A stretch of DNA of 64,000 nucleotides from Sphagnum compactum (GCA_965153455.1 OZ234493.1:27766213-27830212), one strand, 5' to 3'. Positions 1 through 64,000 are shown, counted from the first letter of the stretch. Numbers and translations are program-made. Notes: a model not told the origin generated them from the sequence alone.

Positions 1-2158
1 TCAAAGGTCTATCTTGACTAAAGGCCAATGGTTCTTCTCCCTCAACTTCTTCATGCACAACTACATTTTCTTCTTTCTCAAGATGAGGTACACCACCTAT
101 TTCCTTTGACCTTTCAATGAACACAACATCTCTACTTTTGATGATTCTCTTTGTTTTCACACACATCAAGCGATACGCTTTGGTGCCTTCGTAATATCCT
201 AAAAACACACAAGGCATGGACTTGGACTCTAATTTGGTCCTCTTCTCATCGGGGACATGTGCAAAGGCCTTACAACCAAAAACTCTCAAATGGGACACAT
301 CGGGTTTCCTACCACTCCACGCTTCTTGAGGGGTCTTGGAATCAAGAGCCTTGGTTGGACATCGATTTTTGATGTACACCGCCGTGTTCACCGCTTCGCC
401 CCAAAATTGAAGTTCCAACCCTTGTGCAAGAATCATGCTTCTTGCACATTCCATGATGGTTCTATTGGCACGTTCCGCAACACCGTTTTGTTGTGTGGAA
501 TAGGGCGCACTTGTTTGTCGTTGAATTCCACATTCCGCAAGAAATGCGTCAAACTTTTTAGACACAAATTCTCCTCCGTTGTCGGAACGCAGCACTTTGA
601 TTTTGTGACCAATTTCGTTCTCCACCAACGCCTTGTATTGTTTGAACTTTTCAAACGCTTCTCCTTTGGCCTTCAAAAGATAGACATGAGTTTTCCTTGA
701 GAAATCGTCAATGAAAGTGAGAAAGTATCGCGCTCCACCATGGGATGTAGTCTTCATTGGCCCGCACACATCGGTGTGCACAATCTCCAAAAGTTGTGAA
801 GCCCTCGTTGCTCCGTCCTTGGGAAATGATGTTCTTTGATGTTTGCCTTTGACGCATCCTTCACAAATGTGATGCAACGGCACTTCTTTCAAATTCATGC
901 CATCCACCATGGCATCTAATTCCTTAAGGCTTGCCATGTTGAGATGGCCAAGTCTTTCATGCCAAAGCATCGCACTTTCCTCCAAAGAATTTGCAATGTG
1001 TGCCATGTCCTTACGCACCTTCACATTAAGAAGGTACAAGTTCTTGTCCCTTCGTGCTTGCGCCACAACAACTCCTCGAGCGTCGTTGACCTTACAACCA
1101 TCCTTGTCAAACTCCACTTTGAAACCTTCCGAAATGAGTTTGCTCACCGAAATGAGATTATTCTTCATTTTTGGAACATGAAGAACTTGGGTGATGGTTG
1201 TGTGTGTCAATTGGCCTCCCACTTGCAATGTGGCTTTGATGCTCCCCTTGCCAATGGCCTCCAAAACGGTGTCATCGCCCATGAACACCTTCCTTGGGGA
1301 AATGCGCTCGTACGTGGTAAACCATTCTTGTTCGAATGTCATGTGTTGCGTTGCACCCGAATCGACAATCCAATCATTCGTGGTATGATCATTGGCACTC
1401 AATGCCGCAACAAACATTTGTTCGTGATCTTCACAAGCTTGATTAACTTTTTCTTTTTCATCATTTTTCTTCTTCAAACAATTTCTCACAAAATGTCCGG
1501 GTTTCTTACAATAAAAGCAAAGCTTTTCATGTGGCTTGTGAGTTTTGTTCACTAATGCGGTAGTCTCGGAATTCTCACATTCTTTTCTTTTGGACACTTC
1601 GTGAAGCAACCTTGCTACAACGAATTGAAGGTCTACATCTTTCGTGGACATGGACTCCAAGCTTGTGACTAAGTTATCAAAGGATGGAGGAAGGCTCATG
1701 AGGAGTACCATGTAAACATCTTCATCCGTAATGTTCACCTCGATGGAACGTAGTTGGTCCGCAAGGGCTTTCACCGTGTTGATGTGCACAAGCATGTCAT
1801 CTCCTTCTTGCATTTTGATGGTGAAGAATCTCCTTCGAAGGAACAACTTGTTGCCAATGGTCTTAGCTTCATGCACACCACAAAGAGCCTCCCACGCACT
1901 TCTCACATTGTCACAATATTGAATGTGTGCAAGTTGGGCATCCGTGAGATGTTCGCAAAGCAATGCAAAAGCCTTGGTCTCTTTTTCGTTGTAATCGGCC
2001 CTTGCAACTTCTTCACTTGGCAAGGTGGCACTCCCATCAACAAATTTCCAAAGCCCATGTTTGGAAAGCATCATGCGCATTTTGAACTTCCAAAGGTGAA
2101 AGTTGCCACCATCAAACTTCTCCATGACTTTCAAGGACTCCATTTGAAAAGAAGACAT
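1..2158 (-). CDS. Copia gag-pol polyprotein, partial (gag, Zn knuckle, protease, integrase)
   Basis: ATG at 2158 (MSSFQMESLK). Colinear with the 1304-aa ORFs of E and G, and appears open to the window edge. Confidence 0.85.
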   Translation of the reverse strand, partial: MSSFQMESLKVMEKFDGGNFHLWKFKMRMMLSKHGLWKFVDGSATLPSEEVARADYNEKETKAFALLCEHLTDAQLAHIQYCDNVRSAWEALCGVHEAKTIGNKLFLRRRFFTIKMQEGDDMLVHINTVKALADQLRSIEVNITDEDVYMVLLMSLPPSFDNLVTSLESMSTKDVDLQFVVARLLHEVSKRKECENSETTALVNKTHKPHEKLCFYCKKPGHFVRNCLKKKNDEKEKVNQACEDHEQMFVAALSANDHTTNDWIVDSGATQHMTFEQEWFTTYERISPRKVFMGDDTVLEAIGKGSIKATLQVGGQLTHTTITQVLHVPKMKNNLISVSKLISEGFKVEFDKDGCKVNDARGVVVAQARRDKNLYLLNVKVRKDMAHIANSLEESAMLWHERLGHLNMASLKELDAMVDGMNLKEVPLHHICEGCVKGKHQRTSFPKDGATRASQLLEIVHTDVCGPMKTTSHGGARYFLTFIDDFSRKTHVYLLKAKGEAFEKFKQYKALVENEIGHKIKVLRSDNGGEFVSKKFDAFLAECGIQRQTSAPYSTQQNGVAERANRTIMECARSMILAQGLELQFWGEAVNTAVYIKNRCPTKALDSKTPQEAWSGRKPDVSHLRVFGCKAFAHVPDEKRTKLESKSMPCVFLGYYEGTKAYRLMCVKTKRIIKSRDVVFIERSKEIGGVPHLEKEENVVVHEEVEGEEPLAFSQDRPL

Positions 2159-2814
2159 TTTGAACACAAATGCTACAACAAACACTCTCAAACTTGAAAG
2201 TTGAAGTTTTGAACAACTAAAAGAACTATCTTCCAAACACTTTCACTTGGAAAACCTTGATACTTTCAAAAACAAGTTTTTCACACTTGAAAAACTTATA
2301 ACACCTAGAAGAAATCTCTTCCACACCTCTCACTCACTTGTAAGACTATTCTCTTTGCAACCTTGCAAACTAAAAGCCTTCCCTCAAAAGGATTCTCCCT
2401 TTCAATGTTGTACAAGCAAACACTTTCAAAAAACTTAAACGAAACAAGTTTCCTAAAAACCTTACAAGAAACTTGAAAAACTTCTCTTACACCTCAAACT
2501 TCAATGTTGGAAACCTCAAAAACTTGAAGAACTCTCTTTCACACTTTTGAACTTCAAACTTGAAACTTAAAGACTTGAAGAACACTCTTCCACACTTAAG
2601 AACTTACAACACTTTGAAGAAGTCTCTTCCACACCTCCCACTCACTTGGAAAAGTTGCAAGCTCCTTGTATGCCACCACTTGGAAATGAACTCTCTCTCC
2701 CTTTGCAAACTAAGAACCTTGTCTCAAAAGGATTTTCTCCTTTTTCCTATGCAATACAAGCTCAAACCTTTCACTACTTCTTGTTCTAACACAATGTCCT
2801 TTCTCTTGCTTGGT

Positions 2815-2828
2815 GTGGGCCCATAACC
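2815..2828 (-). promoter_or_regulatory. Primer-binding site complementary to the anticodon arm of initiator tRNA-Met (half-tRNA priming)
   Basis: Minus strand reads GGTTATGGGCCCAC directly after the LTR. This is the complement of GUGGGCCCAUAACC in plant tRNAiMet. Confidence 0.9.
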
Positions 2829-3317
2829 TATTGGAAACAACTTGAATACAAGCAAGAAATGCAACACTCAAGGTTCATGAAATGGAACAATTGTATTAAC
2901 TAAAAGAAGATTACAAAGGTTGTATGCTTCAAATGCTACAATCATAAAACTATGGCTTGCAACAACTAACAAAGCTTGAAGGTTCTATGTGCACTCAACA
3001 ACCATGAAAGGAAGGAATGAAAGACAACTCAAAACCACTCCATTATATAATATCTCCTAACCCTAAGTAGCCGCCACTTAACCCTAACCTAGCCGCCACC
3101 AAACCCTAACCCTAGCCGCCGCCTAACCCTAGCCGCCACCAAACCCTAAACCTAGCCGCCGCCTAACCCTAACCCTAGCCGCCGCTTAACCCTAAGTAGT
3201 CTCCACTTCTAAACCCTAACCTAACAACTACAAGGATGTGTATACTATTCATCCTTTTGATGAATGTTTAACACATTCATCAACATTGGGAATTAGAAAC
3301 GAATAGTATTTCTAACA
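2829..3317 (-). repeat. 5' LTR of element A (489 bp, TG...TA)
   Basis: Matches the LTRs at 9402-9890 and 27782-28270. Confidence 0.95.
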
Positions 3318-5263
3318 ATCATGAAGGCACGAAAGCATATCGCTTGATGTGTGTAGAAACCAAGAAAATCGTGAAAAATAGAGATGTTGTGTTCGTTGAG
3401 AGGTCAAAAGAAGTAAGCGGTGTGCTCCATCCCAAGAAAGTAGAAAATGTTGTTGTAGAAGTTGAAGGAGAAGAACCCTTGAGCTTTAGTGAGGATACAC
3501 CGTTGAATGAAGAAACAAGGGAAGGTGTGCAAAGTGAGTGCACACCATGTTCTTCATCGGAAGAAGAATTTGTTGTTTCGAATGACGATCCATCTCATGA
3601 GCCTTCACAACGTGTCTCAAAGGAAAGACCTCAGAGGCAACGAAGAGAATGGCCTCGAGATTGGTGGATTGCTACCAAGGAGGTGGAGCGTGCCACCATT
3701 GCATTTTTGGAGGAACCCCAAAATATTGAAGAAGCATTGACATGTGAAAGTTCCAAGGAGTGGGAGTGCGCCATGCAAGAAGAATATGATTCTCTCATGG
3801 CAAACAACACATGGACTTTGGTACCACTTCCCGTTGGAAGAAAACCCGTTTCTTGCAAATGGGTGTTCAAAATCAAACAAGGTGCCAACAGGGAGGTGGA
3901 ACGCTACAAGGCCAGATTAGTGGCAAGAGGTTTTACCCAAACGTACGGAATAGATTACAACGAAACTTTTGCGCCCGTCGCAAAGTTTACATCTATTCGT
4001 TGTATTCTTGCATTGGCGGCATTGGAAGACATGGAGATCCATCAAATGGACGTGAAAACCGCATTTTTGAATGGCGATCTTGAAGAGGAGATTTACATGG
4101 AGCAACCTCAAGGGTTTGTGCACCAAGGAGGTGAACATCTTGTGTGTAAGCTTCACAAGTCCTTGTATGGTTTGAAACAATCTCCGAGGGCATGGAATCA
4201 AAAGTTAGATGCCTTTCTCAAAAGCATCGAATTTATGAAGAGTGATGCCGATCCTAGTGTGTATGTTGCACAAGTGGGAGATGTCAAGTTTTTCCTTGTG
4301 GTCTATGTGGACGACCTCATTTTGGTGTGCAACGATCAAAACAAACTTTTGCAAATCAAAGAGGAATTGAGTCAAAAGTTTGAAATGAAAGACCTCGGGG
4401 AGTTGCATTTCTTTTTGGGGATGGAAGTGGAAAGGAATCGTGATGAACGACTCTTACGCATCAATCAAATCAAATACCTGAAGGAAATATTGAAGCGTTT
4501 TGGAATGGAAGATTGTAAGCCCATTGGAGTTCCATTCGATCCCAAAATGAAGCTACGAAGGACCACGCATGGAAATGATGAATCGAAGGGATTTCCATAT
4601 CAACAAGCGGTTGGGTCCTTGATGTATGTCATGTTGTGCACACGACCCGACTTGGCATTCCCAATAAGTGTGTTGAGTCAACACATGGCCAACCCTAGCA
4701 TGGAGCATTGGATGGCCGTCAAACGAGTCTTTCGATATTTACAAGGTACATTGCAAATGAAGTTACGTTTCGGTGCAATACCATCCTAGGAAGTGCTTGG
4801 ATATTGTGATGCGGATTGGGGTGGCGATCTCGAAGATAGGAGGTCCACCACAGGGTTTGTTTTCATGATCGGAGGTGGAGCCATATCTTGGAGTAGCAAA
4901 CGACAACCTACAATAGCGTTGTCCACCACGGAGGCGGAGTACATGGCGAACACGCAAGCCACAAAAGAAGCCATATGGATAACAAAATTGATGATGGATT
5001 TAGGATACGTGGAAGAGAAAAAGGTGATGGTGATTCGATGCGACAATCAAGGTGCGATATCATTGACCAAGAATCCCACTCACCGTGCACGAACAAAACA
5101 CATTGACGTACAACATCATTTTGTTCGAGAACGAGTTGAAAATGGAGAAGTTCAATTTGAATATTGTCCAACGGAACACATGGTGGCGGATGTCCTTACC
5201 AAGGCATTATCCAAAGAACGACACCACAAATTCATAAACATGTTTGGATTAGAAACTTCATAG
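3318..5263 (+). pseudogene. Element B pol (INT C-terminus, RT, RNase H) with a nonsense mutation
   Basis: YVDD and CDADW motifs present. In-frame TAG at 4787-4789 where sister copies have AAG. Confidence 0.92.
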
Positions 5264-5271
5264 AGTGGGAG

Positions 5272-5502
5272 TGTTAGAAGTACTATTCGTTTCTAATTCC
5301 CAACGTTGATGAATGTGTTCAAAGTACTATTCGTTTCTAATGTTAATGGATGTGTTAAACATTCATCAAAAGGATGAATAGTATTGACATCCTTATAGTA
5401 GTTAGGTTAGGTTGAATAGTGGTGGCTAGGGTTAAGGTTTGGTGGCGGCTAGGGTTAGGGTTTTGCTAACGGCTAGGGTTAGGCGACGGCTAGGGTTAGG
5501 GT
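5272..5502 (+). repeat. Left part of element B 3' LTR (B-type, duplicated 5' module)
   Basis: Starts TGTTAGAAG after the PPT and ends in TSD AGGGT at 5498-5502. Same subtype as the solo LTR at 28537-29044. Confidence 0.88.
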
Positions 5503-5790
5503 TGTTAGGGTTAGGCGACGGCTAGATTTAGGGTTTGGTGGCGGCTAGGGTTAGGCGGCGGCTAGGGTTAGGGTTTGGTGGCGGCTAGGTTAGGGTTAAG
5601 TGGCGGCTACTTAGGGTTAGGAGATATTATATAATGGAGTGGTTTTGAGTTGTCTTTCATTCCTTCCTTTCATGGTTGTTGAGTGCACATAGAACCTTCA
5701 AGCTTTGTTAGTTGTTGCAAGCCATAGTTTTATGATTGTAGCATTTGAAGCATACAACCTTTGTAATCTTCTTTTAGTTAATACAACAAG

Positions 5791-8700
5791 TTGTTCCTTC
5801 GAAGGAGATTCTTCACCATCAAAATGCAAGAAGGAGATGACATGCTTGTGCACATCAACACGGTGAAAGCCCTTGCGGACCAACTACGTTCCATCGAGGT
5901 GAACATTACGGATGAAGATGTTTACATGGTACTCCTCATGAGCCTTCCTCCATCCTTTGATAACTTAGTCACAAGCTTGGAGTCCATGTCCACGAAAGAT
6001 GTAGACCTTCAATTCGTTGTAGCAAGGTTGCTTCACGAAGTGTCCAAAAGAAAAGAATGTGAGAATTCCGAGACTACCGCATTAGTGAACAAAACTCACA
6101 AGCCAAATGAGAAGCTTTGCTTTTATTGTAAGAAACCCGGACATTTTGTGAGAAATTGTTTGAAGAAGAAAAATGATGAAAAAGAAAAAGTTAATCAAGC
6201 TTGTGAAGATCACGAACAAATGTTTGTTGCGGCATTGAGTGCCAATGATCATACCACGAATGATTGGATTGTCGATTCGGGTGCAACGCAACACATGACA
6301 TTCGAACAAGAATGGTTTACCACGTACGAGCGCATTTCCCCAAGGAGGGTGTTCATGGGCGATGACACCGTTTTGGAGGCCATTGGCAAGGGGAGCATCA
6401 AAGCCACATTGCAAGTGGGAGGCCAATTGACACACACAACCATCACCCAAGTTCTTCATGTTCCAAAAATGAAGAATAATCTCATTTCGGTGAGCAAACT
6501 CATTTCGGAAGGTTTCAAAGTGGAGTTTGACAAGGATGGTTGTAAGGTCAACGATGCTCGAGGAGTTGTTGTGGCGCAAGCACGAAGGGACAAGAACTTG
6601 TACCTTCTTAATGTGAAGGTGCGTAAGGACATGGCACACATTGCAAATTCTTTGGAGGAAAGTGCGATGCTTTGGCATGAAAGACTTGGCCATCTCAACA
6701 TGGCAAGCCTTAAGGAATTAGATGCCATGGTGGATGGCATGAATTTGAAAGAAGTGCCGTTGCATCACATTTGTGAAGGATGCGTCAAAGGCAAACATCA
6801 AAGAACATCATTTCCCAAGGACGGAGCAACGAGGGCTTCACAACTTTTGGAGATTGTGCACACCGATGTGTGCGGGCCAATGAAGACTACATCCCATGGT
6901 GGAGCGCGATACATTCTCACTTTCATTGACGATTTCTCAAGGAAAACTCATGTCTATCTTTTGAAGGCCAAAGGAGAAGCGTTTGAAAAGTTCAAACAAT
7001 ACAAGGCGTTGGTGGAGAACGAAATTGGTCACAAAATCAAAGTGCTGCGTTCCGACAACGGAGGAGAATTTGTGTCTAAAAAATTTGACGCATTTCTTGC
7101 GGAATGTGGAATTCAACGACAAACAAGTGCGCCCTATTCCCCACAACAAAACGGTGTTGCGGAACGTGCCAATAGAACCATCATGGAATGTGCAAGAAGC
7201 ATGATTCTTGCACAAGGGTTGGAACTTGAATTTTGGGGCGAAGCGGTGAACACGGCGGTGTACATCAAAATCCGATGTCCAACCAAGGCTCTTGATTCCA
7301 AGACCCCTCAAGAAGCGTGGAGTGGTAGGAAACCTGATGTGTCCCATTTGAGAGTTTTTGGTTGTAAGGCCTTTGCACATGTCCCCGATGAGAAGAGGAC
7401 CAAATTAGACTCCAAGTCCATGCCTTGTGTGTTTTTAGGATATTACGAAGGCACCAAAGCGTATCGCTTGATGTGTGTGAAAACCAAGAGAATCATCAAA
7501 AGTAGAGATGTTGTGTTCATTGAAAGGTCAAAGGAAATAGGTGGTGTACCTCATCTTGAGAAAGAAGAAAATGTAGTTGTGCACGAAGAAGTTGAGGGAG
7601 AAGAACCATTGGCCTTTAGTCAAGATAGACCTTTGAGTGAAACAAGAATGGAAGGTGTGCAAAGTGAATCCACACCAAGTTCTTCATCGGAAGAGGAATT
7701 TGTTGTTTCCAATGACAACCCATCTTGTGAACCTTCACAAGATATTGCGAGCGAAAGACCTCAAAGGCAACGAAGGGAATGGCCTCGGGATTGGTGGATT
7801 GCTACCAAAGAGGTGGAGCGCGCCACCGTTGCATTTTTGGAGGAGCCCCAAAATATTGAAGAAGCATTGACATGTGAAAATTCCAAAGAGTGGGAGTGTG
7901 CGATGCGAGAAGAATATGATTCCCTCATGACAAACAACACATGGACTTTGGTACCACTTCCCGCCGGTAGGAAACCCGTTTCTTGCAAATGGGTGTTCAA
8001 AATCAAACAAGGCGCAAATGGGGAAGTGGAACGCTACAAGGCTAGATTAGTAGCAAGAGGTTTTACCCAAACCTACGGAGTGGATTACAACGAAACTTTT
8101 GCGCCGGTCGCAAAATTTGCATCTATTCGTTGTATTCTTGCATTGGCGGCCTTGGAAGACATGGAGATCCATCAAATGGACGTGAAAACCGCATTTCTCA
8201 ATGGGGAGCTTGAAGAGGAGATTTACATGGAGCAACCTCAAGGGTTCGTGCACCAAGGAGGTGAACATCTCGTGTGTAAACTTCACAAGTCCTTGTATGG
8301 TTTGAAACAATCTCCGAGGGCATGGAATCAAAAGTTAGATGCGTTTCTCAAAAGCATTGAATTTATCAAGAGTGAGGCGGATCCTAGTGTGTACGTTGCA
8401 CAAGTGGGAGATGTGAAGTTTTTCATTGTGGTCTATGTGGACGACCTCATTTTGGTGTGCAACGATCAAAACAAACTTTTACAAATCAAAGAGGAATTGA
8501 GTCAAAAGTTTGAAATGAAGGACCTCGGGGAGTTGCATTTCTTTTTGGGGATGGAGGTGGAAAGGAATCGTGATGAAAGACTCCTACGCATCAACCAAAT
8601 CAAATACCTCAAGGAAATATTGAAGCGGTTTCGAATGGAAGAATGTAAGCCCATTGGAGTTCCATTGGATCCCAAGGTGAAGTTACAAAGGAATGTGAAA

Positions 8701-9393
8701 GGAAATGATGAATCAAAGGGATTCCCATATCAACAAGCGGTTGGGTCTTTGATGTATGCCATGTTGTGCACACGACCCGACTTGGCATACCCAATAAGCG
8801 TGTTGAGTCAACACATGGCCAACCCTAACATGGAGCATTGGATGGCCGTCAAACGAATCTTTCGATATTTGCAAGGTACATTGCAAATGAAATTACAATT
8901 CGGTGGAACACCATCCAAGGAAGTTCTTGGATATTGTGATGCGGATTGGGGTGGTGATCTTGAAGATAGGAGGTCCACCACAGGGTTTGTTTTCATGATT
9001 GGAGGTGGAGCGATTTCTTGGAGTAGCAAACGACAACCCACAATAGCATTGTCCACCACGGAGGCGGAATACATGGCGAACACGCAAGCCACAAAAGAAG
9101 CCGTATGGATAACAAAATTGATGATGGATTTGGGATACATGGAGGAGAAGAAAATGATGGTGATTCGATGCGACAATCAAGGTGCGATATCATTGACCAA
9201 GAATCCCACTCACCATGCACGAACAAAACACATTGATGTACAACATCATTTTGTTCGAGAACGAGTTGAAAATGGAGAAGTTGGATTTGAATATTGTCCA
9301 ACGGAACACATGGTGGCGGATGTCCTTACTAAGGCATTATCTAAAGAACGACATCATAAGTTGATAAACATGTTCGGATTAGAAACTTCATAG
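5791..9393 (+). CDS. Element C polyprotein, N-terminally truncated but otherwise open (1200 codons)
   Basis: CX2CX4HX4C knuckle, WIVDSGA protease, integrase HHCC and DDE, RT YVDD, RNase H, in Copia order. Confidence 0.85.
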   Translation: MFLRRRFFTIKMQEGDDMLVHINTVKALADQLRSIEVNITDEDVYMVLLMSLPPSFDNLVTSLESMSTKDVDLQFVVARLLHEVSKRKECENSETTALVNKTHKPNEKLCFYCKKPGHFVRNCLKKKNDEKEKVNQACEDHEQMFVAALSANDHTTNDWIVDSGATQHMTFEQEWFTTYERISPRRVFMGDDTVLEAIGKGSIKATLQVGGQLTHTTITQVLHVPKMKNNLISVSKLISEGFKVEFDKDGCKVNDARGVVVAQARRDKNLYLLNVKVRKDMAHIANSLEESAMLWHERLGHLNMASLKELDAMVDGMNLKEVPLHHICEGCVKGKHQRTSFPKDGATRASQLLEIVHTDVCGPMKTTSHGGARYILTFIDDFSRKTHVYLLKAKGEAFEKFKQYKALVENEIGHKIKVLRSDNGGEFVSKKFDAFLAECGIQRQTSAPYSPQQNGVAERANRTIMECARSMILAQGLELEFWGEAVNTAVYIKIRCPTKALDSKTPQEAWSGRKPDVSHLRVFGCKAFAHVPDEKRTKLDSKSMPCVFLGYYEGTKAYRLMCVKTKRIIKSRDVVFIERSKEIGGVPHLEKEENVVVHEEVEGEEPLAFSQDRPLSETRMEGVQSESTPSSSSEEEFVVSNDNPSCEPSQDIASERPQRQRREWPRDWWIATKEVERATVAFLEEPQNIEEALTCENSKEWECAMREEYDSLMTNNTWTLVPLPAGRKPVSCKWVFKIKQGANGEVERYKARLVARGFTQTYGVDYNETFAPVAKFASIRCILALAALEDMEIHQMDVKTAFLNGELEEEIYMEQPQGFVHQGGEHLVCKLHKSLYGLKQSPRAWNQKLDAFLKSIEFIKSEADPSVYVAQVGDVKFFIVVYVDDLILVCNDQNKLLQIKEELSQKFEMKDLGELHFFLGMEVERNRDERLLRINQIKYLKEILKRFRMEECKPIGVPLDPKVKLQRNVKGNDESKGFPYQQAVGSLMYAMLCTRPDLAYPISVLSQHMANPNMEHWMAVKRIFRYLQGTLQMKLQFGGTPSKEVLGYCDADWGGDLEDRRSTTGFVFMIGGGAISWSSKRQPTIALSTTEAEYMANTQATKEAVWITKLMMDLGYMEEKKMMVIRCDNQGAISLTKNPTHHARTKHIDVQHHFVRERVENGEVGFEYCPTEHMVADVLTKALSKERHHKLINMFGLETS

Positions 9394-9401
9394 AGTGGGA
9401 G

Positions 9402-9890
9402 TGTTAGAAATACTATTCGTTTCTAATTCCCAATGTTGATGAATGTGTTAAACATTCATCAAAAGGATGAATAGTATACACATCCTTGTAGTTGTTAGGT
9501 TAGGGTTTAGAAGTGGAGACTACTTAGGGTTTGGCGGCGGCTAGGGTTAGGGTTAGGCGACGGCTAGATTTAGGGTTTGGTGGCGGCTAGGGTTAGGCGG
9601 CGGCTAGGGTTAGGGTTTGGTGGCGGCTAGGTTAGGGTTAAGTGGCGGCTACTTAGGGTTAGGAGATATTATATAATGGAGTGGTTTTGAGTTGTCTTTC
9701 ATTCCTTCCTTTCATGGTTGTTGAGTGCACATAGAACCTTCAAGCTTTGTTAGTTGTTGCAAGCCATAGTTTTATGATTGTAGCATTTGAAGCATACAAC
9801 CTTTGTAATCTTCTTTTAGTTAATACAATTGTTCCATTTCATGAACCTTGAGAGTTACATTTCTTGCTTGTATTCAAGTTGTTTCCAATA
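9402..9890 (+). repeat. 3' LTR of element C (489 bp)
   Basis: Follows PPT AGAGTGGGAG; reads TGTTAG...CCAATA. Confidence 0.95.
9670..9705 (+). promoter_or_regulatory. LTR core promoter: TATATAA plus initiator-like TCATTCC (predicted TSS at 9701); representative of family-1 LTRs
   Basis: TATATAA at 9670-9676 lies 31 nt upstream of the A in TCATTCC, directly downstream of the GCC/telo array. Confidence 0.65.
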
Positions 9891-10174
9891 AGGGTTTGGT
9901 GGCAGCTAGGGTTAGGGTTAAGTGGCGGCTACTTTAGGGTTAGGAGATAGTATATATTGGAGTGGTTTTGAGTGGTCTTTCATTCCTTCCTTTCATGGTT
10001 TTTTGAGTGCACATAGAACCTTCACGCTTTGTTAGTTGTTGCAAGCCATAGTTTTGTGATTGCATCATTTGAAAGCATACAACCTTTGTATTGTTCTTGT
10101 TAGTTAATACAATTGTTCCACTTCATGAACCTTGAGTGTTCCATTTCTTGCTTGTTTACAAGTTGTTTCCAATA
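9891..10174 (+). repeat. Right part of element B 3' LTR
   Basis: Resumes the array after the TSD, carries B-type variants shared with 28537-29044, and ends CCAATA. Confidence 0.9.
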
Positions 10175-11694
10175 AGCATCTGGATTAACATCTTTTTTGA
10201 AATTAGGGTACTTAAGAGCTACCATATTTGGCCTAACAAAATGGCCATCTTTGTGATCAAAAATTTGTGTAGTTACAATAGATGGTTCTTGATATCCTCC
10301 TCTTGGATTTATTGCATCTACACTTTTGTACCATCTAGTAACCATTGAGTTCATTGGTGGTTGATCTGCAGTCCTATTCACATAAGTAGTCATTATTGGA
10401 TTGGTAAACACCATTTGGCATGTCCCAACAACTCCAGTAGTTGCTTTTGGTAATGTCGAACTCCAACTCAGATTCTTTCCTACTGAGATTCCACCCGATC
10501 CACTACCCAAATTTGTTGTAGATCCAATTAGTATTCCACCTTTAACAACATTCATGTTGGGTGCAACCATTGTTTCCACTCCTATGGTTGTTATGATAAC
10601 ATTAGGTGATTGAATAACCTCTATTCTAGTAGGTTGTTTTCAAATTTCAACAACTATTGCTTTTGACATTCTTGGTGAATTGAATTGACTCGAGTGTGAT
10701 GATGTTGCATTCTGTGGTTACGCATTGGTATTCTGTGGTGCAAAATGTGGATGTGTATACACTTCAGGTGTTCTACTCTTGAATTGAATGGATGGACGAA
10801 TTTGTCGACTTTGTGGTCCCAATTGACTTCCCAACTCCATGCCTTTCAATCTATTTTGGACTATAGAAATTCTTGGTCCTATGATTCATCCGCTAATGCT
10901 TCTACCACATTTTGTAACTCCACATGTTTAACAAAACCTGCTTTAATGTGATAAAACACAAAAGGACAATCCATGATTACATGTCCTTCTTCCTCACAGA
11001 ATGCACAAACCTTTGGGGAAGAGGGTATTGCTAAACCTCCAAATCCACAAATTCATGATCCTGTGTTTTGGTTGTGTACCTTGTTCGATCCAACTCTGGA
11101 TACCCTTGATGTGAATATGATTGTGGTACTTCATCCAACACATTCACTTGTGCCTCTACATATTCAAATGATCATAGGTAATTTTCATTATTCTCCTCAA
11201 CCACATCAATATTGGTGTTTTCTTCCACCTCCCAGTCTTCCATTGGTTCATAGTAATCTGGAAATGCAGACTAATACACAAACTTGGGTTGTATACCTCT
11301 TGTAACATCCCTTGCTTGGCTAGTCACCGACTCTGGACTTGAGATTTCCTACGGCTGATTAGGTATTGCAAAAGTCCTTGCTCCATCTTGATTTCTTTGA
11401 ATCTGAACCACAAATTATGGCTAGGAAGTATTTAGCACCCACTCATTTGGATGAGTAATCGATTGCATTTTTCTTTATGGAGATTGTTGTCTATAACTAT
11501 GCCTTATTTGAAAACCCCCAGTCCATACTTCATGTCATACCACTTGTGGTAAAAATGACTTGTGCCCTAAAGGTCTTTCCTCTATTATCAAAACTCATAT
11601 GTCCAACATTAGATTCCGATATGGGGTTTCTATAAGACTTGCATGTTCCTTTCCAGTTTCAAGATTGTTTCTGTTCATCTTTCAATGACTTGAT
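10175..11694 (-). mobile_element. Decayed retroelement (probably Gypsy leader/gag) serving as insertion substrate
   Basis: Not Copia family 1. The minus ORF ends ...ALKYPNFKKDVNPDA at B's LTR junction, which resembles a retrotransposon gag start. Many stops. Confidence 0.45.
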
Positions 11695-12143
11695 TATTCA
11701 AAACAACTTGAAAACAAGCAAGAAATGCAACACTCAAGGTTCATGAAATGGAACAATTGTATTAACTAAAAGAAGATTACAAAGGTTGTATGCTTCAAAT
11801 GCTATAATCATAAAACTATGGCTTGCAACACCTAACAAGCTTGAAGGTTCTATGTGCATTCAACAACCATGAAAGGAAAGAATGAAAGACAATTCAAAAC
11901 CACTCGATTATATACTATCTCCTAACCCTGAAGTAGCCGCCACTTAATCCTGATCTAGCCGCCACCAAACCCTAACCCTAGCCGCCGCCTAACCCTAACC
12001 CTAGCCGCCGCCAAACCCTAAGTAGTCTCCACTTCTAAACCCTAACCTAACAACTACAAGGACGTGTATACTATTCATCCTTTTGATGAATGTTTAACAC
12101 ATTCATCAACATTGGGAATTAGAAACGAATAGTATTTCTAACA
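11695..12143 (-). repeat. 3' LTR of element D (449 bp, shorter array)
   Basis: Family-1 LTR with fewer GCC/telo units and a mutated terminus (TATTCA). Confidence 0.9.
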
Positions 12144-12151
12144 CTCCCACT

Positions 12152-14689
12152 CTATGAAGTTTCTAATCCGAACATGTTTATCAACTTATGATGTCGTTCT
12201 TTAGATAATGCCTTAGTAAGGACATCCGCCACCATGTGTTCCGTTGGACAATATTCAAATCCTACTTCTCCATTTTCAACTCGTTCTCGAACAAAATGAT
12301 GTTGTACATCAATGTGTTTTGTTCGTGCATGGTGAGTGGGATTCTTGGTCAATGATATCGCACCTTGATTGTCGCATCGAATCACCATCATTTTCTTCTC
12401 CTCCATGTATCCCAAATCCATCATCAATTTTGTTATCCATACGGCTTCTTTTGTGGCTTGCGTGTTCGCCATGTATTCCGCCTCCGTGGTGGACAATGCT
12501 ATTGTGGGTTGTCGTTTGCTACTCCAAGAAATCGCTCCACCTCCAATCATGAAAACAAACCCTGTGGTGGACCTCCTATCTTCAAGATCACCACCCCAAT
12601 CCGCATCACAATATCCAAGAACTTCCTTGGATGGTGTTCCACCAAATTGTAATTTCATTTGCAATGTACCTTGCAAATATCGAAAGATTCGTTTGACGGC
12701 CATCCAATGCTCCATGTTAGGGTTGGCCATGTGTTGACTCAACACGCTTATTGGGTATGCCAAGTCGGGTCGTGTGCACAACATGGCATACATCAAAGAC
12801 CCAACCGCTTGTTGATATGGAAATCCCTTTGATTCATCATTTCCATTCACATTCCTTTGTAACTTCACCTTGGGATCCAATGGAACTCCAATGGGCTTAC
12901 ATTCTTCCATTCGAAACCGCTTCAATATTTCCTTGAGGTATTTGATTTGGTTGATGCGTAGGAGTCTTTCATCACGATTCCTTTCCACCTCCATCCCCAA
13001 AAAGAAATGCAACTCCCCGAGGTCCTTCATTTCAAACTTTTGACTCAATTCCTCTTTGATTTGTAAAAGTTTGTTTTGATCGTTGCACACCAAAATGAGG
13101 TCGTCCACATAGACCACAATGAAAAACTTCACATCTCCCACTTGTGCAACGTACACACTAGGATTCGCCTCACTCTTGATAAATTCAATGCTTTTGAGAA
13201 ATGCATCTAACTTTTGATTCCATGCCCTCGGAGATTGTTTCAAACCATACAAGGACTTGTGAAGCTTACACACGAGATGTTCACCTCCTTGGTGCACGAA
13301 CCCTTGAGGTTGCTCCATGTAAATCTCCTCTTCAAGCTCGCCATTGAGAAATGCGGTTTTCACGTCCATTTGATGGATCTCCATGTCTTCCAAGGCCGCC
13401 AATGCAAGAATACAACGAATAGATGCAAATTTTGCGACCGGCGCAAAAGTTTCGTTGTAATCCACTCCGTAGGTTTGCGTAAAACCTCTTGCTACTAATC
13501 TAGCCTTGTAGCGTTCCACTTCCCCATTTGCGCCTTGTTTGATTTTGAACACCCATTTGCAAGAAACGGGTTTCCTACCGGCGGGAAGTGGTACCAAAGT
13601 CCATGTGTTGTTTGTCATGAGGGAATCATATTCTTCTCGCATCGCACACTCCCACTCCTTGGAATTTTCACATGCCAATGCTTCTTCAATATTTTTGGGC
13701 TCCTCCAAAAATGCAACGGTGGCGCGCTCCACCTCTTTGGTAGCAATCCACCAATCCCAAGGCCATTACCTTCGTTGCCTTTGAGGTCTCTCCCTCGCAA
13801 TATCTTGTGAAGGTTCACAAGATGGGTTATCATTGGAAACAACAAATTCCTCTTCCGATGAAGAACTTGGTGTGGATTCACTTTGCACACCTTCCATTCT
13901 TGTTTCACTCAAAGGTCTATCTTGACTAAAGACCAATGGTTCTTCTCCCTCAACTTCTTCATGCACAACTACATTTTCTTCTTTCTCAAGATGAGGTACA
14001 CCACCTATTTCCTTTGACCCTTCAATGAACACAACATCTCTACTTTTGATGATCTTCTTGGTTTTCACACACATCAAGCGATACGCTTTGGTGCCTTCGT
14101 AATATCCTAAAAACACACAAGGCATGGACTTGGACTCTAATTTGGTCCTCTTCTCATCGGGGACATGTGCAAAGGCTTTCATCATTTTTCTTCTTCAAAC
14201 AATTTCTCACAAAATGTCCGGGTTTCTTACAATAAAAGCGAAGCTTCTCATTTGGCTTGTGAGTTTTGTTCACTAATGCGGTAGTCTCGGAATTCTCACA
14301 TTCTTTTCTTTTGGACACTTCGTGAAGCAACCTTGCTACAACGAATTGAAGGTCTACATCTTTCGTGGACATGGACTCCAAGCTTGTGACTAAGTTATCA
14401 AAGGATGGAGGAAGGCTCATGAGGAGTACCATGTAAACATCTTCATCCTTAATGTTCACCTCGATGGAACGTAGTTGGTCCGCAAGGGCTTTCACCGTGT
14501 TGATGTGCACAAGCATGTCATCTCCTTCTTACATTTTGATGGTGAATCTCCTTCGAAGGAACAACTTGTTGCCAATGGTCTTAGCTTCATGCACACCACA
14601 AAGAGCCTCCCTCGCACTTCTCACATTGTCACAATATTGAATGTGTGCAAGTTGGGCATCCGTGAGATGTTCACAAAGCAATGCAAAAG
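12152..14689 (-). pseudogene. Element D gag-pol remnant
   Basis: GAA>TAA at 13766-13768. The Zn knuckle is joined out of frame to the end of integrase, so protease and the INT core are lost. Confidence 0.9.
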
Positions 14690-15054
14690 TTTTTGAGGTT
14701 TCCAACATTGAAGTTTGAGGTGTAAGAGAAGTTTTTCAAGTTTCTTGTAAAGGTTTTTAGGAAACTTGTTTCGTTTATGTTTTTTGAAAGTGTTTGCTTG
14801 TACAACATAGAAAGGGAGAACCCTTTTGAGGGAAGGCTTTTAGTTTGCAAGGTTGCAAAGAGAATAGTCTTACAAGTGAGTGAGAGGTGTGGAAGAGATT
14901 TCTTCAAGGTGTTGTAAGTTTTTCAAGTGTGAAAAACTTGCTTTTGAAAGTATCAAGGTTTTCCAAGTGAAAGTGTTTGGAAGATAGTTCTTTTAGTTGT
15001 TGAAAACTTCAACTTTCAAGTTTGAGAGTGTTTGTTGTAGCATTTGTGTTCAAA

Positions 15055-18000
15055 ATGTATTCTTTTCAAATGGAGTCCTTGAAAGTCATGGAGAAGTTTG
15101 ATGGTGGCAACTTTCACCTTTGGAAGTTCAAAATGCGCATGATGCTTTCCAAACATGGGCTTTGGAAATTTGTTGATGGGAGTGCCACCTTGCCAAGTGA
15201 AGAAGTTGCAAGGGCCGATTACAACGAAAAAGAGACCAAGGCTTTTGCATTGCTTTGCGAACATCTCACGGATGCCCAACTTGCACACATTCAATATTGT
15301 GACAATGTGAGAAGTGCGTGGGAGGCTCTTTGTGGTGTGCATGAAGCTAAGACCATTGGCAACAAGTTGTTCCTTCGAAGGAGATTCTTCACCATCAAAA
15401 TGCAAGAAGGAGATGACATGCTTGTGCACATCAACACGGTGAAAGCCCTTGCGGACCAACTACGTTCCATCGAGGTGAACATTACGGATGAAGATGTTTA
15501 CATGGTACTCCTCATGAGCCTTCCTCCATCCTTTGATAACTTAGTCACAAGCTTGGAGTCCATGTCCACGAAAGATGTAGACCTTCAATTCGTTGTAGCA
15601 AGGTTGCTTCACGAAGTGTCCAAAAGAAAAGAATGTGAGAATTCCGAGACTACCGCATTAGTGAACAAAACTCACAAGCCACATGAGAAGCTTTGCTTTT
15701 ATTGTAAGAAACCCGGACATTTTGTGAGAAATTGTTTGAAGAAGAAAAATGATGAAAAAGAAAAAGTTAATCAAGCTTGTGAAGATCACGAACAAATGTT
15801 TGTTGCGGCATTGAGTGCCAATGATCATACCACGAATGATTGGATTGTCGATTCGGGTGCAACGCAACACATGACATTCGAACAAGAATGGTTTACCACG
15901 TACGAGCGCATTTCCCCAAGGAGGGTGTTCATGGGCGATGACACCGTTTTGGAGGCCATTGGCAAGGGGAGCATCAAAGCCACATTGCAAGTGGGAGGCC
16001 AATTGACACACACAACCATCACCCAAGTTCTTCATGTTCCAAAAATGAAGAATAATCTCATTTCGGTGAGCAAACTCATTTCGGAAGGTTTCAAAATGGA
16101 GTTTGACAAGGATGGTTGTAAGGTCAACGACGCTCGAGGAGTTGTTGTGGCGCAAGCACGAAGGGACAAGAACTTGTACCTTCTTAATGTGAAGGTGCGT
16201 AAGGACATGGCACACATTGCAAATTCTTTGGAGGAAAGTGCGATGCTTTGGCATGAAAGACTTGGCCATCTCAACATGGCAAGCCTTAAGGAATTAGATG
16301 CCATGGTGGATGGCATGAATTTGAAAGAAGTGCCGTTGCATCACATTTGTGAAGGATGCGTCAAAGGCAAACATCAAAGAACATCATTTCCCAAGGACGG
16401 AGCAACGAGGGCTTCACAACTTTTGGAGATTGTGCACACCGATGTGTGCGGGCCAATGAAGACTACATCGCATGGTGGAGCGCGATACTTTCTCACTTTC
16501 ATTGACGATTTTTCAAGGAAAACTCATGTCTATCTTTTGAAGGCCAAAGGAGAAGCGTTTGAAAAGTTCAAACAATACAAGGCCTTGGTGGAGAACGAAA
16601 TTCGTCACAAAATCAAAGTGCTGCGTTCCGACAACGGAGGAGAATTTGTGTCTAAGAAATTTGACGCATTTCTTGCGGAATGTGGAATTCAACGACAAAC
16701 AAGTGCGCCCTATTCCCCACAACAAAACGGTGTTGCGGAACGTGCCAATAGAACAATCATGGAATGTGCAAGAAGCATGATTCTTGCACAAGGGTTGGAA
16801 TTTGAATTTTGGGGCGAAACGGTGAACACGGCGGTGTACATCAAAAATCGATGTCCAACCAAGGCTCTTGATTCCAAGACCCCTCAAGAAGCGTGGAGTG
16901 GTAGGAAACCCGATGTGTCCCATTTGAGAGTTTTTGGTTGTAAGGCCTTTGCACATGTCCCCGATGAGAAGAGGACCAAATTAGAGTCCAAGTCCATGCC
17001 TTGTGTGTTTTTAGGATATTACGAAGGCACCAAAGCGTATCGCTTGATGTGTGTGAAAACCAAGAGAATCATCAAAAGTAGAGATGTTGTGTTCATTGAA
17101 AGGTCAAAGGAAATAGGTGGTGTACCTCATCTTGAGAAAGAAGAAAATGTAGTTGTGCATGAAGAAGTTGAGGGAGAAGAACCATTGGCCTTTAGTCAAG
17201 ATAGACCTTTGAGTGAAACAAGAATGGAAGGTGTGCAAAGTGAATCCACACCAAGTTCTTCATCTGAAGAGGAATTTGTTGTTTCCAATGACAACCCATC
17301 TTGTGAACCTTCACAAGATATTGCGAGGGAAAGACCTCAAAGGCAACGAAGGGAATGGCCTCGGGATTGGTGGATTGCTACCAAAGAGGTGGAGCGCGCC
17401 ACCGTTGCATTTTTGGAGGAGCCCCAAAATATTGAAGAAGCATTGACATGTGAAAATTCCAAGGAGTGGGAGTGTGCGAGGCGAGAAGAATATGATTCCC
17501 TCATGACAAACAAAAAATGGACTTTGGTACCACTTCCCGCCAGTAGGAAACCCGTTTCTTGCAAATGGGTGTTCAAAATCAAACAAGGCGCAAATGGGGA
17601 AGTGGAACGCTACAAGGCTAGATTAGTAGCAAGAGGTTTTACCCAAACCTACGGAGTGGATTACAACGAAACTTTTGCGCCGGTCGCAAAATTTGCATCT
17701 ATTCGTTGTATTCTTGCATTGGCGGCCTTGGAAGACATGGAGATCCATCAAATGGACGTGAAAACCGCATTTCTCAATGGCCAGCTTGAAAAGGAGATTT
17801 ACATGGAGCAACCTCAAGGGTTCGTGCACCAAGGAGGTGAACATCTCGTGTGTAAGCTTCACAAGTCCTTGTATGGTTTGAAACAATCTCCGAGGGCATG
17901 GAATCAAAAGTTAGATGCGTTTCTCAAAAGCATTGAATTTATCAAGAGTGAGGCGGATCCTAGTGTGTACGTTGCACAAGTGGGAGATGTGAAGTTTTTC

Positions 18001-18969
18001 ATTGTGGTCTATGTGGACGACCTCATTTTGGTGTGCAACGATCAAAACAAACTTTTACAAATCAAAGAGGAATTGAGTCAAAAGTTTGAAATGAAGGACC
18101 TCGGGGAGTTGCATTTCTTTCTGGGGATGGAGGTGGAAAGGAATCGTGATGAAAGACTCCTACGCATCAACCAAATCAAATACCTCAAGGAAATATTGAA
18201 GCGGTTTCGAATGGAAGAATGTAAGCCCATTGGAGTTCCATTGGATCCCAAGGTGAAGTTACAAAGGAATGCGAATGGAAATGATGAATCAAAGGGATTT
18301 CCATATCAACAAGCGGTTGGGTCTTTGATGTATGCCATGCTGTGCACACGACCCGACTTGGCATACCCAATAAGCGTGTTGAGTCAACACATGGCGAACC
18401 CTAACATGGAGCATTGGATGGCCGTCAAACGAATCTTTCGATATTTGCAAGGTACATTGCAAATGAAATTACAATTTGGTGGAACACCATCCAAGGAAGT
18501 TCTTGGATATTGTGATGCGGATTGGGGTGGTGATCTTGAAGATAGGAGGTCCACCACAGGGTTTGTTTTCATGATTGGAGGTGGAGCGATTTCTTGGAGT
18601 AGCAAACGACAACCCACAATAGCATTGTCCACCACGGAGGCGGAATACATGGCGAACACGCAAGCCACAAAAGAAGCCGTATGGATAACAAAATTGATGA
18701 TGGATTTGGGATACATGGAGGAGAAGAAAATGATGGTGATTCGATGCGACAATCAAGGTGCGATATCATTGACCAAGAATCCCACTCACCATGCACGAAC
18801 AAAACACATTGATGTACAACATCATTTTGTTCGAGAACGAGTTGAAAATGGAGAAGTAGGATTTGAATATTGTCCAACGGAACACATGGTGGCGGATGTC
18901 CTTACTAAGGCATTATCTAAAGAACGACATCATAACTTGATAAACATGTTCGGATTAGAAACTTCATAG
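15055..18969 (+). CDS. Complete Copia gag-PR-INT-RT-RNase H polyprotein (1304 aa)
   Basis: Single open frame from ATG 15055 with all catalytic motifs visible (DSG, HHCC/DDE, YVDD, CDADW). Confidence 0.95.
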   Translation: MYSFQMESLKVMEKFDGGNFHLWKFKMRMMLSKHGLWKFVDGSATLPSEEVARADYNEKETKAFALLCEHLTDAQLAHIQYCDNVRSAWEALCGVHEAKTIGNKLFLRRRFFTIKMQEGDDMLVHINTVKALADQLRSIEVNITDEDVYMVLLMSLPPSFDNLVTSLESMSTKDVDLQFVVARLLHEVSKRKECENSETTALVNKTHKPHEKLCFYCKKPGHFVRNCLKKKNDEKEKVNQACEDHEQMFVAALSANDHTTNDWIVDSGATQHMTFEQEWFTTYERISPRRVFMGDDTVLEAIGKGSIKATLQVGGQLTHTTITQVLHVPKMKNNLISVSKLISEGFKMEFDKDGCKVNDARGVVVAQARRDKNLYLLNVKVRKDMAHIANSLEESAMLWHERLGHLNMASLKELDAMVDGMNLKEVPLHHICEGCVKGKHQRTSFPKDGATRASQLLEIVHTDVCGPMKTTSHGGARYFLTFIDDFSRKTHVYLLKAKGEAFEKFKQYKALVENEIRHKIKVLRSDNGGEFVSKKFDAFLAECGIQRQTSAPYSPQQNGVAERANRTIMECARSMILAQGLEFEFWGETVNTAVYIKNRCPTKALDSKTPQEAWSGRKPDVSHLRVFGCKAFAHVPDEKRTKLESKSMPCVFLGYYEGTKAYRLMCVKTKRIIKSRDVVFIERSKEIGGVPHLEKEENVVVHEEVEGEEPLAFSQDRPLSETRMEGVQSESTPSSSSEEEFVVSNDNPSCEPSQDIARERPQRQRREWPRDWWIATKEVERATVAFLEEPQNIEEALTCENSKEWECARREEYDSLMTNKKWTLVPLPASRKPVSCKWVFKIKQGANGEVERYKARLVARGFTQTYGVDYNETFAPVAKFASIRCILALAALEDMEIHQMDVKTAFLNGQLEKEIYMEQPQGFVHQGGEHLVCKLHKSLYGLKQSPRAWNQKLDAFLKSIEFIKSEADPSVYVAQVGDVKFFIVVYVDDLILVCNDQNKLLQIKEELSQKFEMKDLGELHFFLGMEVERNRDERLLRINQIKYLKEILKRFRMEECKPIGVPLDPKVKLQRNANGNDESKGFPYQQAVGSLMYAMLCTRPDLAYPISVLSQHMANPNMEHWMAVKRIFRYLQGTLQMKLQFGGTPSKEVLGYCDADWGGDLEDRRSTTGFVFMIGGGAISWSSKRQPTIALSTTEAEYMANTQATKEAVWITKLMMDLGYMEEKKMMVIRCDNQGAISLTKNPTHHARTKHIDVQHHFVRERVENGEVGFEYCPTEHMVADVLTKALSKERHHNLINMFGLETS

Positions 18970-18977
18970 AGTGGGAG

Positions 18978-19449
18978 TGTTAGAAATACTATTCGTTTCT
19001 AATTCCCAATGTTGATGAATGTGTTAAACATTCATCAAAAGGATGAATAGTATACACATCCTTGTAGTTGTTAGGTTAGGGTTTAGAAGTGGAGACTACT
19101 TAGGGTTTGGCGGCGGCTAGGGTTAGGGTTAGGCGGCGGCTAGGTTTAGGGTTAGGCGGCGGCTAGGGTTAGGGTTTGGTGGCGGCTAGGTTAGGGTTAA
19201 GTGGCGGCTACTTAGGGTTAGGAGATATTATATAATGGAGTGGTTTTGAGTTGTCATTCATTCCTTCCTTTCATGGTTGTTGAGTGCACATAGAACCTTC
19301 AAGCTTTGTTAGTTGTTGCAAGCCATAGTTTTATGATTGTAGCATTTGAAGCATACAACCTTTGTAATCTTCTTCTAGTTAATACAATTGTTCCATTTCA
19401 TGAACCTTGAGTGTTGCATTTCTTGCTTGTCTTCAAGTTGTTTCCAATA
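18978..19449 (+). repeat. 3' LTR of element E (472 bp)
   Basis: TGTTAG...CCAATA after the PPT. Confidence 0.95.
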
Positions 19450-21190
19450 CAAACATCAAAGAACATCATTTCCCAAGGACGGAGGAACGAGGGGTTCACA
19501 ACTTTTGGAGATTGTGCACACCGATGTGTGCGGGCCAATGAAGACTACCTCGCATGGTGGAGCGCGATACTTTCTCACTTTCATTGACGATTTCTCAAGG
19601 AAAACTCATGTCTATCTTTTGAAGGCCAAAGGAGAAGCGTTTGAAAAGTTCAAACAATACAAGGCCTTGGTGGAGAACGAAATTCGTCACAAAATCAAAG
19701 TGCTGCGTTCCGACAACGAAGGAGAATTTGTGTCTAAGAAATTTGACGCATTTCTTGTGGAATGTGGAATTCAACGACAAACAATTGCGCCCTATTCCCC
19801 ACAACAAAACGGTGTTGCGGAACGTGCCAATAGAACCATCATGGAATGTGCCAGAAGCATGATTCTTGCACAAGGGTTGGAACTTGAATTTTGGGGCGAA
19901 GCGGTGAACACGGCGGTGTACATCAAAAATCGATGTCCAACCAAGGCTCTTGATTCCAAGACCCCTCAAGAAGCGTGGAGTGGTAGGAAACCCGATGTGT
20001 CCCATTTGAGAGTTTTTGGTTGTAAGGCCTTTGCACATGTCCCCGATGAGAAGAGGACCAAATTAGAGTCCAAGTCCATGCCTTGTGTGTTTTTAGGATA
20101 TTACGAAGGCACCAAAGCGTATCGCTTGATGTGTGTGAAAACCAAGAGAATCATCAAAAGTAGAGATGTTATGTTCATTGAAGGGTCAAAGGAAATAGGT
20201 GGTGTACCTCATCTTGAGAAAGAAGAAAATGTAGTTGTGCATGAAGAAGATGAGTGAGAAGAACCATTGGCCTTTAGTCAAGATAGACCTTTGAGTGAAA
20301 CAAGAATGGAAGGTGTGCAAAGTGAATCCACACCAAGTTCTTCATCGGAAGAGGAATTTGTTGTTTCCAATGACAACCCATCTTGTGAACCTTCACAAGA
20401 TATTGCGAGGGAAAGACCTCAAAGGCAACGAAGGGAATGGCCTCGGGATTGGTGGATTGCTACCAAAGAGGTGGAGCGCGCCACCGTTGCATTTTCGGAG
20501 GAGCCCCAAAGTATTGAAGAAGCATTGACATGTGAAAATTCCAAGGAGTGGGAGTGTGCGATGCGAGAAGAATATGATTCCCTCATGACAAACAACACAT
20601 GGACTTTGGTACCACTTCCCGCCGGTAGGAAACCCGTTTCTTGCAAATGGGTGTTCAAAATCAAACAAGGCGCAAATGGGGATGTGGAATGCTACAAGGC
20701 TAGATTAGTAGCAAGAGGTTTTACTCAAACCTACGGAGTGGATTACAACGAAACTTTTGCGCCGGTCGCAAAATTTGCATCTATTCGTTGTATTCTTGCA
20801 TTGGCGGCCTTGGAAGACATGGAGATCCATCAAATGGACGTGAAAATCGCATTTCTCAATGGCGAGCTTGAAGAGGAGATTTACATGGAGCAACCTCAAG
20901 GGTTCGTGCACCAAGGAGGTGAACATCTCGTGTGTAAGCTTCACAAGTCCTTGTATGGTTTGAAACAATCTCCGAGGGCATGGAATCAAAAGTTAGATGC
21001 GTTTCTCAAAAGCATTGAATTTATCAAGAGTGAGGCGGATCCTAGTGTGTACGTTGCACAAGTGGGAGATGTGAAGTTTTTCATTGTGGTCTATGTGGAC
21101 GACCTCATTTTGGTGTGCAACGATCAAAACAAACATTTCCAAATCAAAGAGGAATTGAGTCAAAAGTTTGAAATGAAGGACCTCGGGGAG

Positions 21191-21404
21191 TATTGGAAAC
21201 AACTTGAATACAAGCAAGAAATGCAACACTCAAGGTTCATGAAATGGAACAATTGTATTAACTAAAAGAAGATTACAAAGGTTGTATGCTTCAAATGCTA
21301 CAATCATAAAACTATGGCTTGCAACAACTAACAAAGCTTGAAGGTTCTATGTGCACTCAACAACCATGAAAGGAAGGAATTAGAAACGAATAGTATTTCT
21401 AACA
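21191..21404 (-). repeat. 3' LTR of G (214 bp)
   Basis: Family-1 LTR minus 275 bp; junction GGAAT at 21376-21380. Confidence 0.95.
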
Positions 21405-21412
21405 CTCCCACT

Positions 21413-24400
21413 CTATAAAGTTTCTAATCCGAACATGTTTATCAACTTATGATGTCGTTCTTTAGATAATGCCTTAGTAAGGACATCCGCCACCATGTGT
21501 TCCGTTGGACAATATTCAAATCCTACTTCTCCATTTTCAACTCGTTCTCGAACAAAATGATGTTGTACATCAATGTGTTTTGTTCGTGCATGGTGAGTGG
21601 GATTCTTGGTCAATGATATCACACCTTGATTGTCGCATCGAATCACCATCATCTTCTTCTCCTCCATGTATCCCAAATCCATCATCAATTTTGTTATCCA
21701 TACGGCTTCTTTTGTGGCTTGCGTGTTCGCCATGTATTCCGCCTCCGTGGTGGACAATGCTATTGTGGGTTGTCGTTTGCTACTCCAAGAAATCGCTCCA
21801 CCTCCAATCATGAAAACAAACCCTGTGGTGGACCTCCTATCTTCAAGATCACCACCCCAATCCGCATCACAATATCCAAGAACTTCCTTGGATGGTGTTC
21901 CACCAAATTGTAATTTCATTTGCAATGTACCTTGCAAATATCGAAAGATTCGTTTGACGGCCATCCAATGCTCCATGTTAGGGTTCGCCATGTGTTGACT
22001 CAACACGCTTATTGGGTATGCCAAGTCGGGTCGTGTGCACAACATGGCATACATCAAAGACCCAACCGCTTGTTGATATGGGAATCCCTTTGATTCTTCA
22101 TTTCCTTTCACATTCCTTTGTAACTTCACCTTGGGATCCAATGGAACTCCAATGGGCTTACATTCTTCCATTCGAAACCCCTTCAATATTTCCTTGAGGT
22201 ATTTGATTTGGTTGATGCGTAGGAGTCTTTCATCACGATTCCTTTCCACCTCCATCCCCAAAAAGAAATGCAACTCCCCGAGGTCCTTCATTTCAAACTT
22301 TTGACTCAATTCCTCTTTGATTTGTAAAAGTTTGTTTTGATCGTTGCACACCAAAATGAGGTCGTCCACATAGACCACAATGAAAAACTTCACATCTCCC
22401 ACTTGTGCAACGTACACACTAGGATCCGCCTCACTCTTGATAAATTCAATGCTTTTGAGAAACGCATCTAACTTTTGATTCCATACCCTCGGAGATTGTT
22501 TCAAACCATACAAGGACTTCTGAAGCTTACACACGAGATGTTCACCTCCTTGGTGCACGAACCCTTGAGGTTGCTCCATGTAAATCTCCTCTTCAAGCTC
22601 GCCATTGAGAAATGCGGTTTTCACGTCCATTTGATGGATCTCCATGTCTTCCAAGGCCGCCAATGCAAGAATACAACGAATAGATGCAAATTTTGCGACC
22701 GGCGCAAAAGTTTCGTTGTAATCCACTCCGTAGGTTTGAGTAAAACCTCTTGCTACTAATCTAGCCTTGTAGCGTTCCACTTCCCCATTTGCGCCTTGTT
22801 TGATTTTGAACACCCATTTGCAAGAAACGGGTTCCCTACCGGCGGGAAGTGGTACCAAAGTCCATGTGTTGTTTGTCATGAGGGAATCATATTCTTCTCG
22901 CATCACACACTCCCACTCCTTGGAATTTTCACATGTCAATGCTTCTTCAATATTTTGGGGCTCCTCCAAAAATGCAACGGTGGCGCGCTCCACCTCTTTG
23001 GTAGCAATCCACCAATCCCGAGGCCATTCCCTTCGTTGCCTTTGAGGTCTTTCCCTCGCAATATCTTGTGAAGGTTCACAAGATGGGTTGTCATTGGAAA
23101 CAACAAATTCCTCTTCCGATGAAGAACTTGGTGTGGATTCACTTTGCACACCTTCCATTCTTGTTTCACTCAAAGGTCTATCTTGACTAAAGGCCAATGG
23201 TTCTTCTCCCTCAACTTCTTCATGCACAACTACATTTTCTTCTTTCTCAAGATGAGGTACACCACCTATTTCCTTTGACCTTTCAATGAACACAACATCT
23301 CTACTTTTGATGATTCTCTTGGTTTTCACACACATCAAGCGATACGCTTTGGTGCCTTCGTAATATCCTAAAAACACACAAGGCATGGACTTGGACTCTA
23401 ATTTGGTCCTCTTCTCATCGGGGACATGTGCAAAGGCCTTACAACCAAAAACTCTCAAATGGGACACATCGGGTTTCCTACCACTCCACGATTCTTGAGG
23501 GGTCTTGGAATCAAGAGCCTTGGTTGGACATCGATTTTTGATGTACACCGTCGTGTTCACCGCTTCGCCCCAAAATTCAAGTTCCAACCCTTGTGCAAGA
23601 ATCATGCTTCTGGCACATTCCATGATGGTTCTATTGGCACGTTCCGCAACACCGTTTTGTTGTGGGGAATAGGGCGCACTTGTTTGTCGTTGAATTCCAC
23701 ATTCCGCAAGAAATGCGTCAAATTTCCTAGACACAAATTCTCCTCCGTTGTCGGAACGCAGCACTTTGATTTTGTGACCAATTTCGTTCTCCACCAAGGC
23801 CTTGTATAGTTTGAACTTTTCAAACGCTTCTCCTTTGGCCTTCAAAAGATAGACATGAGTTTTCCTTGAGAAATCGTCAATGAAAGTGAGAAAGTATCGC
23901 GCTCCACCATGGGATGTAGTCTTCATTGGCCCGCACACATCGGTGTGCACAATCTCCAAAAGTTGTGAAGCCCTCGTTGCTCCGTCCTTGGGAAATGATG
24001 TTCTTTGATGTTTGCCTTTGACGCATCCTTCACAAATGTGATGCAACGGCACTTCTTTCAAATTCATGCCATCCACCATGGCATCTAATTCCTTAAGGCT
24101 TGCCATGTTGAGATGGCCAAGTCTTTCATGCCAAAGCATCGCACTTTCCTCCAAAGAATTTGCAATGTGTGCCATGTCCTTACGCACCTTCACATTAAGA
24201 AGGTACAAGTTCTTGTCCCTTCGTGCTTGCGCCACAACAACTCCTCGAGCATCGTTGACCTTACAACCATCCTTGTCAAACTCCACTTTGAAACCTTCCG
24301 AAATGAGTTTGCTCACCGAAATGAGATTATTCTTCATTTTTGGAACATGAAGAACTTGGGTGATGGTTGTGTGTGTCAATTGGCCTCCCACTTGCAATGT

Positions 24401-25327
24401 GGCTTTGATGCTCCCCTTGCCAATGGCCTCCAAAACGGTGTCTTCGCCCATGAACACCCTCCTTGGGGAAATGCGTTCGTACGTGGTAAACCATTCTTGT
24501 TCGAATGTCATGTGTTGCGTTGCACCCGAATCGACAATCCAATCATTCGTGGTATGATCATTGGCACTCAATGCCGCAACAAACATTTGTTCGTGATCTT
24601 CACAAGCTTGATTAACTTTTTCTTTTTCATCATTTTTCTTCTTCAAACAATTTCTCACAAAATGTCCGGGTTTCTTACAATAAAAGCAAAGGTTCTCATT
24701 TGGCTTGTGAGTTTTGTTCACTAATGCGGTAGTCTCGGAATTCTCACATTCTTTTCTTTTGGACACTTCGTGAAGCAACCTTGCTACAACGAATTGAAGG
24801 TCTACATCTTTCATGGACATGGACTCCAAGCTTGTGACTAAGTTATCAAAGGATGGAGGAAGGCTCATGAGGAGTACCATGTAAACATCTTCATCCGTAA
24901 TGTTCACCTCGATAGAACGTAGTTGGTCCGCAAGGGCTTTCACCGTGTTGATGTGCACAAGCATGTCATCTCCTTCTTGCATTTTGATGGTGAAGAATCT
25001 CCTTCGAAGGAACAACTTGTTGCCAATGGTCTTAGCTTCATGCACACCACAAAGAGCCTCCCACGCACTTCTCACATTGTCACAATATTGAATGTGTGCA
25101 AGTTGGGCATCCGTGAGATGTTCGCAAAGCAATGCAAAAGCCTTGGTCTCTTTTTCGTTGTAATCGGCCCTTGCAACTTCTTCACTTGGCAAGGTGGCAC
25201 TCCCATCAACAAATTTCCAAAGCCCATGTTTGGAAAGCATCATGCGCATTTTGAACTTCCAAAGGTGAAAGTTGCCACCATCAAACTTCTCCATGACTTT
25301 CAAGGACTCCATTTGAAAAGAAGACAT
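21413..25327 (-). CDS. Complete Copia polyprotein of G (1304 aa)
   Basis: ATG at 25327, uninterrupted frame, all domains present. Confidence 0.95.
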   Translation of the reverse strand: MSSFQMESLKVMEKFDGGNFHLWKFKMRMMLSKHGLWKFVDGSATLPSEEVARADYNEKETKAFALLCEHLTDAQLAHIQYCDNVRSAWEALCGVHEAKTIGNKLFLRRRFFTIKMQEGDDMLVHINTVKALADQLRSIEVNITDEDVYMVLLMSLPPSFDNLVTSLESMSMKDVDLQFVVARLLHEVSKRKECENSETTALVNKTHKPNENLCFYCKKPGHFVRNCLKKKNDEKEKVNQACEDHEQMFVAALSANDHTTNDWIVDSGATQHMTFEQEWFTTYERISPRRVFMGEDTVLEAIGKGSIKATLQVGGQLTHTTITQVLHVPKMKNNLISVSKLISEGFKVEFDKDGCKVNDARGVVVAQARRDKNLYLLNVKVRKDMAHIANSLEESAMLWHERLGHLNMASLKELDAMVDGMNLKEVPLHHICEGCVKGKHQRTSFPKDGATRASQLLEIVHTDVCGPMKTTSHGGARYFLTFIDDFSRKTHVYLLKAKGEAFEKFKLYKALVENEIGHKIKVLRSDNGGEFVSRKFDAFLAECGIQRQTSAPYSPQQNGVAERANRTIMECARSMILAQGLELEFWGEAVNTTVYIKNRCPTKALDSKTPQESWSGRKPDVSHLRVFGCKAFAHVPDEKRTKLESKSMPCVFLGYYEGTKAYRLMCVKTKRIIKSRDVVFIERSKEIGGVPHLEKEENVVVHEEVEGEEPLAFSQDRPLSETRMEGVQSESTPSSSSEEEFVVSNDNPSCEPSQDIARERPQRQRREWPRDWWIATKEVERATVAFLEEPQNIEEALTCENSKEWECVMREEYDSLMTNNTWTLVPLPAGREPVSCKWVFKIKQGANGEVERYKARLVARGFTQTYGVDYNETFAPVAKFASIRCILALAALEDMEIHQMDVKTAFLNGELEEEIYMEQPQGFVHQGGEHLVCKLQKSLYGLKQSPRVWNQKLDAFLKSIEFIKSEADPSVYVAQVGDVKFFIVVYVDDLILVCNDQNKLLQIKEELSQKFEMKDLGELHFFLGMEVERNRDERLLRINQIKYLKEILKGFRMEECKPIGVPLDPKVKLQRNVKGNEESKGFPYQQAVGSLMYAMLCTRPDLAYPISVLSQHMANPNMEHWMAVKRIFRYLQGTLQMKLQFGGTPSKEVLGYCDADWGGDLEDRRSTTGFVFMIGGGAISWSSKRQPTIALSTTEAEYMANTQATKEAVWITKLMMDLGYMEEKKMMVIRCDNQGVISLTKNPTHHARTKHIDVQHHFVRERVENGEVGFEYCPTEHMVADVLTKALSKERHHKLINMFGLETL

Positions 25328-25982
25328 TTTGAACACAAATGCTACATCAAACACTCTCAAACTTGAAAGTTGAAGTTTTGAACAACTAAAAGAACTATCT
25401 TCCAAACACTTTCACTTGGAAAACCTTGATACTTTCAAAAACAAGTTTTTCACACTTGAAAAACTTACAACACCTTGAAGAAATCTCTTCCACACCTCTC
25501 ACTCACTTGTAAGACTATTCTCTTTGCAACCTTGCAAACTAAAAGCCTTCCCTCAAAAGGATTCTCCCTTTCAATGTTGTACAAGCAAACACTTTCAAAA
25601 AACTTAAACGAAACAAGTTTCCTAAAAACCTTACAAGAAACTTGAAAAACTTACTTACACCTCAAACTTCAATGTTGGAAACCTCAAAAACTTGAAGAAC
25701 TCTCTTTCACACTTTTGAATTTCAAACTTGAAACTTAAAGACTTGAAGAACACTCTTCCACACTTAAGAACTTACAACACTTTGAAGAAGTCTCTTCCAC
25801 ACCTCCCACTCACTTGGAAAAGTTGCAAGCTCCTTGTATGGCACCACTTGGAAATGAACTCTCTCTCCCTTTGCAAACTAAGAACCTTGTCTCAAAAGGA
25901 TTCTCTCCTTTTTCCTATGCAATACAAGCTCAAACCTTTCACTACTTCTTGTTCTAACACAATGTCCTTTCTCTTGCTTGGT

Positions 25983-25996
25983 GTGGGCCAATAACC
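25983..25996 (-). promoter_or_regulatory. Half-tRNAiMet PBS of G, one mismatch
   Basis: GGTTATTGGCCCAC versus consensus GGTTATGGGCCCAC. Confidence 0.85.
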
Positions 25997-26210
25997 TATT
26001 GGAAACAACTTGAATACAAGCAAGAAATGCAACACTCAAGGTTCATGAAATGGAACAATTGTATTAACTAAAAGAAGATTACAAAGGTTGTATGCTTCAA
26101 ATGCTACAATCATAAAACTATGGCTTGCAACAACTAACAAAGCTTGAAGGTTCTATGTGCACTCAACAACCATGAAAGGAAGGAATTAGAAACAAATAGT
26201 ATTTCTAACA
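25997..26210 (-). repeat. 5' LTR of G (214 bp)
   Basis: Same deletion junction, GGAAT at 26182-26186. Confidence 0.95.
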
Positions 26211-27084
26211 GGGAGTTGCATTTCTTTTTGGGGATGGAGGTGGAAAGGAATCGTGATAAAAGACTCCTACGCATCAACCAAATCAAATACCTCAAGGAAA
26301 TATTGAAGCGGTTTCGAATGGAAGAATGTAAGCCCATTGGAGTTCCATTGGATCCCAAGGTGAAGTTACAAAGGAATGTGAATGGAAATGATGAATCAAA
26401 GGGATTCCCATATCAACAAGCGGTTGGGTCTTTGATGTATGCCATGTTGTGCACACGACCCCACTTGGCATACCCAATAAGCGTGTTGAGTCAACACATG
26501 GCGAACCCTAACATGGAGCATTGGATGGCCGTCAAACGAATCTTTCGATATTTGCAAGGTATATTGCAAATGAAATTACAATTTGGTGGAACACCATCCA
26601 AGGAAGTTCTTGGATATTGTGATGCGGATTGGGGTGGTGATCTTGAAGATAGGAGGTCCACCACAGGGTTTGTTTTCATGATTGGAGGTGGAGCGATTTC
26701 TTGGAGTAGCAAACGACAACCCACAATAGCATTGTCCACCACGAAGGCGGAATACATGGCGAACACGCAAGCCACAAAAGAAGCCATATGGATAACAAAA
26801 TTGATGATGGATTTAGGATACATGGAGGAGAAGAAAATGATGGTGATTCGATGCGACAATCAAGGTGCGATATCATTGACCAAGAATCCCACTCACCATG
26901 CACGAACAAAACACATTGATGTACAACATCATTTTGTTCGAGAACGAGTTGAAAATGGAGAAGTTGGATTTGAATATTGTCCAACGGAACACATGGTGGC
27001 GGATGTCCTTACTAAGGCATTATCTAAAGAACGACATCATAAGTTGATGAACATGTTCGGATTAGAAACTTCATAGAGTGGGAG

Positions 27085-27557
27085 TGTTAGAAATATTATT
27101 CGTTTCTAATTCCCAATGTTGATGAATGTGTTAAACATTCATCAAAAGGATGAATAGTATACACATCCTTGTAGTTGTTAGGTTAGGATTTAGAAGTGGA
27201 GACTACTTAGGGTTAGGCGGCGACTAGGGTTAGGGTTGGGCGGCGGCTTGGTTTAGGGTTTGGTGGCGGCTAGGGTTAGGGTTTGGTTGCGGCTAGATCA
27301 GGGTTAAGTGGCGGCTACTTAAGGGCTAGGAGATAGTATATAATGAAGTGGTTTTGAATTGTATTTCATTCTTTCCTTTCATGGTTGTTGAGTGCACATA
27401 GAACCTTCAAGCTTTGTTAGTTGTTGCAAGCCATAGTTTTATGATTGTAGCATTTGAAGCATACAACCTTTGTAATTTTCTTTTAGTTAATACAATTGTT
27501 CCATTTCATGAACCTTGAGTGTTGCATTTCTTACTTGTTTTCAAGTTGTTTCCAATA
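27085..27557 (+). repeat. 3' LTR of F (473 bp)
   Basis: Follows the PPT; carries more substitutions than the A, C and E LTRs. Confidence 0.93.
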
Positions 27558-27781
27558 AGTGGAACGCTAGAAGGCTAGATTAGTAGCAAGAGGTTTTACC
27601 CAAACCTACGGAGTGGATTACAACGAAACTTTTGCGCCAGTCGCAAAATTTGCATCTATTCATTGTATTCTTGCATTGGCGGCCTTGGAAGCCATGGAGA
27701 TCCATCAAATGGACGTGAAAACCGCATTTCTCAATGGCGTGTTTAAAGAAGAGATTTACATGGAGCAACCTCAAGGGTTCG

Positions 27782-28270
27782 TGTTAGAAATACTATTCGT
27801 TTCTAATTCCCAATGTTGATGAATGTGTTAAACATTCATCAAAAGGATGAATAGTATACACATCCTTGTAGTTGTTAGGTTAGGGTTTAGAAGTGGAGAC
27901 TACTTAGGGTTTGGCGGCGGCTAGGGTTAGGGTTAGGCGGCGGCTAGGTTTAGGGTTTGGTGGCGGCTAGGGTTAGGCGGCGGCTAGGGTTAGGGTTTGG
28001 TGGCGGCTAGGTTAGGGTTAAGTGGCGGCTACTTAGGGTTAGGAGATATTATATAATGGAGTGATTTTGAGTTGTCTTTCATTCTTTCCTTTCATGGTTG
28101 TTGAGTGCACATAGAACCTTCAAGCTTTGTTAGTTGTTGCAAGCCATAGTTTTATGACTGTAGCATTTGAAGCATACAACCTTTGTAATCTTCTTTTAGT
28201 TAATACAATTGTTCCATTTCATGAACCTTGAGTGTTGCATTTCTTGCTTGTTTTCAAGTTGTTTCCAATA
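27782..28270 (+). mobile_element. Solo LTR I (489 bp)
   Basis: TSD GTTCG at 27777-27781 and 28271-28275, with no internal region. Confidence 0.95.
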
Positions 28271-28536
28271 GTTCGTGCACCAAGGAGGTGAACATCTCGT
28301 GTGTAAGCTTCACAAGTCCTTGTATGGTTTGAAACAATCTTCAAGGGCATGGAATCAAAAGTTAGATGCGTTTCTCAAAAGCATTGAATTTATCAAGAGT
28401 GAGGCGGATCCTAGTGTGTACGTTGTACAAGTGGGAAATGTGAAGTTTTTCATTGTGGTCTATGTGGACAACCTCATTTTGGTGTGCAACGACCAAAACA
28501 AACTTTTGCAAATGAAAAAGGAATTGAGTCAAAAGT

Positions 28537-29044
28537 TATTGGAAACAACTTGTAAACAAGCAAGAAATGGAACACTCAAGGTTCATGAAATGGAACAATT
28601 GTATTAACTAACAAGAACAATACAAAGGTTGTATGCTTTCAAATGATGCAATCACAAAACTATGGCTTGCAACAACTAACAAAGCGTGAAGGTTCTATGT
28701 GCACTCAAAAACCATGAAAGGAAGGAATGAAAGACACTCAAAACCACTCCAATATATATTATCTCCTAACCCTAAAGTAGCCGCCACTTAACCCTAACCC
28801 TAGCCGCCACCAAACCCTAACCCTAGCCGTCGCCTAACCCTAGCCGCCACCAAAACCCTAACCCTAGCCGCCACCAAACCTTAACCCTAGCCACCACTAT
28901 TCAACCTAACCTAACTACTATAAGGATGTCAATACTATTCATCCTTTTGATGAATGTTTAACACATTCATCAACATTAGAAACGAATAGTATTTCGAACA
29001 CATTCATCAACGTTGGGAATTAGAAACGAATAGTACTTCTAACA
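28537..29044 (-). mobile_element. Solo LTR J (508 bp, B-type)
   Basis: TSD AAAGT at 28532-28536 and 29045-29049. Confidence 0.95.
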
Positions 29045-29172
29045 AAAGTTTGAAATGAAAGACCTCGGGGAGTTGCATTTCTTTTTGGGGATGGAAATGG
29101 AAAGGAATCGTGATGAAAGACTCCTACGCATCAACCAAATCAAATACCTCAAGGAAATATTGAAGCGGTTTC

Positions 29173-31320
29173 ATGTTTAGAAAGCATCATGATTTGGACA
29201 TGCAATTGGTAATATAACAAGCATTTTTTTGTCTGAAACAAGGTGGCTAGAGGAGATTGGCGAGTAGTTGTGCAAAAAGAAGTACACTCAACGAGTGTTG
29301 GCTAAAGTTGTGGACTTGACGATTGGGACAGATATAGATGGGGTCATGCATGTAGTTGATGCAATAAGAGGTGTTGCATGCATTGAAGAAAGGGAAGAAA
29401 TGTTGGTAGCAAAAGTGGAGCAAGTGTAGGCCAATATAATTGAGGCCAAGGTGTTGGAAAATGACGTTGAAACATTTGGAAAACTTGTTTAATTTGGCAC
29501 AACTAGGGATTCTAGTTTGATATAATGCCTAATTAAACAAAAGGCTTTTTGATGGGTGACACCCATGCAATACTTTGGAAACACATTCCATCATGTACAG
29601 ACCCCATAATTTAGGTAATGATACATATTATAATGTTTTACCAAAACCATGTGTTATAGTAGAAGTGGAATGGGTAGAGGCCATTATTGCTGAAGATAAA
29701 ATGTTGGAAATTGATTGTGGAAGTTCACAAGTTCACTATATGGTTATGGGATTCTAGAATTATATATGGCCTACATAGCACTTCTATTAATAGGCAAGGT
29801 GTTGGAAGTGGAACAATTGTTAAAGGAATTCAAAGATGTTTTTGCATGGACATACAAAGATCTGAAATGGATTCCACCATAACTAGCACAACATAGAATT
29901 TAGTTGGACACTATTATACCACCGGCACATCAAGCCAGGTACAGAATAAACCAAACTATGCTATAATAGTCAAACAAGATGTAGATAAATTGTTAGTAGC
30001 TGGATTCATTCAATATGTAAAGGAGGCTACATGGTTGTCACCCATAGTATTAGTACCCAAGAAAAATGGCAAGTTGAGAATCTATATAGATTTCAAAAAA
30101 CTAAATGCAGCCACAAAGAAGGATCCATACCCATTACCTTTCACAGATGAAGTGTTGAACACAGTAGTAGGGTGTGAGGCATATTCTTTCTTAAATGGAT
30201 ATTCAAGATATCATCAAATTTCTATAGCTCTAAAGCACATATATAAGACTGCATTTATTATAGATTGGGGGGCTTTTATACGGAACGTGATGCCATTTGG
30301 AGTTTAAAATGGACCTCCAACATATTAGAAAGTTGTTACCAAAGCATTCAAAGAATATTTGGACAATTTTATGAAGATATTTTTAGAGTGTACATTACAT
30401 GGAAAGTCATTTGCAAAAGCCCATATTATGTTTTCAAAAGTACAAAGAATATGATATTAGTCTGAATTAGGACAAATGTGCATTTATGGTATTTTCAAGG
30501 ATGGTTTTGGGTTTTTTTATTATTTCCAAAGAAGGGAAATTACCATATCCAAAGAAAATACAAGTAATAGCAAACATGCCACCACCTAAGAATCCACAAC
30601 AGATTCAAGTATTCAATGGGATGGTATCATTTACAAATGTTTTATCAAAAACTTTGTTGCAATTATGGCACCTATCACTAAACTAACCGGAAAGATAGAG
30701 ACTTTTCTTTGGATAAAGGAATGTTACAAGGCTAAGGAATTGATCAAACAAAAGTATATCGAAGCACTGATATTGATATCACCAAACTAGCAGGTGGAAT
30801 TTCATGTTCATACAAATGCATCCTTGTTAGCTATGGGTGCTATGTTGTCTCAAAATGTTACAGGGAAGAGTGATCAACCTGTAGCGTATGCTTATAAACT
30901 TTTGAGTACACAAAACAAAATTATAGCACAACAAAGAAAGAGGATTCAGCAATGGTTTTTTGCTTTGCATAAGTTTAGACATTACTTGTTGGGCAATAAC
31001 TTTATTTTTTATGTGGATCATATGGCATTGGTTTATTTGGTCAACAAACCACAAGTTTCGAGGAGAATAGTTAAATGGTTGTTATTATTCCTAGAATATG
31101 ATATCACGATAGTGTATAAGCCAGGTAGAATTCATGTAGTTGCAAATGCATTATCAAGACTACCAAATATTACAAAACCCACAAGTGTGCCTAATCAAAC
31201 CATATAAGTAAATTTGTTTTACATAGAGCCTGAATGGTTAAAGGATGTGAAAGAATTTTTGAGAACATGATAGATTGAGGGCATGTTATCGGTATAATAG
31301 AAGTAAAAATTGGTTAAGGG
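29173..31320 (+). pseudogene. Decayed Ty3/Gypsy pol (RT, RNase H)
   Basis: WLSPIVLVPKKNGKLRIYIDFKKLN, MPFG and FHVHTNAS...FRHYLLG...YVDH motifs, with many stops and frameshifts. Confidence 0.9.
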
Positions 31321-31773
31321 AGGGTTTTGTTGCTTCTAGTGTTCAACAAAACTTGAAGCCCTCCTCTTGTTGCATCTAACACATTAAGAATCGTAAAAAA
31401 CAAATTAGAAATGAGAAAGTTATGGACCCCCAAAGTAAAGGGGGTCAAAAACTCAGAAAAAAAAAACCATTGAACACTGCAAAGGCCGATTCTTAAACAC
31501 CTAGAAAGTTCCTTTTATGTTGTTTTTTTGCTATTAAAGTTGAAACATGATTTGTAGAAATTCAGATGGCGCTCCTATAGCATTTTAAATTGTTTAAAAT
31601 GAATAAAAAAATAAGAAAGTTATGAGGTTTGAAAGTAGGAAGGGTAAAAAGAAAAGAAAAGAAAAACGTTTTGTAACTTGGAAAACTTATTTTTCTTCTT
31701 GTTAATATTTCATTACTCCTTTTTTTTTGCACTTCAAAGATGATTGTAGAATATTTTTAATCATTATGATTAC
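31321..31773. repeat. Unclassified AT-rich insertion in Gypsy pol (continues at 36137 to ~36213); target of element K
   Basis: Abrupt loss of pol similarity between RNase H and integrase; ends not resolved. Confidence 0.4.
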
Positions 31774-32123
31774 TATTGGAAATTACAAAGGTTATATGCT
31801 TCAAATGCTACAATCATATAACTATGGCTTGTAATATCTAACAAGGCTTGAAGCTTCTATGTGCACTCAAAAAACCATAAAAGAGAGAATGAAAGACTCC
31901 TCAAAACCAAACCTTTATATACTATCTACTAACCCTAAAGTAGCCGCCACTTAACCCTAACCTAGCCGCCATTTAACCCTAACCTAGCCGCCACCTAACC
32001 CTAGCCGCCACCAAACCCTAACCCTAGCCGTCACCAAGCCCTCTCAAATCTACCTATGTCTTTGATTGCTTGCAACACTTATCTACCACATTGTTTTTAA
32101 CATCTACATCATAATCTCCAACA
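31774..32123 (-). repeat. 3' LTR of K (350 bp, TG...TA)
   Basis: Direct repeat of 35787-36136. Confidence 0.95.
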
Positions 32124-32782
32124 CTCGCACTCTCGCACAAAGCACATTGACATACAACACCACTTCATTCGAGAGAAGTTGGAGAGTGGAGAAATAGGCC
32201 TCAAGTATTGCCCAACTCAAGATATGGTGGCGGATGTGTTGACAAAGGCATTGGCAAAGGAGCGGCATCAAAACCTTACAAGAAGCATGGGATTGGGGTA
32301 GGATGTGGTTCTTCCACCATTCTCCAAGCGGTCGCCGGTCCCTCAAGGGGTACCTACGCTCCTCCGTGGGCTACCTCTCTTGTTCACCACTAGCATCTTT
32401 AGATGGTGTTGAAGGTGTTGATGATCCATTGAATTTGTGTGATGCAATGCGTTCGGAAGATGCAAGCAAGTGGGAGGCAGCCATGCAAGAGGAGTATGGC
32501 TCACTCATGGCCAATGGCACCTGGGAGTTGGTGCCTCTTCCAAAGGATCACAAGAGTGTGGGATGCAAGTGGGTGTTTCGCACAAAAAGGGATGCATCGG
32601 GCCATATTGTGAGACACAAAGCACGGTTGGTGGCCAAGGGGTACTCTCAAGTTGAGGGTGTGGATAAACACCCTAGGGTTGGCGGTGCCTCTTGATTCCT
32701 TGGATCCTCTTTAGCATCATCATCATCCACACAGGGCGATTTGGAAGATGTGTCCACAATCACCACATTAGGGGTCTCATTT
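32124..32782. pseudogene. Patchwork of K pol fragments in both orientations
   Basis: Plus-strand RNase H end (~32128-32296), minus-strand INT/RT linker (~32295-32385), plus-strand RT start (~32386-32665), and a duplicate of 32786-32901 at 32667-32782. Confidence 0.85.
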
Positions 32783-35054
32783 ATGAACACCCTAGGGTTG
32801 GCAGTGCCTCTTGATTCCTTGGATCCTCTTTAGCATCGTCATCATCCACACAAGGTGATTTGGAAGATGTGTCCACAATCACCACATTAGGGGTCTCATT
32901 TCTCCCACTTGGACGCATCTCCAAATCATTGCCGACACTAGTGCTATCCTCCATGAACTCAACATCCCTACACTTGATGATCTTCTTGGATTGCACACAC
33001 ATGAGCCTATATGCCTTGGTGCCTTCACAATACCCAAGAAACAAGCATTTTGTGCCCTTTGCATCAAGCTTACCCCTCTTCTCGTCCGGCACCATGGCAT
33101 ACGCAATGCATCCAAACACACGCATGTGTGAAATGCAAGGCTTTCTCCCACTCCACGCTTCCTCGGGTGTGATGGACGGCAACGCCCTTGATGGACATCG
33201 ATTCCTTGTGTAGGCCGCATTCACCACCGCTTCCGCCCAAAGTGACTTCTTGAGGTTTTGAGCATGAAGCATGCTCCTCGCCATCTCCACAAGGGTGCGG
33301 TTTGCACGTTCCGCCACTCCGTTTTGTTGAGGCCTATACGGTGTGGAGGTTTGCTTCTCAATGCCGTGTGCCTTCAAGAAGTGCTGGGATTCCTTGGAAA
33401 TGTACTCCCCTCCATTGTCCGACCGAAACACCTTGATCTTGTGCTCTGATTGTGTCTCCATAAGTGCCTTGAATTCCTTGAACTTCTCCAAGCACTCCCC
33501 TTTGGACTTCAACAAGTACACCCACACCTTCCTTGAAAAGTCGTCAATGTACGTCACAAAGTACCTTGCATCACCCAAGGATGTGGTCGTCATGGGGCCA
33601 CATACGTCTGAATGCACAATCTCCAAGGGCTTGGTGGCACGCATCCCTCCATCGCTTGGAAATGGTTTGCGATGTTGTTTTCCCTCAATGCACCCTTCAC
33701 AAACAAATGAAGATGTAGGGCAAGGCATGTTTCCAAGGTTCATACCACTCACCATGTTTTGGAGCGTATGCACACCTTTGACGTTCAAATGACCGAGGCG
33801 GCGATGCCAAAGCTCCAATGCACCATCAATTGTTGAAGTTTGGGCCACGTTGGCCACATGCACCTCACACACCTTGGTGAAGGTCAATTGATACAAGTTG
33901 CCTTCGTGTAGCGCTATTGCAATCACCTCTCCATCAAATGCCCTCACAATGCACTCATTCATGTTGAATTGCACTTTGCACCCACTTGACAAGATTTTGC
34001 TCACCGAAAGCAAGTTGGCATGCAATTTTGGCACATGGAGCACATCCTTGATTCTAATCTTCTTGGTTCGCCCTTTCACCATCACTTCCACAAGGATGGA
34101 CCCCATTCCAATTGCCTCAACAATGCTATCATCACCCATATGCACGTTACGTGTTGGAATTACCTCATACGTGTCAAATGCGGCTCTATGAGAGGTCATA
34201 TGCTTGGTGGCTCCCAAGTCCATGATCCACTTGCATATGGCCTTGCAATGGTCTCCATCCTTTGTTGCAAAGGAATAGTCATCATCGTCCTTGGCTTTGT
34301 TGGCATTCTCCTTCTCCTTGTTGTTGTTCTTGGCCTTGAAGCAAAATCGTGCAATGTGGCCTGGTTTGCCACAATAGTAGCATGTCTTGGTGTCTTTGCA
34401 TGTAGATGTGGTCCCTCCTCTTCCTTGCATTGACACCATTGCCGCATCGTCACCTTGCGGCTCCTTCTCCTTCCTCTTGGACACTTCATGCATCAATCGT
34501 GCGATCACAAACTCCATGGTGAGGTTTTGCATGGGCAAGGTCTCCAAGGCAGTGATTAGGTACTCGTAGGAGGGTGGCAAGCTCTCAAGCAAGGTCATCA
34601 CAACATCCTCATCCCTCACGGGCACCTCCAAGCAAGCAAGTTGATCCGCAAGCGCCTTGACCTTGTTGATGTGGTCTAGAAGGTCCTCTCCCTCTTGCAT
34701 CTTGCACGTGAAGAACTTGCGACGAATAAAGAGGATGTTGGACAAGCTCCGCGTCTCGTGGATGTTGCAAAGTGTTTTCCATGCCTCCGCGGGTCCCTTG
34801 CACCTCTTGATGTGGTGAAGTTGATTATCCACCAAGTTGATGCCAATGGTGGACATGGCCTTCTTTGCACGCCGTTGGTACTCCTTGATGACTTTGGGGT
34901 CCGCATCGGATGGTGGAGCCTCCTCGGACCCGTCCACAATCTCCCAAAGGTCCATGGAGGCCAACACCATCTCCATCTTGAATTTCCAAAGGTTGAAGTT
35001 CTCCCCATTGAACTTGTCAATGACTTTAGCGCTCTCTCCCTCAAACGATGCCAT
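32781..35054 (-). CDS. K gag-protease-integrase ORF (757 aa), no RT
   Basis: ATG at 35054. CYYCGKPGHIARFC knuckle, HHCC and DDE motifs. Protease site reads DLG instead of DSG. Confidence 0.88.
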   Translation of the reverse strand: MASFEGESAKVIDKFNGENFNLWKFKMEMVLASMDLWEIVDGSEEAPPSDADPKVIKEYQRRAKKAMSTIGINLVDNQLHHIKRCKGPAEAWKTLCNIHETRSLSNILFIRRKFFTCKMQEGEDLLDHINKVKALADQLACLEVPVRDEDVVMTLLESLPPSYEYLITALETLPMQNLTMEFVIARLMHEVSKRKEKEPQGDDAAMVSMQGRGGTTSTCKDTKTCYYCGKPGHIARFCFKAKNNNKEKENANKAKDDDDYSFATKDGDHCKAICKWIMDLGATKHMTSHRAAFDTYEVIPTRNVHMGDDSIVEAIGMGSILVEVMVKGRTKKIRIKDVLHVPKLHANLLSVSKILSSGCKVQFNMNECIVRAFDGEVIAIALHEGNLYQLTFTKVCEVHVANVAQTSTIDGALELWHRRLGHLNVKGVHTLQNMVSGMNLGNMPCPTSSFVCEGCIEGKQHRKPFPSDGGMRATKPLEIVHSDVCGPMTTTSLGDARYFVTYIDDFSRKVWVYLLKSKGECLEKFKEFKALMETQSEHKIKVFRSDNGGEYISKESQHFLKAHGIEKQTSTPYRPQQNGVAERANRTLVEMARSMLHAQNLKKSLWAEAVVNAAYTRNRCPSRALPSITPEEAWSGRKPCISHMRVFGCIAYAMVPDEKRGKLDAKGTKCLFLGYCEGTKAYRLMCVQSKKIIKCRDVEFMEDSTSVGNDLEMRPSGRNETPNVVIVDTSSKSPCVDDDDAKEDPRNQEALPTLGCS

Positions 35055-35420
35055 TTTGCACTCAAATCCGACCTCTCTACCCACTTATGCGCTCAACCAA
35101 ATTTAATGAGCACTTTTACATGCAATTGCCTCAATGCACTCTCAAATGTGCTTCAATCACTCAAATGCACACGAATGCACTTCATAAACACACTCTAGCC
35201 CCTAGAAGGCTCAATTGTGTACGAATGCACCTTCAATCACAAAATTTATCCCTTAATGGCTCCCACTTGCATCAATGCCTCCTCAAACACTCAAAATGCA
35301 CTCAACCAACTCAAATCAAGTGCTCTATGAATCAAATGTGCACAAATACACCTTAATGACTCAAATCAAAACTTACAATGTTGGAATGTGCACACATACA
35401 CATCCAATTCTTCCAAATAC

Positions 35421-35690
35421 CTCCAAAGAGCACCAATCAAGCACTTGTGCACCTCTAAGCTCCAAATGGCCTCCAAAACCTGAAAGCTCCTCCAAAGCTC
35501 TTCAAAACTCTTCCAAGGCTCCAAAAGCGCCTCCAAAACCCTCAAAAGTGCAAACTCCAAAGAGCACCAATCAAGCACTTGTGCACCTCTAAACTCCAAA
35601 TGGCCTCCAAAACCTCAAAGCTCCTCCAAAGCTCTTCAAAACTCCTCCAAGGCTCTAAAAGCATTTCAAAAACCCTCAAAAGTGCAAACT
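35421..35690. repeat. Two-copy ~135-bp tandem repeat in the K leader
   Basis: CTCCAAAGAGCACCAATCAAGCACTTGTGCACCTCTAA occurs at ~35421 and ~35555. Confidence 0.8.
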
Positions 35691-35772
35691 TGCACATCCA
35701 ACACACACAAACCCTCAAGATCTCTCTCAATGCACACAAGCAATCAAACCTCTAATCATGCAACTCGCATGT

Positions 35773-35786
35773 GTGGGCCCATAACC
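35773..35786 (-). promoter_or_regulatory. Half-tRNAiMet PBS of K
   Basis: GGTTATGGGCCCAC abutting the 5' LTR. Confidence 0.9.
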
Positions 35787-36136
35787 TATTGGAAATTACA
35801 AAGGTTATATGCTTCAAATGCTACAATCATATAACTATGGCTTGTAATATCTAACAAGGCTTGAAGCTTCTATGTGCACTCAAAAAACCATAAAAGAGAG
35901 AATGAAAGACTCCTCAAAACCAAACCCTTATATACTATCTACTAACCCTAAAGTAGCCGCCACTTAACCCTAACCTAGCCGCCATTTAACCCTAACTTAG
36001 CCGCCACCTAACCCTAGCCGCCACCAAACCCTAACCCTAGCCGTCACCAAGCCCTCTCAAATCTACCTATGTCTTTGATTGCTTGCAACACTTATCTACC
36101 ACATTGTTTCTAACATCTACATCATAATCTTCAACA
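35787..36136 (-). repeat. 5' LTR of K (350 bp)
   Basis: Direct repeat of 31774-32123. Confidence 0.95.
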
Positions 36137-36213
36137 ATTACTTAATGAAAATATGATTTTAACATTATTATATAACTTAAATTAGTATTTAGCTTAAGAT
36201 GTTTATGTACTAG

Positions 36214-38070
36214 ATGGTGATGAAAGAACTACATGAAGGACCATCAGGAGGGCATTTTGCAACTAAAATGACGCATTTGAATGCTGGATATTGGTGGCCA
36301 ACTATGTACAGAGATGTGCATGATTGCTACAAATCTTGTGATGCATGTCAAAAAACAGGAGGATTGGCAACTCAAAGTCTTACAAAGCTAGTTACAAGTC
36401 TTCTAGAAGAACCATTTATGACATGGGACTTGATTTTGTGGCGCCAATTAAACCAACAAGAAGATATATAGGAAACAAATTTATTCTTATAACCACAAAT
36501 TATGTTACCAAGTGGGTGGAAGCAAGAGCATTGGGAACTAATACTATAGTAGTCGCAACAAAATTTCTGTATGAGTGCATATTAATTAGGTTTGGATGTC
36601 CTTTAACTATAGTCACATATCAAGGAGTTCATTTCATTAATGATGCCTTCAAGCATTTGATAGATCATTTTTTGTTGAAACATGTGAGTTCTACAACCTA
36701 TTATCCTCAAAGGAATGGGCAAGTTGAATCTACTAACAAGGTACTTGGACACTGTTGACTAAATTAATTAATGTAAATAGAATAGATTGGGATGAGCATC
36801 TGTCTACATTGTTATTTTCATACAAAACTGCATACAAAGTAACAACAAGGTATACACCATATTAATTAGTATATGGATTACATCCATCGATGCCCACAAA
36901 GTACATAGTGCCAATTGCTTGTGGAAATGAGAGAGATTGTAATTAGTGAATTTTAACTAGTAGAATTAAAAAGTTGGAGAAGTTGCAGGAAGGTCAAAAC
37001 ACATAACTAGGAGCCAAAAAAGGTATTAGATGTTAAACATAATTAATCAAAATCAAAATTTTATTTTTTTTTACCATTTAAAACCAGAGTAATCATGGCA
37101 AGTTAGTCTTTTTTCCCTCATATGAATGTTAAGGAACTTAGAGTATAAATTCATTTGATCCAATTTTAAGTTTTCGTTTTAATTTAGGACATTTGAAAAT
37201 GTACACCTACTGCGTCAAATGGAGTCAATTCTGCAAGGACTATCAAAAGGATTCATATAGTAAAAGAATTTTCCTTGAAAAAAATACATATTGTAAGACC
37301 ATATTAGCCACATTCAAAAAACACTCATATTTTAAAAATGTGGAATTCGAAAACTTTAAAAATTCAAAGAAATTTTCAAAATTGATCCAAAATTTCAAAG
37401 CTTCAAAAGTCCTTTACCACATATAAATGGGTTATAATGTTATAGCTTAGAGTATAATAAAACTAAAGAAAGTGAAATTTTAATTTTTGGTGATGACTTA
37501 AAATTTTGATCATTTTTCAAGATGAAACATTGAATCTATAAGGAATCTGCATATTTTTTTTAATTCCTATTTATGCAATAATGATTAACACAAAAAAGTT
37601 GATGCATTGGGGAACTGTTAAATATTTTTTACAAGTTACCAAAAAATTCATTCAAAAATTCATTTGCATTTAAAAGTTTTTTTGGGAAAAAGGACTTGCA
37701 ATCCTTTTCCAAAGTAATCCCTTTAGTTCCTAGTTACAAGTTTTGGCCCAAGAGGACAGAATGCAAGTTGCAAAAACTACATGTATTCAATAGTGGAATA
37801 GAACATTATGGAGTCAACAAAAGAATCCAAAAAAATAATTCAATTTTAATGATTCTGTTTTGTGGTTTCCGAAGGGAAATAAATCACACCTAGGGAAATT
37901 TACTAGGAAATGGTTTGGACCGTACAAAATACAATATGTGTTGCGAAATAACACTTTATTATTGGTGACCATTGGAAAGTTTGAAACTAACCCTATGCTG
38001 GTTAATGTGAGTAAGTTCAAACCTTACAAGTACATGGAATTTGAAGTTCAAAAACAAGAACAATAGATGC
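36214..38070 (+). pseudogene. Decayed Gypsy integrase (HHCC, core, GPY/F), interrupted by a MITE
   Basis: ELHEGPSGGH...YWWPTMY...CDACQ, TKWVEA, YYPQRNGQVESTN and KWFGPY motifs, with frameshifts. Confidence 0.9.
36991..37749. mobile_element. MITE-like element with imperfect ~35-bp TIRs
   Basis: Left AGGTCAAAACACATAACTAGGAGCC versus reverse-complemented right GGGCCAAAACTTGTAACTAGGAACT. Integrase (LEKLQ-EDRMQ) is split. Flanks read AGGA and AAGA. Confidence 0.75.
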
Positions 38071-38699
38071 TAATATATTGGGAATAAAATGTAGGTGGAG
38101 TTCAGGCGGAAAACTTTGATATGGAAAAGGAAGATGAAAACTATGAAATATAGAAACCACAGATGTAGAGTACTAAATATGAAGAATAGATGGAGGATCC
38201 TACCCTCAACACATTATTGATTAAAAAACTACCTATGACTAATGAATTCATGAGTTATAACTACAAAAGTGAGGGGTTAGGAAAGCAAAGATCTAAAGAT
38301 AAGCTATTAGGGGTATTAGTTGAATCAATAAAAGTGTTCACTTAGTCATCAAGAGTATTCGCACAAACATTAGGTTTGTTGGTAGATTAATTGAAAAATT
38401 GGTCCAATCAACATATGTATTGACATAGTTAACATATAAGTGGACACAAGCAACAGAAGGCATATACATTGAACGAGGTGGACTCAATATAGTTAATGTA
38501 GAGAAATTAGGGATGAGGACTTATTGAAAGATGAAATTTGAAGTGATCATTCATAATGATGACGTAATGTGCTTCCACGTGGCTGTACAAGGGACACACA
38601 AAATGGTAGTGATGGGCTGTATTCATTTTGAGGATTCAACGTTAATTAAAATATGACAAGCAAGTGAAAAAATGAATGCAACGGGTGGGAAGCTCAAGA

Positions 38700-41267
38700 A
38701 CAAAAAAAACAACGTAATTATCGAAAGTGGTTTTTGTTTCTTGTCAAAAGTTGTGAGCATTTTCAAAGTTTTAGAGATCACATAAACATGAGTGTAAAGA
38801 GTGTGATTGAGAAATTGCAAAGAATAACAAAGGAAAAGGAAGCACAGAAGAGTGAACATAGACCAAGGCAAGAGGAGGAAGTGGAATTTTTAAAAAGAAC
38901 AGAAGCAAAAGAGGAGTTGAGAAGAGTAGAACATGAAGGCATGTCAATATTCAGCCATTGGCTATAAGGTCACCACCACATTCATCATCATCTTCGGAAT
39001 GTGCAGAAAGGAAAACAATTCATGAGAAGATACAATTTGCGTAGACGATAATTCATGATATAAATACGATTGGAACATCTGCAATTGAGTTTTTGCGCAA
39101 AAGTCAAAGATGTTAGTGTGCAGGAAAGCAGATAGGACTAGGAGCTACATCAATAGATCCGATGTTCATTGAAGAATTGGAGGAAGACAAGTTGTAGAGC
39201 AACAGTTTGTGGAAGCATAGGTAGTGCAGAAGGATTGAGGGGAGGAGAACATTGTTGAGGTGGAAGTATAGTTATCCACAGAAGTGCAGGTGGAAGTATG
39301 ACAATCCACAAAGGTGCAAGTGATGGCAAAAACACAATGAAGGGCGATAGAGATGGAGATGCATGAATCGAAAGTTATAGCAAAGAGAAGATGTGCGATC
39401 ATGGAAAAAGCTACACTTCTAGAGAAAGGTATTAAAATTCCAGATCTTGAACGATTCATAGTGAAGAAGGAACAGGAGAGCACAAAAACAAGGGCATAGA
39501 AAATGATGAGGGGCAAAGTGGAATCATTTGTAGTGCCAATAGTGGTATAGACAACAAAACAAACTGCAGAGGTACCATAGATGACATCTCCACAAAAGGG
39601 ATAGTTAAAGGAGTAGAAACAAGAGGTACCATAAATGACATCTCCACAAAAAAGACAATTAAATGAGCAGATGCAGGAAGTTAGGGAACATGACACAAAG
39701 TTTCCAGAGGGTGAAAAACATTTGCACTTTGATGGGGATGTATATGAAGATTGGATGAAAACCATCGGAAGTACATAACATTTTCAGCATTTATAATAGT
39801 ATTTGCCGCAAAAACAACAACGGAAATTGGACAGTCTTCATGTTATTGGACTATAGATAAAGAAAATGGAGACAAAGCCTTCTTTTGTAAAGTTTAGGCC
39901 ATCGGACAAGTACTAGTTAGTAGACCAAGATCCGTAGAAGGATTTCCATTTGAATTTGAATTGGGGAGCAGATTGGTGCAAGAGATGGGATCATCTGCAG
40001 AAGGATCCAAAAATCCTACGACACAAATAAGTACACCAAAGTCTGTGGAGGAGGTAGCTGCAGAAGTAATGCAAACACTGAAGGTAGTTGAATTATTTCC
40101 AACTATGACAATTGTAGGTCTAAAATATGGGGAATTTGAATATGGAGGTGAGCAGTTTGAAGAACAAATTGGCCACAAGGGAGAAGGAGAAGGTAGTATT
40201 ACAAAAGGAATTAGATAAGGAAATAAACTTCTAGAAGGGGTATAAGCAAAATGTGGAAATTTGGAGGAAGAACAGGGTTGAGGCTGAGCAAAAGATTAAA
40301 ATGTTCACTAAGAAGGATGAAAATGAGGAGCTCAAAGGTTGCTAGCATGACTAAAGTCATAGGATGAAGAATTGCAGGATTTAAAGCAGAAGGTTGAAAT
40401 CTGGGAAACCACAAAGAAAAAGTGGATAGAGGCATTGTTTCTTCATAAGCAACAATAAGAGGCTCTAGGTAATTAGGTGAAAGCACTAACTAAAGAAAAT
40501 AAAGAGAAGGAAAATGTTCTGACAAATTTGGAATTAGTGAATCTAAAGAATGCATCTCTACTATAATCTGAAAAACTTAGAAGAAGACTGCAGAAGCAGA
40601 AAGAAAGAAGTTGATGGAAGAAAAAATGAGTATCAAAGGAATCTGTAACACTTGCAAGCACAGTTGGAGATTGCAAAGGAACAAAGGAAGAGTATGGACC
40701 CAGCTATGTCAAGAAAAAGGTAAAGGGTTATGAACAAATGCTACAGTACTATACCCTAATGAGGACAAAGAACAAGATGAAAGATTTAGAGGTAGAATCT
40801 AAGGAATGGTGGGAGGTTGTAGAGGAGTATTTTACAAAAGAGTTGGAGAAAAATCTAGCTTAGCATAGAGTTAATGAAAGATTTCTGAGGTACAAGTTGG
40901 AAATTTATCAAAAGAATTTTCCAAATTTTGTCTATGGCAGTCCAAGAAGTACAAAGGCATTGGACAAGGATGAAGAAGTTGAAGCAAGGCCTAGCAAAAC
41001 AGCTTAAGAGGAGGAAGTGCAGATTAAGGATCCACAAAACCTCAAAAGAAAAACAACTTAGGAAAGGAAAGTACATGCAAAAAAACCACAAGACCTCAAA
41101 GGAGGGGGCCAGGAAGAGAATATACCAAAGATAACTCAAGAACAAAAGCAGGTAGAGTCTATTCCAAGATACAACCCTTGGAAATAGAACCACAGATTAA
41201 ACTAGTGGAGAAGGAGGTCAAAATTGCAGAGCCAAAAGTGGGTATAGAACCACTAGTTGTTGAACAA
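38700..41267 (+). pseudogene. Decayed purine-rich, Glu/Lys-rich extra coding region downstream of Gypsy integrase (resumes at 43270 to ~43590)
   Basis: Strong plus-strand A/G bias and broken E/K-rich frames; no family recognised. Confidence 0.35.
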
Positions 41268-43269
41268 CACTACTAAAAATCTTGTCGTTTGCAATTAGTC
41301 ACTATGGAATTGGCATGCAACTAGTTGTCATTTGTAACTATTTCAATCATGTTTGTAACTATAAATTTGGTATTGTATAATTTTTCAGCCATACGGTTGT
41401 GTGTGCAACTAACGTACAACTAAATGTGTACAACATGGACATGTGTTTTAAAAATAATGGCCTAAATTTATACATACTTAAATTATTATACTTAATATAT
41501 CTACATAGGTTGTGTATAATAATATTATATGCTTCTAGTATTAAGGTTAACCCCATGCTAATTTAGGCTAACCTAAACTAACATAAGCTAAAATAACCAT
41601 GGCTAAAAAAGTTTTAAAAAGTTAACTAACCATGGCTAAATTAAATTAGGTTAAACTAACCATAGTTAAAATAAGTTAGGCTAAAATAATTATGGCTAAA
41701 ATTAACCATGGTTAAATTTATTAGGTTAAACTAATTATGGCTAAATTAAATTATGTTAAATTATTTATGGCTGAAATAAATTAAACTATATTATTTATGG
41801 TTAAATTAAGTTAGGCCAAACTAATTATGGCTAAATTAAATTAGGCCACATTAATTATGGCTAAATTAAATTAGGCCAAACTAATTAGGGCTAAATTAAG
41901 TTAGGCTAAATTATTTATGGTTAAAATAAATTAAACTATACTAATTATGGCTAAATTAAATTAAGCTAAATTATTTATGGCTAAAGTAAATTAGGCCAAA
42001 CCAATTATGGCTAAATTAAGTTAGGCTAAAATATTTATGGCTAAAATAAATTAAGCTAAAACTAAAAATTGTTAAATTAATTATGGCTATCTAAATTATA
42101 CTAAATTAAAATATATATTGCAATTTTTAAAATTTAATTTGTCAAATATATTTAAATATTTGTTTTGGCAAGTAAATTTTTTTTAAAAAAAATTATTTGG
42201 AATCTTTTTCAAAAAATGTAAATTTGATTAAACAAAAACGTTATTTAGAATCAATTAATATGATAATATTAAAATTTATTATAAATATTCATAATTATCA
42301 ATTAAGTGTTTATTATAATTATAATGATAATCAATTATATATATAATATCAATACGTATCATATATTTAAAATTTATTATTTATGTTAAAATATTAATGT
42401 AAATAGGCTTCTAATGTGTAACTAAGTTGGTTCATGAAATTTGCAATGGAATTTTTTTATCCCATATCCTTTGGCTTCCAATTCTATTTGGTTCAGTATA
42501 TAAGTAGGAGCAATAATTTTGTAATAACCAAACACCAAGTGCCATTAGGGATGAGTAAATAATTAAAGCTTGACCTTTATGAAATGGTCAACCTTAAAAA
42601 TAAAATCAGATTATTCTAATTTTACTTATATAGCCTAAACCTAGCAATGTTCAACCTACTTACATACCTAAATAAACCTACTTACCTAATAGGGTTTAAT
42701 AATTACCTACTTACCTAAGGAACACGTGTCAACATTTTATTAGCCATAAATTGGACGATTTACATTTCATTAATTAATATTTTAAAATTAAAAAATAGGT
42801 GGGCCTTAATTGCCACATGTCATCATATAATCGGTGTTTAGAAAGGACATGTGTCAAATTGTCAATAAACGCTCCATGGTGTGCCACGTGTCATCATTTT
42901 AATGGTAGAAACTTTAATATTGAGATTAATTCAATGAATTTTTACTTTTGAAAAGATAAAAATAATTAAATAGTGACATGTGTCCACAATCTAGTTGTCC
43001 AATTTTTAAACACATGTCATATTTTTTATTAATTACATTATAGTTGCAAGGAGAGTTGCACATAAGGTGCAACTACATTTGGATTAGTATGTATGGATGA
43101 GCATGTATATTAGCACCGTGTATACATGTTGCATACGTAGTGTCGCATGCAATTAAATGTCATGTGTAACTTGTCTTAGCCAACTACACAAATTTGTAGT
43201 TGCATGTGTCACATGCAACTGAATTTTAGTTGCAAACGACAGTTGCAAAACCCAAAATTTCTAATAGTG
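41268..43269. mobile_element. Non-autonomous CACTA element (2002 bp)
   Basis: Termini CACTACTAAAAAT and ATTTCTAATAGTG. 3-bp TSD CAA at 41265-41267 and 43270-43272. Subterminal TGCAAC/GTTGCA motifs at both ends; no transposase. Confidence 0.9.
41560..42100. repeat. 30-bp minisatellite (two related 15-mers) inside the CACTA element
   Basis: Unit ~CTAATTATGGCTAAATTAAATTAGGCCAAA, with exact 30-bp register at 41731-42060. Confidence 0.9.
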
Positions 43270-44390
43270 CAAGTTTAGACTACAAAGACAGTAATGGTGG
43301 AGATGGATGCTTAGAACATTGTAGAATACATTCATTTCATTTTCTATCATTTTCCAAGGATTTTGAAGAAGAAATCCAAAGTATAGAGAGGTAATGTTAA
43401 GGGGGTAGGATGAGTACATGGTTTGGATGAACAAGGCATTTGGATAGGGACTAATCATGGAACATTATTAATTTGAATTTTGAATTCTTGTTGTTTTTGG
43501 AACCATGATGATGTGACTTGGGACTACCCAGAAAGGAAAGTTTTGGGACGAAGGAAGGGGATTCTTAGACACAATTTTGGGAAAAGTAAGAAGAATTGTA
43601 TGTACTTTGTAGTAGAGAACCATAAATTATGTTTTGATATTCCATAGATTTTATTCTGTTGTTTTGATTTCATTTTAACATAACATGGAATTCTGCTATA
43701 ATTCTGATGTAGTTTTCAATAAAACAAAAAAGTATAGACTTTTGTAGTGATTTCTATGTTCAGGTTATTGTGTGAGTTTTCCGTAGTATCAAAAATGTAA
43801 TGTAATGAATTGTAATTTTGTCTCTAGATGTAATGAATTGTATTCTAAAGTGCAGAATTTGGTTATATGAAATAACCATGAATTTGGTATTTTCATGAAC
43901 TACAAAGTCGGGTGTGTTTAGAATTAAGTTAGAAATTGTGAATGTGTGCATACTGTAGTGCAAATATGTTGTGATAATAATGTGAAATGATTCTGCAAGG
44001 ATTAAAATTCACTTTTACCACTAACATCATAATTATATGTTGAAACTAAACGAAGATTACGTAAAGATAAAACATCATTAAGTGATTCCATGTTAGCTAA
44101 TTTTTAATTATGATAAGATATTTCAATGGATGGATGGGGGTGGAAGGATGGATTGATGAATGAATGGATGGATGAAAAATGAAAGGATAAATGGATGGAA
44201 GATGGATGGAAGTTAGATGGATGGATGAAAGATGAAAATGCATGGATGAAAAATGGATGGGATTTTTTCATTGAAGATGGATATTAACTAATAATTAGTT
44301 AGTTAATGTTTATCATATTTTAACTTAACATATATAGAAGTCAAATTCATATTTAATACATGATAACATTTAACAAACAAATTAATTACC

Positions 44391-44538
44391 ACAATGTCAA
44401 AACATGGTAAATATAACTTCATTTTTTGGACTAGAGTCCATCCATGATTGGAAAAATGATTAATCTTAGTTGTTTTTCCAATCATGGAGAGACTCTAGTC
44501 CAAAAGACAAAATCATATTTACGACGTTCTGGCATTAT
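44391..44538. repeat. ~150-bp foldback (hairpin/MITE-like)
   Basis: TTTTGGACTAGAGTC..TCCATGATTGGAAAAA pairs with TTTTTCCAATCATGGA..GACTCTAGTCCAAAA; imperfect outer arms. Confidence 0.8.
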
Positions 44539-45319
44539 ACAAATTTAATTTAACATTTAAAAAGGTCAAATATGTGATTTTGTAACACTTACAAAAATTG
44601 AATCTGTGGTTAAATTTGTGGTTCGTTAATATTTATAAAGGTCAAATCTGTGGTCAAATTTGTGAGGTTATAACACATATAAAAATCGAATATGTTGTAA
44701 CATATATAAAAGTCAAATCTATGGTTAGATCCGTAGTTAAATAACACATATAAAAATCAAATATGTGATCAGATCTATGATGTTGTAACACATATAAAAA
44801 TCAAATCTATGATTAGATTCGTGGTTTTACAACATTTATAAGGTATTGATATGTAATGATTGTTGAAGTAATTTGAAAAAATTAATGAAGGGCAATTTTC
44901 CTTCAAATATTCTTAAATATCAAATCCATAAATTAAATCAAAATGAAAGATGGGATGGATGGATGAAAGATGGATGGATCAATTTTGGGTTTAAAGTTTC
45001 ATTTTATTGGTTAAAGTAAGGTGTAGGTGTAGGCGAAAGGTTGAGAATGAAAAATTAGATGAAAAATAAATTGAACGTGAAAACAACACACCAAATCCAA
45101 CATGAAATGTTTTCAAGGAAATGACATCACATGATTTTATAAATATTGTGATTTTGCACCAAGAATTGTGTATGTTGATATTTCATAGATAGTGAAATGA
45201 GCAAAAATTGTGGATCTTAATATTTTGTAAATATTGAATTTTTTTTAGAAAATGGATATTTATTTTTTTGGATATTGAAATATTTCAAATCATAAGCATC
45301 ATGTGCATCTAGAATCAAA

Positions 45320-45690
45320 ATTCTAAATGACTATGAAAATTTCAAAGAATTCAAAACTTAACTATTGGAATCCCAAAAACTATGAAAATTCCAAAGAATT
45401 CAAAACTTAGCTCTTGAAATTTTAAATAACCATGAAAATTTCAGAAAATTCAAAAGTTAGCTCTTGAAATTCTAAATGACTATGAAAATTCCAAAGAACT
45501 TAAAACTTAAGTTTTGAAATTCTTAAAAAACTATGAAAGTTCGAGAAAATTCAAAACTTAGCTCTTGAAATTTTAAACAACTATGAAAAATTCCAAATAA
45601 TTCAAAACTTAGCTTTTGGAATTATAAATAACTATGAAAAATCCAAAGAACTCAAAACTTAATTATTGAAATTCCAAAACTTAATTACTA
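45320..45690. repeat. ~50-bp tandem repeat, about 7 copies
   Basis: CTATGAAAATTCCAAAGAATTCAAAACTTAGCTCTTGAAAT-type unit at 45331, 45380, 45430, 45480, 45531, 45581 and 45632. Confidence 0.9.
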
Positions 45691-47849
45691 AAATCATGAC
45701 TTTGTTGATTTTATATTAGATTTATGAGCATCAAAATCAAGTTTCCATTTTGTTGATGTGGGCTCCAATTCATTAGGAAAATTTGATTAGGATGGAAGAA
45801 AAAAGGCCAAATCAAATGGAAGTTCAATGTGTTCCTTAAAATCATAAGTTGAGAAGTAGGAATCAACTAAAATTTACCTTATAAGTTGGTTTTGATTAGA
45901 AGCTAAACTTGTTTTAGATGTGGTTGAATGAGGAAATCAGCTTTTGACATACCCACCACAACTTTCAACCATTTTCCCTCAATGGTAAAAAAAATATGAT
46001 CTCCAATTGTTGTTGCAGTTGAAATTCATGAGATTCTAGCCTTCTTGATGGTTGTTTTCACACCACATGTCGACAAATAAGAGATCTAGTCAAGTGCAAA
46101 CATAAATCTTTATTGAAAGGAAATTAAAACATGGTGCTCACAACATGGAACATAACATCAAGAACTCCTCAAGGTTTTTGTCACATAAAATACACAAACT
46201 TGTGCAATGAAGAAAAAAAAGTCAAACCATCAACACCAAGGTATTTAACTAAAAGACCAAATCACAAATAACCAAACTAATATAAGTAAAAAAAGTAATT
46301 CAACTTTGTGAAAGTAACCTAGTTACTTTCCTACTCCAGTAACTAATGAAACCTAACTAGTTGAACTTGAATCCTCAACACCACATTACAATGCACATCG
46401 CCATTCATAGTTGTAATAATAATATCGGGTACATGACATTCTGCACATAATTTTCAAAGGGTTGAATATAGATAATAATCCAACAACTTGAAAGAAGAAA
46501 AGCAAATTATTAATGAACTAATGGTAAAAGAAATATACAATCTAGAAAGTGGATTTTTTAAAATGAACAAAAATAAACTACCTCTCTTATAGGAGGTTGG
46601 TGGCCTATTAATTTGGTGTGGAGTTGAAGCAGTCATGCTTTCATGTTTTCATCACCCACTTTAGACTTGATATAATATAGGGTTGTGTTTAGAGAAATCG
46701 GTCACCAATTGTTATTGTTGTCACATCTTAACCAACACCATACTAGCACATTGACTAAATTTTTTGGCTTCAACCAATTGGTCGTATTCTATTATTAATT
46801 GATTACCAAAAGCAAAAATATCTTAATCAAATTGACTTTCACCATTAGCAATCATGAGTTGCCTTTCATGGTTGCTCTATCCATGTCTTATTGCAGTAAC
46901 AATGACAATAATGGTGGTGGTGGAAAAGTTGGACTATAATGACCTAGATCTAAATTCTCTAAAAGAATCAAAATGGAATAAATTGGAATCAAAGCAAGTT
47001 CAAATGTTGTAATGGACAACACAATAATGGTGGATTCCACCATAAGAATAGTTGGCATGTCCTTTTTTTCAAACCCCCTCTGAAACCTAGCCTCTTAAAC
47101 CAAAATTCTTAAACCTGACATATAACCCTTTTTGGAGCACATTTTCATGCATTTGAATGTGGGGGGATGTAACACACAAGGTGATCATAATCGATCTTCT
47201 TAAATCAAGTAACTCACAATAGAGGTAAGCATGACCCGAATCATCCATGGTTATTTTGGTTATGTAGTCAAAAATGCCATATCGATTCAGCACCAACCCC
47301 TCAAAAAACACATCACAAAACACACATATCCAAATCATCGACACTAATAATTGTTTTACCTTTATGGACAACAACAATAAATGACAACATTGTAAAAAAT
47401 GAAAATCAATAGAACTTACTTCAATGTAAGATATAAACACTTACATATGAAATGCACATCACTTTCTAGAAAACCACTCCTTGAAAACTCAAGGTGAAAA
47501 TCAAGTGAAAAGAGAAAGTGAAAGAATATGAAGAAAGATATATGGAGATGAAAGTTTTGTATGTTACAAAAAGAAGTCAAAGATCGTAAATGGAATGTTT
47601 ATGCCCAAGAAATTTGTATATTATCAAGGTCTTTAATGTGTTGTAAAAAAGATGACTAGATTAGTTAGTCAAAGGAGATTCATTGGAAAAATAAAAATTT
47701 CTTAAGCATAAACACTTATAAAATCAAATATGTGATGTTGTACTAAAGTAGTTACTTAACATTAATTCAAAATATGGAACATTAATTAGTAACTAAAATA
47801 ATTACCTAACTAAGTAAAACTAATATAAAAACTAATAACAAATTAGTTA

Positions 47850-48760
47850 ACATTTATCAGATTATAACTTAATATATATAGAGGTCAAATTCATATTTAA
47901 TACATGACAACATCTAACTAAACAAAATAATTATAGATTTTAGCTTAATATTTTAAAAGGTTAAATTTGTGATGTTGTAACATTTATAAATATTTAATTT
48001 ATGGTTAGATCCATGGTTAGTTAATATTTGTAAAGTCAAATATGTGATTAAATTTGTGATGTAATAACACATATAAAGGTTAAACTTATGGTTAGATTTG
48101 TGGATAATTAACACTTATAAAAATCAAATATGTGGTCAAATATTTGATGTTGTAATAGATATAAAGGTTGAATCTATGGTTAGATTTGTGATTTTATAAT
48201 ATTTATAAAAGTCAAATTTGAGATGACACCTGTGATATTGTAACACATATAAAAGTCAAATCTATGGTTAGATTTGTGATTAACTAATATTTATAAAAAT
48301 CAACTATGTGGTCAGATTTGCGATAACTTTTATAGATGTTAACCAACCATGAATCTAACCATACATTTGGCTTTTATATGTATTATAACATCACAGATCT
48401 GACCACATATTTGACTTTTATATGTGTTACAACATTAAAAATCTAACCATTGATTTAACTTCTATAAATATTAATTAACCATGGACCTAACCACAAATTC
48501 AATCTTTAGAAATGATATAAAACTGTATATCTGAAAATTTTTAAATATTAAGTTAAAACCTATAATTATTTTGTTAGTTAGATGTTATCATGTATTAAAT
48601 ATGAATTTGATTTTTATATGTGTTACATCAAGATCTTATAAGTATTAACTAATTAGTTATCAATTAATATCCATCTTCAATCCATCCATCCATTTTTTAT
48701 CCATCATCCTTCCATCCTCCCATCCATCCATCCTTCATCCCTCATCCATTCATGTTTCCT
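47850..48760. repeat. Two inverted copies of an AT-rich dispersed repeat (third, direct copy at ~44120-44850)
   Basis: TCAAATTCATATTTAATACATGA occurs at ~44341 and ~47885, and inverted at ~48590-48610. GGAT tracts at 44120-44280 mirror ATCC tracts at 48670-48760. Confidence 0.7.
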
Positions 48761-51700
48761 TCATCCATGTTTTTTTTATAAACATGATTGATTAGTCAAT
48801 AGTGAATTTATAATCAAACCTTATCCATTAAAATCTTGTCTCCAACCCTTATGCCCAATCACTATTGTTCCCTTAAAGCATTTTATGGAGCCAATAGATT
48901 ATTTTGCTTCATAGATAGATGTACAGATTGTAAATAGTTATGATTATATCATTCTGAAACATTTCAAATCATTTAAAATTTGAATTAACATTGAAAACAC
49001 TAGTTATAATGCTTTTTAAATGCCTTTGAATATTTTATACTCATTAAATTTCTTTCAAACGTGAACAAATGTTCCCATGATATATTTGAAATATTTTTGT
49101 AAAAATATATCAAATAATTTCAACATTAATTTCACTTCTCACTTTAAAACATGAAAAATTAACCATTGATTACACTTTAACTTATCACTATATTGTTTTT
49201 GCATTCAAAATGTAATCAATAGGAACAATCAACAAGACTGTGTCATTTGTGATCAATTAGGTCATTTTGTAGAATTATTTGTGTATGTTGATGTGTTGTC
49301 AATATTTATTGAGAGTGGTAAGTAGAAGTTAAAAAAACTCCCCACAAGTTACAAGTAGACAAAATCAAGTGGATGTATATGTGCACAAATGTTGAATATG
49401 TACAAATACCACACTACAAATGGTTAACACATACTTTTTCATTTAAATGAAACTTTTGTATAGCTTTGCACCTACATGGGTAATAATAGCATTGTGCATG
49501 CTCCTATTCTAATAGCTCTTTTCATAACACATATAATGTGGTAAAGCTACAATTACTTACTCTAGTACAACCACCCTATAATCATGTGTTCCTATGACTA
49601 TGTTGACCTTTTCATTAATGCCCACAATTGAAGTAATAGTGTAAGTGCTTTGGTTGGTTGAGGTTATTACCATTACATTTATTGTTATTTGAGTATTGTT
49701 AGTTAGCCCAAGGTTGGTCCCCTTGCACATTTTAAAACAATATTCCATTCAAAGTAACTATTCATATTGGTCAATAGGGTTAAAAAATTGGACCTTTTTA
49801 ATGACGTGGCTTCCAATGCTCGATTCCACATACAAAGCTTGATTTGCTTGTCCCCTCCCTTGTGATTGATATGTGAAAATCAATTCTAGTCCTAATCATG
49901 ACATAAAACATCAAGTCAAAGAAAGAGGGTGGCAATTCAAAAAAAGGCCAAAAATAAAGAAAACTACGAACAACCAAAATTAAGTAAATAATTATTAGAC
50001 ACAAGGAATGTAAGCATAATTTTGGAGTGTGGCCTCATTATGATGGATGTAAATGTAAGATTAGACTGAAGTGCACAATATTTGTAAACAACAATGTGGT
50101 TCCCATGGATTATATGAACAATAAAGTCCAATTTCATGGATTTTCCAAAGGTTGCAAATAACTGATCATACCTAACATAGGGCAAAAACCAAAAACCCAA
50201 AGATAAATAATGGGCCATTTTTCAACTTCGTATTCAAGCTAGCACCATTAATAAACTAGACCAGATTACTTTCCTAATTATTATGACAAAGAACAATGAA
50301 AATAATGGTACAAAACACCCAACCATTTTTACTTGTTCTAGTGTCATTTATATGCAAAAGATACATGTGAATTGTGACATCAAAGGTGGAGATGGAAAAC
50401 ACAACAAGAGGTTTGGAACAAATGGAAGCATGGCTTGTGAATTGAAACATATTTGTCCATGAAAAATCCATGGGTGGAAAATACAAATTGTCAAAAATCT
50501 TATCTTAATATTATGGAATAAACTTGTAATACATTATAGGGCATATGATATTAACTTCAATGGAAACTTTCCATGGCACTAGGTGCAATTAGGCAAAGTT
50601 CATGTTGCATGTTATCTTGGGAGAACGCACAAAAGAAATTGATGAGGGAGTCGTGTATTAGAATTATTCATAAATTGCCTTAAATTGTTCATTAAAGGTC
50701 CAATAGGGGTCGAAATGTTAGGTGAGCAACAAGTTTTTGAATTTTGTATTGGGTGTTGCAGTCAAAACCAAACTCCTTTTAAGAATTTTTTTTAGCACTT
50801 GGGGAGATGCTAAAAAGAATTTGGTCTAGATTTTGTTGCCTAAAGCAAATCTTGAAGCAAACATGCAATGGAAGGTTGCCAACACACCCTTCACAACCAC
50901 ATCAAATGTTAAACTCAACATGAAATTGTTGAGTTTCATGGGTTTGTCAAGTATTTAAAAAAATTTATGGATAACAACAAAAAGGGGTGACCAAATCAAC
51001 ATGGTACAAAATAAATCATCAAAGTATTAGAATCCCATGATTGAGGAAAAAGCTTTGGATTAATCAAAGGTTATTTAATGTCAATTCAAGAATCTCACAA
51101 TTAAAAATAATGATCTATTTGTTAACAAAACACTTATGATTGAAGTAAAAAAAACATGTTATTTTTTAACTTACAAACATCTGACCTTAAAACCTCGAAA
51201 TCCAAGTTCTATTTTAGCACAAACACATACATGTGACTTTCAAAGGTTTTATATAAATTTATTCCTTAGATTATTTTTTTCTTCTTAAAAAGTCTTGGGA
51301 GAAATAAAATGGTGTTACATGCAAATGTGTATCCTTCAAATTATGACCATTTCTAAACATTCTTCCTTGTGAGAAAATCAAAATATCTATTGAGAGAAGT
51401 CAAAAAAGAAATATTGAAAAAACCCATTGTGTTTCCTTAAAAATGAAGCCATGAAAAGGATGTTGTTATTGTTATTTTGAAGAGATTTTTTCTTGTTGTC
51501 CTGAACAAGGACCCTTCACATTAGCAAGCTTGCATTTCCAACTTGTCAACTCCACAAGTTTTTAGCATTAAAATTATCCTAATTCCATGAATGCGTATCC
51601 AAGAAATTTCATTTGTGAATTTTCAATGGATGAATGGATTTATTTTTTTATGAATATGGAAAATACTCATGGATGAAAAATTAAACTTTGATGGAATGAA

Positions 51701-54700
51701 ATTCATACATGCAATTACAATTGTTAAAAGGACCCCTTAGTTAGGGACATGTTTGGTTGCTAGATGGCCTTTGCTAATGATCCTTATGTCTCTTTACAAA
51801 CTTTACATATTCCAATAATGCAATAATGGTCACATTTGGATCATTTTTATCCCCATGGTTAATCACTTTTCCAAGGCATCATGCATTTTGCAAAAAAGGT
51901 ACAAAACGTTTTTTTCTATAAATATTTTACAATTTAGGTTAACAAAAATATTTCAAACAATATTTTTTTTAGCAAAAAAAGTTTCCTTTGAATAATCACA
52001 AAATTTCAAATTTCAAATGTGATTTTTTAAGGATTATCTCCCATGAAATTTATTTATTTATCCAATATTGTAATGTAGTTCATCATTAATGATCAACTCA
52101 AAAAGCATGAATTTGCAATGCATTTACCAAAAAAAAATTTCCAAATTGTATAGCATCAAACACAAAAAACTACATTAAGGTCCGATACCATAAAAATTGT
52201 CAAAGTTTAGCAAAACTTTTGGCCTAATAATGTTTTTTCGTAACATTTTGGCAGATTTGTTTTTAAGAAATAAGAAATTTGTGACAATGAATTCTTTTAA
52301 ATTTTGAATTCAAATAAAAATGAAAACATAAACCCAATTTGGATAACGATGTCCTTTTCACCATTTGACTATGTCAATGAATGAGATTAAACATTATATC
52401 AATGGTCATTTTTTTGACAAATGACTCATCATGATTCATAAAGATTATCTAAAGTTTCCACCACCCATTTTGAACTTTTGCTTACATTTGAACCATTAAA
52501 TAATTATTATCACAAAAGGATAAATAGTCATATTTTCAAGATGAAAGATGATTGTCACAAAATATTTCACAAGAGAAATATTAATTATTTAAATGTTGAA
52601 GGTTTTTTTCATATTTGAACATACATGAACTTTAAGGGAAAAATTAATAAAATGTTTCTATTAGTAGCCCACTTAGATCAATATGCATGTTGAACATGGG
52701 AATTTACATTTGATTTTTTGGTTTTTGTCACTTTAAAAAAACGCCCATTGTAGGTCATGTATAAGTTTTGTTGTAACAAAACCATCATAACATCAACAAT
52801 TTATACAATCAAGATAATACTGGCAAATATATATATATATATGCAACAACATTTCAACTATGAAAGTATATCAACCTTGGTTGGTATAAACCAATCTATG
52901 AATTAAAATACAAATGCCACTCAAGCCACTTAGTTTAGATGGCTATGAAAATCAATGGAAAAAGTCTTATGATGTCAATGCCAATGTCATCATTGTGAAA
53001 GTTTGTAAGATTGCACTAGTGATGATGAATGTTGATGACGAAACTAATGAAGATAAATATGATAATGACTTTTGAGGAGGTAGATGATGTAGACAATGAA
53101 AACTACAAGGAGAACAATGAGGAGGACCATGAGGACAAGGATGATGATGATAAGGCCAAGTTGGTGGTGTTAACACATAGGAATTAAAAACATTATAATT
53201 ATGATGATGGTAATTTCATCATGTTGATTAGTTTTAATGAAAATGAAAATGATGAAGAATTACATGAAAGCCAAACCCCATGGTTGTCGCAACATCTCAA
53301 GTGAAGAAATTTTTTAAAAATTCAATTGGTGCAAACTAATCCATGAATTACAATACAAGTGCCACTCAAGCCCAACTTAGCAAGTTATGAAGCTCAATTG
53401 AAAAAGTTTTTTGTGCCAATGTCATTAATCTTTTTTAAAAGATATAAAAAAACTACAACAATAGAATGTCTATTGAAGAGGTGGTAATGAACATGACTAA
53501 TGGATGCCACATGAATCCACTAACCTTTTTTTTGTTTTAAAAACACATTTGGAGCCAATGAGAATTTAGATTTAGGTTTTGTCCAACCAAATGTTCACTA
53601 AAAATTTTGTTTCAAAGAATGTTTGAGTACTTTCAAATTGCTTCTTCATTGTTTGTTACTTTCTTGAGCTTCATTTTTATTGTGGTTTTTTTTTACGATC
53701 CATCTTTCAAGTTGTTATTCTTTGGGACAACACTTTGGATGTCATAATGTTAGCTATGTTATTGACCTAGAAGAATTGATGCAAATTTACAAAATAATCA
53801 TGTTGTAAAATTATAAATAGAAAAGCCTTAAATATAAGTTCTATGTTAAGATTTTTATTCCCAATAGTATAAAAGGATAACAATAGAAAAAAAGGGGGCA
53901 CCTTGAATATGAATTTTGCATTTCACTTTGGGAGGAGTGAATGTGTGTGTGTGTGTTGGGGAGGGAGGGGGTAGGTTGTTTCGATGATTTTATGTTCTAG
54001 AAAAAAACAAAATCACAACAACAAAATAAGAGAGGAACTTTGAATATGAATTTTGCATTTGATTTGGGAGGAATGGGGATAGGGTGGGAAGGGAAGGTTG
54101 TAGAGTAGATTTTGCATCCCCATATATTCTCTTTATTAGGCAATGAAGTTTGTGACTCCCTTGTAAGCTCAACAACATATCACAAAAGTTTTTCCTTGCA
54201 CCATATATGTGTGTTATTTTTGGGATTCCATGGGTTTTGGTTTGGTTAAATTAAGCTTTTGAAATGCACCATGGTAAGGCCAAAATTAATGAAAATATTT
54301 TCATATCATTAATGCCTCACACTTTGTTGATGCAATTTAAAGCCCAAATAACATATTGCATATTTCAATATTGTCATTAAATTTGTTATTGAATTTGGGT
54401 GTGTAGGAAATGCTGAAATGTTTGATGATGTCAAATGACATGGTGGACATGTGTATTAATGTCATCGTTATGAATGACAAATGTCAACGTATGTGAATAT
54501 CAAGACCAACAAGTAAGACAATGAGATTTCATATTCCAAATTCCATGCATGTATGGCATTCACAACATTACAAAACTGGTTACAAATCAATATAGATGGC
54601 GTATTTTCACCTCAATTTGTTATCCATGAATTCCATCGATGGCTCGTGATATGAAATCAAAGATGTGGAGATCATTCTTAAGGTCATTTTGATGCATTTG

Positions 54701-56082
54701 TGTGCTTTGCATTCTTTTCATTTGTGGTACAAAATACCATGCATAAATTTCTTGCTTGATTCTAGTGCATATAATTTGCACCAAATGATCATGTTGTATT
54801 GTTCATCATAGGTTGGTTATGTTGCTTTAACTTTGAATGGTAATCATTACAAGAAACTTGAGTTCATTTGGCTTGAAAATCAACAAGCTAAGGGTTTGTT
54901 ATTGTTGGGGAGGTAGGTTGCCCTTGCTCAAATCCACAACAAAAATCACAACATGAGTATCTAAATTCACAGAAGCTTAAGTTCTAGTCTCCTCCTTCTC
55001 CTCACCAATTTAGGGAAGATGAACGTGTAACAACCAAAGACATGTCTTTGAAAAACCAAATAGAGTTTAGTATCTTCCGGGAAAAAAACCAAATAACGTG
55101 TCTTTTCATATGTAATTTAGTCCAAGATGTGTTTTTTCGCATCTAAAAAAACTAGGGTGCACAAATATACATGGCTTGAAACCGTAGACTCTAGATAAAT
55201 CCAAAGAACTAAGTAAAGGTTGGACTAGATTTGACTTTAAAGAAAACTCTATTAGCTAATTTTTCTTTTAAGCCTTATGAAGTGTGCTTCATAGTAGCAA
55301 AGCTCAAAATGGTGTAGAAAACTTGGAAGGTCCAACCCTCCAATTTAGTAAAACCACCTTCCACAAACCAAACAAACTCAATCTAAGCACCTTAGAGAAG
55401 GATGTCAGAGATGAAGGGGAAGGAGGGAGCAGTGGCCCTAGAGAAGGGAAAAACAAAAAGAATGTTGAAAATGAAACAGGAAGGTCCATGGAACCCAATT
55501 CCAAATGTAGTTACACAAGCAACAACCCCCAATAGGGCAAGGAAGGTATGAAGAAAAACTTGTCTTGTGTGAATGCAGCCCACACGACAATTCAAAGGTA
55601 ATTTGTCCAAGTGTGAATTCATAGTCAAAGGTTTTGAAAAAGTTTGCTGACATGGCATTCAGTTATTGGCTCTGAGCATAGCAGCTATATTCCATAGCCT
55701 GCCTGTTCTTGTTGATTTCATAACATAGCTAGGTCAGAAGCTAAAAATATTTAACACCAGTGAGAAGACAAAACTGTTTTGATCACAAAGCATCAACAGT
55801 ACTGCAACCTCTGTCTTCCAGAGGGTCCATGTCTGGACTGTAAGATCAAACAACTATCTGCAGAACACACCTGTATAACCCTGCTTTGTTCAAGGAATCC
55901 ATTAATTTTATAGTTCCCCTACAAAGTCTGTGAAACATGGGATGACATAAAATGTGTAAACATTTTTTCTACTTCCATATATAACCCAAAATCAGGATGT
56001 TGCAGATAAAACAATGTGTACTTACTACCATTCTAGTGACAAATAATCTGAAGCAGCACACATAGAAAGCATGCTGAGCTCC

Positions 56083-57420
56083 CTACACAATCTGTAAATT
56101 TTCAAAATGCCTATGTAAAATGCAACATGGGCACTCCCAGTCTTCTTCCTCCTCATCTTCTTCATCCACTTCATCTTCCACATCTTCCACATCTCCATCC
56201 TCATCATTCTCATCTAGAGGTCCAAGAACTGAAGGCCCTTGTGTACACTTGGCAAGCACCTTGCGTATTGCCCCTAGTCCAGTTTTAGAGATGTGATTTC
56301 TGTTCAAATTCAGCAATCCAAATCCAGTCTTTCCAGCCACCACCTGTGCAGCTGCCAAAGCCCCTATGCTTCCCAACATATTTTCACTCAAATCAAGCTC
56401 CTTAAGAGCTTCATGGCCAGAGATGAGTGCTTGGCACACAACAACAGCCCCTTTATCTTTGAGTTCATTCTCTGCCAGATTCAGTCGTGTTAGGAACTTC
56501 AAGGATTGAACACAAGCTGCAATAGCAGACACAGCTTTTGCTGTGATCTCATTACCCCCGAGCTCTAGCACTCTCAAATATGTAGCTCCATTTGCCAGGG
56601 CTTCTGCAACAGCAACCGTGCCATCATCTTCCAACCCTAAATCACTCAGATATACCTCAGCAAGCTGTGTGTGCATTCTCAACATCTTTGCCAATGCAAA
56701 GCCTCCATCAGGTCCAAACATGTTATCATGGATATCAATTCTCCTCAGCGTTTTGCAACTTTGGAGAGATTCTGCGAGAGCTATACCTCCTTCTATTCCA
56801 ACCCGGGATGAGGAGAACTGAAAATCTTCAAGATTTGGAGATCTCTTCACTAACTCTGCTAACACCTCTGCCCCAGCATCTCCAGTCATGTTATTGTGGA
56901 AATGAAGAATACGGATCTCTTGTGCTGAAGGCAGCAACTCACAAATAGCTCTTCCAGCATCCTCTGATATTCCATTGTTCATGAAGTAAAGAGCCTGTAA
57001 TGAGGTCTGCGACTTGAGGAGTGTTGAAAATGCTCGGACACCCTTCTCTCCTAATGCATTGTCTGAGAGATTCAAGGATGTGAGGCAACTTCCCTCCAGA
57101 GCTGAAGAGAGGATGGCCCCATGACCATCAGAGCTTCTCCTTCAGGTCACCCTGCTACAATGTCTGATAGGTCCACTTCTCTAAGGTTGGATTTCATGGC
57201 CTTCAATACATGAGCAGCCACTTTAGCGGCCTCAATCCCAAAACTCCAGTTACTGAAACACACTTTACGATAAAAATGTCCTCGATGTAGTAATTGTTTC
57301 AACAGGATACTTGCTGTTGCTTTGTCGAGATATGCCCTTTTCCCAGTTGACATGTCAAAAACCTCATCAAGTTTCCTCTCAAGTGACTCTGGAATTGAAA
57401 CCAGTACATCATCATCAGGT
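56083..57420 (-). pseudogene. RanGAP: Ran GTPase-activating protein (plant RanGAP LRR domain plus acidic tail), disrupted
   Basis: VFDMSTGKRA...CFSNWSFG...EVDLSDIVAG*PE and LNLSDNALGEKGVRAF motifs, plus a D/E tail. TGA at 57147-57149 replaces the Arg of GRPE, and a frameshift lies in the G run near 57117-57120. 5' end not resolved. Confidence 0.85.
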
Positions 57421-60400
57421 ACATCGTGACCTGCAGAGCAATGTATACCATTAGTAATCTGACCACCACAACTGTCAGACAACAAGGTCCCAGGCTATGA
57501 ACACAACAGACAACCAATTCACTGATAGAGGCTACTGCCCTGAGACTTTCTGAACCAAAAATGTGCCTGTGATCTCTTGTCAGTAGACAAACTCCATTGC
57601 AGCAGTAGAAAAGCACTAGTCAAACTCCTCTCCTGATGCCTGAGTGCATAAACCCTATTCAGAGCCAAACTAAGCATAGAAAAATAGCATGTTTTAGAAG
57701 GTAGGAAAAAACCCTTGTGACACATCATCAGATGAGCATCAGGAAATCACTGTTTGAATCATCTGAACAACAAAAAACAAGTGGCTCGTTGCATAATGGC
57801 TCTGCACTTTAAACCTTAAACGTTAGGGTGGACCAATTTGGTCTGCTTTTCAATGTATTTTTGCCTTTCTCTGACATTTAGGGGCTAAATGGCATCCATA
57901 AGAGCATCTTCTCCAGCACTGACTATGTGGCCCTGCACTGGAAAACTTCGATGAGGTGCAGCAGCCAAATCCAGTGGATTCACTGCAAGACTGCTGTTTG
58001 ACTGCTGTGACCCTGGAAAAATGCACAGCTTTCAGAGGCCTGGAGGAGCCCTGGAAAAGTCTAATAAACACAATCAAATCGTATTTATTGTCTACTCCCT
58101 GTTTCTGATTTGCTATAGTCCACATGGGTTGTTACTAGTAGTTTCCCACGTATTTGCAGTCCCAGTTCTAGTTTTATGGGTGGGGTTGGAAAAAGTAAGT
58201 AACTAAAACTTGGATGTGAGAAATATTTTGGCAGGGTCACACACTGAGCACCGCTGGAGATGCTCTAAATTGGAAACACATGGTGGTTAGCATGGAGAAG
58301 TCCAAATGGATCCTTCAGGTAGCTGGAAAATGTTTCTAAGATTAACTCCACATGACCCTAGAATGTAAAGATACTAAACTTTGGCCCATTGTTTCTTGGT
58401 GAATCGATCACAATGTCTCTATCCTGAAAGGGCAGAGTCAAAAAACAAGCGCCTCTGTTTAAAGAACCTCTCTTTATAAGTATCCAAACATCTGCTCGAA
58501 TCAGACAAATCAGGTTAGAGACAGATCTCTTGGAGACCATTATCAAGCATCCAGGAAATAACTCCACAACACGAAAACTGAGTCAATAAAAAAAAAAAAA
58601 GACAATTCTCAAACCTGTCGTTACTCGATCAAAGTCGTGAGTGGGCGCCATTTTGCACTCATCTGCTGGCCGTTTGGTTCGTCGTTGCCGCCACTTACTC
58701 GCTTCCCCGCCAGCCACCTTCCCGTCTCTTCACTATGTTCCGAGAGGGGCTTTCCGAAGCCACAAAGCAACCTGCCCGCAGTGAACACAAGCGAAAAGGC
58801 AGACCCGACAACGAGGTCATCAGAGACGAAGAAAGACGGAGACCCTACGCCACCCCTCCCCAATGTGGTCGGGAACGGTTCCCTCGAAAGTTCCTTTTCT
58901 CGATTCCCTGGCGTTCTCCGTGTGCGAAGCACGAGAATTGCGAAGCTTTTTTTGAAAAAAGTCATCATATTTAGACACATTTTCTAATCCTGGGGACGGT
59001 TACTAGTCAACACATTTCGATTGTTTGCTAGTTTCACGTTTCAACCTTCAACACTGATCTCTAAAAAGGTTGTCGCCATCAACGTGCCACAGCAAAAATC
59101 TGAAAAAGAAAAACCCTGCCCACCAGTATTTGTTTGGTCAATTTTGTGATGTAGTGCATCCTGGGCAACCTGCTCTCTCCTGCAGAAAGCCCAGGATGTA
59201 TTACATAGCATGAGCACGAGACAGCATTGTCATGAACCTGAACGTAGGTCGATCTGCACGTGTAAGAAAAGGGTTCTTACTTCTTACCCCTATTCAGACT
59301 GATATTCTGCCTATAACTAAGCACAATTTCCCTTTCACTCTTAGTAGGCATAGTATGCCTGCTCTCTTTCAGGAGAGATATTAATGTGTAGGGCAACTCC
59401 CAAGGAGTGAGGAGTTCTAAAAATAATCACCCTTGGCTATCATCACAAACGCGATTATTTTACGGAACCTCGCTCCAAGGGGAGTTACCCAAACAAAATG
59501 CCCACCCCCATGGAGCCACATTGCGAACTGACCCATGAAGATGCAAAATTCATGATGAAACCATGATGACGTCATGAAATGCCTGATGACAAAACCAAAC
59601 TTCCTCTTGTCTCCTAGAAGGGGGAATTTTCATTTCATAAAATCCCACTCCTCCTAGTGTTAAAAAAGGCAGCCAAGGGCATTATGAATGTAAGATACCT
59701 TTCAAATATGCTAAGAATTTTCACCAAGTGCTTCATGAAAGCAATTGATGTGATTTCTAATGCCTGCCCAGGACAGGTTGATAACCTCCCCCACTCTGTT
59801 GGGATTTGATGGCTCAGAATCTGAGGCGCCCAGCGTTTTTTTTGACAAATTTTGTTGGTTTTTTTACAAAAAGTTTGGGAAAATGTTAGCATTTTTTGTT
59901 TTCTACTTTGAATTCAACTAGGTAAATTTGCTGATTATTTGAAGGAACCCGCCAAACTTTCGATATCACAAAAATATAAAAAAAAGAAAAAAACCTATGG
60001 CTCAGACCAGGGTCAGATTCCTCAAGTGGGTCCACTGCCAAGGATCCCCAGCATTAAATGGCAATTGTCGTAGGTGGGCTGTAGCATTTTTACAAAAGTG
60101 CTGTTACAAGTGACGACTTAAGAAGTGCCTAGGTCTAGATGTGGTTAATTTAATTATTTCTATTTCGAAAAATGGAGAAAATCCATTTAAATCCCTATTC
60201 TCTCGGTTTTTTCATTTTTGAAAACATATTCGCCAAGTGGAGAAATTTCGCTACCAGACAAATTCTTGGCTCAGCCGGGGTTTGCGAGTTTTCCTCCGAC
60301 TACAAAATACTCTCCGCAAGAACTCGCTGTTTAGGTTGCAATATCGTTCTGGGCCTGATATGCATGCCAGTTGTTAACTCCCTTGAGACTCATGTAGCGG

Positions 60401-60573
60401 ACTCTTTATTTTGTAGCACATGTTACTTAGAGCATCTGCAACGTTGCTCAGTATGTGGCCCTGCATTGGAAATCTTGGATGAGGTGCAACTGTCATATCT
60501 ACTGGATACAGTAGAACAAGGTCACAAAATACTCCATCTCAATTGGGATGGAGTATTTTTCGGGGGACCAAAG

Positions 60574-63500
60574 ATGGTCTTCATCATCACCATCATCGCT
60601 GTCTGGAACTCTCTACTGACAGTGCTGTTGATTTGGCTTGCTTACGTTGCAGTTGGGTTGGTGGACAAGTTCGTGGTTACTCCAGTAAGGATCAAGAGAA
60701 TCATGAACAGGCAAGGAGTGAAGGGACCTCAAGCTCTGTGGCTCCTGGGAAACATGCCTGACATTCTCAGGCTTCAGAGAGCGGAGGCAGAAAAGGATAT
60801 GAAGACTGGCGACTATGATACTCTCTCTTACATTTTGCCTTTTCATACTCGCAGCTGCCAAGCTTACGGTGAGCGAGTGGTTGCTGTTTTTTTCACCCCC
60901 CTCTCAGTTTTTCTCCGAGCTTCATTTCTGCTGTGCACTTTTGGTTGATGTTCAAAGCTTTGTCTTTTGGGGTTGTATTTTCTTTTTCTTTTTCTTTTTC
61001 TTTTTTAAATTTTTTATTTGGTCGCTTTGTGCATTTCTGAAAAGTCTCCTTAAGGGAGAAAACTAACCCTAAACTTCAATTACTTCTCTCTGTTAATGTG
61101 CTTGTTGTCAAGACTGATGCATGTGTTTTTTCGTCAAGAAAACCCTACAACACATGCATCATTTTGCATTTATGATTTTCCCCTTGGATAGCTGCCTATC
61201 AGTGTTTATTTTACACTCTCATGTCTCAATTGTGCACACACAATCCCTGGGGATTGGAAATTTTTCTTCATCATGATCAATAACCATATAGTGACTCTCA
61301 GAGAAGACATCAACAGCAAATCTAGTGATTTTAGTAGTGTGAGTAAGATGCTACCACTCTCCTCAGTCAAATAAGAAGATGCAGCAGTTGATTCAGTTGA
61401 GCTTTTTGGATAGATTGATTTACCCACAAGAATTTGATGCATGTTGTTTAGGGTTTTCAAGAAGTCCTCACACCAACCAATTGGTGTCCAGATAAAAGTC
61501 CATTGGAGTGATGGGATTTTGACAAACAGGTGGAGAGCTTGTGTGCTCCCCTTCTTTGTCAAGTCTTCAATGTAGAAGAACATTGTAGTTTGTTGTTGAG
61601 TTCCGACTTCACTCTTGTAAATTGACTTCTCTCTGTAAAGAAAGAGGGCAACTCTCGAACAAATACAAGTGTCTGTTTGTGTGGCAGGAAAGAGGTATCT
61701 TTGGTGGTTTGGATGGGAGCCAAGGATCACTTTAACAGAACCTGATCTTATCAAAGAAGTTTTGACAAACAAGAATGGGTTCTACTCAAAGTCCAAAATA
61801 CAAAACAGATTTGTGATTGAAGTTCTTGGTAAGGGGCTGGTGACAACTACTGGAGAAGAATGGGCTCTCCATCGCCAGATTGTGAACCCTGCCTTCCATC
61901 AAGAAAAGCTCAAGGTATGAGACTGTGAATATGTGTGATCTATATCTGGGATCAATACTCCGTTCTACTTTGAACTGAGACACTGAGAAACATACAGTCC
62001 CAGAAAAAAAAGAGGTTGCAGAAGGAGAAATTTTTCCATGTCTCTGAATTATCTGACTCTGACTCAAGTGTTGAGAACACAAATGAAAATGCCTGTAATT
62101 ATCCACCTATTGGGCCACCTGCATAAACCAAGAGGTCCCCAAATGGTCCTTGATGGGGATACAATGCAGCATACAGTACCTATTCCCTCCATTGGTGTAC
62201 ATTTTCAACAAGTATTGGTGGATCAAGGGGATATCAATAATACATACCTCATGATTTTGAGCATTTTGGGGACTGACCTTGATTCTATGCATAGGCAATG
62301 GTAGGGGCAATGGTGAAGTGTGCATCATCAATAGCAGACGAATGGGAAATGAGAGTGCAACATGATGGGGGTTGTGTGGAACTGGAAGTGGGTGATTACA
62401 TGAGATATGTGACAGCTGATATAATTGCACATACTGCATTTGGGAGTAGTTATGAAAAAGGAAGGAAAGTGTTTGACCAACAACTTGTACTGGGCAACCA
62501 ATCATCTGGGCCAAAGAGCTGTGCAAAGATTTTCTGCACTACCAGGATACAGGTTACTCCTATCATTCACACACTGCTTACTGAATCCCTGTTGCTCACA
62601 AGTAATCTAGTTTGACCATGGATGAGGTACCTAATTTCATTGTCTCAAGTGGCTGTAGACCTTTTACCAGTCTTGATGTGTCATCCATATGATCTTGTCC
62701 ATGTGGTGAGAACCATATGATTACAGAAACCCAAGAGTCCTCAAGCAAGTGAGTTTCCTTACAACACTGTCCCACTCCTAAGGTTCTTGTGCAATTTTTT
62801 TGGCAGCCTTCTTCCAACACCACTGAACATACAAATACTTAAGACCCAAATGACAATTTCAATGAGGGACATTATTCAATCAAGGAGGGATATGGTGAAC
62901 CAAGCCAAGAATACTTCACATGGGATTGACTTGTTGGGTCTCATGCTCACTGCAGCATCAGAAGAAATCGCTCTCAAGGGTGGGAAGGCGCAGTTTGGTA
63001 TGCAGGCATTAATTGATAATTGCAAGACCTTCTTCTTGGCAGGGCATGAGACCACAGCAACTCTTCTCACGCGGACCATGATGCTACTGGCATCACACAC
63101 AACTTGGCAAGAAAGTGCTCGCGAAGAGGTCACAAGAGTTTGTGGACGTGGCAATCGTTCAATTGACACTGACATGCTCAATAAACTCAAAACGGTATGT
63201 TGAATTCTTTTTCCTCAGCCCATTTGAAATTCCTTTTGAGCTCACATCTTGTAACTGATTGCATACTGTGCAGATTGGATGGGCTGCAGTTGAATATGAT
63301 TCTAAATGAGTCACTTCGTCTATTTTCACCACTTGCGATCCAAACCAGACAGGCACTGAGGGATGCAAAGCTGGGTGACCTAGACATTCCAAAGGGGTTG
63401 AGCTTACATATTCCCAGGCCTGCTGTGCACCTTGACCCTGATCTGTGGGGGGCAGATGTACTTGAGTTCAAGCCAGAGCGATTTGCTGATGGCGTTGCCA

Positions 63501-63715
63501 AGGCAAGTAAACACCCTTCAGCTTTTATACCTTTTTCATTGGGGCCATGGTTCTGCGTGGGACAGGGATTTGCTTTAGAGGAAGCAAGATCTGTGCTAGC
63601 TGTGGTGCTTCAGCGCTTTCGATTTCACCTCTCACCCAATGAACGTCATGCACCATATCTTCAGTTCACTGTTAAACCAAAGTATGGAGTGCCTGTGATG
63701 TTGGAGTGTTTGTGA
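60574..63715 (+). pseudogene. Cytochrome P450, CYP72 clan, five exons (60574-60868, 61688-61914, 62295-62552, 62807-63194, 63290-63715), probably disrupted
   Basis: QGVKGP, WFGWEP, TADIIAHTAFGSSY, CKTFFLAGHETT, ESLR and PERF motifs with GT-AG introns. A +1 frameshift lies near 62492. The heme motif reads FSLGPWFCVG (conserved Arg changed to Trp). Confidence 0.85.
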
Positions 63716-64000
63716 CTATCATGGAGGTTAAAGCATGCTCATGAGTTAGGGCAATGAGACCCTCACAATATTTAAGGTTTAGCCCCCCTTCCAGCAACCT
63801 TCTTAGTTCTTCTGGAATGTAAATAGATAATCGCACACCTCAGGTTTTTGTGGTTGCAAAAGTATGAATCCTAATCCAAAGCAAATTTCATTCTCATAGA
63901 GATGCTCTTTGGGGCTCAACTGCAACAAGGGACAACTGATATGTGGTCGACCTATATTCTGCAGCATTAGTATTGAGTTAAGCATGTTCTCAAAGTGGTG

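Follow-up and report, generated by a model that had tools for sequence, protein, structure and literature searches.

A young Copia family nested in its own older copies, with features of the Bryco clusters of mosses

The first 29 kb of the window (the whole stretch of 64,000 nucleotides that we analyzed) is a genuine pile-up of one young Copia family, here called family 1, in its own older copies. It is best explained as the right-hand end, at positions 1 to 29172, of a cluster that runs on past the window start. Our preferred reading, which we hold with slightly better than even confidence, is a Bryco-type Copia cluster primed by half of the initiator tRNA-Met, probably in a moss. Its elements would have an integration bias toward their own chromatin, and the cluster would probably be a centromeric or satellite cluster of the RLC5 type.

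Family 1 was traced by self-BLAST and by BLAST against the window, with two natural family pieces as queries (the reverse complement of 1-3320, and 5784-9890). It tiles positions 1-10174 and 11695-29172 as ten copies, which cover 27,652 of the 29,172 bp (94.8%). A full-length element is 5,574 bp. The ten copies, A to J, are the same ones that an earlier note on this DNA described as filling about 27.5 of the first 29 kb. That note also placed no copy after 29172. This holds for family 1 because the remaining matches are short and diverged. Each LTR of another Copia element (31773-36136) contains a 267-bp stretch that is 88% identical, and two 81-bp LTR matches (81%) lie within these LTRs; the last match is a single 91-bp stretch at 79% identity. 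The features are as follows.

1..3320, minus strand: copy A; complete 492-bp 5' LTR (2829-3320), PBS at 2815-2828; cut by the window edge
3321..5503, plus strand: copy B, first part; element positions about 3126-5136 and the start of the 3' LTR; older subfamily, 91%
5504..9890, plus strand: copy C; 5' LTR fragment, internal deletion, then interior to 3' LTR (9399-9890)
9891..10174, plus strand: copy B, rest of the 3' LTR (LTR positions about 214-492), beyond the inserted C
10175..11694, no strand: spacer between B and D, not family 1; 1.5 kb of degenerate repeat with a weak CCHC knuckle
11695..14689, minus strand: copy D; 3' LTR and interior to element position 3050, then positions 1865-1350
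14687..19449, plus strand: copy E; 5'-truncated at element position 796; 3' LTR at 18975-19449
19450..21190, plus strand: copy F, left part; element positions 2476-4217
21191..26210, minus strand: copy G; complete end to end, 5,020 bp; TSD GGGAG
26211..27557, plus strand: copy F, right part; element positions 4212-5574, including the 3' LTR
27558..29172, plus strand: copy H; three remnant pieces, element positions 3708-4316; carries solo LTRs I and J; truncated at 29172
27781-28270, plus strand: solo LTR I in H; TSD GTTCG
about 28538-29044, minus strand: solo LTR J in H; older subfamily; TSD AAAGT
31773..36136, minus strand: family-2 Copia copy; LTRs of 351 bp, 98.9% alike; TSD ATTAC; within gypsy remnants

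This dense, one-family cluster includes internal deletions in C and D, deletions in both LTRs of G, and two solo LTRs. Its copies are 88 to 99% identical to the young ones. Copies A, C, E, and G are near-identical (98.5 to 99.2%) and lie side by side, and the older subfamily is represented by B (91%) and J (88%), which have in common about 37 extra bp near the 5' end of the LTR (the 3' LTR in B). The leader and polyprotein frame of A are open as far as the window start. The 5' LTR fragment of C (LTR positions 148-430) is identical to its own 3' LTR at 283 of 283 positions and has its junction with element position 1468 at 5784-5786. The deletion junction in D lies at 14177-14179. The spacer between B and D is 74 to 77% similar to a metagenome locus (L084). 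Intact 1304-aa polyprotein frames were found in E (15055-18969) and G (21413-25327), and they differ at 43 of 3,915 nt. The LTRs of G are only 214 bp each because the same U3 stretch, containing the repeat array and the TATA box, is deleted in both; they are 99.5% alike over the 214 bp. Copy G transposed despite having no promoter region of its own.

At least seven insertions into earlier family members, in both orientations, had been claimed, and we recovered seven. Three are two-sided, each with a 5-bp TSD and unbroken host coordinates. The other four are one-sided: family-1 sequence directly adjoins an exact LTR end.

G in F: TSD GGGAG; host coordinates 4217 / 4212; both junctions
Solo LTR I in H: TSD GTTCG; host coordinates 3934 / 3928; both junctions
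Solo LTR J in H: TSD AAAGT; host coordinates 4194 / 4187; both junctions
A/B junction, 3320/3321: one side; the other end of A is outside the window
C/B junction, 9890/9891: one side; B LTR on both flanks; the 5' junction of C is lost in a chimeric LTR
E/F junction, 19449/19450: one side
F/H junction, 27557/27558: one side

Relative to their hosts, A, G, and J are in the opposite orientation and C, E, F, and I in the same one. The nesting order proposed earlier stands where it places G in F and I and J in H, all seen from both sides, and C in B, seen from one. However, its sequence of E into F into H is unproven, because the matching second junctions of E, F, and A are deleted or out of view, and we keep it as the most economical reading. 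All readable TSDs are 5 bp (4 of 4; three family-1 insertions and the family-2 copy). We also considered an insertion hot spot within the element and rejected it, since the seven sites in the window are scattered over the element's length, as are the 17 from relatives. One relative's site (L010), about 5 to 8 bp from the A/B site, was discarded as hot-spot evidence; it has no shared-TSD fit, and by a hand estimate such a near-coincidence has a chance of about 1 in 5.

The predicted family-1 polyprotein (P0001) has the Pfam domain order Retrotran_gag_2, Pol_BBD, gag_pre-integrs, rve, SH3_retrovirus, RVT_2. Judged by this order, the LTR pairs, and the 5-bp TSDs, family 1 is classified as a complete Ty1/copia LTR element. 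Residues from about 690 to 810, between the SH3-like domain and RT, have no Pfam domain. The LTRs have TG..TA ends. Directly after the 5' LTR is the PBS GGTTATGGGCCCAC, which was found in copy A, in copy G (with one mismatch), and in family 2; that is, at 3 of 3 places with a 5' LTR end, whereas 0.27 chance matches are expected. The sequence runs antisense to the anticodon arm of initiator tRNA-Met and matches 13 of 14 bases of the human sequence, the comparison being with probe and primer sequences printed in PMC5648532 and PMC1797187. No tRNA genes were found in the window or in 120 metagenome loci, and an Rfam scan of the window gave nothing at gathering scores. The REXdb paper lists a half-tRNA-Met PBS in Osser, in Bryco, and in part of Gymco-II. 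By these sources, the description of family 1 as a half-tRNA-primed, Bryco-like Copia gains support, and from the PBS type we infer that it probably belongs to the Bryco clade.

In a protein search, the best full-length matches to the polyprotein reached no more than 54% identity among the matches listed, and one unnamed protein among them had 69% identity over 58% of the polyprotein length. Therefore, family 1 is not RLC5 itself. The named entries among the 120 matches listed were mostly oomycete Copia elements, together with pseudoscorpion and bacterial-labeled metagenome entries, at 38 to 54%, and no plant names appeared among those 120. We dropped the idea of a special kinship with oomycete Copia, since 38 to 54% is the level expected between deep Copia lineages and the output had no plant references.

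Genes are found just 27 kb off the nest edge. A RanGAP-like ORF had its best named match in Ceratodon purpureus (E 5.9e-128, 61%), and both architectures are without a WPP domain. It is 62% identical to the Marchantia protein and 63% identical to that of P. patens. Having its nearest matches among bryophyte proteins, this gene points to a bryophyte host, which is probably a moss.

Position 29172 had been read as the sharp edge of a chromatin domain. This part of the earlier interpretation is not supported, because copy H is truncated and simply breaks off at 29172, at element position 4316 and with no LTR. It is a truncated copy abutting other transposons, not a clean chromatin-domain boundary. 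Beyond it are gypsy remnants and then the sister Copia family, family 2, and the repeat surroundings continue with AT-rich repeats to about 54 kb. Family 2 has the same PBS (35773-35786) and likewise TG..TA ends. Its gag-to-integrase frame of 757 aa is 51% identical to family 1, and the two families have a U3 repeat/TATA/R module in common at 88% identity. By these comparisons, family 2 is classified as the same kind of element but outside family 1. The nest is separated from the genes by 25 kb of other transposon and repeat DNA, in which family 1 is absent. This fits targeting, yet the view is of one side of one cluster.

We compared the self-nesting with chance. If seven later insertions fall uniformly over the non-genic DNA of the window, then seven-of-seven self-hits have p = 0.013 with full-length founders and p = 0.0005 with present-day remnant sizes. 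We also examined relatives of the family in a related organism, using 120 metagenome contigs, which gave 94 distinct LTR 3' flanks. For 17 of the 94, the flank itself is family-1-like DNA, and for another 6 such DNA occurs within 300 bp. Other repeats account for 14/94. Another 55/94 are in low-copy DNA, a share to be read knowing that metagenome assembly favors such sites and that many of these LTRs are old (mean identity to family 1 of about 88%). Binomial p values for the family-1-like flanks are 2e-7 to 2e-12 against an expectation of 4% and 0.012 to 4e-5 against 10%, both expectations being bounds borrowed from elsewhere. (All Copia elements make up 4.07% of the P. patens genome, according to the P. 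patens RLC5/CENH3 paper.) Nests with solo LTRs inside interiors also occur in the relatives' contigs, for example, L049 and L107. For an orthologous locus in the relative, we found only repeats in common between the metagenome contigs and the window and no unique flank. Nesting therefore goes beyond simple chance, with 17 to 23 of 94 relatives' flanks in or beside family sequence. The earlier proposal that the family homes to its own chromatin domain gains from this excess, but it has to be weakened. Because 55/94 of the relatives' flanks are in low-copy DNA, homing is a bias and not an exclusive rule.

In our preferred reading, insertion into the family's own copies would have recurred over a long period, as suggested by the 88 to 99% identity of copies to the young ones. 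Recombination between LTRs would have left I and J as solo LTRs and made the B/C LTR a chimera, and short-homology deletions would account for three junctions that each overlap by 3 nt. What drove the nesting was most likely an integration bias toward the chromatin that covers existing copies. We infer both this cause and a link to the centromere. Such a bias matches the behavior of moss Bryco/RLC5 elements, for which the published term is "centrophilic," and the cluster is therefore probably a centromeric or satellite cluster of the RLC5 type.

A different view is that integration is close to random and that copies survive only in gene-poor, low-recombination islands of transposons where they are harmless, by selection or retention and not by targeting. 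The nest does lie among gypsy remnants, AT-rich repeats, and another Copia family, integration elsewhere clearly happens in the relatives (the 55/94 low-copy flanks), and with the most generous null the window p value falls no lower than 0.013. However, the adjoining 25 kb is equally gene-free repeat DNA and took no family-1 insertion. Furthermore, family-1-like targets (17 to 23 of 94) outnumber all other repeats (14/94), although one Copia family should be a minor share of the repeats. We regard this passive accumulation as doubtful, though it deserves serious consideration. Less probable, and in our judgment unlikely, is that the nest is a satellite or heterochromatic island with no link to the kinetochore, maybe seeded by reintegration near an active donor. 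Satellite RLC5 clusters occur on some Sphagnum chromosomes (Sphagnum paper), just 29 kb of the nest is in view with genes 27 kb away, and the young copies A, C, E, and G adjoin one another. Against a single local burst, the old copies B and J are in the nest too, so the site was hit over a long time. Nor do nearby genes argue against a centromere, because bryophyte centromeres are without broad gene-poor pericentromeres (Sphagnum paper).

It is very improbable that near-identical copies were wrongly joined in assembly to give false nesting. Copies do have segments of more than 1 kb in common at 98 to 99% identity, which can mislead assemblers. Even so, three insertions have matching 5-bp TSDs with exact host continuity on both sides, individual copies carry private differences and subfamily markers, and similar nests are present in independently assembled contigs of the relative.

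The preferred reading, a Bryco-type cluster with integration bias, has published counterparts. in P. patens, the Bryco element RLC5 coincides with peaks of CENH3 (P. patens paper); the Sphagnum paper describes RLC5 clusters on every chromosome, with extra satellite RLC5 clusters on some; and Bryco centromere clusters are reported in Polytrichastrum. The claim that such clusters mark moss centromeres is thus already in print, with CENH3 support in Physcomitrium. The RLC5 clusters of P. patens follow a pattern of one peak per chromosome. Like P. patens RLC5, family 1 is a Ty1/copia element in a bryophyte and forms a dense one-family cluster that mixes full-length with truncated or deleted copies and includes young ones, and a half-tRNA-Met primer is reported for that lineage. 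Unlike P. patens RLC5, its polyprotein has no close named relative among the matches listed, and the host RanGAP-like protein is only 63% identical to that of P. patens. TSD size also differs: it is 5 bp here, whereas 4-bp TSDs are reported as commonest for P. patens Bryco, from automated LTR calls. In our view, such calls may misplace noncanonical TG..TA ends. The RLC5-type clusters of Sphagnum and Ceratodon and the Bryco clusters of Polytrichastrum, all putative centromeres, resemble this one in being of one Copia lineage on gene-rich chromosomes without a broad pericentromere. However, recombination or Hi-C data served to define them across whole chromosomes, and here we have one 29-kb edge.

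Among more distant systems, the CRM chromoviruses and ATHILA of flowering plants also prefer centromeric DNA and nest in their own copies, but they belong to the Ty3/gypsy superfamily, and CRM has a chromodomain-type tail, of which Pfam found none in family 1. Yeast Ty5 has an anticodon-arm initiator tRNA-Met primer site, and its integration is targeted to a chromatin state; in such tethered integration, a chromatin protein is bound by a short motif in the C-terminal tail of integrase. Family 1 is also like the hemiviruses copia and Osser in having a PBS complementary to the initiator tRNA-Met anticodon arm (for Osser, the half-tRNA-Met is from the REXdb paper).

The self-nested cluster follows a pattern already known from moss centromeres and is a good example of it, not a new kind. 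In published work, moss centromeres have Bryco Copia clusters as their sequence basis, and dissected clusters show both growth, by integration into their own copies, and trimming, by solo LTRs and short-homology deletions. The window adds a base-level case, with dated insertion layers, two open frames, a promoter-less transposed copy, and an LTR module found in two families. It is valuable as a well-resolved case and for the probes that it supplies (LTR end, PBS, and telobox array); it raises no new question.

The telobox array is made up of telomere-like 23-bp units in U3, in which the telobox motif AAACCCTA is abundant, and lies directly upstream of the TATA box. It might be a portable LTR module that determines which chromatin state the copies adopt, for instance because telomere-repeat-binding proteins would be drawn to it. 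If integrase recognized that state, then a self-built domain would attract descendants. We consider this quite unlikely. A limited literature search, which included passages of the P. patens satellite paper, found nothing on telobox arrays in Bryco/RLC5 LTRs, and they may still be published. The module carrying the array is 88% identical between the two Copia families, whereas their polyproteins are only 51% identical. Of 112 related LTRs that we inspected in another organism, 108 carry the array.

We mapped family 1 by comparing the window with itself and by running BLAST against two stretches of family DNA as they stand in the sequence: 1-3320, reverse-complemented, and 5784-9890. It is one Ty1/copia family, and all ten copies counted in the earlier note were recovered. 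Coordinate arithmetic gives a full element of 5,574 bp, with LTRs at element positions 1-492 and 5083-5574. Family-1 DNA fills 1-10174 and 11695-29172, which is 27,652 of the 29,172 bp of the nest (94.8%).

Family-1 copies in the window; percentages are BLAST identity to the young reference
1-3320, minus strand: copy A, cut at the window start; 99.2%
3321-5503 and 9891-10174, plus strand: copy B, older subfamily; 91.4%
5504-9890, plus strand: copy C, internal deletion
11695-14689, minus strand: copy D, internal deletion; 96.8%
14687-19449, plus strand: copy E, 5' truncated; 98.5%
19450-21190 and 26211-27557, plus strand: copy F, split by G; 96.4-98.1%
21191-26210, minus strand: copy G, complete with short LTRs; 99.0%
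three pieces within 27558-29172, plus strand: copy H, remnants only; 96-98%
27781-28270, plus strand: copy I, solo LTR; 98.4-98.8%
about 28538-29044, minus strand: copy J, solo LTR of the older subfamily; 88%

The nest ends at 29172, where H breaks off at element position 4316 without an LTR. The same note had placed no family-1 copy past this point, and BLAST found none at E 1e-10 in the rest of the window. Residual matches there were a 267-bp stretch present in both LTRs of another element (88% identity), two 81-bp matches inside those two LTRs, and one of 91 bp at 79%. AT-rich repeats and tandem arrays follow the gypsy/family-2 block to about 54 kb, and parts of this region were found again in metagenome contigs at 75-92% identity.

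Features of the window beyond the nest
30791-31207: gypsy remnant, RNase H
31773-36136, minus strand: family-2 Copia, target site duplication (TSD) ATTAC, splitting the gypsy remnants
36342-36758: gypsy remnant, integrase
56083-57494, minus strand: RanGAP-like LRR gene without a WPP domain, in two frames (115 and 352 aa)
about 60150-63715, plus strand: multi-exon cytochrome P450

Family-1 LTRs run from TGTTAG to CCAATA, and thus end in TG..TA rather than the usual TG..CA. Both sides of the insertion were readable for G in F (TSD GGGAG, host positions 4217 and 4212), I in H (GTTCG, 3934 and 3928), and J in H (AAAGT, 4194 and 4187). For A in B, C in B, E in F, and F in H, one LTR end in each case abuts family-1 sequence exactly. 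The nesting order proposed earlier is therefore borne out at both junctions for G, I, and J but on one side only for the other four. The second junction of A lies outside the window, and those of E and F are deleted. B's LTR resumes on both sides of C, whose own 5' LTR begins only at LTR position 148, within the repeat array; this is most simply explained by later recombination between the arrays of B and C, which would have produced a chimeric LTR. At all three rearrangement junctions (5784-5786, 14177-14179, and 14687-14689), the flanking alignments overlap by 3 nt, as expected for short-homology deletion. D (position 1350) and E (position 796) are joined head-to-head.

B and J share an extra LTR stretch of about 37 bp and are 92.8% alike, so they form an older subfamily. 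At the other extreme, the LTR pair of G agrees at 99.5% over 214 bp, and the LTR fragment of C is identical to its partner LTR (283/283). In the self-comparison, the interior of D is 98.8% identical to C. The spread of identities and the near-identical LTR pairs indicate that this site was struck over a long time, until very recently.

Could such nesting arise by chance? We placed seven later insertions uniformly on non-genic DNA and scored whether all seven struck earlier family DNA. With full-length founders and the non-genic DNA of the window, the probability was 0.013; it was 0.004 when the whole rest of the window was counted and 0.0005 with present-day remnant sizes. For an outside sample, we scanned metagenome contigs, which come from a related organism and not the host, with the 24-letter 3' end of the LTR. 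This yielded at least 120 contigs (at least 823,944 bp, of which at least 259,071 bp are family-1-like), and the best long family-1 match per contig, among those listed, had 81-99% identity. The pattern occurred at least 145 times: 40 occurrences preceded a primer-binding site (PBS) and so marked 5' LTRs, one was too short for classing, and the remaining 104 were insertion flanks representing 94 distinct sites in the listed contigs.

Among these 94 sites, 17 lay directly in family-1-like DNA, 6 had such DNA within 300 bp, 2 were in family-2-like DNA, 14 were in other repeats, and 55 were in low-copy DNA. Family-1-like DNA was within 1.5 kb of 8 of the 69 other-repeat or low-copy sites. We took expected self-hit shares of 10% and of 4%, the latter a bound from the Copia total of P. 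patens (4.07% of the genome in a preprint). The 17 direct self-hits gave p = 2e-7 against 4% and p = 0.012 against 10%. The excess of self-hits in the listed contigs is real, and it exceeds hits in all other repeats combined; most sampled sites are nonetheless dispersed. These counts carry the biases of the sample: metagenome assembly disfavours nests, an exact LTR end was required, and many sampled LTRs are old. The earlier proposal that the family homes to its own chromatin thus stands as far as nesting above chance goes, in the window and in the relatives' contigs, but not as a description of most sampled sites.

Clusters of this kind are known from mosses. In a preprint, P. patens RLC5, of the Bryco clade, forms one peak per chromosome, coinciding with CENH3 ChIP peaks; RLC5 includes full-length and truncated forms. 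RLC5 clusters, found with a Ceratodon element, occur on every Sphagnum chromosome and coincide with low recombination, Bryco clusters mark Polytrichastrum centromeres, and reviews list Bryco as centrophilic. The idea of a centromeric island is therefore the published model for the Bryco/RLC5 lineage, to which this nest adds just a further family in a further bryophyte.

We lean toward a reading in which integration would be biased toward the chromatin of existing family-1 copies and nested copies would later be trimmed. Passive retention in a transposon island, which the neighbouring gypsy remnants might recall, is possible but doubtful beside the self-hit excess. As for the location, the case that the nest is centromeric is evenly balanced. 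A local, non-centromeric cluster seems unlikely. Misassembly is very improbable: window-like nests recur in the outside sample, for example on contig L049, where a solo LTR interrupts its host copy between positions 2400 and 2401.

The polyproteins of G (P0001) and E (P0002) are open frames of 1304 aa each, and P0001 has Pfam matches to gag, a protease barrel, a pre-integrase domain, an integrase core, an SH3-like domain, and RVT_2. Between the G and E frames, 43 of 3915 nt are different, and the differing codons (13 synonymous, 30 non-synonymous) look close to neutral decay. Of at least 120 homologues of P0001, those listed with names were mostly oomycete Copia, joined by a pseudoscorpion and by bacterial-labelled metagenome entries (all 38-54% identity), with no plant name; the unnamed P0039 (811 aa) had 69% identity over 58% of the query. 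The PBS, GGTTATGGGCCCAC, directly follows the 5' LTR in A, G (one mismatch), and the family-2 element, its only three matches in the window (0.27 expected). All 14 bases presumably pair with plant tRNAi-Met. The first 13 are complementary to the anticodon arm of human initiator tRNA-Met in the sequences given by PMC5648532 and PMC1797187. Judged by its bases, the site is of the half-tRNA-Met type, which according to the REXdb paper is that of Osser, Bryco, and part of Gymco-II. The leader from PBS to start codon is 670 nt and contains a 51-bp tandem repeat (2497-2618 and the matching region of other copies). Element positions around 618-900 are often absent from relatives' copies in the listed contigs, so leader length varies there.

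Full autonomy was seen in no copy in view: E lacks a 5' LTR, and both G LTRs lack the U3 array and TATA box. A appears complete as far as the window extends. G did transpose, with a 5-bp TSD and LTRs 99.5% alike, yet array and TATA box are gone from both U3 regions; it keeps its intact 1304-aa frame. Its parent RNA, made from an intact promoter, must already have carried the deletion in the 3' U3. G's own LTR probably cannot drive its transcription.

The U3 array consists of four to eight tandem 23-bp units with abundant telomere-like TTAGGG/TAGGGTTT and stops immediately before the TATA box (family 1, for example 3056-3195, 9524-9651, 19100-19222, and 27904-28031; family 2, 31930-32042 and 35943-36055). 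Across the window we counted 30 copies of the telobox motif AAACCCTA (2.85 expected), 26 of them in family-1 or family-2 LTRs. In the listed contigs, 112 LTRs (of 145 LTR ends) were of sufficient length, and 108 of these carried TAGGGTT, located 250-400 bp ahead of the LTR end; TATA matches near -225 numbered 88. Families 1 and 2 share the PBS and TG..TA ends. Their gag-to-integrase proteins are 51% identical (365/709), and some 260 bp spanning U3 array, TATA box, and R region are 88% identical. This suggests that the LTR module was exchanged between them or is strongly constrained.

The family-2 copy is just 4,364 bp, lacks most of RT/RNase H, and has an RT domain start (RVT_2) on the plus strand within the minus-strand element (32243-32901); it is therefore internally rearranged. 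It also carries a 119-bp tandem duplication at 32667-32901. The stretch from the transposon block to the genes holds AT-rich tandem arrays (41624-42110, 44564-44841, 45318-45679, and 47959-48449). One unit is 30 bp long and repeated about 15 times; the others are of 44 bp (two blocks, partly facing as inverted repeats) and 50 bp. At 46073-46380, a repeat unit of about 310 bp matches nine of the listed metagenome loci at 86-92% identity (including L002, L040, L050, L063, L096, L104, L109, and L114) and is probably a short non-autonomous repeat. For the RanGAP-like ORF, the best named match was Ceratodon purpureus (61%), and identity to P. patens and Marchantia was 62-63%, which marks the host as a bryophyte, probably a moss, other than C. 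purpureus and P. patens; identity was 97% to P0178, an unnamed protein of 465 aa.
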